DNA from: Heteronotia binoei | Taxonomy: Eukaryota | Direction of reading: 5' to 3' | DNA length: 64,000 bases | Assembly: GCF_032191835.1 (NCBI RefSeq) | Contig: NC_083227.1 | Span: 41,540,001-41,604,000, forward strand | Shown: piece by piece, positions 1 to 64,000 of the stretch | Position numbering within the stretch: the stretch's first letter is position 1 | Layout: the number at the start of each line of letters is the position of its first letter | The notes under the pieces: generated by a model | What the model was told of the DNA's origin: nothing | Seen by the model: only the letters and a program-made list of their open reading frames with translations | Databases searched by the model: none | Made by a program: the position numbers and the translations under genes

Positions 1-119
1 CATTGCCACACATTAAGCCTCTGTTAAAGGGACAAGGCTTTTTTCTCCAAGCCTGTTAGCAATCCTATGGGCAGAAGAAATGTATAAGAGCAGCAGACCG
101 GGAAGAGAACAGGAAGGGG

Positions 120-2332
120 CTAGTTTATCAAGGAAGAGGCCTGGGCCCCAGAAGGGGCAGGCGAGGGGAAGGACGGATGTTGGAAGCCTCGGGAGGTGAA
201 AGGCAGGGCCCAGGGTAGATCCAGGGAAGGGATGGGGAGGGAGGAGGGAGAAGGAGGGAAGGAAGACAGGGTGGGGAGGGGGCCTGGTGAACCGAAGGAG
301 GCAGAGAAGGCTGAGGCAGGGAGAGGAGCAGCAGGCTTGGGGGTGCCAGCAGCCAGCAGCGAAGCAGGGGCTGTGCCAGTGCCAGCAGAGGCCTTGTCGT
401 TGCTATGGGTGCGCTGGTGGCGGTTGAGGTGGGAGCTGCGGCTGAAGCATTTGCCACAGATGCTGCATTTGTAGGGCTTCTCCCCGGTGTGGGTGCGCTG
501 GTGGATGGTGAGCTCCGAGCGCTGGATGAAGGCTTTGCCACAGTCCCCGCAAGCATAGGGCTTCTCACCCAGGTGGATGCGCTGGTGTTTGATGAGGTTA
601 GAGCTGACGCTGAAGCACTTGCCGCAGGCATCGCAGCGGTACGGCTTCTCGCCAGTGTGCATGCGCCGGTGCTTGGTGAGGTCAGACTTCTGGATGAAGC
701 CCTTTCCACAGTCGGCGCACTTGTAGGGCTTCTCACCCAAGTGGGTGCGCTGGTGCTTCAGCAGGTTGGAACGCACGCTGAAACTTTTGCCGCACTCGTT
801 GCACTTGTAGGGCTTCTCGCCAGTGTGCATGCGCCGGTGTTTGGCCAGTGCCGAGTTCTGGGCAAAGCACTTGCCGCAGTCTATACAAGAGTAGGGCTTC
901 TCACCTGTCTGAGTTCCTTGGTGCCGCACGCCCTCCCCCCCGCCCCTCCCGCACTCACTGCAAGCCGGGCGCCGCCAGAGGAAACTCTTGCCGCAGTCAC
1001 TGCACTTGCAGGGCAGCAAGGTCCCACGCCGGCGTTTTCGCCGCCCGCCCAAGAAACCACAGTCCATGCAACGACAGGGCAGGTGCTCAGCACTCCTGTG
1101 CACCCGCTGGTGCCGCTCCAAGTGGGAGCTCTGTGAGAAGCCCTTACCACAGTCATCGCAGTGGTAGGGCTTGTCACCAGCATGGATGCGCTGGTGCCGG
1201 TCCAGGTGGGAACTCCAAGCAAAGCTCTTCCCACAGTCACTGCAGGTGTAGGGCTTGGCAGAGCCATCGGGGTGGCGGGTGCGCCGGTGCTGAAGCAGGG
1301 CACCGTTCAGCCCAAAGCTCTTGCCACAGTCTTCGCAGACATAGGGTTTCTCTGCAGCGTGGTGCGCACGCCGGTGCTTGGACAGCGCCGCGTTCTTGTT
1401 AAACCCTTTCCCGCAGTCACCACACTGGTAGGGTTTGGTGCTGGCTTTGCTTGCTGGTGTGGTTGTGGAAGCCAGGCAGCACTTGCAAGGAGAAGCCTGG
1501 ATGCTGCCAAAGTGGATGCGCCGGTGGCGGTCGAGGTGAGAACTCCAAGCAAAAGCACGGCCGCAATCCTCACAGACGTAGGGCTTCTCACCGGTGTGGA
1601 TGCGCCGGTGGCGCTCTAAGTGCGAGTTCCAGTTGAAGCCCTTGCCGCACTCGGTGCATTTGTAGGGCTTCTCTTCCAAGTGCTGCTTTTGGTGTTTGAT
1701 GAGGTGGGCAGGAAGGCCAAAGCTCTTGCCACAGACATTGCACTCGCAGGGCCGAGCTGGGCTCGCACTCGTCTTCTTGCCCACGTGACTGCGTTGGTGC
1801 TGGATGAAGGCCGAGCCAACGCTGAAGCTCTTGCCGCACTCGGCGCAGCGGTAGGGCTTGGTGCTGGTGTGGCGCCGCTGGTGGGTCACGAGGGTGGAGT
1901 TGAGGCGGAAGCACTTTCCGCACTCATTGCACTTGTAAGGCTTCTCCAGGCCGCTGCCACTGTGCAGCCGTGAGCGCTTGCCAAAGCCAAAGCCCTTCCC
2001 GCAATCGAGGCATCGCCCGGCATGGCTGAGCAGCCCGTGGTGGCCTCGTGGGGAGAACTTCTTGAAGCCACGGTGAGCAATGGGCTTGCTGGCCTGTTTC
2101 TTCCCCAAGGACTTCTTTGGCTGCTCCTTCAGGGCTGCCTGGCCCTGGCTTTCATTGCTGGCCTTCTCCTTCGACTTCTCCTGCAGAAGGTCCTGTTGGG
2201 TGTCTACTTTCTCCACTGCAATGTTCTCCCCACCGTCTTCTTCTCCTCCTCCATCCTGTGGTGTTGCCACCGCCTCCTCCTCCTCCTCTTCCTCCTCCTC
2301 ATTCCCATTGTTACTCATCATCCCATCATCTG
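120..2332 (-). CDS. ZNF-A terminal exon: acidic N-terminal region, 15 intact C2H2 fingers plus degenerate fingers, and a 94-aa Pro/Ser-rich tail
   Basis: The ORF 120..2321 has CxxC...HxxxH repeats with TGEKPY linkers. The frame stays open to a phase-1 acceptor (minus strand ttctctcattgttccag|CA GAT GAT GGG ATG) at 2332. Stop TAG at 120-122. Confidence 0.95.
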
Positions 2333-2896
2333 CTGGAACAATGAGAGAATCCAGTAACTCCTGTGGTCTGGGAAAGGAAACTTGGAAGAAGGGAATTGAA
2401 AAAGGCTGTCATGCGTTCATAGACCTGGCATCACAACTCATCATTCCTCCCCACCAACAATCTGCTGATTCTTATCAAGCCCACACCCTCCCACACCTCT
2501 GCCCACCACAGCCTGCCTTCAAAGTACCCCTGACATTCTCTGCTCAGTCAGGGAGGGAGGCGCCATGTCTCAGGTTCAATCCCCAGCATCTCCAGTTTAA
2601 CGGATCAAGTCACAGGTGATGCAGAAGACTTTTGTCTGACACCCTGGAAAGTGGCTGCCAGTCTAAGTAGACAATACTGATCTTGATAAACCAACAGTCT
2701 GACCTAGTATAAGGCAGCTTCATGTGTTTTCTGCATTTCCCATTTCCTGCCCCTTTGGAGAAAAAAAATTCAAAGAGTTTGAACCCAGGTACAAGTCACA
2801 AATAATTTGTCATGCCCACAGCAGCTTCCTCAGTTTCCCATTGGTAAAAAGGCCTGAGCCACCACATCAGATGTATTCTAGTTTCTCCCATGTGGT

Positions 2897-3150
2897 TAGT
2901 TTGGTGTAGTGGTTAAGTGTGCAAACTCTTATCTGGGAGAACCGGGTTTGATTCCCCACTCCTCCACTTGCAGCTGCTGGAATGGCCTTGGGTTAGCCAT
3001 AGCTCTGGCAGAGGTTGTCTTTGAAAGGGCAGCTGCTGTGAGAGCTCTCTCAGCCCCACCCACCTCACAGGGTGTCTGTTGTAGGGGGAGAAGATATAGG
3101 AGATTCGGAGAGAAGGGCGGGGTATAAATCTGCAGTTTTCTTCTTCTTTT
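2897..3150 (+). mobile_element. tRNA-derived SINE of the gecko type; related copies at about 6408-6690 (+), 18400-18580 (3' part), 19915-20162 (-), 22478-22735 (+)
   Basis: Head tttggtgtagtggttaag...gggtttgattcccc (A/B boxes), shared body, tail ending ataaatc(ttc)n. Confidence 0.8.
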
Positions 3151-3719
3151 TCTTAGTTATCACTGGAGTCCATTCAGATCCGGCACAGCAATCCCACCTG
3201 CTACTAGCAGTAATCCTGTCCCACTTAGGTTTCTCTCTATTAATGTGCCACTGGAATCCATGGAGGCTACATAGCAGAGGCGCCTTGTGGATTGTGACCT
3301 GTGCGTTTCCAGAGCAACCTGGTGGGTTCTGACTCCTCATCTGCAAGCAATTAAAGAGGAACTGCAAAGAAAGGGTAATTGCCTAGCAACCGTCAAATCT
3401 GTATCCAATTTCCTTTCCTCCCCTCCTCCTCCCCTGCTTCTTCCTCTGCAATTTACATTTTTGGTTGCCTGGTACTGATTGGGAACTTTAAGCATAGTTT
3501 GTTGCTCAGCCCAGCTTATTCAGGGGAGAGCTGATTTTCCTTGCTGACAAGCAGCCTATGCAAGTATGAGGATTTTGCCTAGAACCCCATCCCTAACTTG
3601 GCCACTGTCTGCCCATTTTTATTCTACCCTTCATCTGACAAGCTCAGGCAAGAGGACGTGGTTCTCTGGTTCTTCCTCATGACAAATTTTTGAAGCAGGC
3701 TGAGGTGAGAACAAGCGGT

Positions 3720-3840
3720 AGGAGAAGACGTGGCTCAGTGGTAGAGCATCTGCTCTACCTGCAGAAGGTCATGGGTTCAATCCCCAGCATCTCCAGTTAA
3801 AAAAAATCTACCTGAGATCCTGGAAAGTGGCTATCAGAGG
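3720..3840 (+). mobile_element. Squam3-like tRNA-derived SINE, 5' part; other copies at about 2560-2730, 21295-21485, 40020-40220, 50025-50240, 60135-60325
   Basis: TGGCTCAGTGGTAGAGCATCTGCT...GGTTCAATCCC head, followed in the other copies by the gacaatactgac...gcagcttc tail. Confidence 0.8.
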
Positions 3841-4952
3841 TGGCATTCTTAGTGCTTCCCCATGTAAAAGTTTCCCAGGACAAATAGCACATCAGAGAGA
3901 AAAAAAGACAGGTTCTGTCTAGTACGTTTTTTATCAAATCCTTGCTCTAAGGACCTCAGGGTAGTATTGTTTTCCCTGTGTCAGTTTATCCTACCAACAA
4001 TCCTGTGCGGTAGGCAAGGCTGAGAGAAGGTGAGCAGACCAGTGTCAACCAGCAAGGTTTGTGGCAGAGTGAGAACTCAAACCCAGGATTTCCAGATCCC
4101 AGCCCAACATCCCAAACACAAAGCTAGCCCTAGACCTCCTGGCACCTTAGGCAAGGTGGTTAGCCTTAGGCAAGGCTAACTTCTAGCACACACCCACCCC
4201 ACACGGATAATGTCATCAAGTCACATGGGGGCACCCAATTTGACACCTCTAGGAGGCCAGCGCCCTAGGCAACGACCTAGTTTTCCTAGTGATAGGGCCA
4301 GCCCTGTCCACACAATACACTGGCACTCACTTGCTGTGTAAGTTTTCTAACTTACAAGGAATTATTAGCCTAGAGGAACTTAAAGAAATGTACTCCCTCC
4401 CCTGAAGTCTGAAGTGGAACAATCCGTTCTACCACTTCCACATTCATCCCTGCCCCATTCTGCCATATTTGGAGAGCAGGCCTGTGTTTCTGCTATGGCG
4501 AGATATGCTGCTTCCAAGTGCACAGAACAGGTGCATCTCACCTGGGAGAAACTTACCAATTTCTCATCACAGGTAAACTGCAAGTCTGCGTATGTGTGTG
4601 TGCCATGAAGTCGTAACCAACTTATGGTGACCTCAGCAAGGAGCTTTCATGGCAAGTGAGAAGCAGAGGTGGTTTGCCACTGCCTTCCTCTGCAGAGTTT
4701 TCCTTGGCCGTTTCCCTTCTGAGTACCAACCCTGTTTAGTTTCCAATATCTGACAAGATCAGGCTATGCCATACTGTCTTTCCTCCTCGGCAAATCTGAA
4801 TCACTTGCAAATCTGTTGTTTTCTGCTTCCTGTTAAGGAGCAAAGCCACCCTCCAAAGGTTTCCCCAGAAACCCTGCAGTATCCTATGGTGTTGCAAGAG
4901 GAACACAAAGTTTAACCTCAGCCCTTCTGGCTGGCTTCTGCAGCAGACTTAC

Positions 4953-5027
4953 TAGGTGCCAGTCCTCTTCTCCGGTGAGATTCGGCAAAAGCAGTTATCC
5001 GGGGCCAGCTGATTGCAATTTCCTCTG
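4953..5027 (-). CDS. ZNF-A 75-nt internal exon encoding (A)EEIAISWPRITAFAESHRRRGLAP(T)
   Basis: Acceptor ccatccatag|CA and donor CCT A|gtaagt give a symmetric phase 1-1 exon with an open frame. The peptide is identical over 23 aa to the exon at 39268-39342. Confidence 0.9.
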
Positions 5028-7100
5028 CTATGGATGGTGGGGGACGATGGGGGAAGGGAGGATGCAATTTAAAACAAAATTAGTTGCAGCACTTTGGTAA
5101 TCCAGAAGTTCCATCCCCAAATCATCTGCCTTCATTTAAGCGCCGCCTTGTGCCCCAGGAATTTTGTTTTAAAAAAAACAACACAAAACCACCCCAATCC
5201 TCTAGACATAAAGGCTTTGCATGTTTTATGCCCGCCCCTGGAAGAAACCCTCAGGCTCTGATTCTTTCAAAACACATGTACTTGAGAGCACGCCCTGCTG
5301 AAATCAATAGAATTCCATTCCAAGTAAGTGTGCTTAAGAACAGATCACACATAGGATGTCTGTTTGGCACATTATTTTGTTTCTACAGGTCCTAGATTTT
5401 CAGACAGGTTTTTGCTTTGTGGTTTTTGGTTTTTTTGCTACGGTGAGCATGCTCCAGGAAGCAGAAGGACAATAAGGGAAATAAAGGATAGATGACACAG
5501 GAGCAGGGACAACTGTATAGGGCACTGCTAGCCACTCCATTCAATGCCTGCTCTCATCTTTCAAGATCTTAAGATACCATTCAGGTATTTTCAGATTTTG
5601 CATTCTAGATAAAAGTGTGACCTATGAGCTAGGCAGTTAGTTTTTCCTTAGGTGGCAATTTACTAGGTGGCTTTAGGTAAGCGATTATTCTCTGAACCTC
5701 AGGCTCCCCCTCTCCCTAACTCCAATTGTGGAGATGACGATATGAGCTACCGATCATCTCATACGGAAATTATAGCTGACCTGTCTTACAGGGCAGTTTT
5801 AAGAAGTTCTGTGAGCAGATCTAGACAATATGGGCGCCAAGAAGGCAGCTGTTTTCACATGACATATTTTGTTCATTTATAAGACTTTCCACATGCATCT
5901 CTCATATTAAATTGATTGCTTGGCACCTCAGGAATTCACTTCAACAGTTTCAGCATGAGTTTTGATTCCAAACTCTCTGAAAGAACGAGGACTATCTACC
6001 CATCCTTGTCTACGGTTCTCCTTTCAAATTACTGGCTTCTACAGCTTCCTTTAAAAAGTTTGCAATGACTTACAGGATAAAAAAATGGCTAAAGCTCTGG
6101 GGAAAGTGTTTTTCTTGAAATCCATTGCATCACACCATGCAGATTAATATTTGCAACAGTCAATACTTGTGACAAGTACTCTCGCCAGATACTGCATCAC
6201 AAGATAAGAATACAGCAAATATATTGTATTGACCAGGCATGAACTAATGTTATGTGAAGTGCCTCCATAATCTGAAAGTGCTATGTTACTGCTTATGAGG
6301 AAGAACTATATAGTTGTCAGAGCAGTGGCTCCTAACCTGATGCCTGTGTGGACACCACAGCATCCACTGGTGCATTTCCTGAAATGCCTTGCTTTCCCCC
6401 AAAGAGAGCCAGTTTGGTATAGTGGAGAGAGCCAGTTTGGTTAAGTGCATGCACTCTTATCTGGGAGAACTGGGTTTGATTCCCCACTCCTCCACTTGCA
6501 GCTGCTGGAATGGTCTTGGGTCAGCCATAGCTATCACAAAGCTGTCCATGAAAGGGCTTCTGTGAGAGCTCTCTCAGCCCCACTCACCTCACAGGGTGTG
6601 TGTTGTGGGGGAGGAAGATAAAGGAGATGGTAAGCCGCTCTGAGATTCAGAGTGAAGGGCGGGATATAAATCCAATATCATCATCATCTTGCCCCCCCTA
6701 AGTAAAGAGTCAATTCTGGCTTTTCTCTACCTCATTGGATCAGGAGGTGCTTCAGGAGAGCCCAGAAGGCATCACTTTTGGGAGTGCCCATTTGGAAACA
6801 TCACAGGAGGATGCTTAGCTTGGAACCACCTAACATTTTGCAGGATTTCCCAGTATTTTATTATTGGTTGCCAGGGCAACCATTTTATTTTAGTGCTCCC
6901 TTTCTGTTTCAAAATTCCAAGTTGCCCACAGGTTCAATAAGATTAGGGTCACCTGCATCTAGAGTACCAGGCAAAGATCTGAAAGAGCTAGGTTCAAATC
7001 CCCACTATACTTTAAACCTACCTTTGGCCAATTGCTCTCTCACCTATCTCACAAGGCTGTTATGAGGATCCAGTGGAGAAAGAAGAGCCAGCCACCACCT

Positions 7101-7331
7101 ATCTCTACCAATGGTCCATCTTCTCCAGCATCCTGTCTCACACAGAGGCCAACCAGTTCCTTTGTACGGCCAACAACAGGACATAGAGGCCAAGACTTTC
7201 CCTTGATGTTTCCTCCTGGATCTGGGATTTAGAGGATGTGGAGGTTCCCCTCAGTCGCTATAGTTAGTAGCCATTGACAGACCTCTCCAAGAATCTATCT
7301 AATCCCATTTTAAAGCTGTTTATTCCTGTGG
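7101..7331 (-). mobile_element. Old CR1 LINE 3' end, interrupted by the 7332-10598 insertion
   Basis: CR1 3'UTR-like sequence on the minus strand that continues seamlessly at 10599 (ttattcc-tgtgg-acatc). Confidence 0.75.
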
Positions 7332-7597
7332 TAGGGTGGCCAGACCGTCCCGGTCTCCCGGGACATTCCCGGATCTGGCCACCCAATCCCGGATCCCGGG
7401 CTGCCTATACCGGGACCATTAAAGGTCCCGGTTTAGGCAGCCCCGGAGCCGGTGGGCCGCGGGCGCGGGCGGGGAAGGCGGGGAGTGAGGGAGGGAGCGT
7501 CCCTGCGCCTGCGCAGGGCCCCTGCGCACGCGCAGGGACGCTCCCACCCTCACTCCCCGCCTTCCCCGCCCGCGCGCGGGGCCCGGCGGCAGTGGTG

Positions 7598-8270
7598 GAG
7601 GCCTCTCCGTGGCCTCCGCTGGTCGCTGGAAGCCCTCCAGAGACTCTGGAGGGCCTCCAGCGACCAGCGGAGGCCGCGGAGAGGCCGCGGGGCACCCGGC
7701 GCTGGTCCCGGAAGGCCTTCCAGAGCCTCTGGAAGGCCTTCGGGGACCAGCGCCGGCCAGCGAAGGCTTCCCCGCGGCCTCCGCTGGTCCCTGGAGGCCC
7801 TCCAGAGTCTCTGGAGGGCCTCCAGGGACCAGCGGAGGCCGCGGGGAAGCCGCGGGGCACCCGGCGCTGGTCCCGGAAGGCCTTCCAGAGGCTCTGGAAG
7901 GCCTTCCGGGACCAGCGCCGGCCAGCGAAGGCTTCCCCGCGGCCTCCGCTGGTCCCTGGAGGCCCTCCAGAGTCTCTGGAGGGCCTCCAGGGACCAGCGG
8001 AGGCCGCGGGGAAGCCGCGGGGCACCCGGCGCTGGTCCCGGAAGGCCTTCCAGAGCCTCTGGAAGGCCTTCGGGGACCAGCGCCGGCCAGCGAAGGCTTC
8101 CCCGCGGCCTCCGCTGGTCCCTGGAGGCCCTCCAGAGTCTCTGGAGGGCCTCCAGGGACCAGCGGAGGCCGCGGAGCAGCCGGCGCTGGTCCCTGGAGGC
8201 CTCCAGAGGCCAGCGCCGGTAGCGGAGAGGCCCGGCGCTGGTCCCTGGAGGCCTCCAGAGGCCAGCCCCG
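7598..8270. repeat. GC-rich 165-bp tandem repeat (about 3.5 copies); each unit has two palindromes
   Basis: gaaggcttcc recurs at 7762, 7927 and 8092. Confidence 0.9.
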
Positions 8271-8372
8271 GCAGCTCCCTCCCTCCCTCGCCGCGAGGCC
8301 GCCGCCCGAGGACTCCCCGCCGCCGCCGCCGCTGGATCCGCCGCCCTGGAATAAGGTAAGGGGGCCGAAAGC

Positions 8373-8823
8373 NNNNNNNNNNNNNNNNNNNNNNNNNNNN
8401 NNNNNNNNNNNNNNNNNNNNNNNNNNNNNNNNNNNNNNNNNNNNNNNNNNNNNNNNNNNNNNNNNNNNNNNNNNNNNNNNNNNNNNNNNNNNNNNNNNNN
8501 NNNNNNNNNNNNNNNNNNNNNNNNNNNNNNNNNNNNNNNNNNNNNNNNNNNNNNNNNNNNNNNNNNNNNNNNNNNNNNNNNNNNNNNNNNNNNNNNNNNN
8601 NNNNNNNNNNNNNNNNNNNNNNNNNNNNNNNNNNNNNNNNNNNNNNNNNNNNNNNNNNNNNNNNNNNNNNNNNNNNNNNNNNNNNNNNNNNNNNNNNNNN
8701 NNNNNNNNNNNNNNNNNNNNNNNNNNNNNNNNNNNNNNNNNNNNNNNNNNNNNNNNNNNNNNNNNNNNNNNNNNNNNNNNNNNNNNNNNNNNNNNNNNNN
8801 NNNNNNNNNNNNNNNNNNNNNNN
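8373..8823. other. Assembly gap (451 N)
   Basis: Run of n. Confidence 1.
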
Positions 8824-8824
8824 C

Positions 8825-9351
8825 GCAGAGTGTTGGACTGGATGGGCCACTGGCCTGATCCAACAGGGCTTCTCTTATGTTCTTATGTGACGCAGAGTGT
8901 TGGACTGGATGGGCCACTGGCCTGATCCAACAGGGCTTCTCTTATGTTGTTATGTGATGCAGAGTGTTGGACTGGATGGGCCACTGGCCTGATCCAACAG
9001 GGCTTCTCTTATGTTGTTATGTGATGCAGAGTGTTGGACTGGATGGGCCACTGGCCTGATCCAACAGGGCTTCTCTTATGTTGTTATGTGATGCAGAGTG
9101 TTGGACTGGATGGGCCACTGGCCTGATCCAACAGGGCTTCTCTTATGTTGTTATGTGATGCAGAGTGTTGGACTGGATGGGCCACTGGCCTGATCCAACA
9201 GGGCTTCTCTTATGTTGTTATGTGATGCAGAGTGTTGGACTGGATGGGCCACTGGCCTGATCCAACAGGGCTTCTCTTATGTTATTATGTGACGCAGAGT
9301 GTTGGACTGGAGGGGCCACTGGCCTGATCCAACAGGGCTTCTCTTATGTGA
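8825..9351 (+). repeat. 67-bp tandem array (8 visible units) of the CR1 3' terminus
   Basis: Units start at 8825, 8892, 8959, 9026, 9093, 9160, 9227 and 9294 and match the CR1 tail at about 24765-24830. Confidence 0.92.
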
Positions 9352-9420
9352 CAATACTGACTTTGGTGGACCCAAGCACTGATTCAGTGTAAGGGAGCTT
9401 TGTGTTTGTGTCTTCTAGTG

Positions 9421-10328
9421 CAATTTTGTTCTCAGATCCTGTATTTACTTCATCAGTATATGGGATAAGGCACTTTCTCAACTGTGCTGCATAATGCAGC
9501 CTATTTATTTTGTCCTGTTGGCTCTGTTGGCTCTATCTGCGCCACCTTCATCACTTTCGGGGTGTGGATCCCCCAGTGGAGTGGTCTCCCGACTCCCTCC
9601 GCCGGCTGTTTCTGATAGCCCTGCGCCCCCTCTTTCATTTGATATGTGTCCCGTGCGGGTGCCACCCTCCCGCCGGGAGATGCCGCAAAATGAGCCCCCT
9701 TGAGGCTTATGGCGGCAGGGCTCGGGGGAAGCGAGCTAGACTGCTGTTCTTTTGAGGGGTTATAGAGTGTTTCGAGCCCGTCCCTGTGGCATCGGTCCCA
9801 TCATTGTGGGGCCCAGGGGGCCGGCGCAGCGGCACGCTGAAGCAGCCTGTCGGTCACTTCCAGGTTCCTGTCCTGCATCTTGACCGGTGTTATTAGTGAC
9901 AGGCTGCTTCGGCGTGCCGCTGCGCCGGCCCCCTTGGTCCCACAACGATGGGACCGATGCCACAGGGACGGGCTCGAAACACTCTATAACCCCTCAAAAG
10001 AACAGCAGTCTAGCTCGCTTCCCCCGAGCCCTGCCGCCATAAGCCTCAAGGGGGCTCATTTTGCGGCATCTCCCGGCGGGAGGGTGGCACCCGCACGGGA
10101 CACATATCAAATGAAAGAGGGGGCGCAGGGCTATCAGAAACAGTCAGCGGAGGGAGTCGGGAGACCACCCCACTGGGGGATCCACACCCCGAAAGTGATG
10201 AAGGTGGCGCAGATAGAGCCAACAGAGCCAACAGGACAAAATAAATAGGCTGCATTATGCAGCACAGTTGAGAAAGTGCCTTATCCCATATACTGATGGA
10301 GTATATACAGGATTTGAGAACAAAATTG
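9421..10328. repeat. 908-bp palindrome: 431-bp arms (9421-9851 and 9898-10328), 46-nt loop
   Basis: The arms are reverse complements with about 10 mismatches counted by eye. Confidence 0.95.
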
Positions 10329-10598
10329 TTTCCGGCGGTGATATTTGGGGGATTTTTGGGGACGTCACAGGAAGTGCTGTGAAGTCACTTCCTGTTTCCG
10401 GCAGGTGACGCGGGGGAAATGATGTCACAGGAAGTGATGCCACTTCCTGTTTCCGGTGGTGGCATGACATCACCGGAAGTGACGTCACCGGAAGTGACGT
10501 CACTTCCTGTTTCCGGCGGCGCGAGCGCTTTGCGCGCGCGCAACCCCCCCCCCCCCCCCAGTGTCCCTGGCTGGCCTTCAGACATTATGGTCACCCTA

Positions 10599-11350
10599 TG
10601 TGGACATCATCACTACATCTTCTGGCAGCAAATCCCACATTTTAATCACTCTCTGTATTTCCTTTTGTCAGACCTGAACATATTGTCCATCAGTTTCTTT
10701 GGATGCCCTCGAGGTCTAGTGTTTTGGGAGAGGGAGTAAAATTTCTCTTTGTCAACTCTCTCCATCTCGTGTATAATTTTATAAACTTCTACCATGTTTC
10801 CCCTTTATTGACTCTTTTTTAAATTGAAAAGTCCCAGACACTTCAGCCTTTCCTCATAGGGAAGGTGCTCCAAACCCCTAATAACCTTGATTTCCCTCCT
10901 CTGCACTTTTTCCAGCTCTGCAACGTCCTTTTTGAGACACAAGGACACAGTATTCCAAATGAGGTCACAACATAGATCTATACAGGGGCATTACACAATA
11001 TTCGCCATTTTATTCCCTAGCTCTTTTCTAATAATCCCTAACCTAGAGTTTGTCTTTTTTCACAGCTGCAGCACACTATCCGCTATGACTTCAAGATCTT
11101 TCCCCCTCTCAGTCTCGGCAAGTTCAGACCCCATTAGCCTAAGCTTGAAGTTGGGATTTTTTGCCCCAATATATATTACCACGCTCACCAACACTGAACT
11201 TCATTTGCCACAGTGTCGCCCACTCGTGCAGTTTGTGGAGATCCTCTTAGAGCAGTCAGTCTTGGTTTTCACCATCCTGAATCATGTTGTGTCATCTGCA
11301 AACCTGGCTACTCAACTACTCACCCCTAGTTTCAGATCACTGAGGAATAG
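10599..11350 (-). mobile_element. Degenerate CR1 ORF2 3' remnant (continuation of 7101-7331)
   Basis: Minus strand resembles CR1 reverse-transcriptase C-terminal sequence, with frameshifts. Confidence 0.75.
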
Positions 11351-11613
11351 AATATAGGGCTGACAATCCCCAGTTGGGGGCAGGGGATCCCCTGGTTTGG
11401 AGGCCCTCCTGTCGCTTCAGGGCTATCAGCAAGCGGGCGGGGGGGGGGGGGAGGAAAATGTTCCACAGCCACTTCATTATTCCCTATGGAGACCAGTTCT
11501 TTTTGTATAAGGTTGTACTCTGTGATTCTCTACCATGAGGTGCCTCAATAACAGCAGAGGGAAGGAACCTAACAAGCTGTATGTGCTTTATAAAAAATAA
11601 CAGCAGCCCTTAC

Positions 11614-11687
11614 CCAAAGAGATCACATTCTCATAATTTTCCTGCATGTCGTCGCTGGGATCCAGAAGAGTCCACACGCTGCTATGC
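11614..11687 (-). CDS. ZNF-A KRAB-A-derived exon (HSSVWTLLDPSDD-MQENYENVISL); probable start ATG at 11647
   Basis: Acceptor ccttttcctccag|G and donor TTG G|gtaagg. WTLLDPS and MQENYENVISL match the KRAB-A consensus, with the QRALY-type segment missing. Confidence 0.85.
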
Positions 11688-13724
11688 CTGGAGGAAAAGG
11701 CACAATCACCCACATTCTTGCGGGTTGCATTCATTCTTGCAATAACAAGTGCCACCTTATTACCCTTCTGCCATAATCACATTGGTAATAGCCACGCCCA
11801 ACTCCAGGGATATTGCCAGTTTCTCTAAATTGTTTCCATGCTCTTCACTCAACAATGATCTCTATTAGAACTGGAAAGCCAATAACTTATATTGGAAGGC
11901 CAGCATACATTATGCAATTTAACAACAAAAAAATCTAACCACTGCAGCAAATTAAGCAGGATATTTACAAATTCCAATAAGTTAGGCAAATATGACCTGC
12001 TGGCTTATAAGGTTGCCAACCTCCAGGTGGGGGCTGGAGATCTCCCAGAATTACAAGGGATCTCCAGACTACAGAGATAAATTCCCCTGGAGAAAATGGC
12101 TGTTTTGGAGGGTGGGCTTTATGGTATTCTACCCAGTTGAGGTTCCTGCCTTCCCCAAACTCTGTCCTCCCCTCAGTTCCATCCCCAAATTTCCAGGAAT
12201 TTCCAGACCTGGAGCTGGCAACTGTACTGACTTGTCCTTCTGCTAGTTCTGGTCACACAGTCTTCAGAATGAGCCTTGAGTTCCGTTGAAACAGTGAGAA
12301 CAAAAGCCCAGCCTTTCATCATTTACTTACATAGTACAATTCTTTCCCCACCCTTCCACCAAGGAGCTCAGGGAAGTGTACACAGTTCTTTACCCTCCTT
12401 TTTTTATCCTCACAACGACCCTGTGAAGTAGGTGAAGCTGAGAGAGAGCAACTGCCCTATGTTTATCCAGAAAGCTTCACAGTAGGGTGGGGATTTGAAC
12501 TTGGGTCTGCCAGATTGTACTCTGGCACTCTAACCACTGTACCACCTCAGCTATCCAGCCGTAAGCCTTCTACCTCATAAAGGAGGTAAAAAAAGGGGGG
12601 GGGGGATCTGTTTTTGAGGGGATGCCTAAGTTGCATCAAGGGATTAAGAGGATGCCCACGCTCACAAATGATATGCAGGGATTCATCCATCTGGGACAAG
12701 TCTCAAGACTTCTTGGCTGACTCAAAGCCATGCAAAAAACAAAACAAAAAACACCACACCATGATGTACAAATTATGTTTTTACTCCCAACTGCACATTC
12801 AAAAAGAACACTCCTATACTCCACCTTTGTGTTTATAACCCCTAAGGACAGGGCTGGTGCTAGGCTTTCTGGTGCCCTAGGCAAGTTACCCACTAGCGCC
12901 CTCCCCCCTCATTATTAAAAAATAGGGAAAATGAAGATGGCCAAACTTGAAGCTTTTCACATTTTTAATTTACTGATTTTTAATTTTAATTTTTCACAAA
13001 AATGTGATAAGTTATAAAAAACTGTGAGAATAAGTACTTGCCGGCCATGCCAGGAAGGAGGGTGGCAAGACAGGATGAGGTGGGAGGCCAAGTCACACAT
13101 CAGGGAGAGGGTGGTGGCTTGGCTTTGTTGAGGACAACTTGGTAGTGGGGGAGGACGAGGTGACAGCGGTCAGCAGCGTTGGGGAGGGAGCACCCAGCAG
13201 TGACCCCTAGGCCGGGTGGCACCCTAGACAAATGCCTACTTTGCCTATTCCCAGGCACCGGCCCTGCTTAAGGATCTTAAAGTTGTGGAGAGAAGATATC
13301 CTATTAAAAGAGAAGGGGCACTAGAATTAAGGGGATTGTAATGATTTTAGATTCATGAACCCAGGCTGAAATACACAGATGTGATGGTGCTGGTGATGGA
13401 AGATCACAGCTAGGGGTGCCAACCTCTAAGTGGAGTCTGGAGGTGTCCTAGAACTACAACTGATCTCCAGATGACATAGAACAGTTTCATGGAGGAAATA
13501 ACACCTTTGGAGGCCAGACTCTACGGGACTGCATCCCTGTGTGCTGAGTTCCCTCTCCAGTCTCCACCCCCCAAATATCCCGGAATTTCCCAACCCAAAG
13601 TGGCAACCCTAACTCACAGCACATGCCTAAGACCCTAACTTCAGTCCTGGCATCACCACTTCATGAATCTCAGGCAGCAAGGCCGCCCTCTGACTGAAAC
13701 TTTGAGAAGCAGTTTGGTGTAGTG

Positions 13725-14448
13725 CAGGGGAGTTGAACTCATTTGTTAGGAGAGCCAGATATGACATAAATGAGACCTTGTTGGGCCAGGCCATGTTGGG
13801 TTGGGCTGGGCCATGTGTGTACCTATTTAAGATTAGGTAGCAGCAGGGCTTTTTATGTAGAAAAGGCCCAGCAGGAACTCATGTGCATATTAAGCCATAC
13901 CCCTTGACACCAAGGCAGCCAGAACTGCGTGCCTGTGCGTTCCTGCTCAAAAAAAGCCCTGGGTAGCAGTGATATAAACTTTATAAAGGACACAGACAAA
14001 CGCAATTTTATATATAAAAAATGCTTAAAACGTTAGCACTCGTTGGTCTTAAAGGTGCTTTCTTTGCACTTCTCCCATGGGATCCAGGGAAATGGGCAAA
14101 GGAAGCTCTCTTTCCTTCCTTCCTCAGGAGATTAGGGGGGAGTCCCACCCAATAGAAGGAAGATAGGCTTGGCTCAGTAGCTCTGCTCTGCAATTGAGAG
14201 AGCCTGGAAAAACAAGCTCTGCCTCCCCCCCCCCGCTCCCCAAGGGAGGAGCCTCAGCCAATGGAGAAAATAAAGGTTTTGCTCTGTAGCTCCTGTGCAA
14301 TTGAGCAAGTCTTGCAAAGCAAGCTGTTATGCAGAAGGAAGCAAGATATAGGGAGAAGGAAGCAGATTATAGCCAGTTGCTTGGGGGCCTGATAGGAGTC
14401 CTCCATTCGGCTCCCGAACCGCATGTTTGACACCCCTGGCACGGTTAG
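13725..14448. mobile_element. hAT MITE (caggggtgtcaaactcattt family) with a nested cagggctttt MITE at about 13842-13961; relatives at 21819-22440, 25018-25953, 33260-33490, 56768-56880
   Basis: cagggg...cccctg termini and shared internal sequence among copies. Confidence 0.75.
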
Positions 14449-14751
14449 GGCGCAAGATTCGCATCTGAGGTCACCCCCGCCTCCAATTCAGGTTCCTACT
14501 CAGAGCTCACAGCTTTTCCTTGCAGGTTGCAATCTCTCAGCCTAACCTACCTGGCAAGGTTGTTGTGAGACTGATACCGTAAATTACCCCGAGATCCTTG
14601 GAAGAAAGGAGAGGTATGCAGATGTGAGAAATAAAACGCACTCGAGAGGCTGGGAGCGAGAGTGGGGGTGCATACCGCCCCACAGAAGGGGATGAAGTCA
14701 GATTTAAGGGCAGCCCCTCGCTTCGGTCTTGCAAGCGTCGTTTCGCCTTAC

Positions 14752-14830
14752 CCTCTTTCCCTGCTCGCAAGGTAGTCTTGGTTCTTGAATTACTGTTCCA
14801 TAGTGGGGTGTGTTTGCTTCTCCGGGAGCG
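14752..14830 (-). other. Candidate non-coding first exon of ZNF-A (5' boundary unknown)
   Basis: Minus-strand donor GAAAGAGG|gtaagg at 14752/14751 lies inside the CpG island. The frame continuous with the next exon has an upstream TAA (after a short ATG GAA CAG TAA uORF), consistent with 5'UTR. Confidence 0.5.
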
Positions 14831-15299
14831 GCATCTCTTCTCGATCCCGGGCGTGTCAACGTGTAGGGAGAGGGAGGCTAGAAAGCCGAACGCGATCCTG
14901 AGTCGCTCGCTTTCCTTCCTCCCCTTCCCAACATTTTCTCTCTTTCTCGCGCTCTCTGCAGCTTCTCGGTTACCTGGTGCTTCCGGTTCAAGAGTGAATG
15001 GATTGTGCCTGCGAAATCCGGAGACTCCTCTGGTGATTTATTAATTTTTAAGATTATTTTTAGCGATCAGTCCGAAAAAAAGAGAAAGAAAGAAAGCCAT
15101 AGGTTGCCGACCGGCTTGGTATTGAAAGGACACAGGAAGGGGCCGGAGGAAGCTGCTGGTGGTTGGGATTTGATGCTGAGAGGCGAGGAGGGGGAGGCAG
15201 GAAGGCGGGGAGGAGGTCTGGGGGGCGGAGGATCATAAAGAATAGAGAGCGAAGAGATCAGAAACCGTGGTGGTGGGAAGGGGGTGTCTCCCTGCCTTT

Positions 15300-15520
15300 C
15301 AACGGCGAAGAGACTCAAGCTGCCTCCATTGCGGATTGCAACTGGGGGAGTCCCCCTCCCGGCGACAGAAGACTGGAGGGATCCTATGCAAAGGGGCAGA
15401 CGGCCTTTCAGAAAGACCTCGAGCCGGGCAAGGACTTTCTCATTGTTTGGATAGGAGCAGCTTCCCCCCAGAGCCCCCGGCAATCCGCAGATCTGGTTGC
15501 TCCTGAGCCGAAGAAACCAG
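15300..15520 (+). other. Candidate upstream exon of ZNF-B (5' boundary unknown; probably 5'UTR or N-terminal extension)
   Basis: Donor AAACCAG|gtaaac at 15520/15521 is phase-compatible with the 18007 acceptor. The frame is open from 15163 but contains no in-frame ATG. Confidence 0.55.
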
Positions 15521-16196
15521 GTAAACGCCTTGAAGAGGAGCTCTGTAAATGGACTGGAAAGTCACCCCTGTACGGAAAATAAAAAGAGACGATCCGTGCT
15601 GGAAAGGATCGGGAACGGGTGGGGGGAGGAGTGAGCTCCCGAACCGCTGCTTCTATTGACACATGACCTTGTTAAACTCCTGCAAGGGACAGGTTCAGTT
15701 ACCTTGTCAAATAGCGTAATGGCCCAGCCAGCCCTGGGGTTTCTCTGGTCTTTAAAACTTTGAGGTTTGCAAAAAGAGGGGGAGAGGAGAGCTAGCAATT
15801 GCCCTCCAGGCCAATTCTTTGCCTAGCCGAAGCTCCTTTGTGCGGTGGTTCCCAGCCTGCTTGAATCCACATACACTTCTCAGACTTTGATTTGAAAAGT
15901 CTCCAGAAAATGTATTCTGCTTTTGTTGTTGTTGTTGTTGTTGTTCTAGAGGTTTTAAAATGTATAGTGTTCCTGCTGATCTGGATCTGACATTTGGTCC
16001 TGTAAATTGAAGAATGCTGGACTTTGAAATATATATATTTTTAAAAAGAAAGGAAACCATTACAGCCCCACTTGGCTGAATAACCATGTTCACAACCTTC
16101 TTCCTGGATGGCTTTGAACAACTGGCTTGGGTTTTTCCCACTCTACAAAGTGGGAATGGTAGGGATCTGTATCTCAGTTTGTGTTGAGTCACGTAA

Positions 16197-16335
16197 CACC
16201 TTTAAGACTAACAAATTTTGCTGTAGCATTAGCTTTCAAGAAACACAGCTCTGTTCATCAGATGCATCAAATGCAAAATTTGTTAGTCTTAAAGGCGCAA
16301 CTGGACTTTTTACTATTTTGCAGCAACAGACTAAC
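16197..16335. repeat. Short inverted-repeat remnant, probably Penelope-like; similar at about 16822-16985, 21706-21790 / 22770-22870, 51050-51275, 54225-54445, 57395-57760
   Basis: Recurrent tttgttagtc(t)ttaaggtgc(t/c)actggac motif in inverted orientation. The family assignment is from recall only. Confidence 0.5.
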
Positions 16336-16559
16336 ACGGCTAACTCCTTTGGCTCACTTTGCGTTGAGTGCAAGGACATCTCTTAGTCATCCAGAATTGG
16401 ACAGATGCTTTATGGCAGAGTGTTTTGTGTGTGAGAGAGGGGACAGGAACTCTTTGACTGATCCCCCAGCTCATCCAAACAACCAGATTAGGGTAGTCCT
16501 TCATGGCATCATGATGAATCAGTGAATGTCCCAGAAGATCCAGCACAGTTATGTACCTC

Positions 16560-16769
16560 CAGGGCTTTTTTTGTAGCAGGAATTCCGTTGCATATTTGGC
16601 CCCCACCCCTGATGTAGCCAATCCTCCTGGAGCCGAAGAAACCAGGTAAATGCCTTGAAGAGCTGTGTAGGCCCTGTACTAAGAGCACTGTAAGCTCTTG
16701 GAGGATTGGCTACATCAGAGGTGTGTGGCCTAATATGCAAAGGAGTTCCTGTTGCAAAAAAAGCCCTTA
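16560..16769. mobile_element. Palindromic hAT MITE (cagggcttttt...aaaaagccct) with 8-bp TSD; relatives at 33061-33242 and about 41583-41760
   Basis: Long TIRs; flanks tgtacctc / agtacctc. Confidence 0.85.
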
Positions 16770-18006
16770 GTACCTCTTTCCAGATACATTCAGGTGGGTC
16801 ATTGTGTTGGTCTACAGTAGAAGAGCTAGATTCAAGTCCAGCAGCACCTTAGAGGCCAACAGGCTTTTCAGAGTATAAAGTTTTGAGAGTCAAAGCACTC
16901 TTTGTCAGATCTGATGTAGGAGCTTTGATTCTCATGCTCAGGAAATCTTTTAAGATGTTACTGGACTCAAACTAACTTTTCCTACACTGCTTCCCATAGT
17001 TCCTGTTCAGGACTAAATCTAGTGGCCCACAGAGTATAGAGGGCTCAAGTCTGAACACAGTATGGTTATTCAGTGATCTGCTAAGGGATAAATCCTCTGC
17101 TTTTGCTGCCTCTGTAGGAGTTGTCAACACAAGAGGTTTTCAAGTGCCTGGAAGACCACAATCATGGCTCATGGGCTTCGTTTGGCTTGGTGGGGCATAG
17201 TATGCAGACCTGATTTATCTCAATGCATTGACAGAAATGACTTTTTTCAAATATTTTTAATGGCATCAGAATCTTTTCCTCCAGGCCCCGCTCTTCTTGG
17301 GCCAATCGCAAGTTACCCATCTGCTTCCAGGTCTTGTCTTCTCAGCTAGAGTTTGGGGCTGATAGCCATTTCTGATCATGCAACTTGATAGCACGTTCCA
17401 CCACCACCGTAAGAAAGAGATGTTCTGCTGAGCTTTTGCATAAGGACAGCAATGGCTGCCATGCTGGCACCTCTCTCCTCTGCCCCTCCTAGGGGTCCCC
17501 CTGCTCCCGATATAACATTCAGAAACCTCTTCAACAGCACTTTTAATAAGACACCATCGGGGTTTAATTTGTTTTAGTCTAAGTGGTTTTATTGGTCTAT
17601 ATGTATGTATTTTTTAATTCTGTTGTACATTGTCTAGACTTCGGCAGCAGCTGGGATGGGGCGATAAATAAATAAATCTAATAGTAGTAGTAGTAGTAAC
17701 AATTATTATTATAATTATTAATTTGTTTAATAATTTGTTTTAGTTTGGTTTTATTGTTCTATATGCATGTATTTTTTTAATTCTGTTGTACATTGCCTAG
17801 ACTCTAGCAGCAGCTGGGATGGAGCGATAAATAAATAAATCTAATAGTAACAACAACAACAGACTGGGAAATATCAATATTCTGTATACAACAGAGACAT
17901 ACTGAAATGAAAACCAGATTAATGCTTTACGCCAGGAATGTTTCTGTTACCAACCTTAAGCAGCAGGTGCTAAGTATGGTGTTGGTGGGTGTTCCTCTTG
18001 TTTCAG

Positions 18007-18135
18007 GACCTGTCCTCGGCAAGGAACTGGGTTGGTGTCAGATCATGGAGGATGAGTGGCTAGTTGTTGATCCTAACCAGAAGCCTATCTACAGGGAAAC
18101 TCACCAAGAGCCTTGTGAAAGTCTGGTGGCACTCA
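18007..18135 (+). CDS. ZNF-B divergent KRAB-A exon (GPVLGKELGWCQI-MEDEWLVVDPNQKPIYRETHQEPCESLVAL); candidate start ATG at 18045
   Basis: Acceptor cctcttgtttcag|GA, donor CTC A|gtaagt, 129 nt, phase 1-1. EDEWLVVDPNQKPIYRE...ESLVAL aligns with KRAB-A EEWALLDPSQKALYRD...SLVSL. The ATG has good Kozak context (atcATGG). Confidence 0.8.
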
Positions 18136-19155
18136 GTAAGTATCTTTGTCACAGAACATAAGCTGTCAGACCTAAGAGAGGAGCATATAGCAGCTTTCGG
18201 ACAAAATGCTTGCCCTGCTTTGACTGGGCTCTTTTTCCAGTTGTGCCTGCAGTAACTGTCAGTACCAAGAACTGCAATAGGCAGGTGGAGGCTTCTGAAC
18301 ACATAGAGATGTTTATTCACTGTGAACTTTAAAAGCATAGGAACAAAGGGGGGAATATTAACACTTCCATCACTTCTAACAAGAATCTGTACACTAAAAT
18401 GGGTCAGCCATAGCTCTTGTAGGAGTTGTCCTTGAAAGGGTAGCTGCTGTAAGAGCTCTCTCAGCCCCACCTACTTCACAGGGTGTCTGTTGTCGGGGGG
18501 GGGGGGAAGGTAAAGGAGGTTGTGACTGCTCTGTGACTCAGATTCAGAGTATAGGGTGGGATATAAATCCAATATTTTCTTTTTCTAAAAAAGTTTTTTA
18601 TATTAGTCTGGTAAATAAGCTTCTTTCAGCTCTGGACACATTGTACTGTCTGTCAGTTTGCACAGCCAAAACTGAAAATAATATAGACTAATGTTTGCTT
18701 TCATGCAGAATCTAACCGATTTCTCGCTAGCAGTTGCTTTGCCCCTAGGTTTCTGCTTTCCCTGGCTCAAGTGATCAATTCCCCACCAGTTGCTGTGCAG
18801 GTGCATTTTGATCCGCAGCTCCCTCCAATTTCCTTTGCAGCTTCCAGATTTTAAAAAAAAAGAGCAGGAAGCCAGGAGGGGAATTGGATGAAAATGCGCC
18901 CAACTGGTGGGGAATTGATTGCTTGAGCTGGGGAAAGCAGAAGCCCAGGGGTGGAGCAACTGCTAGTGATGAATTGGTCTCAGATGAGGTGACAAATGTT
19001 GCATCCTGACCTCAATCCTCACTGACAGTTTTCTCTTCAATAATGACTACTTTATTCAAGGGGGATCACTGCACTTGAATTCCACAGATAGTGAGCCTAA
19101 CTCCTCAAAGGCCCCCACCTAAAAATAGTACCACTAAGCTTTGTGGGCATCTATC

Positions 19156-19186
<31 letters not shown>

Positions 19187-20196
19187 CAATTTTTATTTAT
19201 ACCCCACCCTCCCCGCCGAGGCAGGCTCAGGGTGGCTACCAACTAAATAAAGCTGTTTGCCCTCCAAAAATTCTGTAATGGAGAAGGTCAAAGGTACAGA
19301 CACTTCACGTCACCACAGTGAACTGCAAGCCAGAATGCCACCTTGCAGACTCTCTCACAAGGTTATCTTTCACAGTTATCAGGTCCTGCCTGGAATGTCA
19401 GGATTCAATTGCAAATTTGTTGGAGCAACTTTCTCCAGTCCTTTAAAGCTAATCTAGTCCCTGCACCACCCTAGACTGATGGGCTGTCTGCTGCCAGCCT
19501 TTGTAAAAATAGTTACATTTCAGCCCTTATAATTTTCAGTTTAAAACCAATTTCCTCTCACAACTTTCGATGCTTAATAGAGAGTGTTTTCACCAGAGAT
19601 GTCATGTTATGTTGTGACTCTCCTTGCTGGCGCATGAAAAGTTTCCACCTGTTCTGCAACCCACAGAAAGCTAGCTCAGGTCTGGCTAGTTCAGGTCTGG
19701 CTATGGCTGTTGCCAGAGCAGTTAGGGAAAATATACCTGAGAGCTAGACTGTAGTAATAGTTACAGTCTCAGACTAGAATCTGGGAGATTTTGGTTCATA
19801 TCCCCATTTTGCTATGGAAGCTCTCTGGGTGACCTAAGGCCAGTCAGTTGCTCTCTCTCAGCCCAGCCTACCTCACAGAGAAGGAGGAGAGGAGAACAAG
19901 AAGTTGACGATGATATTGGATTTATATCCTGCCCTCCACTCCGAATCTCAGAGTGGCTCACAATCTCCTTTATCTTCCCCCCCCACAACAAACACCCTGA
20001 GAGGTGGGTGGGGCTGAGAGGCTCTCACAGCAGCTGCCATTTCAAGGACAACCTCTGCCAGTGCTATGGCCAACCCAAGGCCATTCCAGCAGGTGCAAGT
20101 GGAGAATCAAACCTGGTTCTCCCAGATAAGAGTCCACACACTTAACCACTACACCAAACTGGAGAGCAAATGTATGCCGCCTTGAGCTTCTTTGAG

Positions 20197-20850
20197 GAAT
20201 CATATAATCATAGAGTTGGAAAGGACCTCCAGGGTCATCTAGTCCAACCCTCTGCACAATGCAGGAAACTCACAAACACTTCCCCCTAAATTCACAGGAA
20301 CTTCATTGCTGTCAGATGGCCATCTAGCCTCTGTTTAAAAACCTCCAAGGAAGGAGAGCCCACCACCTCCCAAGGAAGCCTGTTCCACTGAGGAATTGCT
20401 CTAACTGTCAGGAAGTTCTTCCTAATGTTGAGCCGGAACCTCTTTTGATTTAATTTCAACCCATTGGTTCTGGTCCTACCTTCCGGGGCCAAAGAAAACA
20501 ATTCCATACCATCCTCTGTATGACAGCCCTTCAAGTACTTGAAGATGGTGATCATATCACCTCTCAGCTGCTTCCTCTCCAGGCTAACCATTCCCAGCTC
20601 CTTCAGCCTTTCCTCATAGGACTTGGTCTCCAGACCCCTCATCATCTTCGTCGCCTCCTCTGGACCTGTTCCAGCTTGTCTATATCCTTCTTAAAATGTG
20701 GTGGCCAAAACTGAACACAATACTCCAGGTGAGTCTTACCAGAGCAGAGTAAAGCAATACCATCACATCACGTGATCTGGACACTATACTTCTGTTGATA
20801 CAGCCCAAAATTGCATTTGCCTTTTTAGCCACCGCATCACACTGTTGACT
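20197..20850 (-). mobile_element. 5'-truncated CR1 LINE (different subfamily)
   Basis: The minus ORF 20292..20645 is the CR1 ORF2 C-terminus; typical 3' tail at about 20200. Confidence 0.88.
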
Positions 20851-23012
20851 CAGGAAGAGGGGGGATAAAACAGACAATATAAAAAAACCCCTACTCTGCT
20901 GGGCTTACGTGGGGCATTTTAAATTGAAATGCAGAAGTGAGAGGGAACTGAAATTGATATCTTAATGGCTGGGCTCTGCTGTGCTATTTCCAGGACCAAT
21001 ATTCAAGTAAATATTTTTAATTCTCATTTACTCTGTGGACTGGAAGATGCTTTGAGGTAGCCAGAGCTATATGTAAATCTTAGATTACTATGCAGAGACA
21101 GGCACTTACTTGAGCTTAGTTAATGTGTAAAGGCACACCTGATTTCCTTACATTGGTTATTGTAATCATGACAGTTGACTGCTCAATAGATGAACAAGCT
21201 TCATTGAACATCATTGCATTGGTGGCCTGGTGTCATGAAAGTTATATCCCTGGGCTTAGATATGAGATGGCCCATTCACACATGTAAATCCTTGGGGTAA
21301 GGTGGTGGCTCAGCAGTAGAGCATCTGCTTTGCATGCAGAAGGTTCTGGGTTCAATCCTGGGCAGCTCCTGCTTAAAGATTGGCTTGCAGGTAACGAGAC
21401 TGCAGAAAGCTGATTCCAGTCAAGAGCAGACAATGCTGACCTTGATGGACTAAGGGTCTGACTCAGTAGAAGGCAACTTCTTGAGTTGATTTGTTCAACA
21501 CTGATGTGCGAAGTAGCCTCTTTGGAGTTTTCACGCAGGAACTGACAACTTGGAACCAAAGGTCACATTCAATTTGGCGTATTCTTTGGCCTAGGAGGCC
21601 AAAGAAAAGCAAGAGTAGCGTATGCAGGCAAGACAAATTAAAACAGATTGCATATCTGCACATATTTGAGCAAGTATTTAATACTGAAGAGCTGGAGCCC
21701 AGTAACATCTTTAAGACAAAGTTTCATTATTAAAGGTATAAGCTTTTGTGTGTACACGCACACTTCTTCAGATACAAGGAAATGAAATTGTTGTCCCTGC
21801 TTTCTCTCAGACTATCTACAGGGGCGTCAAACTCATTTGTTATGAGGGCCGGATCTCACATAAATGAGACCTTGTTGGGCCAGGCCATGTCGAGTTGGGC
21901 CATGTTGGGCCAGTCCATGTGCGTACCTATTTAAGATTAGGTGGAAGAGATATAAACTTTATAAAAGACACAAACATAATTAAATATTTTTTTAGAAAAA
22001 CGTAAAAATATGCTTAAAACATTAGCATTTGTTGGTCTTAAAGGTGCTTTCTTTGTATTTCTCCCATAGGATCCAAGGAACTGGGCAAAGGAAGCTCTGG
22101 CTCTTTCCTTCCTTCACCAAGGAATGAGGGGGAGGAGTCTCAGCCAGTAGAAGGAAGAGAGGCTTGGCTCAGTAGCTCTGCTGTGTGATTGAGAGAGTCT
22201 GGCAAAGCAAGCTGTCTCTCCTCCCCTTCCTCCCCAAGGGGAGAGCCTCAGCCAATGGAGAAAATGTAGGTTTTCTCTGTAGTTCCTGTGCTATTGAGCA
22301 AGCCTTGCAAAGCAAGCTGTGATGCAGAAGGAAGCAAGAGAGAGGGAGAAGGAAGCAGATGACAGCCAGTTGCTCGGGGGCCTGATAGGAGCCTTCCATA
22401 GGCCTGATTTGGCCCCCAGGCCACATGTTTGACACCCCTGGTCTACATCATGTTATATGCTAATTAATTATAGCCAGCCAGTTTGGTGTAGTCATTAAGT
22501 GCACAGATTCTCATCTGAGAGAACTGGGTTTGATTCCCCACTCCTCCAGTTGCAGCTGCTGGAATGGCCTTGGGTCAGCCATAGCTATTGCAGAGCTGTC
22601 CTTGAAAGGGCAGCTTCTCAGCCCCACCTACTTCTAAGGTGTCTTTTGGTGAGGGGAGGGAGAGAAAGGAGATTGTAGGTCACTCTGAGATTTTAGAGTA
22701 TAGGGTGGGGTATAACCAATATCAATATCTTCTAATTTGCTTTTCAACCCTGTCTAAGTTTGAATGGTTTTCTCCCATTTCATTGTATCTGAAGAAGTGT
22801 GTGTATACACACAAAAGCTTATACCTTTAATAATAAAACTTTGTCTTAAAGGTGCTACTGGACTTCAGACCAATACTCACCTGGATCTATCCTGGGGAGC
22901 TGTAAGATTGGTGGTGGAAACAGTCACAAAAGATGGGTAAAGGAAGCATGGCTAGAACAAGACCCAGCAAGCCTTTGAGATTTCCTGTTTGTTTGTTTCT
23001 TTCTCCAAGCAG

Positions 23013-23117
23013 GATCTTCAAGTTCTGAATCCAATGAGATTTTCCTTGTGGAAGATGATGAAGAACCTTGCATCCCAGAGCCCGGAAGAAGGGAGAACCC
23101 AAGAAGAGCCAATATGG
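23013..23117 (+). CDS. ZNF-B KRAB-B-like exon (SSSSESNEIFLVEDDEEPCIPEPGRRENPRRANM)
   Basis: Polypyrimidine acceptor ttctccaagcag|GA, donor ATG G|gtgagg, 105 nt, phase 1-1. LVEDDEEPCIPE resembles KRAB-B LEQGEEPWxPD. Confidence 0.75.
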
Positions 23118-23649
23118 GTGAGGAGCAGATCTCAGCTGTTTAGGCCAAGAATGCTAGAGAGGTGTAGAGGTCAGAGCATCAGACTAGGAAGACCTGCATT
23201 CAGATCCTCACTCAGCCATGCAAATCATTGGCTGACTAACAGGCAGAAGGCTGTTTGGCCCCTGAGAGGTAGAACAGCCACTCAGCTGTTTCACACCTGA
23301 ACCAATGGGAGTGCTGCTCTAGCATCCAGTCTTCTTTCAGAAGGGTGATGGGATGTTGGAGCACAGCAACTGGAAGTTGAGGGCTGCCTGAGGGATCATT
23401 TAGACAGAGAAGTCTTATAGCAAGGGAGCAGGCAATTTCCTGCATAGCTCTGCCTGGTAGTGCAGCAGACTGGTTTAACTCAATCTCTGGGTGAGGATAG
23501 AGTTGTGAAGCCTGGCTCTGGTGATGAATAGACCTGATAACTACAAGCTTTAAAAAGAATTGACCACATACTCTGTATATTGATAAATCTTCTTTGTTGT
23601 TTTATAAACCTCCCGCTTTGGTAATCTCTGTACCCTTCAGGCTCAAAGT

Positions 23650-24830
23650 TTACCTTGACTTCCAGAAAGCTTTTGATAAAGTTCCTCATCAAAGGCTCCT
23701 TAGAAAGCTCGAGACTCATGGAGTAAAAGGACAGGTCCTCTTGTGGATCAAAAACTGGCTAATTAATAGGAAGCAGAGAGTGAGTATAAATGGGCAGTCT
23801 TCGCAGTGGAGGATGGTAAACTGTGGGGTGCCGCAGGGCTCAGTACTGGGTCCCATCCTCTTTAACTTGTTCATAAATGATTTGGAGTTGGGAGTGAGCA
23901 GTGAAGTGGCCGAGTTTGCAGATGACACTAAATTGTTCAGGGTGGTGAGAACCAGAGAGGATTGTGAGGCACTCCAAAGGGATCTGTTGAGGCTGGGTGA
24001 GTGGGCGTCAACGTGGCAGATGAGGTTCAGTGTGGCCAAGTGCAAAGTAATGCACATTGGGACCAAGAATCTCAGCTACAAATACAAGTTGATGGGGTGT
24101 GAACTGGCAGAGATTGACCAAGAGAGAGATCTTGGGGTTGTGGTAGATAACTCACTGAAAATGTCAAGACAGTGTGCGATTGCAATAAAAAAGGCCAACA
24201 CCATGCTGGGAATTATTAGGAAGGGAACTGAAAACAAATCAGCCAGTATCATAATGCCCCTGTATAAATCGATGGTGCAGTCTCATTTGGAATACTGTGT
24301 GCAATTCTGGTCACCGCACCTCCAAAAGGATATTATAGCATTGGAAAAAGTCCAGAAAAGGGCAACTAGAAAGATTAAAGGTTTGGAACACTTTCCCTAT
24401 GAAGAAAGGTTAAAACGCTTAGGGCTCTTTAGCTTGGAGAAACGTTGGCTGCGGGGTGACATGATAGAGGTTTACAAGATAATGCATGGGATGGAGAAAG
24501 TAGAGAAAGAAGTACTTTTCTCCCTTTCTCACAATACAAGAACTCGTGGGCATTCAATGAAATTGCTGAGCAGTCAGGTTAAAACGGATAAAAAGAAGTA
24601 CTTCTTCACCCAAAGGGTCATTAACATGTCGTGGCGGCTACAAGCATAGAAATATGGAGCAGAGGTCCATCAGTGGCTATTAGCCACAGTGCGTATATAT
24701 ATATGTGTGTATGTGTGTGTGTGTATATATATACATATATAAATTTTTTTTTGGCCACTGTGTGACACAGAGTGTTGGACTGGATGGGCCATTGGCCTGA
24801 TCCAACATGGCTTCTCTTATGTTCTTAATG
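23650..24830 (+). mobile_element. 5'-truncated CR1 LINE with RT fragment and 3' tail
   Basis: ORF 23594..24649 contains GVPQGSVLGP and FADD motifs; tail cttctcttatgttctt. Confidence 0.95.
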
Positions 24831-25227
24831 CAAACTTACCTCACAGCAGTAACCCAAAGCCTTCACTTATTCTATGCTAAGAACATCTTGTAACTGAGGG
24901 GAAGGCTTATATTTCAACACCAAATAAGTTCCCCAGATGCATCAGAGAGGCAGTGTGGGACACCTCAATTTCAGGTTTGTGTGAGGAGAAAACAAAAGAG
25001 GAGTGAATCATGTACATCAGGGGTGTCAGACATGCTGTCCCGGGGGCCAAATCAGGCTCCCGGGAGAAAGTAGAGAAAGGAGTAGAGAAAGAAGACTGTC
25101 ATCTGCTTCCTTCTCCCTCTCTCGTTTCCTTCTGCATCACAGCTTGCTTTGTCTCCGTTGAGGAGGAAGGGGGGAGGCAGAGCTTGCTTTGCCAGGCTCT
25201 CTCAATCACACAGCAGAGCTACTGAGC

Positions 25228-25660
25228 CACGCTTAGGGCACTTTAGCTTGGAGAAACGTCGACTGCGGGGTGACATGATAGAGGTTTACAAGATAATGCA
25301 TGGGATGGAGAAAGTAGAGAAAAATACTTTTCTCCCTTTCTCACAATACAAGAACTCGTGGGCATTCCATGAAATTGCTGAGCAGAAAGGTTAAAACGGA
25401 TAAAAGGAAGTACTTCTTCACCCAAAGGGTGATTAAGATGTGGAATTCACTGCCACAGGAGGTGGTGGCGGCCACAAGCATAGCCACCTTCAAGAGGAGG
25501 TTAGATAAAAATATGGAGCAGAGGTCCATCAGTGGCTATTAGCCACAGTGTGTGTGTGTGTGTGTGTGTGTGTATTTGGCCGCTGTGTGACACAGAATGT
25601 TGGACTGGATGGGCCATTGGCCTGATCTAACATGGCTTCTCTTATGTTCTTATGTTCTTT
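25228..25660 (+). mobile_element. Short CR1 3' fragment inserted inside a hAT MITE (25018-25953)
   Basis: Near-identical to the 3' part of the 23650-24830 CR1; MITE sequence resumes after the tail. Confidence 0.9.
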
Positions 25661-26396
25661 TCCTTCAGTTGGCTGAGGCTCCTCCCCCTCCTGGTCCTCT
25701 GGGGAAGGAAGGAAAGAGCCAGAGCTCCCTTTGCCCAGTTCTGTGGATCACATGAGAGAGATACAAAGAAACACCTTTAAAACCAATGAGTGTTAATCTT
25801 TAATTGTGTATGTCTGTGTCCTTTATAAAGTTCATATCTCTGCTTCCTAATCTTAAATAGGTACACAGATGGCCTAGCCCAACATAGTCTGGCCCGACAA
25901 GGTCTCATTTATGTCAGATTCTGCCCTCATAACAAATGAGTTCGACATCCCTGAGTATATTGTCCTGAACTCCTCAGAAGAAGAGCAGGGTAAAATGTGA
26001 CAGACATCCACAGAATGATTGGATTATTTTCATTATGCAGTCCACCTAAGCTTGAAGTATATGCTCTCTTCCCACTTTATCAGATCCATGTCTACTGCGA
26101 GCATACATATATTCCCTTGGGCATAGAAATGGATGTCTTGAGAATTTTCTTGAGAACTTCATTCCACATCTGCCATAGAAATGAGTGTCTTCAGAATTTT
26201 AACTTACACAGTTCTGGGAGGAACCATGAGGCCTAAAAGCAGAAGTCTCAAATTAGGAAGAAATTAACCAGAACTTTTATACCATAATTATATACCATAT
26301 ACCTCAGTAAATATATGTCCTACCATCCGTTTGTTGCTGGCACTTTCAGTTCAGAGGTGATCATTTGCAGTGAATTGTCATGTCTGTGTCTTCTAG

Positions 26397-27928
26397 CAGG
26401 TGAAGGACTGGGTAGCGAGGAGGAGGAGGAGAGCGAGGAGGAAGATGTTCAACAGCGGGACGGTCCTAAGGTGGTACAGCTGGATGCCAGCATGGTTTCT
26501 GGGGAATGTAAGAGCCTTCGCTGGAGGGTGGTGCAGCAGGTTGGCAGCGGTGGCAAGGTACTGGCAGGAGAGGGGCCGCCCATCATGGTTCTGCAGAAAG
26601 GATACGAGTGCGAGGACTGCGGGAAGGTGTTCAGTTGCAGCTCGCACTACAGCAAGCACCGGCGCACACACACGGGGGAGCGCCCCTTCCGTTGCGGAGA
26701 GTGCGGCAAGAGCTTCAATGTCAGCTCCAACCTGTACAGGCACCAGAGGGCCCACGCCAATGCTAACGCTGCCCCAGTCACTCCCACAGCCTCCCTGATG
26801 CCCTCCCGTGGCCTGCCTTACCAGTGTGCTGACTGTGGCCAGTGCTTCCGCCGCAACACAGAGCTGGTAACGCACCAGCGGCTTCACACCGGTCGCCTGC
26901 CTTTCCAATGCAGCGACTGTGGCAAGAGCTTTTCGTGGAGTTCACACTTTGCCCGGCATCTGCGGATCCACACTGGGGAGAAGCCCTACCCGTGCAACGA
27001 GTGCGGCAAGCGCTTCAGCCGCAGCTCCCATCTCTACCGGCACCAGCGCACCCATGGCACCAATGCTGCTGCTAACGTCACCCGTGCCTACATCTGCACT
27101 TACTGCGGGCGCAGTTTCAGCACCACACTGCACTTCGACCAGCACCAGCGGACCCACCGTGGCCGCAAACCCTACAAGTGCACCCTCTGTGGCAAGGCTT
27201 TTGCTGATGGTTTAGCCTTGGTGAAACACCAACGTTTGCACTTAATGGGTGGAGATCAACACCACCAGTGTTCAGAGTGTGGGCAAAGCTTTGGAGGGCG
27301 GTCGCAGCTGGCTCGCCACCGTCGGCTCCATGGCACTGCTGACAAGCCCTACGGGTGTGGCGAGTGCGGGCAAAGCTTTGGTGCTCGAACCCAGTTGGCC
27401 CAGCACCGACGCCTGCACATTTCTGCTGACAAGCCATATCACTGTGGAGAGTGTGGGCTGAGCTTCACATGGAGCTCACATTGGGAACGGCATCGGCGCA
27501 TTCATACTGGGGAAAGACCGTATTCTTGTGGGGACTGTGGAAAGCGCTTTGGGCGCACCTCTCACCTCTACAGGCACCAGCGCACCCATGCTGGCGGCCA
27601 GCCTCATGTCTGTCCGGACTGCGGTAAGAGCTTCAACAGCACCTTGCACTTCCAGCGTCACCAGCACGCCCACCACCTCGACTCAGATGGTGCTCAACTC
27701 TCTGCCCACACTTGCAGGGACTGTGGCAAGCCCTGCACTGATGCATCAGCCCTGCTTAAGCACCAGTGCATGCATACAGATGACAGGCCATATCCTTGCC
27801 CCCAATGTGGGCGCCGCTTTCGTGGCACTGCGTATCTCTACAGGCACTTACGCAGCCATGCTCACCAGGTGGAAGAGACTATGCTCATACCAACGTCTAG
27901 AAAGTGTGAGGATATTGTACCATGCTAA
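26397..27928 (+). CDS. ZNF-B terminal exon, 14 C2H2 fingers
   Basis: ORF 26315..27928 carries the C2H2 array. Acceptor tgtcttctag|CA GGT (tandem alternative at 26400). Stop TAA at 27926-27928. Confidence 0.95.
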
Positions 27929-29806
27929 GGAGCCAGAAAGGCCCTACCTAATCCTAAAGAGCATTAGGCCCCATGTGGGGAACCCCATCCCTAGCTGGCA
28001 GACATTCAGAGCTCCTGTCAAGAAGAGTTCCCTGGGGATATGAGCCCAGTCCAAAGCCCATCAGGGGCTGCTCCTGTCCAAATATGTTCTCTGGCCCAAT
28101 GTTTCTTTTAAATTTTGGAGCTATAAAGGAGGTAAAATGACATCTTTTAGGAACAATTTAGGTTGGCAAGGCTTCAGGTGAACTTTTTAGTAGGTCCATT
28201 TTTCCTTATGTCAGGTCCCATGAAAGACAAAAACTTTCTCATTCCTTTGCTTATCTCATTTGTCCCCCTTTGTAACAGCTGTCTTTTGGGATGGCAATAG
28301 AATCTTCTCAGTTTCTGACGGTAGGCCGCATTCTCTGAGGGGCCCTGTCTGTCCACAAGACTTGGATTCTGAGTAACAAACTGGCCTTGTAGAAATGGTT
28401 TTGGACAATGTTATGAATACATCTATATTGTAGGCCCAGAAAACAGTCACATAGCAAAGAAAGAATGGCAAACAATCCTGCATCAAAGAAACAAAGGTTC
28501 TATATAGAATACATAGTGGAAATCCATATACACTTCTTAAAAATGCTTAATTTGCATAAATTATTCTGATTGGAGAATTCATCATGTTTTAGGCCTGGTC
28601 TACTAATGCAGCAAAATGAGAAGATAAGAATCTGGAAGTATAGAGGAGACTGTACCACTTCAGACCACAGGTGGGCAGAGGATTCCCTTTTTCAATGCTC
28701 CCCCACAAAATAAAATGCCCATCAGTACTCTGATACCTAGCACTTCATAGAGAAAAGCTCAGAATTTGCCTGTTCCCTACTGTCCTAGTGGTCTACTTGA
28801 AGACTATCTTTTAGGGAGAGAAGCCTGCAGTTCTCCAGCTGAAGTGATAAAACTCAATTCTATGCTCACCTCAGTATTATCCTCATTACTACTGCAGCAT
28901 GTGTAGAGCAGGTCTTTCACAAGGACTGGAAGCAGAATAAGGCTAGAAAGGAAGGGCTAACCTGGCTGTTTCTTGGAAGAAGTGGGAGGCTCAACTCTGA
29001 GGAGAAATCATCAGGTCTTCCCTTTAATGTCTCTTACCTCATTGCCCCATTTACAGAGAAAATCTGATAACATGTTGACAAAAGTTAGTATGTTATGCCC
29101 TTCAAGGAGCTCAGTATGACATAAATTTTCTCCCTCCATTTTACTCTGATAAGACACTGTTAGGGCAAGAGAGTACAACCTGCACAAAGTTACTCAGTGA
29201 GTTTCATGGCAAAGAGGGGGATTAGAACCTGGCTGTTTATGGCACTAATCCAGCTCTAAATAGTACACTACACTCGTTTATCGTGCTTTACATAACTCTT
29301 TCCCCCTATTCCAATACTATAGACCTGTGTCATGTTTTTCTTTCAGCCTCATGCTGCCATTTTGGTTTTGCAAACCTCTTGTACATTTAGGGGAGGCATG
29401 ACATGAAGAAATTCAATAGGTGACGCCTTTGACACTACTGCAACTCCCTGGAAAGTTTTGCCTGTTGAAATACTAAACTATGCCTCCCAGGTAGCCATGC
29501 TGTCTGCAAAAAGGAGAATTAACCTGCCCTCCTGTTCTCAGTTCCTTGGTGTAATGTTTCAGATTCTGCAAAACCCAAAAATCAAAATAATTTATGCCAA
29601 GGTCTTCTCAATGTGTGGAATACTTTGACTTTACATTTGGGCCTGAGATTTGCCCCGCTTGTCTGCTCGTGCAACAGAAGGTCATAAACAGCTGAATGGA
29701 CTACACTTCAGACTGTCAGATCATATTTTATAACGCCCCTCAAGTTAAAGAAAAAAAATCCCTACCAGTAGAAAGTCAGCATCACAAGCAAAACATTGGG
29801 TTAGAA

Positions 29807-30390
29807 CAGGGGTGGGGAACCTTTTTTCTGCCAAGAGCCATATGAATATTTATTACATCATTTGCGGGCCATACAAAACTATCAACTTAAAAAATAGTGC
29901 TCTGCCGAGGGAGAATGATTCAGGCCAGCAAAATTAATACAAATGATTGTTTTTCTATTGGAAGTCATATGGGGAGAGCTTAATCTGGCACATACACGCA
30001 CACACACATGGCCTGCCGCCCTAGGCAAACTCAGTAGCATATTAGACCACATCCCCTAATAGAAGCATATTAGGTCACACACTCATTAGCATATTAGGCC
30101 ACACCATCTGGGATAATCAAGTGTAAACTGAACTGTGATAGTAACTTTTCCAGGCCTCGCAGCAATTCTGGTCAGCTAGCCAGGCCCCAGGGAGGCTGCT
30201 GCACAGTACATCTGGGCCCTGTGATCCCTGCCTGACCCTGGGGAGGCTGCTGCAGTGTGGCTGGACCCCACAATTCTCGCTGGCCAGCCGGTCCCCAGGG
30301 AGGCTGCCACATGGCTTGGTTTGGCCCAGCAATCCCCTAGGGCCACACCAAGCGACCTCGAGGGCCGTATACGGAGGTTCCCCACCCCTG
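29807..30390. mobile_element. hAT (Charlie-type) MITE with perfect 16-bp TIR and 8-bp TSD
   Basis: caggggtggggaacct / aggttccccacccctg, flanked by ggttagaa on both sides. Confidence 0.92.
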
Positions 30391-33300
30391 GGTTAGAACC
30401 TTTCTCCCTGTTCTGCTTGCTCTCTGGTTGCAAGTAGGGTTTTAACTTGTGAGAACAATCACATATGGTATCTACTCCCTATAGTCAGGAGTGGTACAGT
30501 CCTCTCACAACCTCCTTTTTGTCTCATTCTGAAGCATCTGTCTGTAGGAATTTTAGGGAAACCTACATTTCATCATTCAATCTTGTTCGTTTTACAGACA
30601 GCACTGTCTCTAAACATTAAATATATATATATATTTCTGCCTGTAGATTTGGGGCCAGTTTATACAATCAGCAGAATCAAGCGGTAAGGAGCATCCTAGG
30701 CTGCACCAATTTAGGCCACAAATAGGAGGCTGCCTGTTTAAATATTCCCCCCACCCCGATGATACTCCCAGTAAATAAAAAGTAAGCATATCAGAGAGAA
30801 ATATTCTTTCTGCCTTGCATGTTAATGTTCTGTGTGATTTCTGTGTTAAGGACATGGACTCTCCCCTGCCCTATCCAGGAAGCCAGGAAAACCTTGATTA
30901 TGCTGATTGTATGATTAGCTTAGTCACCTTGTGGGCCTATAAGGGCAGAAATATCAAACTAAATTCAGACGTAGTATATATATTGTGCAAACTGAAACGA
31001 TGCTTTGTACTGAGTCTGAGTATTGGCCAGTTTAGGGCAACAGTGTCTAATCTGACTCTTCAAACATATTTCTGCCATTTTCCTTCAGCAGAAGAGTTTG
31101 TGGTTGAAGCAGAGCCTTCTAAGAACAAAGAACATGTGATGTGACTAAGCAATGGTTTTGGGCCAGATAGCATGTTTCTGGGCACCCTGGGTCAGAGAGC
31201 AGACTTTTGTAAACGGGCTTTGGATTGGGTTGTGGGGAGGTGAGTAGATTAGACGGGTAGATTAAATAGCAGAGTAGAGCAGGATGGTGTATTAGCAAGG
31301 GATCAGATGTAATGTGGAGCAGAGAGTTAACTATGAGAGGTATTTGGGGATGTTTTCTGGTGACCCCCATTGCCAATCATAGACACATACACCACCAACC
31401 TCCTGAAGCAGGTTTCCTATTTTACTGTTATGAAGAGGAATGGGCTCTGTTGGAAATCATGGCAGGAATATCACCATCCCTTAGTGCCTCAGAGCTGGGA
31501 ACTCCAGTTCTCTAGGGCGGAGCCAGCTACAAGAACCAGGGAAGTGTCTAGCTACAAAACCAAGAAGGTACTTTTTAATGTGGGATGACCCAAGATGAAG
31601 ACTGCTTTCACAGGATACCCCGGGCTTGTCTTATATTCAGAAGGTGGTGTGTTCTGTTTCGTTTCAAATTTTTGCCACCTACACAATGATTTCACATTTT
31701 GTGCGTTCAGGATATTAACATTTTGCCCTTCCCTCAGCAGCTCCCTGCTCATTTTTTCCCAGACCACCTCTGAACATTTCGCTTCTTCCTGGTGTACCCT
31801 GAGCTGGCTGAATGTTGTAGGTCCTGTTTGCTCTAGTGGCTAGAGGTTTTTTTTAATGTTAGAGAAGCCACTGGAATATGTAAGGCAACTAAACCCTTGG
31901 AGGCCAGTTTCAGACATTGTACATGTCATACTTGAATGCATCAGTGTCCAAACAAAAAAGTAAAAGCCCAGTTTCAAATGTCCAGCAGTGATTTGATCAC
32001 ATCCTTCTCTGTTTCCAAGGAGCAACCTGGCACATCTGTCTCCTGCTTCCAAGAAGAGACCTGGTGATCACACTGTCCTCTGCCCCTTCTTTCTGGACGT
32101 CCTGCCAATCTGACTTAATAGTATGCTATTGTCAGCACAAAGAAAGGAGGTAGCCTTGTATACTTGCCTGGCAGCCATAAGATACATTCCTCAACCACTT
32201 CAAGGCCAACCAGCAATTGACTGGGCAGCATCTTTTCACAGTGCTTCTCTTCCCACCTTTCCATTGGATAAAATGGCCAGTGAGAGTGAAGGGTAATGAT
32301 AGCAGGGCTCAGACTGCCTCTGCTTGACAGCTGGTTTTACAGCCTCCTCAAGGTCCTAGAAATCTAGATAGATGTCTCCCAACTCTGAGAAGTGGTCCAG
32401 CCTTCTAATAGATGTTGGGAATGAGAAAAAAAAAAAAATGGTGGCTTGCTAATTGTGCCCACTACCAGGGATTCAAGGTCAAACTAGACATTCCTGCTGA
32501 CATGAGTCAGGTCAGGGTTTCGCTAACCCAATTGCGTTCTTTTTACAGATGACATCATGTCAGGAGACTACCATTCTCAAGTGCTTTGGGACTTAATTCA
32601 GCACAGGAGTGTGGTGAAGGGGGAGGAGGGGCTTCAGCCTTTCCTACCATGCCATTTTTTCAAGCTGAAATGGCTATGGGGGCCCCACTTGTCCCACTTA
32701 AAAAACTAAAGGAACACAGTTGGGTTGGGGGAACCAGGACCCAACTCATGTCAGAGGTAACATTTAGTTTAGCCCTCCGTTGCTCCCTATGGTAACACCA
32801 GTGGTTGTTTATTGGGAATTTGGTGGTCATTGTCCTGAAAGATTTCTGTCTTTCTGATCCAGCTGTGTCTGAAGTGAGCAGGAATTTGTGTGTGTTGTGA
32901 ATCCAATAGATTAGGGAATTAAAAAAATATATATTAAAAAACGTTTTGTGTTCACTGCTATTTTTCTCTCAGTCTCTCAAGTTTAACTTGCCTCTCAAAA
33001 AAAGATAATGGCTTAGAGTAAAGGCACTGGCCTGGGTTGTAGTGTTTAACAAGAACAAAGCAGGGCTTTTTTTGTAGCAGGAATTCCTTTGCATATTAGC
33101 CCACCCACCCCTGATGTAGCCAATCCTCCAAGAGCTTACAGGCCTCTTCGTACAGGGCCTACTGTAAGCTCCAGGAGGACTGGCTACATCAGGGGTGTGT
33201 GGCCTAATATGCAAAGGAGTTCCTGCTACAAAAAAAGCCCTGAATAAAAATATCATAGATTGGGGTGTCAAACATGTGGCCTGTTAAACAAAATATTGCA

Positions 33301-34154
33301 AGAGTGCTAATCTTTTAAGCATATTTTAAGTTTTTTAAAAAAATCTTCAATTGTGTTTGTTTGTGTCCTTATTTTGAAGTTCACATCTCTGCTAGCTGGC
33401 ATCACATTTTATGGCACACATGGCCCGGCCCAACAAGGTCTCATTTATGTCAGATCTGGCCCTCATAACAAATGAGTTTGATATCCCTGATCTGGATCTT
33501 TTATGAGTCAAGTAAAATGGATGGGGACCTGCCTGGGTATTACTTTGTACCCAGTCCTATAGCCCAGTGCACAGAAGGAGATCATAGACAACATGGTATT
33601 TTGTAATCAGTTGTATAGTTCCCAGACTGTTAGGCATGAAGGCAGCAACTCCATTCAGGTACCATCCTACAAATTCCCAATTTATTTAAGTTATTTTCAT
33701 GTAGAAAGTGAAGCTGAATTACAAAATTATAAAAGAGGAAGTCCCCCCTCCACTAAATATATTATGTACAATGACCAATGGAATACAACTGAGTTACACA
33801 AATTAAAAGATGAAGGTACCAAGGGGACAAAAACTTCCATGGTTAGGCACCTCACCTCTCCTATCCCAGAGAGTACTTTCCTATTAGTAGCACAGAAGAA
33901 ATTCATCATGATAGGTCTGTTTTTCCATAGGTTTACATCAATCAATAGTTGCTTAGGAAAGTCTTTCTTGATCCTGTACAAGTAGCATCCCTCCAATCAA
34001 AATCACTTTAGCTGAGCTAATAGTGAGCGCTTTCATTTTCTGTCATCTCCTCCAGTTGCTGGGCGTGCAAATTAGAATCTCTTTAAGCCCATAAGCGACA
34101 GAGCTAGTGAATATACCAGAACATGAGGTTGTTGTGCTTTGGTCACATCATGTG

Positions 34155-34345
34155 AAGACAAGACTCACAAGAAGACAATCATGCTAGGACAAGTTGAAGG
34201 CAGCAAGAAAAGAGGAAGACCCAACATGAGATGGATTGACCTAATAAAGGCAGCCACAGCCCTTCATTTGCAAGACTGGAGCAAGGCTGTTTTGGAGGTC
34301 ATTAATTCATAGGGTCACCATAGGTCAGAAGCAATTTGAAAGCAA
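34155..34345 (+). mobile_element. RTE/Bov-B LINE 3' fragment
   Basis: atgctaggacaagttgaaggcagcaagaaaagaggaagacccaacatgagatggattgac is typical of the RTE 3' end. Confidence 0.7.
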
Positions 34346-34919
34346 AGGAAACATACACTGTAAGGGCCAAGCCAAACGTGTTAGTAGTTGCATGTCAGGA
34401 GATCCTGGTGATTTTTTAAAAAATTGATTATAAGGCACACCAGGGGCCAATTTGAATAGGATCTATGGTACTGAGTAGAGATTGATTCTTCCCCCACAAT
34501 CCATTCTTCTGACCAGAAATGGCCCCTCTGTTTGCTGAGCAGAGGTAACCCTAAGTTTAACCCAACAGGGCAAATAACAGTTCCCTATCCTGGTATGACC
34601 TTAAATTTAGTATTTTTGACAACCTGTCAATTAATCCTGCTTGACTGCAACTTTTTATCCAGCCTTCTTGGTCATGCTTTTAGAAGCAGTTTGATGGGCA
34701 AACATTGCTTGCTTAGGGCACAAGAGCAGCCCAGATCCTGTGTTTTCCAGATCAGTTCATTTCACAGGAGCAACATAGCTTGTAGTTGTTAACAGCTTGT
34801 ACACAGCATTTATGTTAGATTTTGCAGGAGAAACCCAAATAACTGCCAGTTTTTAAGCTAGATACTTCTCCAACATCCCTGGTAGGGTTTTCCAGTTCTG
34901 GATTGGGAAATACCAAATA

Positions 34920-35145
34920 TGGAGATAAGGTCCATCAGTGGCTATTAGCCACAGCTTATTGTTGAAACTCTGTCTGGGGCAGTGATGCTCTGTATTCTTG
35001 TGCTTGGGGGGGGGCACAGTGGAAGGGCTTCTAGCTCCACTGGAGGACCTCTTGATGGCACTTGGGTTTTCTGGCCACTGTGTGACACAGAGTGTTGGAC
35101 TGGATGGGCCACTGGCCTGATCCAACATGGCTTCTCATGTTCTTA
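34920..35145 (+). mobile_element. CR1 3'UTR fragment
   Basis: aggtccatcagtggctattagccacag...gtgtgacacagagtgttggactggatgggcc tail. Confidence 0.85.
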
Positions 35146-35439
35146 ATACCTGGAGATTGTGAAGCTGGAGCCTGAGGAGGGCAGGGTTTGAGGAGGGAGG
35201 GACTTCAATGAGTCCACCTTCCAAAGCGGCCATTTTCTCCATGTAAACTGATCTCCATCTCCTGGAAATCAGTGGTAATCCCGGGAGATCTCCAGGCACT
35301 ACCTGGAGGCTGGCATTACTATTACCTGGACACATCTTTTTATCTCCTATACCATCCACCCATTTTCTTTCAGTGAACGTCCAACCTGATGAAGAGGTCT
35401 ATAGAACTCAAAAACTTGCTCGCTGTCTGGGTTGGTGAT

Positions 35440-36000
35440 TTTTGACGGCCCAGCGCGGCTGTCTGCCGGCCGCCAGCGTCCATGAGGCTGCCGGGGATGC
35501 TTTATGGATGGAGTAGGAAATTCCGGGAAGCCAGCAGAGGGCCCTGGCTGCGGCTGATCAGCCAAGGGGGCTTTGCTGTCTTTCCCCTGCTTCTTTCTGC
35601 CGGCTGCATCCGGGGTTGAGCTTCCTGGGTCAGAAAGCTGCTGCTGAATCCATAGGGACCCGGGCGTCCCCCGCCCCCTACAGAGCAGCCGCCGATGCCC
35701 CCAAGGGAACGCCGCTCCGCACCAGGGGTCTCCCGCGCCCGGCCGTGGTGGGGGACCGGATCCGGCTGGGAACCCCCCGCACTGGCCCGCCCCGGGTGAG
35801 GAGGAGGAGGCGGCGGCGGCGGCGGCAACCCCGGGGTCTCAAACTATTAACCCGGGAGCAGCCGGAAACGCCAGGGATTTGAAAGAGAAGGGTAAATAAA
35901 AGAACTCAATCCATTATCTCAAAAGGGGGGAAGACTTCATCCCCCTGGAAGAATCAGCAGAAAGGGACGGATCAAGGCTGCCGCCTCCGGCAAACTCACC
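35440..36000 (+). promoter_or_regulatory. CpG island; probable promoter and first exon of ZNF-C (candidate donor at 35891/35892)
   Basis: GC/CpG-rich block upstream of the ZNF-C exons, with donor-like GAAAGAGAAGG|gtaaat. Confidence 0.65.
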
Positions 36001-38071
36001 TGAGAATGTACCATCAATGCAATGGATCTTGCCTCCAAGTAAATGTTCATACGATCTAACTGCTTGTTGCTCCCACCATTCCAGCACCGGTTACACGAAA
36101 AACTTTCTTGGTACCCACAGCGGCAGGGTTTATGCTAACGTGCGTGCCCCCTTCTCTAATATTTTATCTGCCTTTCTCCCATCTGTTCTCCATAACTTTT
36201 CAATTTTTCCCCTTTTTTCTGATAGAAAAAGCGTTCATGGTTGCTGTTGGGGATTGGGAATGTATGCACATGCCTTTGCTGCTTGTGCAGTTGGCGTAGT
36301 GTGTGTGTGTGTGTGTGTGTGTGCTTTTACAGTAAACTTGGTTATGGTAGGAATTCCTACTGAGCACCTGCTGCTTTCATGAGAAATATGCTACGCCAGG
36401 GAGCTGGGTTGAGGAAAGTGCATGCACACACATCATCTGGGCACCTATTCAACATCACTTATCTGATTCATTGCTCATTAACTCCATTTAGCTATTCAGT
36501 TGGGGGTGGGGGTTAAAACTGGTAAAAGGGGTTTGGGGAGGGAGTCATCCTTTTAGTGCATACTTCTGTGTGGTGCCAGAAAAAATGTTTCTTAATCTTG
36601 AAAGACAGTGTTGTATATGGACTGTTGCAAATGTTACACGCTGAGTGTGCATTTGTAAGTACATAGGTAGCCAAACTGATGCAGTTTCTGCAATTCCCCC
36701 CCACCCCACGTTCCAGATCCTGATAAGGAATGTGAGTTCAAAACCCTGGAGGTGGAGATGTGGGGTGAGGCTGTAACTTGAATGACAGAGCCTATGGTTT
36801 TCCTGTTGCATAGGGACAGCTTTAGATTTCCACAGAGCAATTTATAGGACTACTGTTATCCTCATAGCAGTGAGAGTCTTTCTTTTAATCAGGAGGGCAA
36901 AAAGGAGATTGGATTTGTCCTGGATTAAAGGGACAGTTCCTTTCCCTGTTGGACCAGGGCATATGTGGAAGAAATGTTTGTATTCAATGCATATCCCAGA
37001 AAAGGACACTTCATCCTTCACTACAAAATCCCTGCAAGTCATGTACTTTGGCTCTCACCATAACTGTTGCCCCAAGCAATGCTTTTACCTTTCTCCACAG
37101 AAACTGAGCTTACATTTTCCTGCTTCCTGCCCTAGTAGTCACAGTCGCCAAGCCTCTGAAAAACCAAAGTAGCTCCTGCACAGACCCACCATTTTGCATC
37201 TGCAAAGACCTGTCCTCTGTTCTGTTCCTTGATCATTCTAGAGTGCGATGGAATGTTTATGGCTGGTTTTTATTCTTGCCTTTATGTATCCTCTGTGCAA
37301 GGCACTCTGGCCAAGGGAGTTTAGCAGAGAAAGATCTACTGGTTTAAAGTCATCCCGAAAACTTCACAACTGAGAGAGGACTTGAATTCAGACCTACTAC
37401 TTTGTGAGCTACTGGTATTAAAGTTGTGAGCTACTGGGCTGGCATTAGAGTTGTGAGCTACTGCATAAATTATTGTGCTCTGGGGTCATCCTTCCTGAGC
37501 GAAGACAAAAATGTGTGAGCTGGAGACTAAAAATCTGTGAGCTAGCTCACCCTAACTCATCTTAAAGGGAACACTGCTCACAACAACTCTGTGAGGTAGG
37601 TTAGTCTGAGTGTGTATGCCTGGCCCAAAATCACCCAGCAAGCTTCCATAGCAGAAAGAGGGTTTTCTAACCTGAGTCTCCCACAGCCTGGACTTGTACT
37701 GCTACTACACCATGCTGGCTTTCGTGTTGTACTTTTGTTAGGAAGCATCCTGAGTCTGTGACAAGATGTAGTTCATCAGGGGTGGAAACCTTCTGAGGGA
37801 AAGGCTCCGACTGCTTTGCCATGCTTTTATTGTACCTAGAGAGAATATGCCCAAAGCTAGGAAACTAAGTCACGCTCTCAAATGTACTGCATAGAATAGG
37901 TTCCCTTGGCAGTGTAGTCACTTGACAGAGAGGTTTTGTGGAAAGTTCCTAATGCTGTGTTTTGAAACCCATGTTTTGTTATGTCACCCATCAAGCCTCT
38001 TGCCTTCTCATGCAACACAGCAAGCGTTCCTCTAGGACTCCAGGAGATTTAACTCCTCTCTCTCTCTGCAG

Positions 38072-38199
38072 TTCTGCCACGTGGTTCAGAGTCGAGGACG
38101 CTTGTCATTTCACAAGTCAGCAACTTTACAGAAGTACTTTTGTGCATCTCCCTGAGAGTGACATCATGCAAGAGAACTATGAGAATGTGATCTCATTGG
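38072..38199 (+). CDS. ZNF-C KRAB-A-derived exon; probable start ATG at 38166 (MQENYENVISL)
   Basis: Acceptor ctctctctgcag|T and donor TTG G|gtaaga. The 128-nt length is close to the usual 127-nt KRAB-A exon, but only the last 11 codons keep the KRAB consensus. Confidence 0.85.
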
Positions 38200-39267
38200 G
38201 TAAGAATGCATTTTTACCATATATCAGAATGTATTGGTACTAGCACAGGCTTAAGTTAGAGGGGTTTATGGCAAACAAATCCTCCTCTTTTGAATTTGTG
38301 TGTAACAATCAGGAGTGGTCTTTTTCTGAATTCAGATCCCCCCCCCACTTCTCTGGGAACAATTGTTACCCAATCAGTCCTCATGCCAGTCTGTCATATG
38401 CAGAGTGTCCTTTAGAGGTTTAGAACTCAGTTGAAAAACTGAAGATTGTCCAAGTCTAGAGTATTCACCAATCTCAACTTGAGACAACAACCCTGTTCAA
38501 AAGGGAAGGATCAGAAGAGAGACAGATACTTAATGAACAAGTAAACTTCAGATTAAAATCTGGTGGTAGAAAGTGCCATCAGCTCACAGCTGACTTAAGC
38601 CAACCCGTAAGGTTTTCAAGGCAAGAGAGGTTGTTTGCTATTGTCTGTCTGCATGGTGACCCTGGACTTCTTTGGTGGTCTCCAAATACTAACCAGGGCT
38701 GACTCTGATTAGCATCCAAAATCTGATGAGATTGGGCTAGCCTGGGCTATCCAGGTCAAGACAGAGATCAAGAGCTGGGAGGTGAAATATCAGAAAAGCA
38801 AATGAACAATACAACAGTTTGTATCTGGTCTCAGCAAACTGGGTAGGATTGGATGCCATAGCACCTACTATGAGGAGAGTGGCTGGCAATGGGGTAAGCT
38901 GACTTGGAACTGGGATGGGGAAACAGACTCTGGGGGAAAAGGGTGCAAAAGAAATCCCATTGCTTGCCCTGAAGAGAAGGCTCTGGGGCTGTTGAGTTGG
39001 TGGCATGAGAACCAGTGACAAGGAAGGTTTCCCATCAACACCAAACAGTTGGCTTCTAGGACTGTCCTCCATGACCTTTGCTCCTTACAAGTTGAGATCC
39101 CCATATAACTGGAAGGCAGCCTATCTTAACAGAAGCTTAATATTCTAAGCTCTGTGTAAAACCATATCAATGTGATGTCACATTTCTTCCCCAAAAGATA
39201 AAGTGGCTCTTTTATGCCTATGCACTGCCCAGGTCCTCATAGCTTTTCTTCTAACTTGCATCCTCAG

Positions 39268-39342
39268 CGGAGGAGATTGCAATCAGCTGGCCCAGGATAA
39301 CTGCTTTTGCTGAGTCCCACAGAAGGAGAGGTCTGATGTCTG
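39268..39342 (+). CDS. ZNF-C 75-nt exon encoding (A)EEIAISWPRITAFAESHRRRGLMS(D)
   Basis: Acceptor gcatcctcag|CG, donor TCT G|gtaagt, phase 1-1; paralog of 4953-5027. Confidence 0.9.
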
Positions 39343-39399
39343 GTAAGTTAGCATGGGAAGGAGAGCTGCATTCCCCCAATCCGAGGCACACAGTGCCTA

Positions 39400-39590
39400 C
39401 TGGCAACTTCAGCTGGTGCACCACTTGCACCCTTTCCCGGAGAGAAATGTTCTAGCCACAGTCATTCATAGCTTACTTGCTTCAAGATTGGACTACTGCA
39501 ATGCACTCTACGTGGGGCTGCCCTTGAAGCCTTTTTGGAAATGTTATCTGGTCCATAAAGCTGTAGTCATGGTGCTGACAGGTATAACTA
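39400..39590 (+). mobile_element. L2 LINE ORF2 fragment
   Basis: Encodes ...LLASRLDYCNALYVGLPLK. Confidence 0.75.
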
Positions 39591-40586
39591 GCAGCACTCA
39601 TATGTTCCCCACTCCTCCACATGCAACTGATGGAGTGACCTTGGATCAGTCATAACTGTCAGAAGCAGTTCTGGAAAGAGCAGTTTCCGTAAGAGCCCTC
39701 AGCTACCTCACAGAGGGTCTGTTGTGGGGAGAGGAAGGAATAGGAGATTGTAAGCTGCTCTGAGACTCCTTTGAGTAGTGAATAAATCAATCTCTTCTTA
39801 AAAGATTTGTAGTGGCATCCAGTCTATTTCCAGCATAATTCCCCTCCTTAGTACCATGGGCACTGATGGAAAGGTCTTTCTCAGTGCCCTAGGAAAGGGC
39901 TTTTTCAGTGGTGGCACTGCTGAATGTAATCCCTAGGATGCACAGCATTAGAGAAATCCCCTTTCTACTCATAAGGTGGCCAGGTCAGCCACTGCCAGCC
40001 CAGTGATCAGATAATTTGGGTTGGGGGAAGGGCTGTGGTTCAGTGGTAGAGCCTCTGCTGGGCATGCAGAAGATCCCAGGTTCAATTCCCAGTATCTTCA
40101 GTTTAAGAACCAGGCAGTAAGTCATGGAAAAGACCTCAGCCTGAGAACTTGGAGAGCTGCTGCCAGTCTGAGTAGACAATACTGACCTTGATGGTCTGAT
40201 TCAGTATAGAGCAGCTCGGTTCAGAAGTACAATCTTAGTCGAAGAAGAACTTTGCCTTGGCATTGAATGTGAGCATTATGAGCTCCCAAAGCTTTATAAT
40301 ATGACCCTGGGGGATGAAAACCTTGAAGACTGTGGGAAGCTTCAAGTGCTGATTTCGCATACTGAGCTGCTCTTAGAAGCACAATATTGTTCCACATTTG
40401 TGAACAGTATTCATCCACATCGACAATGCATGGGTTTTCATTGCTTTCACTATGTGAACCTCCCTGAGCCTAAGGGACAGGCAGGACTAGCTAGATACTA
40501 TAATCACATTGTTCCACATTTGTCCAGACTAGATTTTATTTTACCTGCCCAGTTGATCAGGCCTAGTTAGTTGACAAGCTCCTTAC

Positions 40587-40824
40587 CAGTGTTCCCTCTA
40601 AGCTGAGTTAGCATGAGCTAGCTCACAGATTTTAAGTCTCCAGCTTACACATTTTTGTTTTAGCTCAGGAAGGATGGCCCCAGAGCACAATAATTTATGC
40701 AGTAGCTCACAACTTTAATGCCAGTAGCTCACAACTTTAATGCCAGTAGCTCACAACTTTAATACTAGTAGCCCACAAAGTAGAATTTTTGCTCACAAGA
40801 CTCTGCAGCTTAGAGGGAATACTG
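40587..40824. mobile_element. hAT MITE (cagtgttccctctaagctg TIR) with internal 23-bp triplication; partial relative at about 37420-37575
   Basis: TIR pair; repeated agtagctcacaactttaat. Confidence 0.75.
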
Positions 40825-40863
40825 CATCCTTACCCGTTTTCATTTTGACCTTCTGTGGTGCAG

Positions 40864-41094
40864 ACACGGAGCCTGAACAAGGCCCAGTGGAACAGGCCCC
40901 CATGCAGGACCCAGTTGTGGCGGGTCCAAGTGAAGGTGGAATAAACGCTGATCTGCGGCGGCAGCTGGGCCTCATCCTGCAGACTGCTGGCAGGAGCCAG
41001 GTGGAGAAGATGCTGCGGGAGCTGGTGAAAGAACAGAGCCAGGATGGGAAGCGCAGACCTCGGAAGAAGGTGCTCAGGAGCCCCAAAAACGAAG
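40864..41094 (+). CDS. ZNF-C-specific 231-nt exon (DTEPEQGPVEQ...LRRQLGLILQTAGRSQVEKMLRELVKEQSQDGKRRPRKK...)
   Basis: Acceptor ttctgtggtgcag|AC, donor GAA G|gtgggc, symmetric phase 1-1, open frame with coding-like GC content in an AT-rich intron. Confidence 0.7.
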
Positions 41095-41351
41095 GTGGGC
41101 AGGTCTTGTGCTGCAGGGCAGTATGTGGAATTCATGGGAAATAAAAGAGGAATGCCCAGCAGGGATGCCAGAGGGACTAGGTCATGCCTCTTGCGTATCC
41201 CCCTTTCTGTATCTATTTAGTAGATAGCAGGTCCCTTTGGTCTTATTTTGTGCACTGGTTGTTAAAGTATCTTGATATTGGAGCAACTTGCTTACTGGGA
41301 CCACCAGTGCTTGTTTTACATTTTTTTTAAAATAATCATGTAAGTTTTACT

Positions 41352-41530
41352 GGCCCTGACCTGGATGGCTGGATCTAGCTGGATCGCGTCAGATCTTGGA
41401 AGTTAAGCAGGGTGGGCCCTGGTCAGTACCTGGATGGGAGACCATCAAGGAAGTTCAGGGTGGTAGAGGAGGGCAATGGCAAGCCACCTCTGTTTGTCTC
41501 TTTCCTTGGGTTCCATAAGTGGTCTGCAAC
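41352..41530 (+). mobile_element. 5S rRNA-derived SINE (5S-Sauria-like); minus-strand relatives at about 4600-4790, 38575-38760, 56575-56770
   Basis: gatcttggaagttaagcagggtgggccctggtcagtacctggatgggagacc is a diverged 5S internal region, followed by a gcaatggcaagccacc tail. Confidence 0.75.
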
Positions 41531-44500
41531 TTGATGGCATTTCCCACCAGGCTTTATTAAGCCCAATGATTACAACATATTAGGACTTTTTTGTAGAAAA
41601 AGCCCAGCAGGAACTCATTTGCATATTATGCAATACCCCCTGATATCACCATTGTTTCACACAGGGTTTTTTGTAGAAAACAACAGCAGGAACTCATTTG
41701 CATAATAGGCTATTCCCCCTGACACCAAGCCAGCCGGAACTACGTTCCTGCTCAGAAAAAGCCTTGCAATATTACCTGTTGTTCAGATGTAACACTCCTA
41801 GCAGTAAGTTGTTGCAAATTGGAGATGAATTATTTCTTGAAATGAACCTTTCAGTTCGACTTGAGAAATCATGTAGGGATTCCTTTCAGAAAGAGATCAG
41901 CTGGTCAGAATGTTAATGGCACTCATTGCTGATCCTGTGACAACACCGGCTAACCAAAGTTTACATAATCAGTTTTGCCGAATAGTCTCATTACTGATTT
42001 ATATTCATAGCTAACCATTTCTGTGGGCTTTCAGCTTGCAAACAGGCTTTGAGCTTCTTACTTGGTAATCTTGAGATAATAAAAATCTAACTGTAAAAAG
42101 CCATGGAATGCATTCTGAGAACCATCACCAAGTGATCAAGCTTCCAAGTTACCCAGAATTCTTCATAAGTTAGATGTTAACAAACAAAAGGGAGAGATGT
42201 TTCATCCCCTGGAAGACCTCTTGTTTTACTGCCTTGAGAGCCAGTATGTTGTAGTTATTAAAAGCAACAGACTCTCATTTGGAGAACTGGGTTCGGTTCC
42301 CCACTCTTCCACATGAAGCCAGCTGGGTGACCTTGGGTTACTCACAGCACTTTCAGAGCTCTCTCAGCCCAAAAAGTAAATCTAGCTTGCCACCTAGTGG
42401 TGCATAACACTCAAAGAGCTAGAACTTCAGGCTGCCAGACAATCTTCGGATTTCCTGGCTATTCAACACACAATGCCATATGATAATTATAATTATTATT
42501 CCTCCATAGAGTGCTGGACAGACCTGAATAAATAAAGCCGTGCTGTGTTGATCTGGTACCGAGTTCCTTTTTGGGAAGAAGAATAAAACAGCAGCCTCAA
42601 CAGGAAATAGAGAACCCAGGTGTTGATCAAATATTTCTCCCAGCTCCTTATCTCACAAGGTTGCTGTTGTGAGGATAAAATAGGATGGGAGAACCATGTA
42701 CACCACCCTGTGCTCCTTGGAAGGAAGGCAAGATACAAATGTACTAGACAGGTGTTACTTATATAGCACTTGCACTGTTCAAAGTGTTCTGCAACATATC
42801 ACCATCATTTTAGCATAGCCCTGAAGTTAGGCCAGCATTACTAGCTCCATAGTGCTACCTAGTCAGTTTCAAGCTAACCAACAACCTCCTCAAGCAGAAC
42901 TTATTATTTACATCGCTATGCTACATTTGGACAAAGAATGTTATGTATGCTTTTTAAAAAATTGTACTTCTCTATGTTTGAAAAAACATTTCTGCATTAA
43001 GACAAAATCTGCATGATTTGCACAAATGCGCAAATTAAACCACTTTCGCAAATAACTGCACAACTTTTGAAGCTTCCCTTACATTATAGCTTATGCCAAG
43101 CCTGGTTGCTAAGACTTCAATCGGTGAATATTTTCTATACCATTTCAAAAGTGGTGGGGAGGTTGCTTTTGAGCAAAGGAAGCAAGTTTTGATGCTCAGG
43201 ATGCTGAATCTGCACCTTGGACAAATGTAGAACAGCATGATTATAGCATCTAGCCAGCCCTGTCTGTCCCTGAGGCTCAGAGAAGTTCACATAGTGAAAG
43301 CAATGGAAATTCTTCCAAATTATTTCCAACTGTTAAAAGTCTACTACAGGAATGGCCAAGCTTGCTAAACATAAGAGCCACATAAAAAAATGGCAGATAT
43401 TTTAGAGCTGCAAGACAGGAAGGAAGGAAAAGGAGGGAGAAGTGAAAAGAAAGCAACTTTAACTTTAAATGCATTGTCCAAGCTGCTGGTTGGTTTGGCT
43501 TGGAGAAATTATTTAAAAAGAGAAATGCCTTCTCCAAGCCTGCAAATGGGCAGTGGGGGCTTCGAGAGCCACACAATATGAGTGAAAGAGCCACATTTGG
43601 CCCCTGAGCTGCAGTTTGGCCACCCCCGGTCTGCTATGGCGACTCCATTCATTTCCTTCCCTCAGACTTCCTCTCTGTTTTTCTTCCCTTTACTTACTGA
43701 GCTGCCCTAGTACTGTGTTTTCTTCTTTGCTGAAGAACTCTGGCTGTCCCAGCCTGTCACAGTAACGATATTTTGGCTGTTGGCTCAGCTCAGGAACCTG
43801 AGGGAAGAATCAGGAGTCTGCTTTAACTTAAACAACTTAAATGGCACTCGAGGCATTTTGAAATTCAAAAATAATATATATATATTTAATACAGAGGGAA
43901 AAGGTCAGGTGAAATCAGGGGTTGAAATTTCTAGGTAAAACCAGTAAAGCACAAATGTTTGTTCTTGTATTTCAGGCTGATGAGAGTTTCTATTTCTTTG
44001 AGTATTCTCTTACTTTTTTGGTTTCCAGAAGTCTGGTACATTCTTTCCATTACCCAAACCCCTTCTCTTGAAACACAAGTACTTGACTTGAGTTTGAACT
44101 GACTCTTATGGCAGTTTCTAACCACACCAAACCTGGGATCTCTGCACTCTTCAGAGCTAATTCCGTTTGACTGGGTAGGGAATTTTCTTCTCTCTCTAGA
44201 AGATCCATCCCCTTTCCTTGGCTCAAATGGGAGTCTTTGCCTACTTCCCAAACTTCCTTGCCAACTTTTGTACAGTTCTCCATCTGTGTAAAATTGTTGT
44301 CAGCCACAGCTGAAATCAGACTCAGTTCTCCTCAGCATCCAGTTCAGAAGTCTTTTTCTGCTCTGCTGATGCTAACCAATCAGATTTCTTGGAACAGCGT
44401 GTCACTCAAAGTGCTCTTTGAAGAATCAACCCTTCACAGTCCGGGCAGTGCTCTGTTTACACAGCACTAATAAGTGTCACATTTACACAGACTGGGGATG

Positions 44501-44857
44501 GTGGAACAAGATAATTAAAAGCCTTGCATGGCTGCTGTAAAATGCTTGGGTTTGGGCTCTGAATGATCTCCACAGAAGAGAAAAATCTGCACAGGCGGCA
44601 GCAGCCCCTGGGACTGCCTCTCCTTGTCTTCTGGCCTGATTTCTGGAAGCAGGATGGTAAAGCAATGAGTGATACAACTCTGATGGTCTGAAAATACCCT
44701 CTTAACAGTGCCCTAAGCATGCCCAGATTCACCTAGCTCATCTAGACAACCTAAGAAAGGTACAGATTGAGGGATCAGAGCAATGGGTAGCAATTGTAGA
44801 AGGAACAAATGCCTTGCTGCTAAGATGGTCATGCTGTCTTTCATCTCCCCATCTCAG

Positions 44858-46770
44858 TTACAGTTGCTGACGAGAACGAAGAAGAGCTACAGGCAGAAGA
44901 GGACAGCTCAGCGAAGGTGGAGCCACCAGGTACCCAACTAGGGACATCTGATGGCCAGGGTGAGGGTAACACCAATGACAGCCAAGGCCACCTCAGCTCA
45001 GAAGAACACCAGCTGCTACAGGTGCCGACTGTACATCAGAGGGAGAGGAAGACATCCAGAAAGCTAAAAGACCAGCCTGCAGCTCCAGCTGCAGCAGAAA
45101 GACCAGGGGTCTGCATAGAGTGTGGGAAGAAGAACTTGGGTGGTAGTGGGCGAGGCCACAGTGAACCCACACCGGACAGACCGCATCAGTGTGCCGAGTG
45201 TGGACGTTGCTTCCGGCAGCGCTCCATCTTGGCTAAACACCAAAAGATCCACACAGGCGAGAAACCCTATCCGTGCACGGCCTGTGGCAAACGGTTCAAC
45301 CGTAGCTCCAACCTGGCACAACACCAGCGTGTGCACACAGGGGAGCGCCCCTTCCCCTGTGCTGCCTGCGGCAAGGCCTTCACCCAAAAATCAGACCTGG
45401 AGCGGCATCAGCGCGTGCACACAGGGGAACGGCCATACTCCTGCCAAGACTGTGGCAAGCGCTTCTCTGTCAGCTCCCACCTTGACCGGCACAGACGCAC
45501 GCACCAACACAATCCCCAAGAAGAACCCCCTGCTGCTGCCCCAGCCCCATCTGCTCACTGCTGCCCCGACTGTGGGAAGTGTTTTGGCCAGCGCTCGGCA
45601 CTCTCCAAGCACCGTAAGACTCATTCCGGTGAGCGCCCTTTCCCATGCAGTGCCTGTGGCAAGCGTTTCAGTCGCAGCTCCAACTTGGCACAGCACCAGC
45701 GTATTCACACTGGCGAGCGCCCATTCCCCTGTAGCGACTGTGGCAAACGGTTCATCCAGCGCTCTGACCTGGAACGCCACCAGCGTGTGCACACTGGTGA
45801 GCGCCCCTACACCTGCGCTCAGTGCGGCCGGGGCTTCTCAGTGAGTTCTCATCTTGACCGGCACCAGAGAGTCCACCAAGCCCAGGCTGCTGCAGCTGCC
45901 GCACACCGCTGCCCCGAGCATGTGAAGGGCTTCCTCCTCAGCACTGGGGGCAAACAGCTTCTCAAACACCAGCTGTACAGCAGCAAGGGGCGCCTCACGC
46001 GCAGCGGCCACTGCTTGGACTGCGGCAAGAGCCTGGGCAAAGTCCCGCTGCAGTTGCCGGCGCCCCCTGTTGAGAAGCCTTTCAAGTGCCAGGACTGTGG
46101 GAAAGCTTTTGCCCAGCGGTCGGCCTTGGTTAAGCACCAGCGCATCCACACAGGGGAGAAGCCGTTCTCCTGCATGGACTGTGGCAAGGCGTTCATTCAG
46201 AAATCAGACTTGACCATCCACCAGCGCATGCACACCGGCGAGAAGCCGTACCGCTGTGACACCTGCGGCAAGTGCTTCAGTGTCAGCTCCAACTTGCTGA
46301 CTCACCAGCGCACCCACTTGGGCGAGAAGCCCTACGCGTGCGGGGACTGCGGCAAGGCCTTCATCCAGCGCTCAGAGCTCACCATCCACCAGCGCACCCA
46401 CACCGGGGAGAAGCCCTACAAGTGCAGCATCTGCGGTAAATGCTTCAGCCGCAGCTCCCACCTCAACCGCCACCAGCGCACCCATAGCAACGACAAGGCC
46501 TCTGCCGGCACTGGCCTGGCCCCTGCTTCGCTGCTGACTGTCGGCACCCCCAAACCTGTCGCTTCTCTTTCCGCTTCATCCTTCTCTGCTTCCTACCCCT
46601 CACCCAACCCTCTTCCAACCTTGCCTTCCTTCCCCTCCTCTCCATCATCCCTCCCCATCCCTTCCTTGGACCTGCCCTGGTCTCTCGCCTTTCCATCCCG
46701 GGGCTTTTCTCATCCATCTTTCGCTTCTCCTGCTCCAGGCAGTGCTCAGACTTCATCCCTAATAAACTAG
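44858..46770 (+). CDS. ZNF-C terminal exon, 13 intact C2H2 fingers plus a 94-aa Pro/Ser-rich tail paralogous to ZNF-A
   Basis: ORF 44917..46770 extends in frame to the acceptor catctcag|TT ACA at 44858. Stop TAG at 46768-46770. Confidence 0.95.
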
Positions 46771-47131
46771 GCCTTTCCCTTCCAAAAGGCTCTCTCCATT
46801 CCTGGCCCACTGCCTCTCTCCAACTTTGCCTTCTTATCCAACTTCGCTAACAAATGAATGATGCCACAAGTTGCCATACAAATGTACATAATCATGCAAT
46901 GAATTCCTCTCCCCACAGGCCTCTCATTGATGGTTGCTTTGCCTGTTGTGCAGGAAGGGACAACAAAGGACGGAAGAGCCCTGTACTCTTGAGCCTGGGA
47001 GACACGTTATACTCAGATACCTTTGCCTTGATAGGATTATTTGGTCTGAGTAAGGAGGGTTGTTTTTTCTTCAGAAGTTGAAAATATTCAAAAATTCAAT
47101 TCTCCTGCCTGTGTTCTGTAATGGTATAGCC

Positions 47132-47348
47132 CAGGGGTGGCCAAACTGCTGCGCAGGAGCCACATGTGGCTCTTTCATATATATTGTGTGGCTCTTGAAG
47201 CCCCAACCACCCCACTGGCTGGCTTGGAGAAGGCTTTTCTCTCTTTAAGTCACTTTTCCTTCCTTCCTTCCCTTCCTATCTTGTGGCTCTCAAACATCTG
47301 ATGTTTATTCTATGTGCCTCTTATGTTAATCAAGTTTGGCCACCCTTG
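47132..47348. mobile_element. hAT MITE with 8-bp TSD
   Basis: caggggtggccaaact / agtttggccacccttg; flanks gtatagcc / ggatagcc. Confidence 0.85.
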
Positions 47349-48521
47349 GGATAGCCTAACAAAATCTGAACCTTTTAACTGTTCTGGTCATGAGTTTTGG
47401 TCTGCGATTGTGACCAGCAACCTCTGCCAACCATCCATTTCTGTCCTGCTTCTTTCAAACCACCATGTTCACAAGATCACACAGATAAGCTCCCCGTTAG
47501 GCCCCAAGATGATCCAAAATGAGACAGGGACCACATTCTCCCTTCCTGAACGGGGCATAAAGAATGTGGAGGTGGTCCTAATGGAGGCTGGTGAACATGT
47601 TCTGGATTTATCCAGATCAGAGGGGAGGATGAATGTAAGATTTTGAGAGAACTTATATCAGTGTAAGGAATTTCTCTTAGCATCTCTTTCGTGTGAACAA
47701 AAGAAGCAGAACCAAAATGTACAAGGAGGAAACTAAAGTGTATGGAAGTCAGGAATGGTGATTCTAACTGGCCTGAGTCTTTACCAAGATCAAAACGGGA
47801 GTGGTATTTACTCCAGACTAATCTGGAGTCAAAGATGGTGATCTGTGAAGCATCCTTTCAGTTTTAGGATCATCATCTTTTGAATTAACAGCTGAGTTGG
47901 GCATTTCTCTCCTGATAAATTGCCACCCCAGTCCACAATATTTCTCCTTCTTTATTCTGCTACCTCCAGCTCCTCTTATCTACCCTTTACTTGGCTGTTG
48001 TTGTCCAATTTGATGCATGTTTATCAGGAGTCAGTTCTCAGTGGGTCTTCCTTCCACTTAAGTTTGCACAGGGCTGCTGCCCTTAGGCCCTTTCTCACTC
48101 CCCTGCTCTAGTTCCATGTGAGCACCCCACTCTGCTCCTGCCACTTCTTCTGGTAGCACTCTCCCCCACCCCTTGCAGTCTAAAATGGTGTAGCTCACTC
48201 TGCCATCTGTACCATATTGCTACATGTGCTGACTAGATCAAGGAGTTTAAGGAACTAACAAGGAACTCTGATCGCGCTCACTGAACTTCACTTCCCAGGA
48301 TTCTTTGGGAGAAGCCATGGCAGAGAAACGTGGTATGAAACTGCTGTAAGGTGGTTTTAATGTACCTATGTCCGTCCTCATCCAGAATGGCTTTCCGTAC
48401 TTCCTTTGAGTCTTCTCATTTTTAGCCTTCATGCTCCCGAGCAAGGCATTCCTCCTAACAGGCCTTGTGTCCTGTCCCTGCAAAACAGCCAACATATTTG
48501 GTGCTGTATATTGAACTTAAG

Positions 48522-48825
48522 AGCCCTGTGGCGCAGAGTGGTAAAGCTATAGTACTGCAGTCAGAGCCCTCTGCTCACGACCTGAGTTTGATCCCAGCGG
48601 AAGCTGGTTCAGGTAGCCGGCTCCAGGTTGACTCAGCCTTCCATCCTTCCGAGATTGGTAAAATGAGTACCCAGCTTGCTGGGGGGAGGGAAGTGTAGAT
48701 GACTGGGAAAGGCAATGGCAAACCACCCTGTATAAATTCTGCTGTGAAAACGTGAAAGCAATGTCACCCCAGAGTTGAAAACGACTGGTGCTTGCACAGG
48801 GGACTACCTTTACCTTTTTTATTGA
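48522..48825 (+). mobile_element. Sauria SINE
   Basis: gagccctgtggcgcagagtggtaaagc head, ggttgactcagccttccatccttccgag core and Bov-B-like tail. Confidence 0.9.
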
Positions 48826-50534
48826 ACATACAGAGAAAGGGAAGATGAGAGATTCTATTTGGGAAGGCAGGGCCACTGGACTTCACACTTGAACTGAAAA
48901 GACAGGCTGATTGGGGTTTGTGTGTGTGGCTGCTGAGGTGAGAACCCAAAGCCCAGTTTCCATGGGTGTGTGCAGTAAGGGATGTGCCTTTTCTCTGCAA
49001 CTTTTGTCCTGAAGAGATCGCAGCCTTTGGCCTAAAGCTGTATGAGTTTGAGGCAAAATGTTTAGTGTGTCTTCACAGGGAAAAGGCTCATAAATACTCT
49101 TGAGTTCAAAATCATTGTTAGCATCACTATTGTGCATTTCAATGAACCAAAACTCTGACAAGCTTCTCACACATATGCACATGGCTGCCTTTATTACTGT
49201 CATTGTTGGGAATTCTTTGGTATAAAATAAGGTACATGGTTGCCTTTTTAATTATTATTATTATTGTCATTGTTGGGAATTCTTTTGTATCAAGTGTAAA
49301 GCTGGTCAATTTTTTTATTATTAACACTGAAGGATTTTTTTGTGGAATTTCCAAACTGTGAACAAAATAAATTTTTTTTTTAAAAAAAGATTGATTAAAT
49401 GCTGACATTGGCAACGTTGGGAAATTTTACAGTTTGTTGATGGTTTCCCTCCTTTTCCCCACTTCCAAGACACACAGTTGCCTTACATTGAATCAGATTG
49501 CTGGTCCATCAAAGTCAGTACTGTCTACTTAGACCAGCGGCAGCTCTCCAGGGTCCCAAGCAGAGATCTTTCACATCACCTGTTTTCTTGGAAATCCTAA
49601 AGGTTCCAATAGAGCTTACTCCCAAGCAAGTGTGCATAAAGTTGCAGGCTTCCATTCAGACAAAATTCATTTCAATGCAAGGATTTCTGACAACAGTTCA
49701 ACAAGAAGTCTCTGTAATCCCTCCAAAGCTTTGGAGAAAGGGATTAGCTTGGGAACAGTTGCTGACCCATAATGTGTCTGAGGATGCTAGTCTCCTGCAT
49801 CTTTAGGTAGAACTAAAAATATAAGCTCTACAAGGAGCTATGGCTGTGATCACACACACTAAATAATGCACTTTCAATCCACTTCCCAACTGTTACTGTG
49901 CAAACTGACAAAACTCAGTTGGAAAGTGCACTGAAAGTGGGTTGAAAGTGCATTATTTAGTATGTGTGATTGCAGCTTACTCCTTTCAGCTAACATTGTC
50001 CTTTGTTCCCACCAAGTCCTCCTGGGGAGGGATGATGACTCAGTGGTAGAGCATCTGCTTGGTAAGCAGAAGGTCCCAGGTTCAATCCCCGGCATCTCCA
50101 ACTAAAAAGGGTCCAGGCAAATAGGCATGAAAAAACTCAGCTTGAGACCCTGGAGAGGCACTGCCAGTCTGAGTAGACAATACTGACTTTGATGGACCAA
50201 GGGTCTGATTCAATATAAGGCAGCTTCATATATTCGTATATATCCTTCAATAAAGACTTTTCCCCATCAGAGGAACAATTTCTGCATCAGAAAAAGTCAT
50301 TCCCCCCATGACAGAAGAGTTAGCAGAAGATATGATCCAGTTTAGTAGAAAAAAGTGATAGGATGCGGTCCAAGATAATTTTTTTAAATCTACCTTAATC
50401 TGTACATAAATTCTGAACTCCAATTCTAGGTAGCTTTCAGAATTGCCATGTTTGATGTGCAGAAGGCTCACAGTCATAAAGATCGCTAAAGGGCTTGTTA
50501 TCATCTGAGACAAAACACCTGCAATACTCCAGTA

Positions 50535-50886
50535 CAGTGGCTCCCATCCTTTTTGGCACCAGGGACTGGTTTCATGAAGACAATTTTTCCACAGATCAGT
50601 GGGGTGGTAGTGCCGGGGTTTTTGCTGCCTCAGGCTGCCCCTCCACCCTGTCCCTGCCCCCCCATGTGGGTCTTTAAATGAGGGGTAGGTGAAGGTTGCT
50701 GCCCCACTGCCCCTTCCACTTGCCTGGGACCCAGGTGGGTGGAAAGGGTGACAGGGCTGCTCTGCCTCATTCCAAGTCTGCCTCCCCTGAAAGGGGTGGT
50801 GGGGCACCTCTGCCTCGCTCCATGGCCGGGTTGCTAACAGGCCACAGACTGGTACCAGTCTGTGGCCTGGGGGTTGGGGACCCCTG
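50535..50886. mobile_element. hAT-Charlie (MER1-like) MITE with 8-bp TSD
   Basis: Terminus ggttggggacccctg; flanks ctccagta / ctccagca. Confidence 0.8.
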
Positions 50887-52011
50887 CTCCAGCAAACGAA
50901 CTGCAGCATTTTAGTGGGTATGGAAGAAAGAGGAAATACAGCCTTTTCAGGGGCATGGAAAATAATTAATTATAACCGTACATGTGAACATGAAGGCACT
51001 TGCACATAAACCCACGTACCTTGTATAGCTATTATCACAGAGCTGTCAAAGAGTAGTGGTACCTTAGAAGATTTTTATTGCAGTATAGATCTCACTTTAT
51101 GAGCGGTATAGAGGCTGCATACATAAAAATGTCTCCTACAGATGCAACTTCCTGCATCTACTGAAGTGAGCTATGACTCACAAAAGCTTGTGCTGGAATA
51201 AATTTTGTTAGTCTTTAAGGTGTCACTGGATTGCTATTTAATTTAGCTTCAATAGTCTAATACAGCTACTCCTCTGAAATTATTATCATGTGAAGTAAAT
51301 GTTAGTGTAGGACCAAGACTAGAGAGACTGGAGTTTAAATCCTTGATCAGCTATAAAAATTGCTGGATGACTTTGGGCCAGTTAACTTCCTCTCAGTCCA
51401 GCCTTCCACACAGGGCTGTTGTAAGGGGGGGAAACAGGAGGGAGAACCATATCACCTGCCCTAAACCCTTTGAAAAGACAGCAGGATTAAAATCAAGGTG
51501 TCTCCCTTGCCAGGTAAGTATAGCAGGATTAAAATGTGATAGTTGCTTGTTAATGTGATACTATTAGTTATTATTACTGCTGTGATATGTCATAGCAACT
51601 GAATGCGAAAGATAAGTAGGCCAAGCAACATCCAGTATTTTAAATACAGCCTCCTGTGTTTAAAATACAGCCTCCTTTTCTTCTAGAGTCAGACTAAATG
51701 ACATTCTGGCATCTCGGCTGCTGGACTGAGAATATTGCACCCTCCTAGTTTTATTCTGCTTTGTTTCCCAAAAGTTACATGCTAGGCCCCTATGCAAATC
51801 CTTGCCTCCCACACCCGCCCCACCAGCGTGAACATGAAAGTTAAACTGAGTATCCTCCCCTGACTGGTTGTACTTGTGTTAACATGTTGTTTTTGTGGTA
51901 TCCCACACCCAGGTAGGCTGCTGGGATCTCTGCAATGTCGACATAGTCACACTTTTATGGAGGCGAGCTGCACGGAGGCCAGCTCCACGGTGCTGTTTGC
52001 TCGGAGCCGTC

Positions 52012-52196
52012 ATGGCCCCGTCCCTAGCCCTCACCAACTTTATTCTGTTCTTCATCGGAGCCGTGCTCCTCTATCAATACAGCAACACTTTTCGATATTA
52101 TTTTCGGGTTTGTTTTTTAATTGGCTGGATGCTGGGCATGTCCCTCCTCGTGCTTCCTGTTGTGGCTCTCCAAGGAAGAAATGTGGCAAATATGAG
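52012..52196 (+). CDS. AGPAT1: AGPAT1-like (1-acyl-sn-glycerol-3-phosphate acyltransferase) coding exon 1
   Basis: Kozak gccgtcATGG. MAPSL...GWMLGMSLLVLPVVALQGRNVANM resembles human AGPAT1 GWILFLAVLAIPVCAVRGRNVENM. Donor AG|gtaagt, phase 2. Confidence 0.88.
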
Positions 52197-53280
52197 GTAA
52201 GTAAACTGTTGCTCATATTTATTTATCACTGTGCCATGAAAAGCTTCAGCTCCAAGCATTAAGCCCCCGGCTGTTAAAGGGACAGGACATTTTCTCCAGG
52301 CCTCCTGGCCACTCTGCATGAATGCTGGGAACTCTAGCATGGTTAATAAGCAGACTTAAGGGAGCTAAAAGGCAAACAGTCCTTCTTTTCAAAGCGGCAA
52401 TCTTGCTCAAGTGAAGGGGGGAAAGGAACATAATTTTAGGGAAACTACCTCAAGCTGGAAAACATTTGTTCCATCAAATACTTCAAGCATCACTTTCTCT
52501 GGAAAAACGAGACCCAAAGCAGGATATAATAACTAAAACCAACCAAATTCCTAAGAATAAAATCATAGTACAAGAGAATAAAACTGGACAACAAGCCAGT
52601 ATCTAAAACATCAGCAGAGCACAGTATTATCATGAATACCCCCAAACCCTCCCTAAGAGTTTGCTGTTGCAGACTTTCTTTTTTTAAAATAGGCACATTT
52701 CTAACAGTGTCTGGAAAGGTGTTCCACTTAATAGGCCACCACAGAAGAGGCCTGAGAATCACACTAGGGTTGATTTTACTTCCCTCACAAGGAAGAGTTG
52801 CTGGAATTGGAGATGTCACATGGTTCATAGGGGGAGAGAGAGTCCTTAGAGTACACAGGTCCCAGCCAGGCTGTGAAGGGTTTCAAAGGTACAAAAACAA
52901 CAGCAGCATATTGAATTGTATTTGGAAAATATGCAGGAAACCACAGCAATTACTTTAAGGGGGGGTAATATATGTGAAGCAACAGTTAACTGAACTGCCA
53001 TAAAGCAATTGAAGTTCATATTTGTTTGTTTGTTTAAGATTTCTATCCTGCCGTTCTCAAAAACGGGTTCAGTAATGGCTCTTTGTGCTAGAAATATGTA
53101 TTTAAAAAGCAAAATAAATGCTAAGATTCCCAGGACTCTTGTGACTGCTGTCAAATTGTATCAATGGAGGATTTCACACACATGGACAGTACTGGATTAC
53201 CACCCTGCTTATATAATTCTTCCTGTTTCTCACCTGCATGGCCTATGTAAAACGTATCTGTTCTTGCCCCCTTATTTTAG

Positions 53281-53414
53281 AGTCCTCCGTTTCGTAATGT
53301 TGCCTTTGAAATACATTCTTGGCATTAGGATCAGCGTACAGGATGCTATGAACTTAAACCTGGAAGGGCCATATGTCATGGTTGCCAATCATCAGAGCAA
53401 CGTGGACTATCTTG
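53281..53414 (+). CDS. AGPAT1: AGPAT1-like exon 2, motif I (NHQSNVD)
   Basis: ttattttag|A ... CTT G|gtaggt, 134 nt; contains the HxxxxD catalytic motif. Confidence 0.92.
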
Positions 53415-55153
53415 GTAGGTTGGCACCACGATCAATCACTTTTTTTTTTTTAGTTAGCTAGCTGGCTTCTGCACCACCTTCCTTACCCAAAGATATCCAA
53501 GGCAGCTCACCAATATCTGTCTGTCTGTCTACTGGATATAAACAATAAGAAAATGTACTTGGTATAAGTACAACACAGCCAAGTTTCAAATTAATGTCAA
53601 AACAGTATAAGATAATTGAATGCCAAAGCCAGCATTATCTCATCAAAGAGTCATTTAATCATTCAAAGTTTTCTGTAAAAAAAAAGAAAATGTTTTCAGA
53701 TCCTTCTGTGAAGGCTATAGAGGATGTGGGGGAGTTCTTTAGATGGGCAGCAGCTGAAAAGACTTCCCATGGATCTCTGCTGGGCATGCATCAGATTGCA
53801 CAGCTACCCTCTGGAAGGCTTCACTTGATGACCTTATAGCCTTGATAGGCTGAAGTGGCAGAAAGCCATCCTTCGGGAAATTTGGACCAAACAGCTTTAA
53901 AAGTCAAAAACAACATCTTGAATTCGGCTTAGTAGCAGATGGGAAGCTAGTGCAGCTGACGTCAAAAAAACAGTGTCACATGTTCATTCCGGCAGGTTCC
54001 CATTGAATATTCCAAACCATCTTCAAGAGTAAAACCATGCTGCACATGTTGTCACCCCCCCCCCCCCCCGCATTCATATTGCTGGAAAGGCCCAGAAACT
54101 CCCTTGCTATAAGGCAGGTCTAGTTGACCCACCTCTAACAGCCTTGTATGGTCCAGACCACAGTCTGCTATCAGCAAAGCAATTGACCTACAGAGAAAAT
54201 AACCTGAAACTGATTTGAGGCCAGTAACACCTTAGAGACCAACAAGATTTTGAGGGTATCAGCTTTTGAGAGTCAAAGCTCCTTTCGTCAGACCTATAGA
54301 GAAAATAACCTGAGGCTGACTTGAGACAAATACCTGACAAAAGGAGCTTTGACTCTCAAAAACTTATCCCCCCGCCCCCCCCCCAATCCTTGGTCACTGG
54401 AGTGCTTCTGAACTCTAATCTAGTTTTTCTACTCTGGACTAACATGACTATGCTTCTGAAACTAACCTGAGATTGACACTGGTGAACATGAGTGGGTACA
54501 ATCAAATAGGGAGTGCCAGTATCATGATTAATGGCAGTTCAGGTGTACCATCGTAAAGCATCAGTTTTAGACATTAGTAGACAAAGAACTTGTTTATTTT
54601 GTAATCCATCCTAAATGTGGTAATTAGATCCTGAGCAAAGCCAAAACATCATCTAAAGAGAAATTTAGCTGCCCCTGTCATCACTATTATCACCCAAGAA
54701 CTCCCCCGGATTTACTTCTTGTGGAAGGGAGTGGGGAAGAACCTTTCCTGACTTGAATAGTCCAGACAATGCAGTGCATAGCATTAACATAACAAGCATA
54801 GTGAATGTCCATCTAGTTCATGTTTCCTGCAATGGCCAGACATCTCCTGCTACCTGAGTGGGGTCTTGAACCCAGTTACCTTGGCCCAAATCTAATATGG
54901 TACAAACTGCATCTTAGGGTACACAATGGAGCAAACCATAGCTCCCCAACACTGGTCAGAAAAATGGCCTGAGAGACCCAATCCATCCCCCTACAGTAGT
55001 CCTTCCATCCCTGACTACTGCACTAAATGAGGACAACACTGGGAGCTCCAGGCACTATCTCATCTGGTTTGGTGCTGTCCTAAGGAAGGTGGTGGTGGTG
55101 GGGAGGTTACAACTGACCACACTTTCTGAATTGCTTCCTTATATCTAACCCAG

Positions 55154-55326
55154 GGTTGATTCAGATCTTGCCAGGGCGATCCACCCTCATTGTCACAAAA
55201 GACATCTTCTACATGCTGACGGTGGCAGTGGTCTGCTGGCTGAGCGGCTTCATTATCATTGACAACAAGGTAGCAGATACCACCCGCGCCATGACAGCAG
55301 TAGCAGAGACCATGATCCGGGACAAT
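55154..55326 (+). CDS. AGPAT1: AGPAT1-like exon 3, divergent motif II
   Basis: aacccag|GG ... AAT|gtgagt, 173 nt. GLIQILPGRSTLIV...CWLSGFIIIDNK aligns with GMMEVLPGRCVPIA...CWLAGVIFIDRK. Confidence 0.88.
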
Positions 55327-56184
55327 GTGAGTAAAGAACCGTGTGCCTACAGCGCAGCTACCACCTGCCAAATCAGAGTCTCTGCCTCCCTGCACATAGA
55401 CCAAAACAGGATCAGGAGTTGGGCTCACCAACACTCACGTTGGTACCCCCAAACTAAATACCAACCCCATCCACATATTATTTAAAACTCATATCTATGG
55501 ATTCTTGAAGGATGTTCTTGGAGCTCTATTTAACGTTGCAATGCTGACAGCAGGACAAGAGTCTCCTTAGAGAAATCAGTAAGTGGATGAGCTAGTGGCA
55601 ATCAGTCATGTGGATCATGTGTTTGTAATTACCTTATGTACATCCTTATCCAGGTCTTTTTGTCAAAACTCCAATGGGCATAGCAACATGATTGCATTTA
55701 GGGTTGCCAACCTCCAGGTAGCACCTGGAGACCCCCCACTATTACAGTTGATCTCCAGATGACCAAGATTAGTTCCTTTGCAGAAAATGGCTGCTTGGGA
55801 GGGTGGTTATATGACATTATACCCTGCTAAGGTTCCTGTTCTCCTCAGGCCGCACCTTCCCCAGGGAACACCCCCAATTCTCCAGAAATGTCCAGAGACT
55901 CTAGGTTGTGTGTGTGTGTGAAAGAGAGAGGGGGGGAGAGGGAGGGAGAGAGAGAGAATGAGAACCTTACTAATCCCCCAACAATTGCATTACATTTCCA
56001 TAAAATTCTGCCAAACTAAGTATCATAATGGCTCAGGAGAGCAGCGTCCCTGGTTGTCAGTCTCTGGTGAACATAGTGCTACAGGAAAACCAACAGCCAT
56101 CAAAACATCATTCAAAACACCCTGCAACACTGTACTGTTGATCTCTACTTGTCATTTCTGTTTTCTCTTTCCCTTCTCCTCCAG

Positions 56185-56280
56185 CTGCGGATCTGGGTGT
56201 TTCCTGAAGGCACCAAAAACTACTACACCACCATGCTGCCATTCCAACATGGGGCTTTCTATCTGGCTGTGAAAGCTCAG
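56185..56280 (+). CDS. AGPAT1: AGPAT1-like exon 4, motif III (WVFPEGTK)
   Basis: cttctcctccag|CTG ... CAG|gtgaga, 96 nt. Confidence 0.93.
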
Positions 56281-58840
56281 GTGAGATCCTCTACCTCGCA
56301 GTCATATGTGTGTGTGTGTGTGTGTCAGGGATGCCAGCCTCCACGTGGAACCTGAGGACCCCCTAGAATCACAGCTCATCTCGAAACTACAGGGAACAGT
56401 TCCCCTGAAGAAAATGGATGCTTTGGAGGGTGGCCCTTGGCACTGTACCCCACTGAGGTATCTGTCTCCCACAGACTCCATCCTCAAATCTCCAGGAGCT
56501 TCCCAATCTGGATCTGGCAACTCTACCCCGCCCCCATCCCCTGTCAGGCGGACCTGGCAACCCTAGTTGTGTGAAGTACCATTAAGCCACAACTGATTTA
56601 TGGTGACCCCTTCATAGGGTTTTCAAGGAAAGAGACTTCAGGGGTGAACTGCAGTTGCTGTCTCTGGGTCGTGACCCAGTACTTCCTTGGTGGTCTCCCA
56701 TCCAAATACAAACCAGGCCCTACCCTGATTAGTTTCTGAGATCTGACAAGATCAAGTTAGCCTAGGCCAGGGCTGTCAAACTCATTTGTCACGAAGGCTG
56801 GATTTGACATAAATGTCACTTTGTTCAGCCAGGCCATGTGTGCCATAAAATGTAACATGAGATACCAGATACATAAACTTTGTAAAGATGATTTCAGATG
56901 CTGAATGGCAATAGCAGGCTTGCAGAAGGGTGAAAGGCATGGAGATGTCAGTATTGGTAATGTGACAGGAAACGTAGGTCTCAGTTTTGTACAGGAGGAT
57001 GCAAGGAAGAAACAGAAATGTCAGAAGAAGTGAGGAGTGACTCACAAAAGAACATACCCTACCACAAATTCTGTTAGTATTTAAGGTGCTACTTGACCTT
57101 TGCTCTTTTCTACTGCTGTTAGGCAACACGTCATTGAAAAAACAGTGGGGGAACATTTTAACTTTCCAGGACATTCAGTTGCTGACCTAAGAGCAGCAGT
57201 CTCTTATAAAGGGATTTCAGAGGGAAACTAGAAACACTGCTGAATTGCAACTGATAATGAAGCTCAAGGCAAAGCATCCTCCTGGACTGAAATGAAACTT
57301 AGGCTTCTTCTCTCATTACCAATGCCTACTATTGTAATTTGGCATCCGAAATCACTTCACTCTCCACAATATAAGGATCGATGGACTCACATTCTAATCT
57401 AGCTACATCTGAAGAAGTGAACAGTGGCTCATGAAAACTCCTGCCCTGCCACAAATTTTGTTAGTTGTTAAGGTGCTGCTGGACTCTTGTTTTCTTCCTC
57501 TAATAAAGAATGCAAACTGTGCTGTTAGGTTTCTTCCCCCCCCCCTCCATCTGTAAGAAATGGCTTGCTCTTTCCCTCCCCGCTTCCTCTCTCTCTCTTT
57601 CCCTCTCTGAAGTGTGCAGGCACACAAAACCTATACCAGGAATAAAACATTGTTGGTCTTAAACACTGAACTCCATTCCTCTTTCTCTCTGAAGAAGTGT
57701 GCAGGCATACAAAAGCTTGTACCCGGAATAAAACGTTGCTGGTCTGCTGTCAAGAGATGCCATTTTCCTCTCTCTCTCTCTGGCTCTTTTCGTCGTCCTT
57801 CTCCCCCAGAAAAAGAGGATGTGGAGGAACCCTCAGCCAACTGAGGGAGGGCTTTCTGTCGCTCCTCTGTGAAGCAGGAAATAAGAGAAACTATGTAAAA
57901 GAGCTGCAATGCAAGAAACAGGATAGCGGAAGCAGCAGAGGGACAGTTCCTTGGTGGGATATGGCCCGTGGACCATATATTTGACACCCTTGGTCTAGGC
58001 CATCCAGATCAGGGCAGTCTTCCATATTAGCTATTTATTCATATTGATAACAATGTACCTGAGCTCTTCAAGGCTGCCTCTCACCACAGTTGCTTTCATT
58101 AGTTAAATTTTAACCATGTCTCCAGACTGGGCATTTGAACAGATTCATGCTGCCACGCCTGCTGATCCATACCCATTGCTGGCAGTGACATATAAAAGCA
58201 ATGCACTGGCCAGCTGGGTTGATTTATTCTTTTTTAGGGCCCTCTACCAAGAGCTTTTTTATTTATTTAAGCAATCTAAAGGAGGCCATCATTGCACTCC
58301 TCTTTTAGGGAGAACAAATCCATATCTAGCTAGTCTCAATAACTATAAGCCTGTATCCTCTAAAATATAACGGAGTGCCCAGCAGACATTTTCCTTTCCC
58401 CTCGCTTTCTGATTATCCTGAAGCAGGGAAAGGGCCTCCCAACTGGGGGATCCTGTCCCTAAATGGGGATTGGCAACCTACTTCCGCATTAAACCCATTT
58501 GTGTCCTTCCCTATAGGCATTGTTTCATGTTTGCCTTCAAAAACTGAGATCTCCCTAAGTCCTGCTATTGTTTTAATCTACTGTTGTATTGCTGCTATCA
58601 TGTTCATTAATATTTCAGTATCTTATTGGTATTTCAATTGTTTTACATTTGTTATACATGGTTTTGAAAGCATGGTTTAGAATCTCAGTAAACAAAGAAG
58701 TCACCTAAAACCATACAAAATGAGATAGAATAAAACAACAGGCAAAAAATACCCCTACAACATCAGCAATCAGAATAAGGCCACTCAATGATCAATAGAA
58801 ATTTGATAAAGAGTTGTAACTGTGTGGCTTTGCACAGCAG

Positions 58841-58913
58841 GTCCCAATCATTCCTGTGGTGATGTCCTCATACCGACCTTTCTTCAACAAGAAGATCCAA
58901 AAATTCATTCCAG
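58841..58913 (+). CDS. AGPAT1: AGPAT1-like exon 5, motif IV (VPIIPVVMSSY)
   Basis: gcacagcag|GTC ... CCA G|gtaagt, 73 nt. Confidence 0.92.
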
Positions 58914-59791
58914 GTAAGTGGTAAGAGTGGAATGGAATGGAAATGGGTTTGTGAGGTGCTGACTTGGATTGTGAAATACAGGCATCCCAGTGCATTGCAT
59001 CTCAGCATGCAGTAAGCAATCCTGCTTCTCCACCTGTTCCTCAGGTTGCTTGCCTCATCTCCTGAAGCAGATTTCCCCCCCTAATCTCAGAAGCTCGTAG
59101 AAAAGCAAGGAGGAAGCATGAGAACATGAGCCTGGCCCTTGCTGGATCAGGCCATCAGTCTATTTAGTCCTACATCTAGTTTCCCACAAGGTTCATTGAG
59201 CAGCTGGCCAACAAGCAGGGGCACAAAGGCCAAAGCCTTTCTCTATTGTTACCCCCAGTAACTGGCATTTACAGGTACACTCCCTCTGAATATGAAGGCT
59301 CCATTTAGTCTTCATGGCTAATGGACATTGATTGACCTATCCTCTATTTATTTAAACTTGTTTCAATTTAAAAAAAAACAGAAGAGCAGGATTGCCAACT
59401 CTGTGTTGGAGAATACCTGCAGACTTTGAGGAAGGTGCCTGGAGAGGGTGGGGGTTGGGGAGAGGAGGGACTTCAGCAGGGAAGATGAAGAGTATTGGAA
59501 ACCTGCCCTAGGTATAGGAAATTATTAGCTACTGCCCTTCAGTCCCTTTCACTGGAAATGTCTTACTGCAGCTAGTACTGTGGTTCTGCTCCAAAGCTGT
59601 GGCCCCTCTAAGATAGTGGGATAGGGAAGAATCAGACTCTTCCAACTTGGCAGGGACAGTCTATTGTTCTTGCAAAATGGACATTTCAGTTTTAACTGTA
59701 TTTCAGGTATGTTAGCCATTGAGTATAGGAAACAGGTTTCACATCTGGTTCTATATAGCAGTTCCTTTGTTCCTGGGTTCTTCTTCTACAG

Positions 59792-59934
59792 GGCAAGTGA
59801 CAATCCGGGTCCTCCCACCAATGAAGACAGAAGGGCTTGTTTCAGCTGATGTCCCAGAACTCACAGACCGTGTGCGGGAAGCCATGCTCTCCTCCTTCCA
59901 TGAGATATCAGAAGGCACAAGAGAGCATGAATAA
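59792..59934 (+). CDS. AGPAT1: AGPAT1-like last coding exon; total CDS 804 nt, 267 aa
   Basis: ttcttctacag|GG; QVTIRVLPPMKTEGLVSADVPELTDRVREAMLSSFHEIS; TAA at 59932-59934. All six exons join in frame. Confidence 0.92.
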
Positions 59935-62599
59935 ATCACCAAAGAAGCCATCTATTGCCAAGAAACTTAGAAACCATTCCTCCCCCCTCACCTTGACCCA
60001 TAAAATCATTTTCAACTATAAAAAAATGTAAATGTTTGCTCAGAAACCAGGGATTTAAAAAGTGTCTGTGTATGAACGTTTACTTGTCACAGCACAGTAA
60101 AAGAAGATGCCAGGAAAAGACAATTAGGACAAGAACAGGTTGCAGCTCAGTGGCAGAGCATCTGCTTGGCATGCAGAAAGTCCCAAGTTCAATCCCTGGC
60201 ATCTCTAGATACAAGGATCAAATACTAGGTGATGTGAAAGACTTCCACCTGAGACCCTGGACAGCCACAACCAGTCACTACTGACTTTGATCAAAGACCT
60301 GATTCAATATAAAGCTGTTTTGTGGGTCTGTTTGCCCACCTTAATGTTGTTCAAAAGCATAATAGACAATGGACAAAATTAATTAGCTTACATATTATAG
60401 TGAGAAAACTTTTTAAAAAAAAAGGATTCTAAAAGGATTTTTAAAAAGTCTTTAGCAGAGTGTTCCTGTTACCACAGTTTCTTTGTGCCACTCACTGTGT
60501 ATGAAATAAGCAGCATCTCTCTGGAGAACACACACATTGATTTGGATCCGTGAAAGGCTGGAGGGCAGGCCACTGCTACCACTGAGACTTCCTGCAGCCT
60601 TTGCTGTACAGGAAGGCAAGGCACCATTGTGAGGCAAGCACCTGTTGCCATAACAACCGACTCCAGCAAAGACTCGCCAGGGACAGCTTGGGCCTGGGCC
60701 AGAGGGATCCTGTTGGGAAGAAACCTTCACAACCAGATTGTGAAGCAAGACAGATGTCGCCTAGGCCATCCCTGACTGCTGGACCCAAGGCCCGTGTACC
60801 CTTAATTTTGCCCTAGAGAGCTCAGCCTTACCGGACTCAGGTAAACAAGGCTCAAGTAGAACCATCTCATTTAGTATCCCCCCCCCCTTTCCTATTGATC
60901 TCTTCCAGATCACACTGATGCATGTAGCATTAGCCCCTTCCCGCAGCTTATTTTGATCTATTAGTTCATATGGGTTGCAAGTTGCCTATGACTGTTCTGG
61001 GGAAGGGGTGTTCCATTTCCTTATAATTGGAAGAACTGTGCTACTGTCTGAAACCCTTTCTTATTTCTCTGTTCTCCTCCCCTGCCCCAGATAAGATGTG
61101 GGCCCATCCCAGGGACATCCAGAGCAAGGATACTATTGTAGCCAACATACTGTACAGAGATCATTGGCCTGATCCTGCAAGGCAGTTCTAGTGTTCTTGG
61201 CTAATATGCATGTACACATCTATGTGCACATGAATGCCACAGATCTTTAAATATTATGGCCTTTGGTGCAGGAATATCCACTTTCTTTGTTTGCAGTTTC
61301 TGGGGCCTTCTTTATATTCTTTTCTTTTAAAAAGTCTATTTCCTTTGTATTCTTGTATCTGCAGATGGATGCATGAAACAAATTGGGAGGGGTGAGCGGT
61401 AATAGGTAGTAAAGGCTGAGGGCCTAAATGTACACAATGTTGTTTTCATGTCCCTGCTTTGTCCAGTACTGTCAACTGGACATATACTGGGAGTTCCGTC
61501 CTTGGGATTTAATTACCAGGGGGGCAATTTGGATCAGAAACACTGTGTGTCAGGATGAGGGGGCTTAAGCCTACCCCTCAGTGCCATATTCCTGATAAAC
61601 TAGTCCAAGATGGCTACTGTTTGTCCTACTGGGGAGATATACGTGCACTGATGGGGTGCATATGAGTGTGATATGCAAGTTTCTCCTGTGGAGCAAACAG
61701 AGGCTTCCTGGGGCTACATCCCATCAGGAGACTGGTATGGGGAGGAGGCCCTCTCCCTGCACGCTACACTCCCAATCTTAATGGTACCATGAATGCCTAG
61801 GAATTATGTTCTGAGCACATCGTCATCTGGTCAACAGAACCAAGCAGACATGAGGACCATGTAATGTATACTCAGGCCCTCAGTAGTCTTGCATCCTGAT
61901 GCTATGCATATTTATTCCAAAATAAGATACACTGAATTCAGAGGGACTAAATATGCAATCATGTGCAGCACTGCTCCACTTTAAACCCACTAGGTTTAGG
62001 CTTGGAATTACTTGGTTATATAGATTGCACTGTAAGTGCTTCTTCTTGGAAGACAATGGTGGAATTTCTCATAAACGTCAGAAAGGTCTTGAGATGACAC
62101 AGATGCTGTTCTCCTCCAAGGCTCTAGTAGTTTTGTCCAACATGCACTTCCCATTTACTACTCCAGTCTTTTTTATTTAAAAAGAAAAGTAATCAAATTA
62201 GAGTATGTTACACTACCTAAATTAAATGAAGAACTATACACGAAATTAAAACATCTTTGGTTTAAGATTTTGGAGATAGCTCTATTAAGACAGGCAAATA
62301 ACCAGTAGCTCCGTTGTTGTTTTTTAAAGATCAAGCTGAATAATGTATTTGTGAGGTTTCACTTAAATAAGGAAAGAGTGTTTCTAGTCTTCACTGATAT
62401 GAAGGTATGCTTCTTTTTGGTCTGACATATTATGCTGCTCAACACATGGCAATGTGTCCCTTCTTTATGGTAGACAGATATTGCTAGGCATACACACAAA
62501 AAGCCAGCAGAGGGTACAGAGAAAGCTTTATTCAGAGGGTTTCAGTACAAAGGAAGGCAGGGCAAACTTTCTTTGTTCAGGCACAAACTTATATCTTGG

Positions 62600-64000
62600 A
62601 AAACGAATCAGCTTTCAAGAGGACGGGAAGGTAGCAAATGTCACCCCCATCTTTAAAAAGGGTTCCAGAGGAGATCCGGGTAACTACAGGCCAGTCAGTC
62701 TGACTTCAATACTGGGAAAGTTGGTAGAAACCATTATCAAGGAAAGAATGAGTAGGCACATTGATGAACATGAGTTATTGAGGAAGACTCAGCATGGGTT
62801 CTGTAAGGGAAGATCTTGCCTCACTAACCTGTTACATTTCTTTGAGGGGGTGAACAAACATGTAGACAAAGGAGACCCGATAGATATTGTTTACCTTGAC
62901 TTCCAGAAAGCTTTTGATAAAGTTCCTCGTCAAAGGCTCCTTAGTAAGCTCGAGAGTCATGGAGTAAAAGGACAGGTCCTCTTGTGGATCAAAAACTGGC
63001 TAATTAATAGGAAGCTGAGAGTGAGTATAAATGGGCAGTCTTCGTAGTGTTCATATGTTCTCTGGTTCTTACCACCCTGAACAATTTAGTGTCATCCGCA
63101 AACTTGGCCACTTCACTGCTTACTCTCAACTCCAAATCATTTATGAACAAGTTAAAGAGGATGGGACCCAGTACTGAGCCCTGCAGCACTCCACTGCTTA
63201 CTGTCCTCCACTGTGAAGACTGCCCATTTATATTCACTCTCTGCTTCCTATTAATTAGCCAGTTTTTGATCCACATTGTGAGGAACTCCAAAGGGATCTG
63301 TTGAGGCTGGGTGAGTGGGCGTCAACGTGGCAGATGAGGTTCAATGTGGTCAAGTGCAAAGTAATGCACATTGGGGCCAAGAATCCCAGCTGCAAATACA
63401 AGTTGATGGGGTGTGAACTGGCAGAGACTGACCAAGAGAGAGATCTTGGGGTTGTGGTAGATAACTCACTGAAAATGTCAAGACAGTGTGCAATTGCAAT
63501 AAAAAAGGCCAACGCCATGCTGGGAATTATTAGGAAGGGAATAGAAAACAAATCAGCCAGTATCATGATGCCCCTGTATAAATCGATGGTGTGGTCTCAT
63601 TTGGAATACTGTGTGCAATTCTGGTCACCACACCACAAAAAAGATATTATAGCACTGGAAAAAGTGCAGAAAAGGGCAACTAGAATGATTACAGGTTTGG
63701 AACACTTTCCCTATGAAGAAAGGTTAAAACGCTTGGGGCTCTTTAGCTTGGAGAAACGTCGACTGCGGGGTGACATGATAGAGGTTTACAAGATTATGCA
63801 TGGGATGGAGAAGGTAGAGAAAGAAGTACTTTTCTCCCTTTCTCGCAATACAAGAACTCGTGGGCATTCAATGAAATTGCTGAGCAGTCGGGTTAGAACG
63901 GATAAAAGGAGGTACTTCTTCACCCAAAGGGTGATTAACGTGGAATTCACTGCCACAGGAGGTGGCGGCGGCTACAAGCATAGCCAGCTTCAAGAGGGGG
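62600..64000 (+). mobile_element. CR1 LINE ORF2 region with an internal inverted segment (about 63058-63275); runs off the window end
   Basis: Plus ORF 62454..63047 (DPGNYRPVSLTS, YLDFQKAFDKVP) and minus ORF 63004..63291 (QGSVLGP, FADD) are adjacent parts of the same RT. Confidence 0.93.

What the first reader, a model, noticed from the sequence alone, without database searches (positions are those of the whole stretch)
120..46770. Candidate system: three ZNF genes with non-canonical KRAB, conserved ends and swappable finger cores
Seen: A (-) and B (+) are head-to-head, and C (+) is an inverted paralog of A. A and C share the N-terminal module, the last fingers (helices QKSDLT, VSSNL, QRSELTI, RSSHLNR; the last two fingers identical) and the tail, but the upstream arrays are unrelated (A: 9 fingers rich in WSSH/WNSH; C: a duplicated 4-finger block). 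A degenerate G.CLDCGK...EKP finger occurs in both, at different array positions. Inference: a constant effector scaffold with a common DNA or protein-contact block, retargeted by exchanging N-terminal fingers and probably TRIM28-independent.
Basis: inference. Interest (0 to 1): 0.7.

Follow-up and report, generated by a model that had tools for sequence, protein, structure and literature searches.

The report
Gecko zinc-finger trio with vestigial KRAB
Three neighbouring gecko zinc-finger genes carry only remnants of the KRAB repressor domain; one is a reptile- and bird-wide gene whose DNA-reading residues have hardly changed, and a second is its old, fast-diverged inverted copy, so this looks like ordinary duplication and divergence, not a finger-swapping system.

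Summary
The three genes are real, and I could model all their coding exons. A is on the minus strand (773 codons), B on the plus strand (574) and C on the plus strand (750).

- **Gene C:** it is the gecko copy of a gene found from birds to snakes. The helix residues of its 13 fingers are almost letter-identical in all of them.
- **Shared N-terminus:** C and a second gene family elsewhere in the genome share it. It holds the last 13 residues of KRAB-A, a 24-residue exon and a 76-residue helical exon. An exhaustive search found the helical exon only in sauropsids.
- **Gene A:** it is an old inverted duplicate of C. It keeps the KRAB relic, the 24-residue exon, the last four fingers and the tail, but has lost the helical exon.
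- **A's upstream fingers:** they are collinear with C's, not unrelated, and have diverged very fast.
- **Gene B:** it is a separate KRAB-ZNF with a truncated, divergent KRAB A and B box.
- **KAP1/TRIM28:** residues known to contact it are missing, so independence from TRIM28 is plausible but untested.
- **Finger exchange:** nothing supports it.
- **Assembly gap:** it lies in A's first intron and breaks no exon.
- **Expression:** RNA evidence could not be obtained. I found no ortholog of A and no mammalian ortholog.

The parts
11614..11687 (-). Gene A, KRAB-A relic exon (74 nt). The in-frame ATG is at 11647-11645. It encodes ..WTLLDPSDDMQENYENVISL and ends in phase 1.
   Evidence: Splice sites were read. 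Pfam KRAB scores 19.2 bits (threshold 20.4) and matches profile positions 29-41 only. It is hit by 41 canonical KRAB queries at the permissive setting; the best is E = 3e-4. It lies across the assembly gap from the rest of A.
8373..8823 (.). Assembly gap, inside A's putative intron 1.
   Evidence: The flanks carry unlike tandem repeats (165-bp unit at 7599-8182; 67-bp unit at 8825-9349). No exon is interrupted.
4953..5027 (-). Gene A, exon 2 (75 nt, phase 1 to 1). It encodes AEEIAISWPRITAFAESHRRRGLAP.
   Evidence: The first 23 residues are identical to C's exon 2 despite about 10 synonymous differences (dS about 1.0, dN 0.06).
120..2332 (-). Gene A, terminal exon. In order it holds an acidic linker, one pseudo-finger, fingers A1-A9, a degenerate spacer, fingers A10-A15 and a 94-residue Pro/Ser tail ending SLIN. 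The acceptor is ttgttccag|CA.
   Evidence: The phase-1 acceptor gives a 773-codon reading frame when joined on paper to exons 1 and 2. Every one of the 15 fingers keeps its zinc ligands.
120..818 (-). The part of A that is alignable with C at DNA level: the last fingers and the tail.
   Evidence: 81% identity with 46778-46072; over the gap-free 201-residue alignment (A12-A15 plus tail), dS is 0.68 and dN 0.10 overall, and dS is about 0.3 with dN = 0 in the last two fingers.
15201..15600 (.). CpG-island-like stretch between A and B. It is a candidate shared bidirectional promoter (inference only).
18007..18135 (+). Gene B, KRAB-A-like exon (129 nt). The ATG is at 18045. It encodes MEDEWLVVDPNQKPIYRETHQEPCESLVAL.
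   Evidence: Pfam KRAB scores 21.2 bits (above the 20.4 threshold) over profile positions 13-41. It is 77-80% identical to the start of the Phrynosoma model P0256.
23013..23117 (+). Gene B, KRAB-B-like exon (105 nt). It encodes ..NEIFLVEDDEEPCIPEP..
   Evidence: It is 73% identical to P0256 residues 32-68. It is phase 1 to 1.
26400..27928 (+). Gene B, terminal exon with 14 fingers and no shared tail.
   Evidence: The frame adds up to 574 codons.
35401..36000 (.). CpG-island-like stretch upstream of C. The 5' end of the Gekko japonicus gene model maps here.
38072..38199 (+). Gene C, decayed KRAB-A exon (128 nt). The conserved ATG is at 38166. It encodes MQENYENVISL.
   Evidence: Pfam KRAB scores 17.0 bits over positions 29-41 only. 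Traces of the whole A box remain in frame upstream (E = 4e-4).
39268..39342 (+). Gene C, exon 2 (75 nt).
40864..41094 (+). Gene C, exon 3 (231 nt). It encodes an amphipathic helix, ..DLRRQLGLILQTAGRSQVEKMLRELVKEQ.. It is the only copy in the window.
   Evidence: It has 18 relatives among 1.84 billion representative proteins, and every named one is a sauropsid.
44858..46770 (+). Gene C, terminal exon. In order it holds a pseudo-finger, C1-C4, a spacer, C5-C8, a 63-residue spacer with a second pseudo-finger, C9-C13 and the tail.
   Evidence: The helix string is conserved in squamates and budgerigar.

Best explanation
The window holds a small cluster of three KRAB-derived C2H2 zinc-finger genes.

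GENE C
C is the gecko ortholog of an unstudied sauropsid gene that annotation pipelines label 'ZNF345-like' or 'ZNF2-like'. Translation starts at a Met inside the old KRAB-A box. The N-terminus therefore consists of:
- the last 11-13 KRAB-A residues;
- a 24-residue exon in the KRAB-B position;
- a 76-residue exon forming a second amphipathic helix.

Its 13 fingers have frozen specificity residues. I infer that it reads one long, fixed DNA target and recruits an unknown partner through the two N-terminal helices, not KAP1/TRIM28.

GENE A
A is an old inverted duplicate of C.
- It kept the relic exon, exon 2, the last four fingers and the tail under purifying selection.
- It lost the helical exon 3, which is a clean phase 1-1 exon loss.
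- It gained a finger.
- It changed most contact residues in its nine upstream fingers while keeping every zinc ligand.

This is neofunctionalisation in place. I infer that A shares a C-terminal half-site with C but reads a different extension, and has a reduced effector end. A short gene-conversion tract over the last two fingers and the start of the tail probably explains their near-identity.

GENE B
B is a separate, squamate-conserved KRAB-ZNF whose A box lacks its first 12 positions.

STATUS OF THE CLAIMS
- Shown: gene structures, homology, conservation and selection signatures.
- Inferred: start codons, loss of TRIM28 binding, DNA-target logic, age of the duplication and the conversion tract.
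For: - **Gene models:** exon and splice models have frames that sum to whole codons.
- **KRAB scores:** Pfam scores are. A profile-profile alignment places the family N-terminus on canonical KRAB A+B columns 30-57 (probability 85%).
- **Conservation of C:** its helix string is conserved in Sphaerodactylus, Gekko, Anolis, Crotalus, Varanus and Melopsittacus.
- **Conserved start:** 30 database proteins from squamates, turtle, crocodilian and birds carry MQE[NS]YE..ISLAEEIA.SWP at or near their start.
- **Exon 3 range:** it is restricted to sauropsids in an exhaustive HMMER search.
- **Placement of A:** it falls inside the C clade and away from the D-type family (99/96 support).
- **Collinearity:** A and C arrays align in order.
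- **Selection:** dN/dS is about 0.15 in the shared part; exon 2 has dS about 1.0 with dN 0.06.
- **Rates:** upstream dS is saturated, against 0.5-0.6 downstream. A's upstream branch is 2.68 substitutions per site, against 0.2 or less for squamate C genes.
- **Conversion tract:** gecko-type derived states occur in A14, the start of the tail and one late tail site that Anolis shares; ancestral-type states lie before A14 and in the mid tail.
- **Exon 3 in A:** there is no copy near A.
- **Structure:** the AlphaFold2 model of the turtle N-terminus shows two isolated helices, residues 2-32 and 67-98.
- **B and C adjacency:** the chimeric Phrynosoma model P0256 runs from B's exons into C's.
- **KAP1 contacts:** PMC9753469.
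- **Old variant KRABs rarely bind KAP1:** PMC6745500.
Against: - Expression, the start codons and A's exon 2 to terminal-exon junction are unverified.
- **No ortholog of A's upstream array.** The best matches were 37-47% identical. That is odd for an old gene, and it leaves open a lineage-specific or decaying copy.
- **The relic exon of A lies beyond an assembly gap.**
- **The age of the duplication is unresolved.** A clade of A plus the gecko C genes is not rejected (p-AU 0.11). The conversion tract rests on seven informative sites and small dS samples.
- **C's exon 1 is open upstream of the Met.** Some isoforms could therefore encode more of the decayed A box.
- **TRIM28 binding was not tested.**
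Confidence: 0.65

Rival explanations
1. A constant scaffold (N-terminal module, last fingers and tail) is retargeted by swapping whole upstream finger cassettes between genes.
For: - The ends are conserved while the upstream helices differ.
- Synonymous divergence is saturated upstream but 0.5-0.6 downstream, as a chimeric origin would also give.
- Some A fingers resemble B fingers at 74-77% DNA identity.
Against: - The arrays are collinear, including the pseudo-finger and both spacers.
- C's array is fixed from birds to geckos.
- The similarity between A and B fingers is in the range seen between any fingers here.
- Exons 1 and 2 also show old divergence.
Confidence: 0.08
2. A is an unexpressed or decaying duplicate. 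It has lost exon 3, carries degenerate fingers and has no known ortholog, and its open frame is a leftover.
For: - There is no exon 3.
- There is no ortholog of A among database proteins.
- There is no RNA evidence.
- The upstream branch is very long.
Against: - A 737-codon open exon survives with all 60 zinc ligands of its 15 fingers intact, despite dS of 0.7 or more. My own rough estimate is that neutral drift at that depth would have produced tens of stop codons.
- dN/dS is about 0.15 in the shared part, and exon 2 has 23 of 24 residues conserved over about 10 synonymous changes.
- The splice sites and phases are intact.
Confidence: 0.15
3. A is a young, gecko-specific duplicate of C. Its upstream fingers changed quickly under positive selection, and no gene conversion took place.
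For: - For the shared 3' part, A's nearest rows are the gecko C genes.
- The upstream partition does not reject a clade of A with the gecko C genes (p-AU 0.11).
- No ortholog was found outside this genome.
Against: - dS is about 1 or saturated in exon 2, the tail end and the upstream fingers.
- Ancestral-type states flank the gecko-type stretch.
- In the long spacer, A keeps a CSECGR remnant that matches an intact budgerigar finger. All squamate C genes have lost it.
Confidence: 0.2

Closest known systems
Variant-KRAB zinc-finger proteins (vKZFPs; Helleboid et al. 2019, PMC6745500)
   Same: Both are old, individually conserved KRAB-derived ZNF genes whose A box departs from the consensus. They are under purifying selection and mostly do not recruit KAP1 (only 1 of 18 tested did).
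   Different: The human vKZFPs keep a full-length, divergent A box. Here A and C keep only the last 13 positions and appear to start translation inside the box. They add a sauropsid-only helical exon. No mammalian member was found.
Canonical KRAB-ZNF / KAP1(TRIM28) repressors (ZNF10, ZNF93; PMC9753469)
   Same: The gene layout is the same: an A-box exon, a short second exon and one large finger exon. The finger arrays use TGEKP linkers. The A-box end, MxENYxNxxSL, is retained, including Glu35 and Asn36 in A and C.
   Different: Asp8, Val9, Ile11, Phe13, Glu17 and Leu21 are absent from A and C. B lacks Asp8/Val9 and has Pro for Asn36. C's contact residues are frozen, unlike the fast-evolving young clusters.
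Database gene models 'zinc finger protein 345-like / 2-like' (P0007, P0009, P0010, P0015, P0100, P0121)
   Same: These are orthologs of gene C. They share the N-terminus, the 13-helix string, the spacers and the tail ending SLIN.
   Different: They are automatic names only, with no functional study. None corresponds to gene A.
DUF3669-KRAB ZNFs (ZNF746, ZNF777; PMC6923878)
   Same: This is another old KRAB-ZNF subfamily. It has an extra conserved N-terminal domain that oligomerises and contributes to repression.
   Different: There is no sequence relation. No Pfam family matches exon 2 or exon 3.

Membership tests
KRAB domain (Pfam PF01352) | The A box matches the Pfam model at or above the gathering score of 20.4 bits. 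| tested here: not met
   For genes A and C, one search gives 19.2 bits (A) and 17.0 bits (C), with only profile positions 29-41 of 42 aligned.
KRAB domain (Pfam PF01352) | The same feature, tested for gene B. | tested here: met
   21.2 bits over positions 13-41. The first 12 positions are missing.
KRAB-ZNF / KAP1 repressors | The KAP1-contact residues of the A box are present (Asp8, Val9, Ile11, Phe13, Glu17, Leu21, Tyr29, Val32, Met33, Glu35, Asn36; PMC9753469). | tested here: not met
   - A and C, read from the conserved Met, keep only Met33, Glu35 and Asn36 and the aliphatic positions after them.
- B keeps the EW motif and Glu35. It lacks Asp8/Val9 and has Pro at position 36.
KRAB-ZNF / KAP1 repressors | Physical binding of KAP1/TRIM28 and silencing that depends on H3K9me3. 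| not testable with these tools
   This needs co-immunoprecipitation and reporter assays.
KRAB-ZNF gene architecture | An A-box exon, a short B-box exon and a single exon holding all the fingers. | tested here: met
   The family N-terminus aligns with KRAB A+B columns 30-57. The B-box part of that alignment has low confidence.
C2H2 zinc-finger proteins | Tandem C-x2-4-C-x12-H-x3-5-H fingers. | tested here: met
   (PF00096, E = 1e-69 to 1e-85). One search counts 15 fingers in A, 14 in B and 13 in C.
Sauropsid C-type orthogroup ('ZNF345-like') | The MQENYENVISL-AEEIAISWPRITAF start, the exon-3 helix, the 13-helix string and a tail ending SLIN. | tested here: met
   Gene C meets all of these.
Sauropsid C-type orthogroup ('ZNF345-like') | The same features, tested for gene A. 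| tested here: not met
   A has the start, the last four helices and the tail. It lacks exon 3, and 8 of the 9 helices in its upstream array differ. A is a paralog inside the clade, not an ortholog.
Variant-KRAB KZFPs (Helleboid 2019) | A divergent A box that is old, conserved and under purifying selection. | tested here: inconclusive
   Age and constraint are met. However, the A box is truncated and not merely divergent, and the class was defined on human proteins.

The most novel reading that the evidence does not exclude
Sauropsids may have built a new effector domain from the wreck of a KRAB. The last third of KRAB-A fuses with a remodelled B-box exon into one long helix, and a new amphipathic helix (..QVEKMLRELV..) follows. 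The module is nearly invariant across sauropsids in two ancient paralog families. It would recruit a cofactor other than TRIM28 to a fixed DNA target. Gene A would then be a natural variant that lacks the second helix and shares the C-terminal half-site, so it could compete with or modulate C.
Probability: 0.3. Interest if true: 0.55.

Novelty: new variant of a known kind. Interest (0 to 1): 0.4.

Why it matters
Work on KRAB-ZNFs is dominated by mammalian, TRIM28-dependent, fast-evolving repressors of transposons. This cluster points to a different kind of family.

- It is restricted to reptiles and birds.
- Its KRAB has shrunk to a stub and been rebuilt into a very conserved two-helix N-terminus.
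- Its DNA-reading residues have hardly changed between birds and geckos.

That pattern suggests a conserved regulatory target and an unknown cofactor. Both could be tested directly with ChIP-seq or HT-SELEX and with AP-MS.

The A/C pair also gives a natural comparison: same tail and last fingers, different upstream fingers, with and without the second helix. As a cluster, though, it evolves in the ordinary way for the family, and the genes are already predicted in public annotations.

Tried and rejected
- **KRAB regex scan:** a six-frame regex scan for canonical KRAB-A motifs found nothing. The relic exons appeared only with database homologs and KRAB queries.
- **Exon 3 near A:** tblastn and a profile HMM run with --max found none.
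- **Orthologs of A:** two word-index searches returned only C orthologs or generic ZNFs at 37-47% identity. In one search only the 8000 candidates sharing most words were scored, so absence is weak evidence.
- **RNA evidence:** The look-up of sequencing runs gave only shares of 0.05-0.09, in runs mostly guessed to be RNA.
- Later work on A's 3' end was done only in local scripts.
- **ESM Atlas:** the look-up of the N-terminal module scored 0.76, which is noise level.
- **Fold search:** I did not run one, because the model is two isolated helices with pTM 0.23.
- **Literature:** searches for the family's motifs found no paper.
- **Spliced proteins:** exons were searched one by one by reference.
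- **Dating the duplication:** the tree of the upstream partition was inconclusive.

Full report
**What is in the window**

Three long C2H2 exons stand out:
- A, at 120-2321 on the minus strand;
- B, at 26315-27928 on the plus strand;
- C, at 44917-46770 on the plus strand.

The repeats present include CR1-type LINE fragments.

A and C align over their whole length at 54% protein identity. From finger A12/C10 to the stop they align without a gap. At DNA level only 112-818 against 46778-46072 is alignable, at 81% over 708 bp, and the match ends 8 bp past the stop codon.

**The assembly gap**

The gap at 8373-8823 is flanked on the left by a GC-rich 165-bp tandem repeat (7599-8182). On the right it is flanked by a 67-bp tandem array (8825-9349, 7.8 copies, 98% matches).

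It lies between the exon I assign as A's first coding exon (11614-11687) and A's exon 2 (4953-5027), so it sits in an intron. No exon of any of the three genes crosses it. The ORFs that run through it are artefacts of X runs in GC-rich repeats.

The consequence is that linking the relic exon to the rest of A depends on scaffold continuity. Strand, phase and the parallel structure of C all fit that link, but I could not test it.

**Gene models**

No canonical KRAB motif turned up in a six-frame regex scan. The upstream exons came from mapping database homologs back to the window, and the splice sites were read directly.

| Gene | Exons (window coordinates) | ATG | Codons |
|---|---|---|---|
| C (+) | 38072-38199, 39268-39342, 40864-41094, 44858-46770 | 38166 | 750 |
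| A (-) | 11687-11614, 5027-4953, 2332-120 | 11647 | 773 |
| B (+) | 18007-18135, 23013-23117, 26400-27928 | 18045 | 574 |

- All internal exon boundaries are phase 1, and each frame sums to whole codons.
- B's second exon was found through the Phrynosoma model P0256.
- The exons were searched one at a time, by reference. I built and searched no joined protein.

**How much KRAB is left**

| Exon | Pfam KRAB score (threshold 20.4 bits) | Profile positions matched |
|---|---|---|
| C's relic exon | 17.0 bits | 29-41 of 42 |
| A's relic exon | 19.2 bits | 29-41 of 42 |
| B's first exon | 21.2 bits | 13-41 of 42 |

- Canonical KRAB queries hit all three exons.
- C's exon still shows traces of the whole A box in frame upstream of the Met.
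- Thirty database proteins from squamates, a turtle, alligator and birds carry the same MQE[NS]YE..ISLAEEIA.SWP motif at or near their start, and most gene models begin exactly there. The internal Met is therefore the start that these models agree on.
- A profile of this N-terminus aligns with canonical KRAB A+B columns 30-57 (probability 85%). This places the 75-nt exon in the B-box position. The B-box part of that alignment has low confidence.
- B's second exon (..NEIFLVEDDEEPCIPEP..) looks like a B box to me. That is my reading and was not scored.

**The third exon and the wider family**

C's 231-nt exon encodes ..DLRRQLGLILQTAGRSQVEKMLRELVKEQ.. It matches no Pfam family.

An exhaustive phmmer search of 1.84 billion representative proteins found only 18 relatives. 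Every named one is a sauropsid: lizards, snakes, the turtle Platysternon, alligator, ostrich, penguins and a manakin.

The word-index search with the N-terminus found two groups:
- the C orthologs, including budgerigar P0121;
- a second family of about 620 residues (called D-type here) in squamates, alligator and ostrich.

The D-type family shares the N-terminus and the last five-finger block (QRSALSK QRSDLTI VSSNLSK QRSELLI RRAHLKR), and most members have an LPW-type tail motif. It is not encoded in this window.

AlphaFold2 on the turtle N-terminus gives two isolated helices. Residues 2-32 have pLDDT 76-92 and residues 67-98 have pLDDT 74-80. There is no compact fold (pTM 0.23). No paper in the library holds these motifs.

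**C is an ancient, frozen gene**

C's 13 helices are QRSILAK RSSNLAQ QKSDLER VSSHLDR / QRSALSK RSSNLAQ QRSDLER VSSHLDR / QRSALVK QKSDLTI VSSNLLT QRSELTI RSSHLNR.
- They recur almost letter for letter in Sphaerodactylus, Gekko, Anolis, Crotalus and Varanus, and largely in budgerigar.
- The duplicated four-finger block is therefore old, and it is not evidence of recent shuffling.

**A is a collinear, fast-diverged paralog**

MAFFT and BLASTP both align A and C in order:
- A's pseudo-finger with C's first pseudo-finger;
- A1~C1 and A2~C2, with A3 as an extra finger;
- A4~C3 and A5~C4;
- a non-canonical spacer in both genes;
- A6-A9 with C5-C8;
- a long degenerate spacer in both genes;
- A10 with C's second pseudo-finger;
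- A11~C9 and A12-A15 with C10-C13;
- the tail.

Several results describe how A has evolved.
- **Collinearity:** helix identity along this pairing is 28/56, against 20.5 +/- 2.6 for permuted pairings (0.6% reach it).
- **Placement:** A falls inside the C clade and away from the D-type family (99/96 support).
- **Shared 3' part:** dS is 0.68 and dN 0.10.
- **Exon 2:** it has about 10 synonymous differences and 23 of 24 residues identical.
- **Upstream fingers:** dS is saturated, and dN is 0.46 in helices against 0.27 in backbones.
- **Branch length:** A's upstream branch is 2.68 substitutions per site, against 0.2 or less for squamate C genes and 0.84 for the bird.
- **Integrity:** every zinc ligand of A's 15 fingers is intact.
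- **Exon 3:** A has no copy of it. The profile HMM finds a single hit in the window, which is C's.

**Age of the duplication and gene conversion**

The last two fingers have dS of about 0.3 and dN of 0. The start of the tail has dS 0.47, while the end of the tail and exon 2 have dS of 1 or more.

Seven sites distinguish gecko C genes from the other C orthologs.
- A carries the gecko state at three adjacent sites in A14 and the start of the tail, and at one late tail site where Anolis has the same state.
- A carries the ancestral state at the three remaining sites, before A14 and in the mid tail.

In the long spacer, A keeps a CSECGR remnant that aligns with an intact budgerigar finger. All squamate C genes have lost it.

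I read this as an old duplication, possibly older than crown squamates, followed by a short conversion tract. The evidence is thin, and the tree test does not reject a gecko-specific origin (p-AU 0.11).

I found no ortholog of A's upstream array. Those searches have the limits described under what could not be done.

**B**

B has 14 fingers, no shared tail and a different N-terminus. The chimeric Phrynosoma model P0256 starts with B's three exons and runs into C's exon 3 and finger exon. B and C are therefore neighbours on one strand in an iguanian as well. Nothing links B functionally to A or C.

**TRIM28**

PMC9753469 reports several KRAB-A residues as KAP1 contacts required for silencing: Asp8, Val9, Ile11, Phe13, Glu17, Leu21, Tyr29, Val32, Met33, Glu35 and Asn36.
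- Read from the conserved Met, A and C keep only Met33, Glu35 and Asn36.
- B lacks Asp8/Val9 and has Pro at position 36.

PMC6745500 found that only 1 of 18 tested human variant-KRAB proteins bound KAP1 well, and that such proteins are old. Independence from TRIM28 is therefore a reasonable inference. It is not a result.

**What could not be done**

- The run search gave only small shares.
A's 3' end was handled only in local scripts.
- As a result, expression, start sites and splice junctions are all unverified.

**Verdict**

The finger-swapping reading is not supported: this is duplication and in-place divergence next to an ancient, frozen gene.

The more interesting result is at family level. 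An unstudied, sauropsid-only ZNF family has a KRAB stub rebuilt into a highly conserved two-helix N-terminus.

Noticed in passing
window 23594-24829 and 62454-63942: These are CR1-type LINE reverse-transcriptase fragments. Positions 23961-24628 and 63275-63942 are 95% identical, which suggests a recently active family. One copy sits in B's second intron.
   Followed up: no
window 8825-9349: This is a 67-bp tandem array (7.8 copies, 98% matches) abutting the assembly gap. Its unit matches the LINE fragments near 24761-24827 and 25586-25655 at 91-97%, so the satellite appears to have grown from a LINE-related sequence.
   Followed up: partly
window 7201-8400 and 9601-10200: These are GC-rich, CpG-island-like stretches inside A's putative intron 1, on both sides of the gap. 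The left one is a 165-bp tandem repeat built of 82-bp half-units. They could be a promoter inside A, not intron filler.
   Followed up: no
database proteins P0147 and P0148 (Podarcis, Zootoca): Gene models named 'tigger transposable element-derived protein 1-like isoform X3' begin with the family's MQENYDNVISLAEEIAISWPRITAF N-terminus. Either they are chimeric predictions or the 5' exons of a C-type gene are spliced to a Tigger transposase ORF in lacertids.
   Followed up: no
database protein P0259 (Naja naja): This 255-residue model joins the C-type N-terminus directly to the Pro/Ser tail and skips the whole finger array. It is either an annotation artefact or a finger-less isoform.
   Followed up: no
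tails of A (window 120-404) and C (46486-46770), and D-type proteins: The most conserved tail motif is L[DE]LPW in C-type proteins, LGLPW in squamate D-type, and ALDLSR / QDLSW in ostrich and alligator D-type. From memory this resembles the PxDLS motif that binds CtBP. That is a lead only and was not tested.
   Followed up: no
window 52012-59934: An AGPAT1-like gene lies downstream of C. An earlier finding of this scan covers it. It would serve as a synteny anchor for the cluster.
   Followed up: no

What the first reader, a model, noticed from the sequence alone, without database searches (positions are those of the whole stretch)
4953..5027. Unrecognised 75-nt exon under strict purifying selection in two inverted ZNF paralogs
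Seen: exons 5027-4953 (ZNF-A, minus) and 39268-39342 (ZNF-C, plus) are both 75 nt, phase 1-1, and encode the identical peptide AEEIAISWPRITAFAESHRRRGL. Adding the preceding 11 codons gives 34 identical residues with 14 synonymous and 0 non-synonymous nucleotide differences (hand count), while the flanking introns show no similarity. The exon sits where KRAB-B normally is but lacks the KRAB-B consensus (KPDxIxxLEQGEEPW). Inference: a conserved short effector module (aromatic/amphipathic segment followed by a basic RRR patch), possibly undescribed. Both exons are missed by the ORF track because they are under 60 codons.
Basis: partly seen in the sequence, partly recalled or inferred. Interest (0 to 1): 0.88.

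Follow-up and report, generated by a model that had tools for sequence, protein, structure and literature searches.

The report
Conserved reptile/bird zinc-finger N-terminal exon
The 75-base exon is real and extremely conserved, and it encodes most of a 34-residue N-terminal helix shared by a reptile-and-bird zinc-finger gene family that grew out of a truncated KRAB box; gene models in related species already include it, but I found no domain, structure or paper that describes it.

Summary
Both exons (5027-4953 minus, 39268-39342 plus) are 75 nt, AG/GT-flanked and phase 1-1. Over 34 codons the two copies differ by 14 synonymous and 0 non-synonymous changes (pS 0.64).

The exon is not unrecognised in public data. 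Annotated gene models from squamates, a turtle, alligator and birds carry the same peptide. In seven further genomic copies from six species it is again exactly 75 nt, with 21 of 23 third codon positions variable.

The "preceding 11 codons" begin at the initiator Met. The unit is therefore a 34-residue N-terminal module, MQENYENVISL + AEEIAISWPRITAFAESHRRRGL. Its first 11 residues are the tail of a KRAB-A box (sub-threshold Pfam match, same exon end and phase as the true KRAB-A of the neighbouring ZNF-B).

The exon shows no significant similarity to KRAB-B, and one gecko paralog carries both. Pfam, PDB sequence and fold searches found nothing. A profile search of 1.84 billion proteins found about two dozen family clusters, and every named one is sauropsid. 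AlphaFold predicts one long helix.

My best reading is a partner-binding effector helix of a KAP1-independent variant KRAB. That function is inferred, not shown. It is a moderately interesting new variant of a known kind.

The parts
4953..5027 (-). ZNF-A coding exon 2 (75 nt, phase 1-1); encodes residues 12-36, AEEIAISWPRITAFAESHRRRGLAP
   Evidence: AG acceptor and GTAAGT donor. Peptide identical to orthologs in gecko, turtle and birds.
39268..39342 (+). ZNF-C coding exon 2 (75 nt, phase 1-1); encodes AEEIAISWPRITAFAESHRRRGLMS
   Evidence: Differs from the Gekko japonicus ortholog at 1 of the 69 compared nt.
11614..11687 (-). ZNF-A upstream exon. ATG at 11647; the coding part 11647-11614 gives MQENYENVISL plus a split codon, which is the tail of a KRAB-A box.
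   Evidence: Pfam KRAB 16.6 bits, E 0.006, profile positions 29-41 of 42, below the 20.4-bit cut-off.
38072..38199 (+). ZNF-C upstream exon (128 nt, close to the canonical 127-nt KRAB-A exon). ATG at 38166; the coding part 38166-38199 gives MQENYENVISL.
   Evidence: Pfam KRAB 15.9 bits, profile positions 29-41 of 42. The exon part upstream of the ATG has no significant KRAB match.
40864..41094 (+). ZNF-C coding exon 3: acidic/Gln-rich linker, predicted helix-turn-helix (DLRRQLGLILQTAGRSQVEKMLRELVKEQ) and basic KRRPRKK patch. ZNF-A has no counterpart.
   Evidence: tblastn 86% to P0001; spliced ORF intact; AlphaFold helices 62-78 and 80-99 with pLDDT about 90; no Pfam match.
44864..46770 (+). 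ZNF-C last exon: C2H2 finger array plus conserved C-terminal tail
   Evidence: The acceptor was chosen to match the gecko models (...NE|VADENEE).
120..2332 (-). ZNF-A last exon: acidic stretch, C2H2 array and conserved tail. An alternative in-frame acceptor at 2380 would add 16 codons ([16 protein letters not shown]).
   Evidence: Bird orthologs splice directly before DDGLLS, equivalent to 2332. The Sphaerodactylus model P0046 uses the upstream site.
18046..18137 (+). Comparator: coding part of ZNF-B exon 1, an N-terminally truncated but genuine KRAB-A that ends in phase 1 at the same position as the ZNF-A and ZNF-C exons
   Evidence: Pfam KRAB 22.6 bits, above the 20.4 cut-off, profile positions 13-41 of 42; sequence.
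23010..23117 (+). Comparator: ZNF-B KRAB-B-like exon (108 nt, phase 1-1), occupying the slot that the 75-nt exon occupies in ZNF-A and ZNF-C
   Evidence: Similar to the KRAB-B of P0055 (p = 0.001 against shuffles) whereas the 75-nt exon is not.

Best explanation
The 75-nt exon is the second coding exon of two ancient paralogous C2H2 zinc-finger genes: ZNF-A on the minus strand and ZNF-C on the plus strand. They belong to a conserved three-gene cluster of a gekkotan lizard, next to an acyltransferase gene. In relatives the cluster sits beside genes that lie in the human MHC region (that human location is recalled, not tested here).

Together with the last 11 codons of the preceding exon, it encodes the protein's N-terminal 34 residues, MQENYENVISL|AEEIAISWPRITAFAESHRRRGL.

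Shown:
- The exon is real, symmetric (phase 1-1) and exactly 75 nt in squamates, a turtle and birds.
- Its peptide is nearly invariant while synonymous sites are saturated.
- The module defines a family whose named members are all sauropsid, with at least three paralog lineages.
- The preceding 11 residues are the tail of a KRAB-A box whose N-terminal three quarters are no longer translated.

Inferred:
- The 34 residues form one long helix that extends what is left of KRAB-A helix alpha3.
- This helix acts as a short, portable protein-binding (effector-recruiting) module of these transcription factors.
- It most likely does not act through KAP1/TRIM28, because the alpha1, alpha2 and early alpha3 contact segments of KRAB-A are missing.

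The partner and the sign of the effect (repression or activation) are unknown.

My confidence by step: about 0.97 that it is a real, constrained coding exon; about 0.8 that it sits in a KRAB-derived context; about 0.5 that it is a partner-binding effector helix independent of KAP1.
For: - Exon anatomy and selection.
- Nine genomic copies in total (two in the window, seven in Gekko, Melopsittacus x2, Spheniscus, Platysternon, Tiliqua and Struthio) are all 75 nt with AG...GTAAG.
- Among A-type and C-type copies there are 0 non-synonymous changes, except in the second budgerigar copy, which carries one L-to-M replacement (nd 1-2 in its pairs). pS is 0.4-1.16, and 21 of 23 third positions vary against 3 of 23 second positions.
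- 33 annotated proteins contain the module, and most start at its Met.
- The profile search of 1.84e9 proteins returned 27 hits; two are unrelated repeat proteins, and every named one among the rest is sauropsid.
- KRAB context: Pfam KRAB positions 29-41 match at E 0.006-0.01. The neighbouring ZNF-B has an above-threshold KRAB-A whose exon ends at the same residue and phase.
- AlphaFold2 on the family alignment predicts helix 3-31, with pLDDT 95 over residues 11-20.
- Portability: the A-type genes and two lacertid Tigger-transposase fusion models carry only the 34 residues, without the downstream helix-turn-helix exon.
- From the KRAB-KAP1 structure paper (PMC9753469): KAP1 contacts come only from KRAB-A residues 3-44 (alpha1 6-9, alpha2 15-20, alpha3 23-43).
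- From PMC6745500: old variant KRABs are under purifying selection, mostly do not bind KAP1 and have other interactors.
Against: - There is no functional, expression or interaction data.
- The model is a bare helix (pTM 0.29) with no fold match.
- The amphipathic moment is not significant.
- The KRAB-A assignment rests on 11-13 residues scoring below Pfam's cut-off, plus positional homology.
- An ostrich isoform model skips the exon in frame (P0044) and the ostrich copy is the most diverged, so the exon is not indispensable in every lineage.
- Absence from mammals and amphibians is inferred from protein databases only, not from genome searches.
Confidence: 0.55

Rival explanations
1. The exon is simply a highly diverged KRAB-B box, homologous to the KRAB-B exon, that keeps KRAB-B's accessory role.
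For: It has the same position directly after the KRAB-A exon and the same 1-1 phase as the KRAB-B-like exon of ZNF-B. By eye there is a loose [IL]-S-x-P-x-[IL] resemblance.
Against: Local alignment to two KRAB-B sequences is no better than shuffles (p 0.36-0.57), while those two KRAB-B sequences match each other at p = 0.001. The Sphaerodactylus model P0055 has the module followed by a canonical KRAB-B, GFPLSKPDLLSWMDRGEDLW. That KRAB-B exon is independently seen in gecko contigs. An old tandem duplication of the KRAB-B exon cannot be excluded.
Confidence: 0.15
2. The helix is a self-association or hetero-association interface between the paralogous zinc-finger proteins, analogous in role to SCAN or DUF3669, rather than a cofactor-recruiting module.
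For: Three paralog lineages keep nearly the same helix. Hydrophobic residues recur at i, i+3/4, i+7 spacing (Y5, V8/I9, A12, I15, W19, I22, A26). DUF3669 in other old KRAB-ZNFs oligomerises (PMC6923878, abstract listed).
Against: No test was possible with these tools because they fold single chains only. The predicted helix carries a central proline. There is no Pfam SCAN or DUF3669 match.
Confidence: 0.2
3. The module is a minimal KRAB that still recruits KAP1/TRIM28 through the retained end of alpha3, extended by the new exon.
For: The retained MxENYxNxxSL is part of KRAB-A alpha3, which lies on the KAP1 coiled coil. The exon prolongs that helix.
Against: Alpha1, alpha2 and the first half of alpha3 are not encoded, since the protein starts at about profile position 31 of 42. 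Ancient variant KRABs generally fail to bind KAP1 (PMC6745500).
Confidence: 0.1
4. The conserved N-terminus is a stability or localisation signal (an N-terminal degron, or a nuclear/nucleolar signal using the HRRR patch) rather than an effector.
For: It is at the extreme N-terminus and contains a basic HRRRG patch.
Against: The invariance extends over about 30 residues including many acidic and hydrophobic positions, far more than such signals need. ZNF-C has a separate, stronger basic KRRPRKK patch. In group ii the basic patch is the least conserved part of the module (TRGRRG, PPRRLS).
Confidence: 0.08
5. The similarity is a chance match or a conserved non-coding element (an enhancer or RNA element) and not a protein-coding exon.
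For: None found.
Against: All 14 differences are synonymous. Third positions are saturated across species while the peptide is fixed. Splice sites and the 75-nt length are conserved in nine copies. The spliced ORFs are intact, at 748 and 773 or 789 codons.
Confidence: 0.01

Closest known systems
Variant (ancient, non-canonical) KRAB domains of old KRAB zinc-finger proteins, as defined in PMC6745500
   Same: An N-terminal module of a poly-C2H2 protein. It derives from a KRAB-A exon (same exon end and phase, Pfam KRAB positions 29-41). It is old, under purifying selection, and probably not a KAP1 binder.
   Different: Only the last 11 or so residues of KRAB-A are translated. The bulk of the module is a separate 75-nt exon with no detectable KRAB-A or KRAB-B similarity. 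Every named family member is sauropsid. It scores below the Pfam threshold.
KRAB-B box (accessory subdomain, separate phase 1-1 exon after KRAB-A)
   Same: The same slot and the same exon phase. Both are short, with 25 residues here against 20-25 for KRAB-B.
   Different: There is no significant sequence similarity. It is basic at its C-terminal end where KRAB-B is acidic. It co-occurs with a true KRAB-B in P0055. It is far more conserved than KRAB-B, which tolerates mutation (PMC9753469).
Host-transposase fusion genes with KRAB N-termini (bioRxiv 10.1101/2020.05.07.082677)
   Same: In Podarcis and Zootoca the 34-residue module is spliced onto a Tigger/Pogo transposase ORF in annotated isoform models. 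This is the same architecture as KRAB-transposase fusions.
   Different: The captured N-terminal part here is the truncated KRAB tail plus the new exon, not a full KRAB. These fusions are known only from gene models.
DUF3669 and SCAN: extra N-terminal modules of old vertebrate KRAB/C2H2 families
   Same: A lineage-conserved helical add-on next to a KRAB in an ancient ZNF subfamily, possibly an interaction surface.
   Different: There is no sequence match. It is much shorter (one helix), and it lies after rather than before the KRAB-A remnant.

Membership tests
KRAB box (Pfam PF01352, KRAB-A) | Whole-protein score at or above Pfam's gathering cut-off (20.4 bits) | tested here: not met
   15.9 and 16.6 bits for the spliced N-termini of ZNF-C and ZNF-A. 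Only profile positions 29-41 of 42 align. Orthologs score 11-14 bits. The neighbouring ZNF-B passes at 22.6 bits.
KRAB box (Pfam PF01352, KRAB-A) | N-terminal KAP1-contact segments (alpha1, alpha2, first half of alpha3) are present in the protein | tested here: not met
   The conserved coding sequence starts at the Met that aligns to about profile position 31. The segment definitions come from PMC9753469.
KRAB box (Pfam PF01352, KRAB-A) | Encoded by its own exon that ends in phase 1 just after the ...SL motif | tested here: met
   The exons end at 11614 and 38199 with ...VISL plus one base, the same as ZNF-B's ...VAL plus one base at 18137. The ZNF-C exon is 128 nt. The canonical exon length of 127 nt is from my own knowledge.
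KRAB box (Pfam PF01352, KRAB-A) | Binds KAP1/TRIM28 and represses transcription when tethered | not testable with these tools
   This needs binding and reporter assays.
KRAB-B box | Sequence consensus around KPDxIxxLExGEEPW | tested here: not met
   Smith-Waterman scores against the KRAB-B of P0055 and the KRAB-B-like exon of the ZNF-B type give p = 0.36-0.57 against shuffles.
KRAB-B box | A separate phase 1-1 exon immediately downstream of the KRAB-A exon | tested here: met
   75 nt, phase 1-1, and the next coding exon after the KRAB-A remnant.
KRAB-B box | Mutually exclusive with another KRAB-B in the same protein (expected if it is the KRAB-B) | tested here: not met
   P0055 carries the module and then a canonical KRAB-B. 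This rests on a single gene model.
Poly-C2H2 zinc-finger transcription factor | Tandem C2H2 fingers with TGEKP-type linkers in the same ORF | tested here: met
   The last-exon ORFs 120-2321(-) and 44917-46770(+) show such arrays. Orthologs carry precomputed zf-C2H2 and zf-H2C2_2 hits. The spliced ORFs are intact.
Unnamed sauropsid ZNF family with the N-terminal MQE[NS]YE.VISL-AEEIAISWPRITAF module | The 34-residue module at the N-terminus, split over two exons with a 75-nt second exon | tested here: met
   The window copies are identical to the family consensus. Exon size and phase are identical in seven other genomic copies.

The most novel reading that the evidence does not exclude
The 34-residue helix would be a previously undescribed, sauropsid-specific transcriptional effector domain. 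It would have replaced KAP1 recruitment in an ancient zinc-finger cluster that lies beside MHC-region genes in relatives. It would recruit a different cofactor, perhaps another coiled-coil or TRIM-type protein. It would be portable enough to have been co-opted by a Tigger transposase fusion gene in lacertid lizards.
Probability: 0.3. Interest if true: 0.65.

Novelty: new variant of a known kind. Interest (0 to 1): 0.45.

Why it matters
KRAB zinc-finger biology is built almost entirely on mammalian KAP1-recruiting KRABs. Here a KRAB-A box has been cut down to its last 11 residues and welded to a new 25-residue exon. The resulting helix has then stayed essentially unchanged across squamates, a turtle, a crocodilian and birds, a span I recall as roughly 280 million years, and in at least three paralog lineages. 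It is more constrained than the zinc fingers of the same genes.

That degree of constraint on so short a peptide implies a specific and still unknown binding partner. The peptide is small enough to synthesise for pull-down experiments or to tether in reporter assays. It could show what non-mammalian KRAB-derived zinc-finger proteins do when they do not use KAP1.

The result is also a practical reminder that short symmetric exons carrying the key functional module are invisible to ORF-length filters.

Tried and rejected
- Pfam scans of the spliced N-termini and of six orthologous N-terminal regions gave only the sub-threshold KRAB tail. Nothing matched the exon or the downstream helix-turn-helix module.
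- PDB sequence searches with the family profile and with P0055 gave no relevant hit.
- Foldseek of the AlphaFold model against the PDB gave 0 matches, as expected for a bare helix with pTM 0.29.
- The hypothesis that the exon is a diverged KRAB-B looked plausible by eye but failed the shuffle test.
- The amphipathic-helix claim failed too: the hydrophobic moment is not significant.
- I read the in-frame sequence upstream of the ATGs (WTLLDP in ZNF-A, FRVEDACHFTSQQ in ZNF-C) as a possible decayed KRAB-A. Pfam gives it no support, so I treat it only as a hint.
- The collinear block 12118-12014 versus 35211-35315 is full of stop codons and looks like a dispersed repeat, not an exon.
- The hits P0053 and P0054 from the profile search are large, repetitive, unrelated proteins and are chance matches.
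- The look-up of encoding contigs failed or found nothing for P0001 and P0055, so the genomic structure of the 'module + KRAB-B' paralog could not be checked. A search with P0055 recovered only its KRAB-B exon in short gecko contigs.
- A possible link to the chicken MHC-B 'Bzfp' genes was only checked in the literature and could not be tested.
- No vertebrate genome collection was available for tblastn, so absence outside sauropsids rests on protein databases.

Full report
**1. The observation**

The exons at 5027-4953 (minus) and 39268-39342 (plus) are each 75 nt. Each is preceded by a pyrimidine tract and AG and followed by GTAAGT. Both read in phase 1-1 and encode AEEIAISWPRITAFAESHRRRGL, followed by AP or MS. 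They differ at 15 of 75 bases.

The upstream exons end at 11614 (minus) and 38199 (plus) with MQENYENVISL plus one G. A Nei-Gojobori count over the 34 shared codons gives 14.0 synonymous and 0.0 non-synonymous differences (S=22, N=80, pS=0.64). The chance that 14 neutral changes are all synonymous is about 5e-10. The last 240 codons of the same two genes have pN=0.13 and pS=0.46, so this N-terminus is the most constrained part of the pair.

A blastn comparison of the two gene regions aligns only 5036-4947 with 39259-39348. That is the exon and its splice signals, and the introns do not align. No third copy exists in the window.

**2. Gene context in the window**

The window carries three C2H2 zinc-finger genes. 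Their spliced ORFs are intact.
- ZNF-A (minus): 11647-11614, 5027-4953, then 2332 or 2380 to 120. This gives 773 or 789 codons.
- ZNF-C (plus): 38166-38199, 39268-39342, 40864-41094, 44864-46770. This gives 748 codons.
- ZNF-B (plus) lies between them: 18046-18137, 23010-23117, and a last-exon ORF at 26315-27928.

The window is collinear with a Gekko japonicus scaffold at about 85% nucleotide identity, so it comes from a gekkotan lizard. In both, an acyltransferase gene follows ZNF-C.

In the budgerigar the same arrangement, A(-) B(+) C(+), is packed into 14 kb next to DDR1. A Cariama model fuses the A-type gene to GABBR1. From my own knowledge, DDR1, GABBR1 and AGPAT1 lie in the human MHC region, so the cluster looks MHC-linked and older than the bird-lizard split.

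**3. The exon is already in public gene models**

A search with the conserved C-terminal tail of ZNF-A found Sphaerodactylus and Gekko proteins that contain the identical peptide. A search with the N-terminal region found 33 proteins from squamates, alligator and birds. All have generic names such as ZNF345-like, ZNF135-like, ZNF260-like or ZNF2-like.

Most models begin exactly at the Met of MQE[NS]YE.VISL. Where a model extends further upstream, the extra sequence is not conserved. This explains why the similarity between ZNF-A and ZNF-C stops there, since upstream is 5'UTR.

There are at least three lineages.
- A-type: the module runs straight into the acidic stretch and the fingers.
- C-type: the module is followed by an exon with a predicted helix-turn-helix and a KRRxRKK patch.
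- 'Group ii': found at another locus, with TETRGRRGL instead of AESHRRRGL.

A-type and C-type copies both occur in squamates and in birds. Group ii occurs in squamates, in alligator and in birds.

**4. Conservation across species**

I fetched genomic loci for six more species. In seven further copies (Gekko, Melopsittacus twice, Spheniscus, Platysternon, Tiliqua, Struthio) the exon is again exactly 75 nt between AG and GTAAG.

Over the 23 codons, 21 third positions vary against 3 second positions. Among A-type and C-type copies, pairwise pS is 0.4-1.16 with no amino-acid change, except in the second budgerigar copy, which carries one L-to-M replacement.

The ostrich group-ii copy is the most diverged, and an ostrich isoform model skips the exon in frame.

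**5. How far the family reaches**

A profile of the N-terminal region (alignment A1) was searched against 1.84 billion representative proteins. It found only 27 hits. Two are unrelated repetitive proteins. Every named protein among the rest is sauropsid: geckos, iguanians, snakes, a turtle, alligator, penguins, a manakin and ostrich. No mammal or amphibian protein appeared. This is protein-database evidence only, because no vertebrate genome collection could be searched.

**6. Relation to KRAB**

Pfam finds only a sub-threshold KRAB match. It covers DIMQENYENVISL against profile positions 29-41 of 42, at 15.9-16.6 bits against a cut-off of 20.4.

The neighbouring ZNF-B gives independent support. 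Its first coding exon scores above the Pfam KRAB threshold (22.6 bits, positions 13-41). That exon also starts translation inside the KRAB-A exon. It ends one base after ...VAL, the same place and phase as ...VISL plus G in ZNF-A and ZNF-C. ZNF-B then has a 108-nt phase 1-1 KRAB-B-like exon. So the 75-nt exon sits in the KRAB-B slot.

It is nevertheless not detectably KRAB-B. Local alignments to two KRAB-B sequences are no better than shuffles (p 0.36-0.57), while those two match each other at p=0.001.

A Sphaerodactylus paralog model (P0055) reads MQGNYETLISL-EEMAISLPRITALAESHRRGLAS-GFPLSKPDLLSWMDRGEDLW. That is the module followed by a canonical KRAB-B. Its KRAB-B exon is seen independently in gecko contigs. 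I could not retrieve that locus, so the 'extra cassette' reading rests on one model. An old duplication of the KRAB-B exon cannot be excluded.

**7. Structure and likely mechanism**

AlphaFold2 on the family alignment predicts one continuous helix over residues 3-31 (pLDDT 95 for residues 11-20). This is followed by a disordered linker and a helix-turn-helix at 62-99 (mean pLDDT 70.7, pTM 0.29). There is no PDB sequence or fold match. The hydrophobic moment is not significantly above shuffles (p 0.06-0.24), so 'amphipathic' is only descriptive.

According to the KRAB-KAP1 structure paper, all KAP1 contacts come from KRAB-A residues 3-44 (alpha1 6-9, alpha2 15-20, alpha3 23-43), and KRAB-B is disordered (PMC9753469). 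Here only the end of alpha3 is translated.

Old variant KRABs are reported to be under purifying selection, to bind KAP1 poorly and to have other interactors (PMC6745500).

I therefore infer that the 34 residues form a short partner-binding effector helix that probably works without KAP1. This step is inference. The rivals are self-association, residual KAP1 binding and a stability or localisation signal.

The module appears without the helix-turn-helix exon in A-type genes. It is also spliced onto a full Tigger transposase in two lacertids, in models 87% identical over 612 residues. This architecture is like the KRAB-transposase fusions described in bioRxiv 10.1101/2020.05.07.082677, and it suggests that the module functions on its own.

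**8. Novelty and verdict**

The exon itself is known to annotation pipelines. The module is not in Pfam or the PDB, and my literature searches found no description of it.

It is best filed as a new variant of a known kind: a variant, truncated KRAB N-terminus with an added conserved cassette exon in a family whose named members are all sauropsid. It fails the membership tests for KRAB-A (score and N-terminal segments) and for KRAB-B (consensus), while sharing their exon logic.

Interest is moderate. The constraint is striking and the peptide is easy to test, but the function is unknown and the setting, a zinc-finger effector module, is familiar.

The N run at 8373-8823 was left untouched.

Noticed in passing
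P0031 (Podarcis raffonei) and P0032 (Zootoca vivipara); module homologous to window 11647-11614 + 5027-4953: Two lacertid 'tigger transposable element-derived protein 1-like isoform X3' models splice the 34-residue module onto a full-length Tigger/Pogo transposase (PF03221, PF03184). The two are 87% identical over 612 residues, which suggests a conserved host-transposase fusion gene.
   Followed up: partly
window 40864-41094 (+): The third coding exon of ZNF-C encodes a predicted helix-turn-helix (DLRRQLGLILQTAGRSQVEKMLRELVKEQ) plus a KRRPRKK patch. It is conserved in squamates, a turtle, alligator and birds, has no Pfam match, and is absent from ZNF-A.
   Followed up: partly
window 18046-18137 (+) and 23010-23117 (+): ZNF-B also starts translation inside its KRAB-A exon (MEDEWLVVDP...; Pfam KRAB positions 13-41, above threshold). 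It is followed by a 108-nt KRAB-B-like exon. The cluster therefore shows graded N-terminal truncation of KRAB-A: position 13 in ZNF-B, about position 31 in ZNF-A and ZNF-C.
   Followed up: partly
A Sphaerodactylus model (P0046) uses the upstream acceptor, while bird orthologs use the downstream one. Which is used here is unresolved.
   Followed up: partly
window about 51600-55400 (+); L001 28795-34072; L002 19599-24037: An acyltransferase (AGPAT-like, weak PF01553 hit) lies downstream of ZNF-C, as in Gekko japonicus. The budgerigar cluster lies next to DDR1, and a Cariama model fuses the A-type gene to GABBR1. Together these point to MHC linkage of the cluster.
   Followed up: partly
window 7599-8182 and 8825-9349, flanking the N run 8373-8823; also 35081-35145: Inside the large ZNF-A intron there are GC-rich tandem arrays on both sides of the assembly gap: a 165-nt unit x3.5 and a 67-nt unit x7.8. 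One copy of the 67-nt unit also lies upstream of ZNF-C. The long 'ORFs' at 7274-8925 are artefacts of these repeats.
   Followed up: no
window 23594-24649 (+), 62454-63047 (+), 20292-20645 (-): The two plus-strand ORFs hit reverse transcriptase (RVT_1). I read these and the unscanned minus-strand ORF as CR1-like LINE fragments. One lies in the ZNF-B intron directly after its KRAB-B-like exon.
   Followed up: no
window 120-404 (-) and 46486-46770 (+): A 94-residue Pro/Ser-rich tail follows the last finger (...SLDLPW...SSLIN). It is shared by ZNF-A, ZNF-C and their gecko orthologs (72-74% identity; pN 0.13 between the paralogs). It has no known domain.
   Followed up: partly
P0044 (Struthio camelus) versus L006 6487-6561: An ostrich isoform model skips the 75-nt exon in frame (...SVISL|DVDMEPP...). 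The ostrich copy of the exon is also the most diverged, which suggests relaxed constraint or cassette use in that lineage.
   Followed up: no

What the first reader, a model, noticed from the sequence alone, without database searches (positions are those of the whole stretch)
11614..11687. Truncated KRAB-A: both paralogs appear to start at the internal Met of the VMxENY motif
Seen: similarity between ZNF-A and ZNF-C starts exactly at the ATG (11647 minus; 38166 plus). Upstream, A keeps only WTLLDPS with the QRALY segment deleted and C has drifted (FRVEDACHFTSQQLYRSTFVHLPES). Both acceptors are phase 2 rather than the usual phase 0, and the likely first exon of A has a stop and no ATG in this frame. 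Established: TRIM28/KAP1 binding needs the N-terminal DV-containing part and the MLE-containing part of KRAB-A together. Inference: most of the KRAB exon became 5'UTR and an 11-residue stub was reused in a new N-terminal module, converting a repressor into something else.
Basis: partly seen in the sequence, partly recalled or inferred. Interest (0 to 1): 0.78.

Follow-up and report, generated by a model that had tools for sequence, protein, structure and literature searches.

The report
Zinc-finger genes starting inside KRAB relic
Two gecko zinc-finger genes start translation at a methionine inside what was once a KRAB repressor-domain exon; the same shortened start is shared by a gene family found across turtles, crocodilians, birds and lizards, so it is an old, conserved remodelling and not a recent accident.

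Summary
The window is Heteronotia binoei (gecko). In that mRNA an in-frame stop lies 27 codons upstream of ATG 11647, with no ATG between them.

ZNF-C is the annotated XP_060095255.1, whose CDS starts at ATG 38166. Upstream of the ATG, gecko and iguanian orthologues differ by frame-breaking indels and show no codon periodicity. Downstream of it, every change is synonymous.

Pfam KRAB matches only profile positions 29-42, but three things support KRAB-A ancestry:
- the donor phase is the KRAB-A phase;
- C's exon is 128 nt long;
- an in-frame W-x-L-L-D-P relic sits in A's leader.

The event is not specific to these two paralogues. Turtle, crocodilian, bird and squamate gene models of a small sauropsid-only family all begin MQE(N/S)YE(N/S/T)VISL-AEEIAISWPRITAF. 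A-type and C-type genes both occur in birds, so the truncation is ancient and already sits in public gene models.

Loss of TRIM28 recruitment is inferred, not tested. This scan already met the family on this same window (s1-318577). Interest is moderate.

The parts
11614..11687 (-). ZNF-A exon 2 (74 nt), the shortened relic of a KRAB-A exon: 40-nt leader plus 34 nt coding
   Evidence: Sequence. The X2 RNA contig joins 11686/7 to 14751/2 and ends at donor 11614. Pfam KRAB matches profile positions 29-42 only.
11614..11647 (-). Start codon (11647-11645) and coding part MQENYENVISL plus the first base of an Ala codon
   Evidence: In-frame stop upstream in the mRNA. Across 10 sauropsid sequences, 7 carry only synonymous changes against ZNF-C; the other 3 carry 1-2 replacements (E3D, N4S, N7S).
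11654..11674 (-). In-frame WTLLDPS relic of the KRAB-A middle (E-E-W-x-L-L-D-P), now in the 5' leader
   Evidence: The motif occurs only twice in 128,000 six-frame codons. It has decayed to GTFLNSS in the agamid orthologue.
14752..15101 (-). ZNF-A exon 1 (minimum extent), non-coding, in a CpG island; donor GG|gtaagg
   Evidence: X1 contig 14751-15101 and X2 contig 14751-14956 joined to exon 2. CpG o/e 0.6-0.8. Four short uORFs and an in-frame stop.
4953..5027 (-). ZNF-A exon 3 (75 nt), AEEIAISWPRITAFAESHRRRGLAP
   Evidence: This exon is the subject of earlier finding s1-318577.
120..2332 (-). ZNF-A zinc-finger exon. The acceptor ttccag|CA at 2332 is inferred. The predicted protein is 773 aa.
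   Evidence: The only phase-1 acceptor that keeps the frame. It matches the penguin A-type junction GLVS-DDGLL.
38072..38199 (+). ZNF-C KRAB-A relic exon (128 nt if the acceptor is at 38072); ATG at 38166
   Evidence: The CDS of XP_060095255.1 is reproduced exactly by 38166-38199 | 39268-39342 | 40864-41094 | 44864-46770. The acceptor is not verified by RNA.
35695..35891 (+). ZNF-C exon 1 (part): conserved uATG at 35695 opening a 34-codon uORF; inferred donor AAGG|gtaaat at 35891
   Evidence: The CpG island spans 35250-36250.
39268..39342 (+). ZNF-C 75-nt exon
40864..41094 (+). ZNF-C exon 4 (DTEPEQG...QVEKMLRELVKEQ... helical hairpin), absent from ZNF-A
44864..46770 (+). ZNF-C zinc-finger exon
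18007..18135 (+). Neighbouring ZNF-B KRAB-A exon (129 nt) with its own internal start at 18045 (MEDEWLVVDPNQKPIYRETHQEPCESLVAL)
   Evidence: Pfam KRAB E 8.2e-5, profile positions 13-41. The Phrynosoma orthologue's N-terminus (P0070) matches the solved ZFP568 KRAB at E 1.3e-4.

Best explanation
The 74-nt exon is the second exon of ZNF-A, an expressed gecko C2H2 zinc-finger gene. I found no annotated protein for it in the searches I ran. The exon is what remains of an ancestral KRAB-A exon.

Transcription starts in a CpG island that ZNF-A shares head-to-head with ZNF-B. Exon 1 is non-coding and carries short uORFs and an in-frame stop. Exon 2 contributes 40 nt of leader and then the AUG, which is the conserved Met of the KRAB-A 'V-M-L-E-N-Y' motif.

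Only the last 11 KRAB-A residues, MQENYENVISL, are translated. They correspond to the C-terminal half of KRAB-A helix alpha-3. They run without a break into a 25-residue segment from a 75-nt exon, forming a predicted N-terminal helical module.

The same architecture begins ZNF-C and every member of a small gene family restricted to turtles, crocodilians, birds and squamates. The capture of the internal start therefore happened once, before those lineages split. The former upstream coding sequence has since decayed as leader, leaving different vestiges in different genes: W-x-L-L-D-P in gecko A, and WF/Y-x-V-E-D-x-C-x-F in squamate C.

The protein lacks KRAB-A helices alpha-1 and alpha-2 and the first half of alpha-3. 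It therefore most likely cannot recruit TRIM28 in the canonical way, and uses the conserved new module for another contact. That last step is inference.
For: Transcript structure (shown):
- In that mRNA a stop lies 27 codons upstream of the ATG, in frame, with no ATG between.

ZNF-C (shown):
- The window is 100% identical to the Heteronotia binoei assembly.
- The RefSeq CDS of C starts at 38166 and is reproduced exactly.
- The exon 1 ATG opens a 34-codon uORF that ends in TGA, and its frame is not conserved among geckos.

Constraint starts at the ATG (shown):
- Among five squamate C orthologues the 94-nt leader has 46 variable sites spread 14/18/14 over codon positions, with indels of 7 and 1 nt.
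- The 34 coding nt have 5 variable sites, all synonymous.
- Between gecko and agamid A, the leader is 65% identical and the coding part 91%.
- In-frame stops lie directly upstream in budgerigar, Sphaerodactylus, alligator and penguin.

Family-wide (shown):
- More than 20 models start MQE(N/S)YE(N/S/T)VISLAEEIAISW.
- An exhaustive profile search finds only 26 clusters. Every one I traced to a source is sauropsid, including a turtle and penguins; one weak hit (P0081, E 3.6e-4) looks unrelated.
- A-type genes, which lack exon 4, occur in penguin and Cariama.

KRAB ancestry (shown):
- Pfam KRAB matches profile positions 29-42 at E 7.9e-4.
- The donor is phase 1 after S-L, and C's exon is 128 nt.
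- The W-x-L-L-D-P motif is otherwise unique to B's KRAB exon.
- The neighbouring gene B has a recognisable KRAB-A and KRAB-B.
- Sphaerodactylus paralogue P0080 has the stub, then the 75-nt-exon peptide, then a KRAB-B-like GFPLSKPDLLSWMDRGEDLW.

Module (predicted): in the AlphaFold2 model, helix 2-17 crosses the exon junction, with pLDDT 95 for residues 11-20.

Published work:
- KAP1 contacts involve the whole KRAB-A box, residues 3-44, with helices alpha-1, alpha-2 and alpha-3 (PMC9753469).
- F9, L20 and V27 are needed for function in addition to MLE (PMC8835667).
Against: - The RNA evidence is assembled contigs from small runs, not raw reads. The joining contig comes from a close relative (3 differences in 73 nt) in a run only guessed to be RNA. 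The same-species contig shows only 9 unplaced letters beyond the donor.
- No TSS, ribosome-profiling or peptide data exist.
- C's exon 1 donor and exon 2 acceptor are inferred.
- Pfam KRAB scores 19.4 bits, just under the gathering threshold of 20.4, and the upstream parts alone give no hit.
- An intact W-x-L-L-D-P, and V-E-D kept through synonymous changes between gecko and iguanians, are more than one would naively expect after more than 250 My of neutral decay. Part of the upstream sequence may have stayed coding longer in squamates, or it may be constrained as RNA.
- Non-AUG initiation upstream is not excluded.
- I found no annotated ZNF-A protein in public sets.
Confidence: 0.82

Rival explanations
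1. The full (if divergent) KRAB-A is still translated, either from an upstream in-frame start in another first exon or by retention of the sequence upstream of the acceptor. In A the genomic frame stays open back to an in-frame ATG: MNATRKNVGDCAFSSRHSSVWTLLDPSDDMQENY.
For: - The genomic reading frame upstream of A's acceptor is open for 42 codons and contains an ATG.
- The frame is also open upstream in Anolis and Phrynosoma C.
- Sphaerodactylus RefSeq isoforms X1 and X2 extend the CDS into exon 1.
Against: - The RNA contig uses the acceptor at 11687, and the spliced leader has an in-frame stop.
- 42 open codons are expected by chance about 13% of the time.
- The agamid orthologue has a stop in that stretch.
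- The Sphaerodactylus exon 1 ORF is broken by a stop in Heteronotia and by a 1-nt deletion in Eublepharis, and its donor GT is GA in both.
- Variable sites upstream show no codon periodicity.
- Most models, including well-supported Anolis ones, start at MQENY.
Confidence: 0.06
2. The resemblance to KRAB-A is coincidental. The exon is the first coding exon of an unrelated N-terminal domain and was never a KRAB box.
For: - Only 14 residues match the Pfam model, below the gathering threshold.
- The upstream parts alone give no hit.
- phmmer against solved KRAB chains finds nothing for A or C.
Against: - KRAB is the only Pfam family hit at E < 1e-3.
- The intron sits at the KRAB-A position and phase (after S-L-G, phase 1).
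- C's exon length of 128 nt matches the canonical 127 nt (my own knowledge, not tested here).
- W-x-L-L-D-P lies in frame at the right place and is otherwise unique to B's KRAB.
- V-E-D-x-C-x-F sits at the exon start in squamate C.
- A paralogue carries a KRAB-B-like box after the 75-nt exon.
- The adjacent paralogue B has a significant KRAB-A and KRAB-B.
Confidence: 0.04
3. The internal start was captured independently in the A, C and 'MQESYETV' lineages, or a long and a short isoform coexisted for a long time. The conserved Met of V-M-L-E-N-Y is a ready-made fallback start, so the upstream part stopped being translated in squamates more recently than the family's origin.
For: - The intact W-x-L-L-D-P in gecko A differs from the agamid by single-base changes.
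- V-E-D is kept by synonymous changes (GAG/GAA, GAC/GAT, GTC/GTG) between geckos and iguanians.
- Neighbour B has an independent internal start at a different KRAB-A position.
Against: - All traced members in four sauropsid orders start at the same Met and share the 75-nt exon, so a single event is more parsimonious.
- Birds and crocodilians show no relic upstream.
- There is no periodicity in the squamate leader overall.
- Slow neutral decay plus splice-site and leader constraint could explain the vestiges.
Confidence: 0.15
4. ZNF-A is a decaying duplicate (pseudogene), so where it 'starts' has no biological meaning.
For: No annotated ZNF-A protein was returned for this genome. RNA support is thin.
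Against: - The spliced ORF is an intact 773 codons with about 15 fingers.
- Exon 1-exon 2 splicing is seen in two runs.
- Orthologues exist in Sphaerodactylus (P0074) and an agamid, and the A-type occurs in birds.
- The coding part of exon 2 is 91% identical to the agamid's, against 65% for the leader.
Confidence: 0.05

Closest known systems
Canonical (modern) KRAB zinc-finger proteins: KRAB-A/B plus a C2H2 array, recruiting TRIM28/KAP1
   Same: - Same gene layout: small 5' exons, then one large zinc-finger exon.
- The exon occupies the KRAB-A position, with the same phase-1 donor after S-L-G.
- The sequence D-x-M-Q-E-N-Y-E-N-V-I-S-L matches KRAB-A profile positions 29-42.
- Relics of W-x-L-L-D-P and V-E-D lie upstream.
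   Different: - Only the last 11 KRAB-A residues are translated.
- Helices alpha-1 and alpha-2 and half of alpha-3 are missing, as are the DV, F9, L20 and V27 positions.
- The M of 'MLE' is the initiator, and L is Q.
- A conserved 25-residue exon replaces or precedes KRAB-B.
- The Pfam score is below the gathering threshold.
Variant or ancestral KRAB domains that do not bind KAP1 (PRDM9/SSX aKRAB; the ZNF282/ZNF777/ZNF746 cluster with DUF3669)
   Same: These are KRAB-derived N-termini, conserved across amniotes, that have left the canonical TRIM28 pathway (PMC8835667, PMC6923878, PMC3971581).
   Different: Those keep a full-length, divergent A box. Here the box is cut to a stub by relocation of the start codon and joined to a new exon. 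No DUF3669 is present, and the family is sauropsid-only.
ZNF-B in the same window (and its Phrynosoma and Phrynocephalus orthologues)
   Same: It is the adjacent paralogue and shares the CpG-island promoter with A. Its KRAB-A exon (129 nt) also has an internal start codon.
   Different: B starts at KRAB-A profile position 13 (MEDEW...). It keeps alpha-2, alpha-3 and a KRAB-B-like exon, passes the Pfam threshold, and lacks the 75-nt exon.
Lizard KRAB consensus described by Liu et al. 2014 (PMC3971581)
   Same: That paper notes that the lizard KRAB consensus lacks the central Leu of MLE, which fits M-Q-E here.
   Different: The paper treats full KRAB-A domains found by HMM. It does not describe this truncated family.

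Membership tests
KRAB zinc-finger protein (Pfam PF01352 KRAB box) | Whole KRAB-A box recognised at or above Pfam's gathering score | tested here: not met
   19.4 bits against a cut-off of 20.4, and only profile positions 29-42 of 42 are aligned. This includes the untranslated D-D/D-I and the read-through G. The mature N-terminus of the C orthologue (P0035 1-60) scores 12.5 bits, E 0.12.
KRAB zinc-finger protein (Pfam PF01352 KRAB box) | Translated N-terminal half of KRAB-A (V-x-F-x-D-V, E-E-W-x-L-L-D-x-x-Q-R-x-L-Y-R) | tested here: not met
   An in-frame stop with no AUG after it lies in A's spliced leader. Orthologues show frame-breaking indels and no codon periodicity upstream.
KRAB zinc-finger protein (Pfam PF01352 KRAB box) | KRAB-A exon position and phase-1 donor after S-L-G, upstream of a single large C2H2 exon | tested here: met
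   Donors are TTG G|gt at 11614 and 38199. The C2H2 arrays score E 1e-85. The canonical 127-nt exon with phases 0/1 is my own knowledge and was not tested here.
KRAB zinc-finger protein (Pfam PF01352 KRAB box) | Binding of TRIM28/KAP1 and KAP1-dependent repression | not testable with these tools
   Only inference is possible. The published interface uses KRAB-A residues 3-44 and needs F9, L20, V27 and MLE.
Sauropsid 'MQENYENVISL-AEEIAISWPRITAF' zinc-finger family (unnamed; earlier finding s1-318577) | Protein begins M-Q-E-(N/S)-Y-E-x-V-I-S-L, encoded by the last 34 nt of a short exon | tested here: met
   A and C are both MQENYENVISL. Ten sequences from geckos, iguanians, an agamid, budgerigar, penguin and alligator were compared.
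Sauropsid 'MQENYENVISL-AEEIAISWPRITAF' zinc-finger family (unnamed; earlier finding s1-318577) | Followed by the 75-nt exon A-E-E-I-A-I-S-W-P-R-I-T-A-F-A-E-S-H-R-R-R-G-L | tested here: met
   The exons lie at 5027-4953 (A) and 39268-39342 (C).
Sauropsid 'MQENYENVISL-AEEIAISWPRITAF' zinc-finger family (unnamed; earlier finding s1-318577) | Second conserved helical hairpin D-L-R-R-Q-L-G-x-I-L-Q-T-x-G-x-x-Q-V-E-K-M-L-R-E-L-V-K-E-Q (C-type and 'MQESYETV' type only) | tested here: met
   Present in C (40864-41094). Absent from A, as in the bird A-type proteins P0073 and P0033.

The most novel reading that the evidence does not exclude
The stub plus the 75-nt exon form a new effector domain, found across sauropsids and independent of TRIM28. 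It was built by exapting the last three turns of the KRAB-A alpha-3 helix, and these zinc-finger proteins use it to recruit a different cofactor or to self-associate. In addition, three neighbouring genes (A, B, C) record repeated 'start-codon slippage' into KRAB-A as a route by which KRAB zinc-finger genes leave the KAP1 pathway.
Probability: 0.4. Interest if true: 0.65.

Novelty: new variant of a known kind. Interest (0 to 1): 0.45.

Why it matters
KRAB zinc-finger genes are the largest family of tetrapod transcription factors. Nearly everything known about their effector domain comes from mammals.

Here a clean natural experiment is preserved across turtles, crocodilians, birds and squamates. 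The start codon moved to the conserved Met of V-M-L-E-N-Y, about 70% of KRAB-A became leader, and the remaining 11 residues were welded to a new exon that is almost invariant between birds and geckos.

If the module has its own partner, it would define a new repressor or activator domain for sauropsid biology, and possibly for synthetic biology. It also shows that HMM-based censuses of 'KRAB' versus 'ZNF-only' genes in birds and reptiles misfile KRAB-derived genes.

For annotation, it supports the MQENY start and argues against the extended Sphaerodactylus X1/X2 models. It also points to a ZNF-A gene for which I found no annotated protein in Heteronotia.

Tried and rejected
- phmmer of the A and C exon translations against all PDB chains gave nothing relevant. 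P0080 also gave nothing.
- Pfam on the upstream (leader) translations alone, for A, C and Anolis, gave no hit. The upstream relics therefore rest on motif-level evidence and the empirical motif count.
- The Rfam gathering scan of 9400-15700 gave nothing.
- ESM Atlas feature search with the N-terminal module gave scores of 0.79-0.80, which are uninformative. One weak KRAB cluster appeared.
- Paper searches for the peptide strings found no paper.
- The look-up of encoding contigs failed for P0001, P0003 and P0074. I therefore could not read the A leader in a second gecko.
- The Phrynosoma locus shows no A-type stub; gaps are present.
- The RNA runs offered hold only 5-8% of the probe words. Reads were laid on A (9600-15599), so C's 5' exon junctions remain inferred.
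- I first took the A/C BLAST block 12118-12014 / 35211-35315 for exon 1. It is very deeply covered in all four runs with many broken joints, so it behaves like a repeat and is not exon 1.
- I considered an ancestral phase-0 acceptor at aag|AAT (about 11716) being in use. The RNA contig shows it is not.
- A fold search of the AF2 model was not run, because its pTM of 0.26 is too low to give meaningful matches.
The N run 8373-8823 was left untouched.

Full report
**What the window is.** Window 34000-47000 is 100% identical to Heteronotia binoei assembly GCA_032191835.1, CM063329.1. Three C2H2 zinc-finger genes lie in the first 47 kb:
- ZNF-A on the minus strand, with its zinc-finger exon ending at 120.
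- ZNF-B on the plus strand, with zinc fingers from 26399.
- ZNF-C on the plus strand, with its zinc-finger exon at 44864-46770.

ZNF-C is RefSeq XP_060095255.1 (P0036, 748 aa). Joining 38166-38199 | 39268-39342 | 40864-41094 | 44864-46770 reproduces that protein exactly. I found no annotated protein for A.

**Checking the observation.** On the minus strand the A exon reads ccttttcctccag|GCATAGCAGCGTGTGGACTCTTCTGGATCCCAGCGACGAC ATG CAG GAA AAT TAT GAG AAT GTG ATC TCT TTG G|gtaagg. It spans 11687-11614 and is 74 nt long. In the ATG frame the leader reads (G)HSSVWTLLDPSDD and the coding part MQENYENVISL.

C reads ...ctctctgcag|TTCTGCC...GAGAGTGACATC ATG CAA GAG AAC TAT GAG AAT GTG ATC TCA TTG G|gtaaga. 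Its in-frame leader is SATWFRVEDACHFTSQQLYRSTFVHLPESDI.

BLASTN between the two genes aligns 11656-11609 with 38157-38204 at 85% identity. Similarity therefore begins 9 nt before the ATG and ends 5 nt into the intron. The only other A/C exon-level matches are the 75-nt exon and the zinc-finger exon.

- In run X2, from a close relative, one 464-nt contig lies on 11614-11686 (record positions 186-258) and continues without a break on 14751-14956 (record positions 259-462). It skips 3064 nt bounded by gt...ag on the minus strand.
- In run X1, which is near-identical to the window, a 359-nt contig covers 14751-15101 and has 9 further letters beyond the donor.
- Exon 1 lies in a CpG island (o/e 0.6-0.8) and spans at least 15101-14752.

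In the spliced mRNA the ATG frame reads ...MPLPEKQTHPTMEQ* FKNQDYLASRERGHSSVWTLLDPSDD-MQENY. A stop lies 27 codons upstream and no AUG follows it. Four upstream AUGs open uORFs of 3-19 codons.

These are assembled contigs, not raw reads, and X2 is only guessed to be RNA. The canonical splice sites at both ends make a spliced RNA the natural reading.

**The 5' end of C.** Sphaerodactylus RefSeq isoforms X1 and X2 extend the CDS into a GC-rich exon 1 (MPPRGRPSAPG...) by using an acceptor 11 nt before the ATG. Three observations count against that extension being real coding sequence:
- In Heteronotia the same ATG (35695) opens a 34-codon uORF that ends in TGA.
- Eublepharis has a 1-nt deletion in it.
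- The Sphaerodactylus donor GT is GA in both other geckos.

I tested the most likely Heteronotia donor (AAGG|gtaaat, 35891) with each of three candidate acceptors (38072, 38090, 38157). In every case the frame upstream of 38166 has a stop and no later AUG. C's junctions remain inferred.

**Where constraint begins.**
- Heteronotia C against Sphaerodactylus and Eublepharis: the leader part of the exon is 84-85% identical with indels of 7 and 1 nt. The 34 coding nt are 100% and 94% identical.
- Across five squamate C orthologues, the 94-nt leader has 46 variable sites spread 14/18/14 over codon positions, which shows no periodicity. The coding part has five variable sites, all synonymous.
- Gecko A against the agamid Phrynocephalus A orthologue (same acceptor, same 40-nt leader length): 65% identity in the leader and 91% in the coding part. 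WTLLDPS has decayed to GTFLNSS by single-base changes.
- In-frame stops lie just upstream of the Met in budgerigar, Sphaerodactylus, alligator and penguin.
- Across ten sauropsid sequences the 11 codons carry only synonymous changes, apart from E3D, N4S and N7S.

**It is a family trait.** A word search with the N-terminal region, and then an exhaustive profile search of 1.84 billion cluster representatives, found only 26 clusters. Every cluster I traced to a source is sauropsid: many squamates, Alligator, Struthio, Melopsittacus, Nestor, Cariama, Spheniscus, Aptenodytes, and the turtle Platysternon. One weak hit (P0081, E 3.6e-4) looks unrelated.

Almost all full models begin MQE(N/S)YE(N/S/T)VISLAEEIAISWPRITAF. 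The ostrich has V in place of the Met and starts three codons earlier.

Penguin P0073 and Cariama P0033 are A-type. In them the stub and the 75-nt exon run straight into the acidic linker, as in my 773-aa prediction for Heteronotia A with an acceptor at 2332. A and C are therefore ancient paralogues, and the internal start predates the split between birds and lizards.

The N-terminal 120 residues are 73% identical on average across the family.

**Is it really KRAB-A?**
- Pfam KRAB is the only family hit for the exon translations. It scores E 7.9e-4 and 19.4 bits, just under the cut-off of 20.4, and aligns profile positions 29-42 only.
- The donor is in the KRAB-A place and phase.
- C's exon is 128 nt. 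The canonical 127 nt is my own knowledge.
- W-x-[LIVM][LIVM]-D-P occurs twice in about 128,000 six-frame codons of the window: in B's KRAB exon, and in frame in A's leader.
- Squamate C leaders keep W-F/Y-x-V/L-E-D-x-C-x-F at the exon start, which recalls V-T-F-E-D-V-A-V-x-F.
- ZNF-B, which shares A's CpG island, has a 129-nt exon. That exon scores as KRAB over profile positions 13-41 (E 8.2e-5). The N-terminus of its Phrynosoma orthologue aligns to the solved ZFP568 and ZNF93 KRAB A+B chains.
- Sphaerodactylus P0080 carries the stub, then the 75-nt-exon peptide, then a KRAB-B-like GFPLSKPDLLSWMDRGEDLW.

The upstream parts alone give no Pfam hit.

**How it most likely works.** The following steps are shown:
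- a bidirectional CpG-island promoter;
- a non-coding exon 1 with uORFs;
- a 74-nt exon 2 with the AUG in a GACGACAUGC context.

The following steps are predicted. Residues 2-17 form one helix across the exon junction (pLDDT 95 for residues 11-20). A second helix covers residues 19-31. C-type proteins have a further hairpin at residues 64-97.

The following step is inferred. The solved KRAB-KAP1 complex uses KRAB-A residues 3-44 as a U-shaped unit of three helices (PMC9753469). F9, L20, V27 and MLE are all required (PMC8835667). A protein that begins at the M of MLE cannot form that interface. Its highly conserved new module presumably serves another contact.

**What remains odd.** Two vestiges are better preserved than simple neutral decay since the sauropsid ancestor would suggest:
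- the intact W-x-L-L-D-P in gecko A;
- V-E-D maintained through synonymous differences between geckos and iguanians.

Slow squamate substitution rates, constraint from splice sites and the leader, or a later or parallel loss of upstream translation are all possible. I give the last of these about 15%.

**Novelty.**
- The structure is real, and I found no paper describing it.
- It is already implicit in public gene models.
- This scan already described it on this same window (s1-318577).
- It is a new variant of the known KRAB zinc-finger kind.
- Its function is untested.

Noticed in passing
window 18007-18135 (+), 23012-23122 (+), 26399-27928 (+): ZNF-B also has a KRAB-A exon (129 nt) with an internal start at 18045 (MEDEWLVVDPNQKPIYRETHQEPCESLVAL; Pfam KRAB profile positions 13-41), followed by a KRAB-B-like exon. 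It lacks the V-x-F-x-D-V part. The frame is open through exon 1 back to 15163 but holds no AUG. Phrynosoma has a stop 4 codons before the Met. This is a second, independent N-terminal truncation of KRAB-A in the same cluster. I found no annotated gecko protein for it.
   Followed up: partly
window 14752-15520: A and B are transcribed head-to-head from one CpG island. A's exon 1 ends at 14752 on the minus strand and reaches at least 15101. B's exon 1 spans at most 15230 to 15520 on the plus strand, with donor CCAG|gtaaac, and is carried by a 3448-nt contig in run X2. A 53-nt element at 15096-15148 is 83-89% conserved in the agamid and phrynosomatid loci.
   Followed up: partly
window 9863-10600: A second CpG island lies inside A's intron 2. 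In run X1 it is covered by short contigs at far higher depth (about 80-3000) than A's exon 1 (3.3). There is no Rfam hit and no obvious ORF. It could be an independent transcript, an alternative promoter of A that would skip the stub exon, or DNA carry-over.
   Followed up: partly
window 35695-35799; L001 and L003 homologues: The uATG of C's exon 1 and its first ~10 codons (ATGCCCCCAAGGG...) are conserved in three geckos, although the downstream frame is not. This may be a regulatory uORF. In Sphaerodactylus it is fused to the main ORF in RefSeq isoforms X1 and X2, which is probably an over-extension.
   Followed up: partly
window 12007-12123, 13400-14400: The A/C BLAST block 12118-12014 / 35211-35315 and the stretch 13600-14400 are covered at very high depth, with many broken joints, in all four runs. 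They behave as interspersed repeats, not exons.
   Followed up: no
window 7274-8360 and 8826-9405; N run 8373-8823: A's intron 2 holds a GC-rich tandem array that is open in several frames. It also holds eight or more copies of a 67-nt tandem repeat, one copy of which lies upstream of C at 35081-35145. The two arrays are separated by an assembly gap, which was left untouched.
   Followed up: no
P0080 (Sphaerodactylus townsendi, UniRef A0ACB8EGU8): This further paralogue has a divergent stub (MQGNYETLISL), a 24-residue version of the 75-nt-exon peptide, and then a KRAB-B-like box. This suggests the 75-nt exon was inserted between KRAB-A and KRAB-B and did not derive from KRAB-B.
   Followed up: partly
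P0031, P0032 (Podarcis, Zootoca) and P0033 (Cariama): Gene models fuse the MQENYDNVISLAEEIAISWPRITAF N-terminus to Tigger transposase-derived or GABA-B receptor sequences. These are either read-through mis-annotations or real exon captures of the module.
   Followed up: no
window 52012-59934; L001, L002, L003, L009: An acyltransferase (AGPAT-like) gene follows ZNF-C in Heteronotia, Eublepharis, Sphaerodactylus and Phrynosoma, so the cluster's synteny is conserved across squamates.
   Followed up: no

Follow-up and report, generated by a model that had tools for sequence, protein, structure and literature searches.

Results

Gene structure and surroundings

The window analyzed here, a 64-kb stretch (64,000 nucleotides) of the genome of the gecko Heteronotia binoei, holds a six-exon gene on the forward strand at 52012-59934, downstream of a C2H2 zinc-finger gene whose last exon (44917-46770, forward strand) has a zf-C2H2 match. 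A run of N occupies positions 8373-8823. All acceptors of the six-exon gene are AG and all donors are GT, and splicing yields an 804-nt CDS that encodes 267 amino acids and ends in TAA. The translation is identical to RefSeq XP_060095282.1 (P0058; 100% identity, 267/267 residues), which carries the name "AGPAT alpha-like", and the clean 267-aa frame with canonical splice sites that a first-pass annotation had read at this locus was thus borne out. We use the label L for the clade of AGPAT1 paralogues that contains this gene. Within the 64-kb window, tblastn with the spliced protein matched the six exons only, i.e., no second AGPAT-like copy was found.

Exon 1 (52012-52196) starts with the ATG at 52012, encodes residues 1-61 plus two bases of codon 62 and ends at a GT donor. 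In the AlphaFold2 model, it gives rise to two N-terminal membrane helices (residues 2-23 and 25-54), and it also encodes the FRYYF and RGRNVxN segments conserved in the L clade. Exon 2 (53281-53414) has a PF01553 match and carries motif I, NHQSNVD (53387-53407; residues 98-104), in which the HX4D dyad is present: the codons of the catalytic His99 (CAT, 53390-53392) and of Asp104 (GAC, 53405-53407) are both intact. Exon 3 (55154-55326) encodes IVTKDIF (55189-55209) and motif II, FIIIDN (55249-55266), where Asn144 (AAC, 55264-55266) stands in for the arginine equivalent to human R149. One codon is deleted directly after Asn144, so that this exon measures 173 nt where the other copies examined all have 176 nt; the deletion is found in Heteronotia alone. 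Exon 4 (56185-56280) encodes motif III, FPEGTK (56200-56217), with Lys175 (AAA, 56215-56217) in place of the arginine equivalent to human R181, followed by PFQHGAF (56239-56259). Exon 5 (58841-58913) opens with motif IV, VPIIPVV (58841-58861), a stretch strongly conserved throughout the L clade, and exon 6 (59792-59934) ends with the TAA stop at 59932-59934, which an AATAAA overlaps. Apart from exon 3, this is the plan of the AGPAT1 coding exons (185/134/176/96/73/143 nt). A comparison of CpG islands between the start regions of L and AGPAT1 gave no informative difference.

Family membership and fold

The protein matches the whole PF01553 profile over residues 78-205, with a score of 96.8 bits (gathering cut-off 23). 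Its AlphaFold2 model (pLDDT 86.9) finds the acyltransferase PlsC (5KYM) as the best structural match in the PDB (E 4e-11, TM 0.64/0.72), followed by plant GPAT, PatA and human GPAT1. The same structure was the sole match when the PDB was searched by sequence with a family profile (E 3.7e-25); with only exon 3 as query, such a search returned nothing. Thermotoga maritima PlsC shares with L a two-helix N-terminal membrane anchor and an acyltransferase core, but is only 21% identical to it and has canonical FLDRK and FPEGTR. Vertebrate AGPAT1, including the H. binoei copy, is about 48% identical to L and has the PF01553 domain and PlsC-like fold in common with it; motifs I and IV are intact in L, whereas neighborhood, clade and three key residues differ. 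For TIGR00530, the LPA acyltransferase model (EC 2.3.1.51; cut-off 102.95), L scores 98.7, marginally below the cut-off, while H. binoei AGPAT1 reaches 131.8 and the python L protein 78.2.

Changes at the acceptor-binding motifs

AGPAT1 and AGPAT2 count among the core enzymes that make phospholipids and triglycerides, and the arginines of their motifs are textbook acceptor-binding residues. The first-pass annotation had listed departures of the gecko protein from AGPAT1, and all of them held when the reference was the canonical H. binoei AGPAT1 together with 11 other squamate AGPAT1 proteins. Motif I (NHQSNVD in L, NHQSSLD in AGPAT1) and motif IV (VPIIPVV) are intact, as it had stated. IAKKELM of squamate AGPAT1 is replaced by IVTKDIF; motif II changes from GIIFINRKK to GFIIIDN-K, with Phe turned into Ile, Arg into Asn and one codon missing; motif III changes from FPEGTR to FPEGTK, and PFKRGAF becomes PFQHGAF. 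Since the changed positions are invariant in 12/12 squamate AGPAT1 sequences, they are not chance differences.

In terms of the human enzyme, F146, R149 and R181 of AGPAT1 correspond to I141, N144 and K175 of L, and our alignments show both arginines in every AGPAT1 and AGPAT2-like sequence. It had also been claimed that the lost arginines matter for activity, and published mutagenesis agrees: the LPA acyltransferase activity of human AGPAT1 is abolished by R149A and by either R181K or R181A, and strongly reduced by F146A/Y; R149K is tolerated, a positive charge being required at this position, and the change equivalent to R181K likewise abolishes the activity of mouse GPAT1 (PMC4280512). Where LPA acyltransferases require an arginine in motif II, and another in motif III for which Lys is not tolerated (PMC4280512), L has Asn144 and Lys175.

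An old paralogue of AGPAT1

A search of the same genome, which the first-pass annotation had suggested, found a canonical AGPAT1 (XP_060094940.1; P0205) at 18.6 Mb of the same chromosome, about 23 Mb from the gene described here at 41.6 Mb. The latter is not the sole AGPAT1 of this gecko. Relatives of L were collected with exon 3 as query against a large representative protein library, and the clade is present in at least 27 squamates, plus crocodilians. Identity of the H. binoei protein to its orthologues is 78-89% within geckos and 56-66% in other squamates; examples are Paroedura XP_077180902.1, Anolis XP_062829802.1, Python XP_007434672.1 and Crocodylus XP_019402001.1. For Lacerta agilis, no gene is recorded with exactly the L product name.

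Phylogeny unites squamate L with Crocodylus (support 99), and this group together with two bird groups splits from the AGPAT1 of all vertebrates (support 95). The alternative topology, a squamate-specific duplication in which squamate L and squamate AGPAT1 form one clade, was rejected marginally by the AU test (p = 0.042). The existence of crocodilian L genes speaks for an older origin of L. Gene order tells the two loci apart as well. L has a zinc-finger gene on one side and a tektin gene on the other, with both flanks seen in Heteronotia, Eublepharis, Paroedura, Pituophis and Crotalus, and one flank in Podarcis (the tektin side only) and Sphaerodactylus (the zinc-finger side only), whereas in Eublepharis and Paroedura, the geckos where this is visible, the neighbor of AGPAT1 is an EMI/EGF (EGFL8-like) gene. 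The separate clade in the tree and the zinc-finger and tektin neighbors, in place of an EGFL8-like one, rule out L as the AGPAT1 orthologue. The H. binoei gene is a member of an old sauropsid clade of AGPAT1 paralogues. The proposal of a lineage-specific paralogue therefore stood as to paralogy but not as to a gecko-specific origin, as the clade extends across squamates and crocodilians, with two bird groups as its relatives; only particular residue states are gecko-wide. We found no paper in the literature describing this clade, and none describing a catalytically dead AGPAT1-type protein.

Erosion of the active site under purifying selection

All six geckos examined lack both arginines, the R149 site being N, D or H and the R181 site K. 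Each of the six retains HX4D, the motif III E-G-T and motif IV without change. Their PFxxGAF loop varies (QH, KQ, RH, KK). In snakes the catalytic His is lost (NLQCSxD), and lacertids and the cordylid Hemicordylus have Gln at its position, which makes three separate losses of this residue in the L clade. Canonical motifs are found in L of Anolis, Sceloporus, Rhineura, Elgaria and Crocodylus. Over the 27 squamate L proteins, at least seven changes fall on the R149-equivalent site and at least five on the R181-equivalent site, and 46 of the 267 sites are invariant.

Under maximum-likelihood codon models, L evolves with an omega of 0.32 in geckos (tested against omega = 1, p 3e-15) and of 0.45 in the His-less snakes (p 5e-5). 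Between Heteronotia and Paroedura, with dS equal for the two genes, L has an omega of 0.24 and AGPAT1 one of 0.05, and the dN of L is five times that of AGPAT1. Each CDS behind these estimates was rebuilt from the genomic sequence with an exact match and the same exon sizes, and comparisons with Eublepharis AGPAT1 isoform X1 were excluded because its alternative last exon inflates dN. An omega of about 0.3 is a sign of constraint and is uninformative on which activity is constrained. A processed or unitary pseudogene was rejected, given the intact frame, the six exons with canonical splice sites and omega values of 0.24-0.35, significantly below 1.

Discussion

The gecko gene has lost two arginines needed for LPA acylation and yet is kept by selection, so it is probably without the job of its parent enzyme. 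Our preferred reading, in which we place somewhat more belief than doubt, is that H. binoei L is a retained AGPAT1 paralogue that has ceased to be a conventional LPA acyltransferase and likely has a selected role other than LPA acylation. Across the clade, the acceptor-site arginines and the catalytic His appear free to change while other parts of the protein stay fixed. As these sites vary as freely as ordinary ones, the selected function most likely has no need for the transfer of an acyl group to LPA. A candidate role would be that of a catalytically weak or dead protein of the ER membrane, with lipid or acyl-CoA as its ligand or other enzymes as its partners. Gecko L may represent the mildest stage of active-site erosion; its His-Asp dyad is still present, and some residual acyl transfer to another acceptor is thus possible.

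The first-pass annotation had left the choice between changed specificity and a pseudo-enzyme, and the clade-wide pattern favors the non-catalytic side, since His-less orthologues are retained in snakes, lacertids and a cordylid. Its more specific suggestions, i.e., monoacylglycerol or wax-alcohol acceptors and skin or gland lipids, find no support in the present evidence. A stronger version of our reading, which we hold tentatively, is that squamate L as a whole is an AGPAT-derived family of pseudoenzymes with a selected role independent of acyl transfer. If so, the lineages would have dismantled the active site differently, geckos losing the acceptor arginines, snakes the His, the Arg and the PEGT, and lacertids and the cordylid the His, while purifying selection would have preserved the scaffold ever since geckos and snakes diverged. 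In geckos, the protein might then bind lipid or acyl-CoA, or partner or regulate other lipid enzymes of the ER. Against our preferred reading, the conservation of HX4D, of the motif III E-G-T and of motif IV in six geckos would fit a still-active enzyme, K175 keeps the positive charge, and the dead R181K comes from an in vitro assay of a human protein of 48% identity. Squamate lineages may also differ in their functional path, in which case findings in snakes and lacertids may not carry over to geckos.

It is somewhat unlikely, in our estimation, that gecko L was neofunctionalized as a working enzyme that uses acyl-CoA with an acceptor free of a phosphomonoester, such as another lysophospholipid, a neutral lipid or an alcohol. 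The unchanged dyad, E-G-T and motif IV of all six geckos speak for this, as do the gecko omega of 0.32 and the clustering of losses at basic residues with a presumed role in acceptor binding. There is also a precedent in LPCAT1 and LPCAT2, which have Cys after PEGT and are active on lysoPC or lysoPAF (PMC4280512). These proteins resemble L in their non-Arg residue after PEGT and otherwise common motifs I-IV, but they are distant paralogues with extra domains, have Cys and not Lys, and show no orthology to L. Moreover, the motif II site (N, D, H) and the PFxxGAF loop are not fixed within geckos, which looks like relaxation and not like a newly tuned pocket; the catalytic His disappeared three times from orthologues that occupy this syntenic slot and are retained nonetheless; and no data point to any candidate acceptor. 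That L is simply a second AGPAT1-type isozyme, an ordinary LPA acyltransferase tolerating its substitutions, seems to us improbable. The general fold can be recognized in L, as can all four motif blocks, the TIGR00530 score is barely under its cut-off, and R149K is tolerated by human AGPAT1 (PMC4280512), but position 144 is Asn and not Lys, the Arg-to-Lys change seen at K175 is by itself enough to abolish the activity of human AGPAT1 and mouse GPAT1 (PMC4280512), and neither arginine varies in any aligned AGPAT1 or AGPAT2-like sequence.

We give very little credence to a decaying copy, unexpressed or dispensable, on its way to becoming a pseudogene. The fivefold dN and the widespread erosion of catalytic motifs in the clade would agree with it, as would, weakly, the fact that transcript-derived (Logan) members occur in AGPAT1 clusters and in none of the L clusters. 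Frame and canonical splice sites are, however, intact in every genome checked, models are full-length in 27 squamates, omega is significantly below 1 in both geckos and snakes, the invariant sites persist across the clade, and the gene order has stayed the same since geckos and snakes separated.

As a practical consequence, the automatic names "AGPAT alpha" and "alpha-like" in reptile and bird annotations cover proteins that are non-orthologous and probably non-equivalent, and one of these paralogues is apparently what has been studied in chicken under the name AGPAT1. Within one syntenic slot, L offers a graded series that runs from canonical proteins (anoles, Rhineura, crocodiles) through Arg-less ones (geckos) to His-less ones (snakes, lacertids). 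This series, all of it under purifying selection, is a comparative system for roles of the AGPAT scaffold beyond LPA acylation and for the residues that set the choice of acceptor.

Results

Gene Model and Identity

Six forward-strand exons of the AGPAT1-like gene, here called L together with its counterparts in other species, were read from the DNA of positions 51800–60200 and spliced by script (52012–52196, 53281–53414, 55154–55326, 56185–56280, 58841–58913 and 59792–59934). All acceptors are AG and all donors GT, a pyrimidine-rich tract lies 5′ of each acceptor, and the 804-nt coding sequence specifies 267 residues followed by TAA. This confirms the intact frame and canonical splice sites of the first-pass annotation, and the single codon that it considered deleted is visible in exon 3, which has 173 nt in Heteronotia only and 176 nt in other copies. 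L and AGPAT1 otherwise share the same coding exon sizes (185/134/176/96/73/143 nt), with a last exon of 182 nt in snake L. Exons 2 and 4, taken singly, each match Pfam PF01553 (Acyltransferase), and the whole protein does so with 96.8 bits. A tblastn search of the window with the spliced protein returned the six exons only, with no second or tandem AGPAT-like copy. An AATAAA at 59930–59935 overlaps the stop codon, in Heteronotia only among the geckos compared, the L genes of other geckos stopping with TGA. No further AATAAA or ATTAAA occurs in the ~1.5 kb 3′ of the stop; the 3′ UTR is therefore either extremely short or long.

A search for relatives with only the 57 aa of exon 3, against a representative library of 1.84 billion proteins, gave 46 matches, of which P0007 (283 aa) was the top full-length one. 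The H. binoei protein XP_060095282.1 (P0058, 267 aa; CM063329.1, 41.59–41.60 Mb, assembly GCA_032191835.1) is 100% identical to our model over its full length. The gene model is already present in RefSeq by automatic annotation, and the existence of the gene is known. In the full-text literature we found no paper on the L clade, reptile “alpha-like” AGPATs or AGPAT1-type pseudoenzymes; the one vertebrate match for the “alpha-like” name is a paddlefish synteny table.

Elsewhere in the window, profile matches mark long C2H2 zinc-finger exons at 120–2321 (reverse strand) and 26315–27928 (forward), which, like a third at 44917–46770, hold 11–15 fingers each. Forward-strand open frames with RVT_1 reverse-transcriptase domains at 23594–24649 (E 2e-25) and 62454–63047 (E 9e-17) are probably LINE remnants, and a run of N spans 8373–8823. 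By eye, a tRNA-like SINE head lies just 3′ of L at 60140–60200 (GGTTGCAGCTCAGTGGCAGAGCATCTGC...GTTCAATCCCTGGC), and introns 3 (~55700–55880) and 4 (~56320–56540) apparently each hold a copy of one interspersed repeat, with common strings such as ...CCAGCCTCCA.GT.G.ACCTG.AGACCCCC...

Paralogy, Synteny and Age

H. binoei L is a paralogue of AGPAT1: the canonical gene, for which a search of the genome had been suggested, lies on the same chromosome at 18.59–18.64 Mb (XP_060094940.1, P0205, 268 aa). Canonical AGPAT1 adjoins an EMI/EGF-domain gene in Eublepharis and Paroedura, just as human AGPAT1 adjoins EGFL8. Wherever seen, L has a C2H2 zinc-finger gene on one side and a tektin gene on the other, with the three genes on a single strand. 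In Heteronotia, Eublepharis, Paroedura, Pituophis and Crotalus both neighbours were visible; in Podarcis only the tektin gene was visible, and in Sphaerodactylus only the zinc-finger gene. In H. binoei the conserved upstream neighbour is the forward-strand zinc-finger exon at 44917–46770, and the tektin gene (PF03148; 24273–27923 of locus L011) lies beyond the window, ~6.3 kb past the L stop. The order of L then tektin, a ciliary and flagellar protein family, is kept in geckos, a lacertid and snakes.

A maximum-likelihood tree of 69 proteins places squamate L and a Crocodylus protein in one clade (SH-aLRT support 99), which together with two bird “alpha-like” groups is split (support 95) from the canonical AGPAT1 proteins of fishes, amphibians, mammals, turtles, birds and squamates. 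A squamate-only duplication was marginally rejected by the AU test (p = 0.042). Because of this result, and because an L-type gene accompanies canonical AGPAT1 in Crocodylus, both Alligator species and Gavialis, L is an old sauropsid duplicate and no gecko invention; of the lineage-specific paralogue first proposed, the paralogy stands and the restriction to geckos does not. The two bird groups, of ~300 aa and ~269 aa (P0077, P0102, P0029, P0201 and relatives), exist beside canonical AGPAT1.

Chicken “AGPAT alpha” proteins (XP_024999833.2, XP_040548004.1) cluster with the ~300-aa bird group. A six-exon chicken “AGPAT1” was unexpressed in every tissue tested (PMC6726641), and, because of this grouping, the gene in question may not be the true orthologue but a paralogue. 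Transcript-derived members are present in AGPAT1 clusters and were found in none of the L clusters, which hints at low or tissue-restricted expression of L and at nothing more. The Anolis L gene has several predicted isoforms.

Motif Variation and Selection

We aligned 27 squamate L and 12 squamate AGPAT1 proteins. AGPAT1 motifs are invariant (NHQSSLD, IAKKELMY, GIIFINRKK, FPEGTRNH..MLPFKRGAF, VPxIPxV). All six geckos have in L an intact motif I, FPEGTK as motif III, IVTKE/D in place of IAKKE, and no Arg at the site of human R149, which is Asn in Heteronotia, Asp in Paroedura, Gekko, Sphaerodactylus and Euleptes, and His in Eublepharis. The codons of the two arginine sites show simple substitutions, CGC having become CAT, GAC or AAC in motif II and AGG/AGA having become AAA/AAG in motif III. 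Nine snakes have NLQCSxD, with the catalytic His replaced by Leu, FIDH and FSEGHR (FSESHR in Ahaetulla); three lacertids have NQQCNVD, a retained R149-site Arg and, in two of the three, FPEGTG; Hemicordylus has NQQGNVD, Tyr at the R149 site and no motif III. Motif I is intact in Tiliqua (Cys at the R149 site, FLEGPR) and Varanus (Tyr at the R149 site, FPEGTQ), and motifs I–III are canonical in the L or L-like proteins of Anolis, Sceloporus, Elgaria, Rhineura, Crocodylus and both bird groups. The coding sequences of Podarcis, Python, Pituophis and Crotalus were rebuilt exactly from genomic DNA; the His losses are therefore real in the assemblies and not annotation repairs.

Pairwise Nei–Gojobori counts between Heteronotia and Paroedura gave omega 0.24 for L (dN 0.061, dS 0.250, P(omega < 1) 4e-8) and 0.05 for AGPAT1 (dN 0.013, dS 0.272, P(omega < 1) 7e-20), and snake L pairs, all postdating the His loss, gave 0.28–0.35 (dN 0.058–0.072, dS 0.208–0.252, P(omega < 1) below 3e-5). 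Under GY94, a codon model fitted in IQ-TREE and compared with omega = 1, omega was 0.35 for eight L genes (p 3e-32), 0.32 for gecko L (p 3e-15) and 0.45 for snake L (p 5e-5). By these estimates L is constrained, although its replacement sites evolve about five times faster than those of AGPAT1. Counted by the Fitch method along the accepted squamate phylogeny, L sites changed 3.3 times on average, with 46 of 267 sites unchanged; conserved examples are FRYYF, RGRNVxN, GPYV, N98/Q100/D104 of motif I, the WL pair, AQVPxxPVVxSSY and KTEGL. The equivalents of human R149 and R181 and the catalytic His changed at least seven, five and three times in L (93rd, 79th and 57th percentiles of variability), whereas none of the three changed in AGPAT1. 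Selection has thus come off the acceptor pocket and catalytic base while the scaffold is held.

Discussion

Could L still be a normal LPA acyltransferase? Human AGPAT1 F146, R149 and R181 are Ile, Asn and Lys in H. binoei L, and acyl-acceptor binding is ascribed to motifs II and III (PMC4280512). According to Yamashita et al. 2007, summarised in that review, F146A and F146Y markedly reduce the activity of human AGPAT1; R149A abolishes it and R149K leaves much of it with lowered LPA affinity, so a positive charge is needed there; R181A and R181K abolish it, as does the equivalent R318K in mouse GPAT1 (PMC4280512). By this mutagenesis, H. binoei L would not be expected to function as an LPA acyltransferase, and on this point alone gecko L is very probably no conventional one. 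Scores against TIGR00530, a curated LPA acyltransferase model with a cut-off of 102.95, agree with such a loss (H. binoei AGPAT1 131.8, L 98.7, python L 78.2). The fold itself is not in doubt: an AlphaFold2 prediction built on a 54-sequence alignment (mean pLDDT 86.9) best matches Thermotoga PlsC (5KYM, E 4e-11, TM 0.64/0.72), also the sole PDB match of a family-profile sequence search, and its lowest internal pLDDT blocks are the motif II (141–150) and motif III (171–180) loops. L also bears an N-terminal two-helix membrane anchor. Gecko L has an intact His-Asp dyad, and both acceptor arginines are gone from it. We regard unaltered LPA acyl transfer as improbable.

A functionless relic is more improbable still: L is maintained and not decaying, with clear constraint even in lineages without the catalytic base. 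The main rival, that gecko L remains catalytically active on a new acceptor, would fit the dyad, motif III E-G-T and motif IV being unchanged in six geckos; however, the motif II site and the PFxxGAF loop vary among geckos, and we consider this reading rather unlikely. L is an intact AGPAT1-derived paralogue kept by selection. Tentatively, we favor for gecko L a retained function independent of LPA acyl transfer, in which a weak or dead enzyme might bind lipid or acyl-CoA or partner with other ER proteins, and gecko L would then represent the mildest stage of active-site erosion in the clade.
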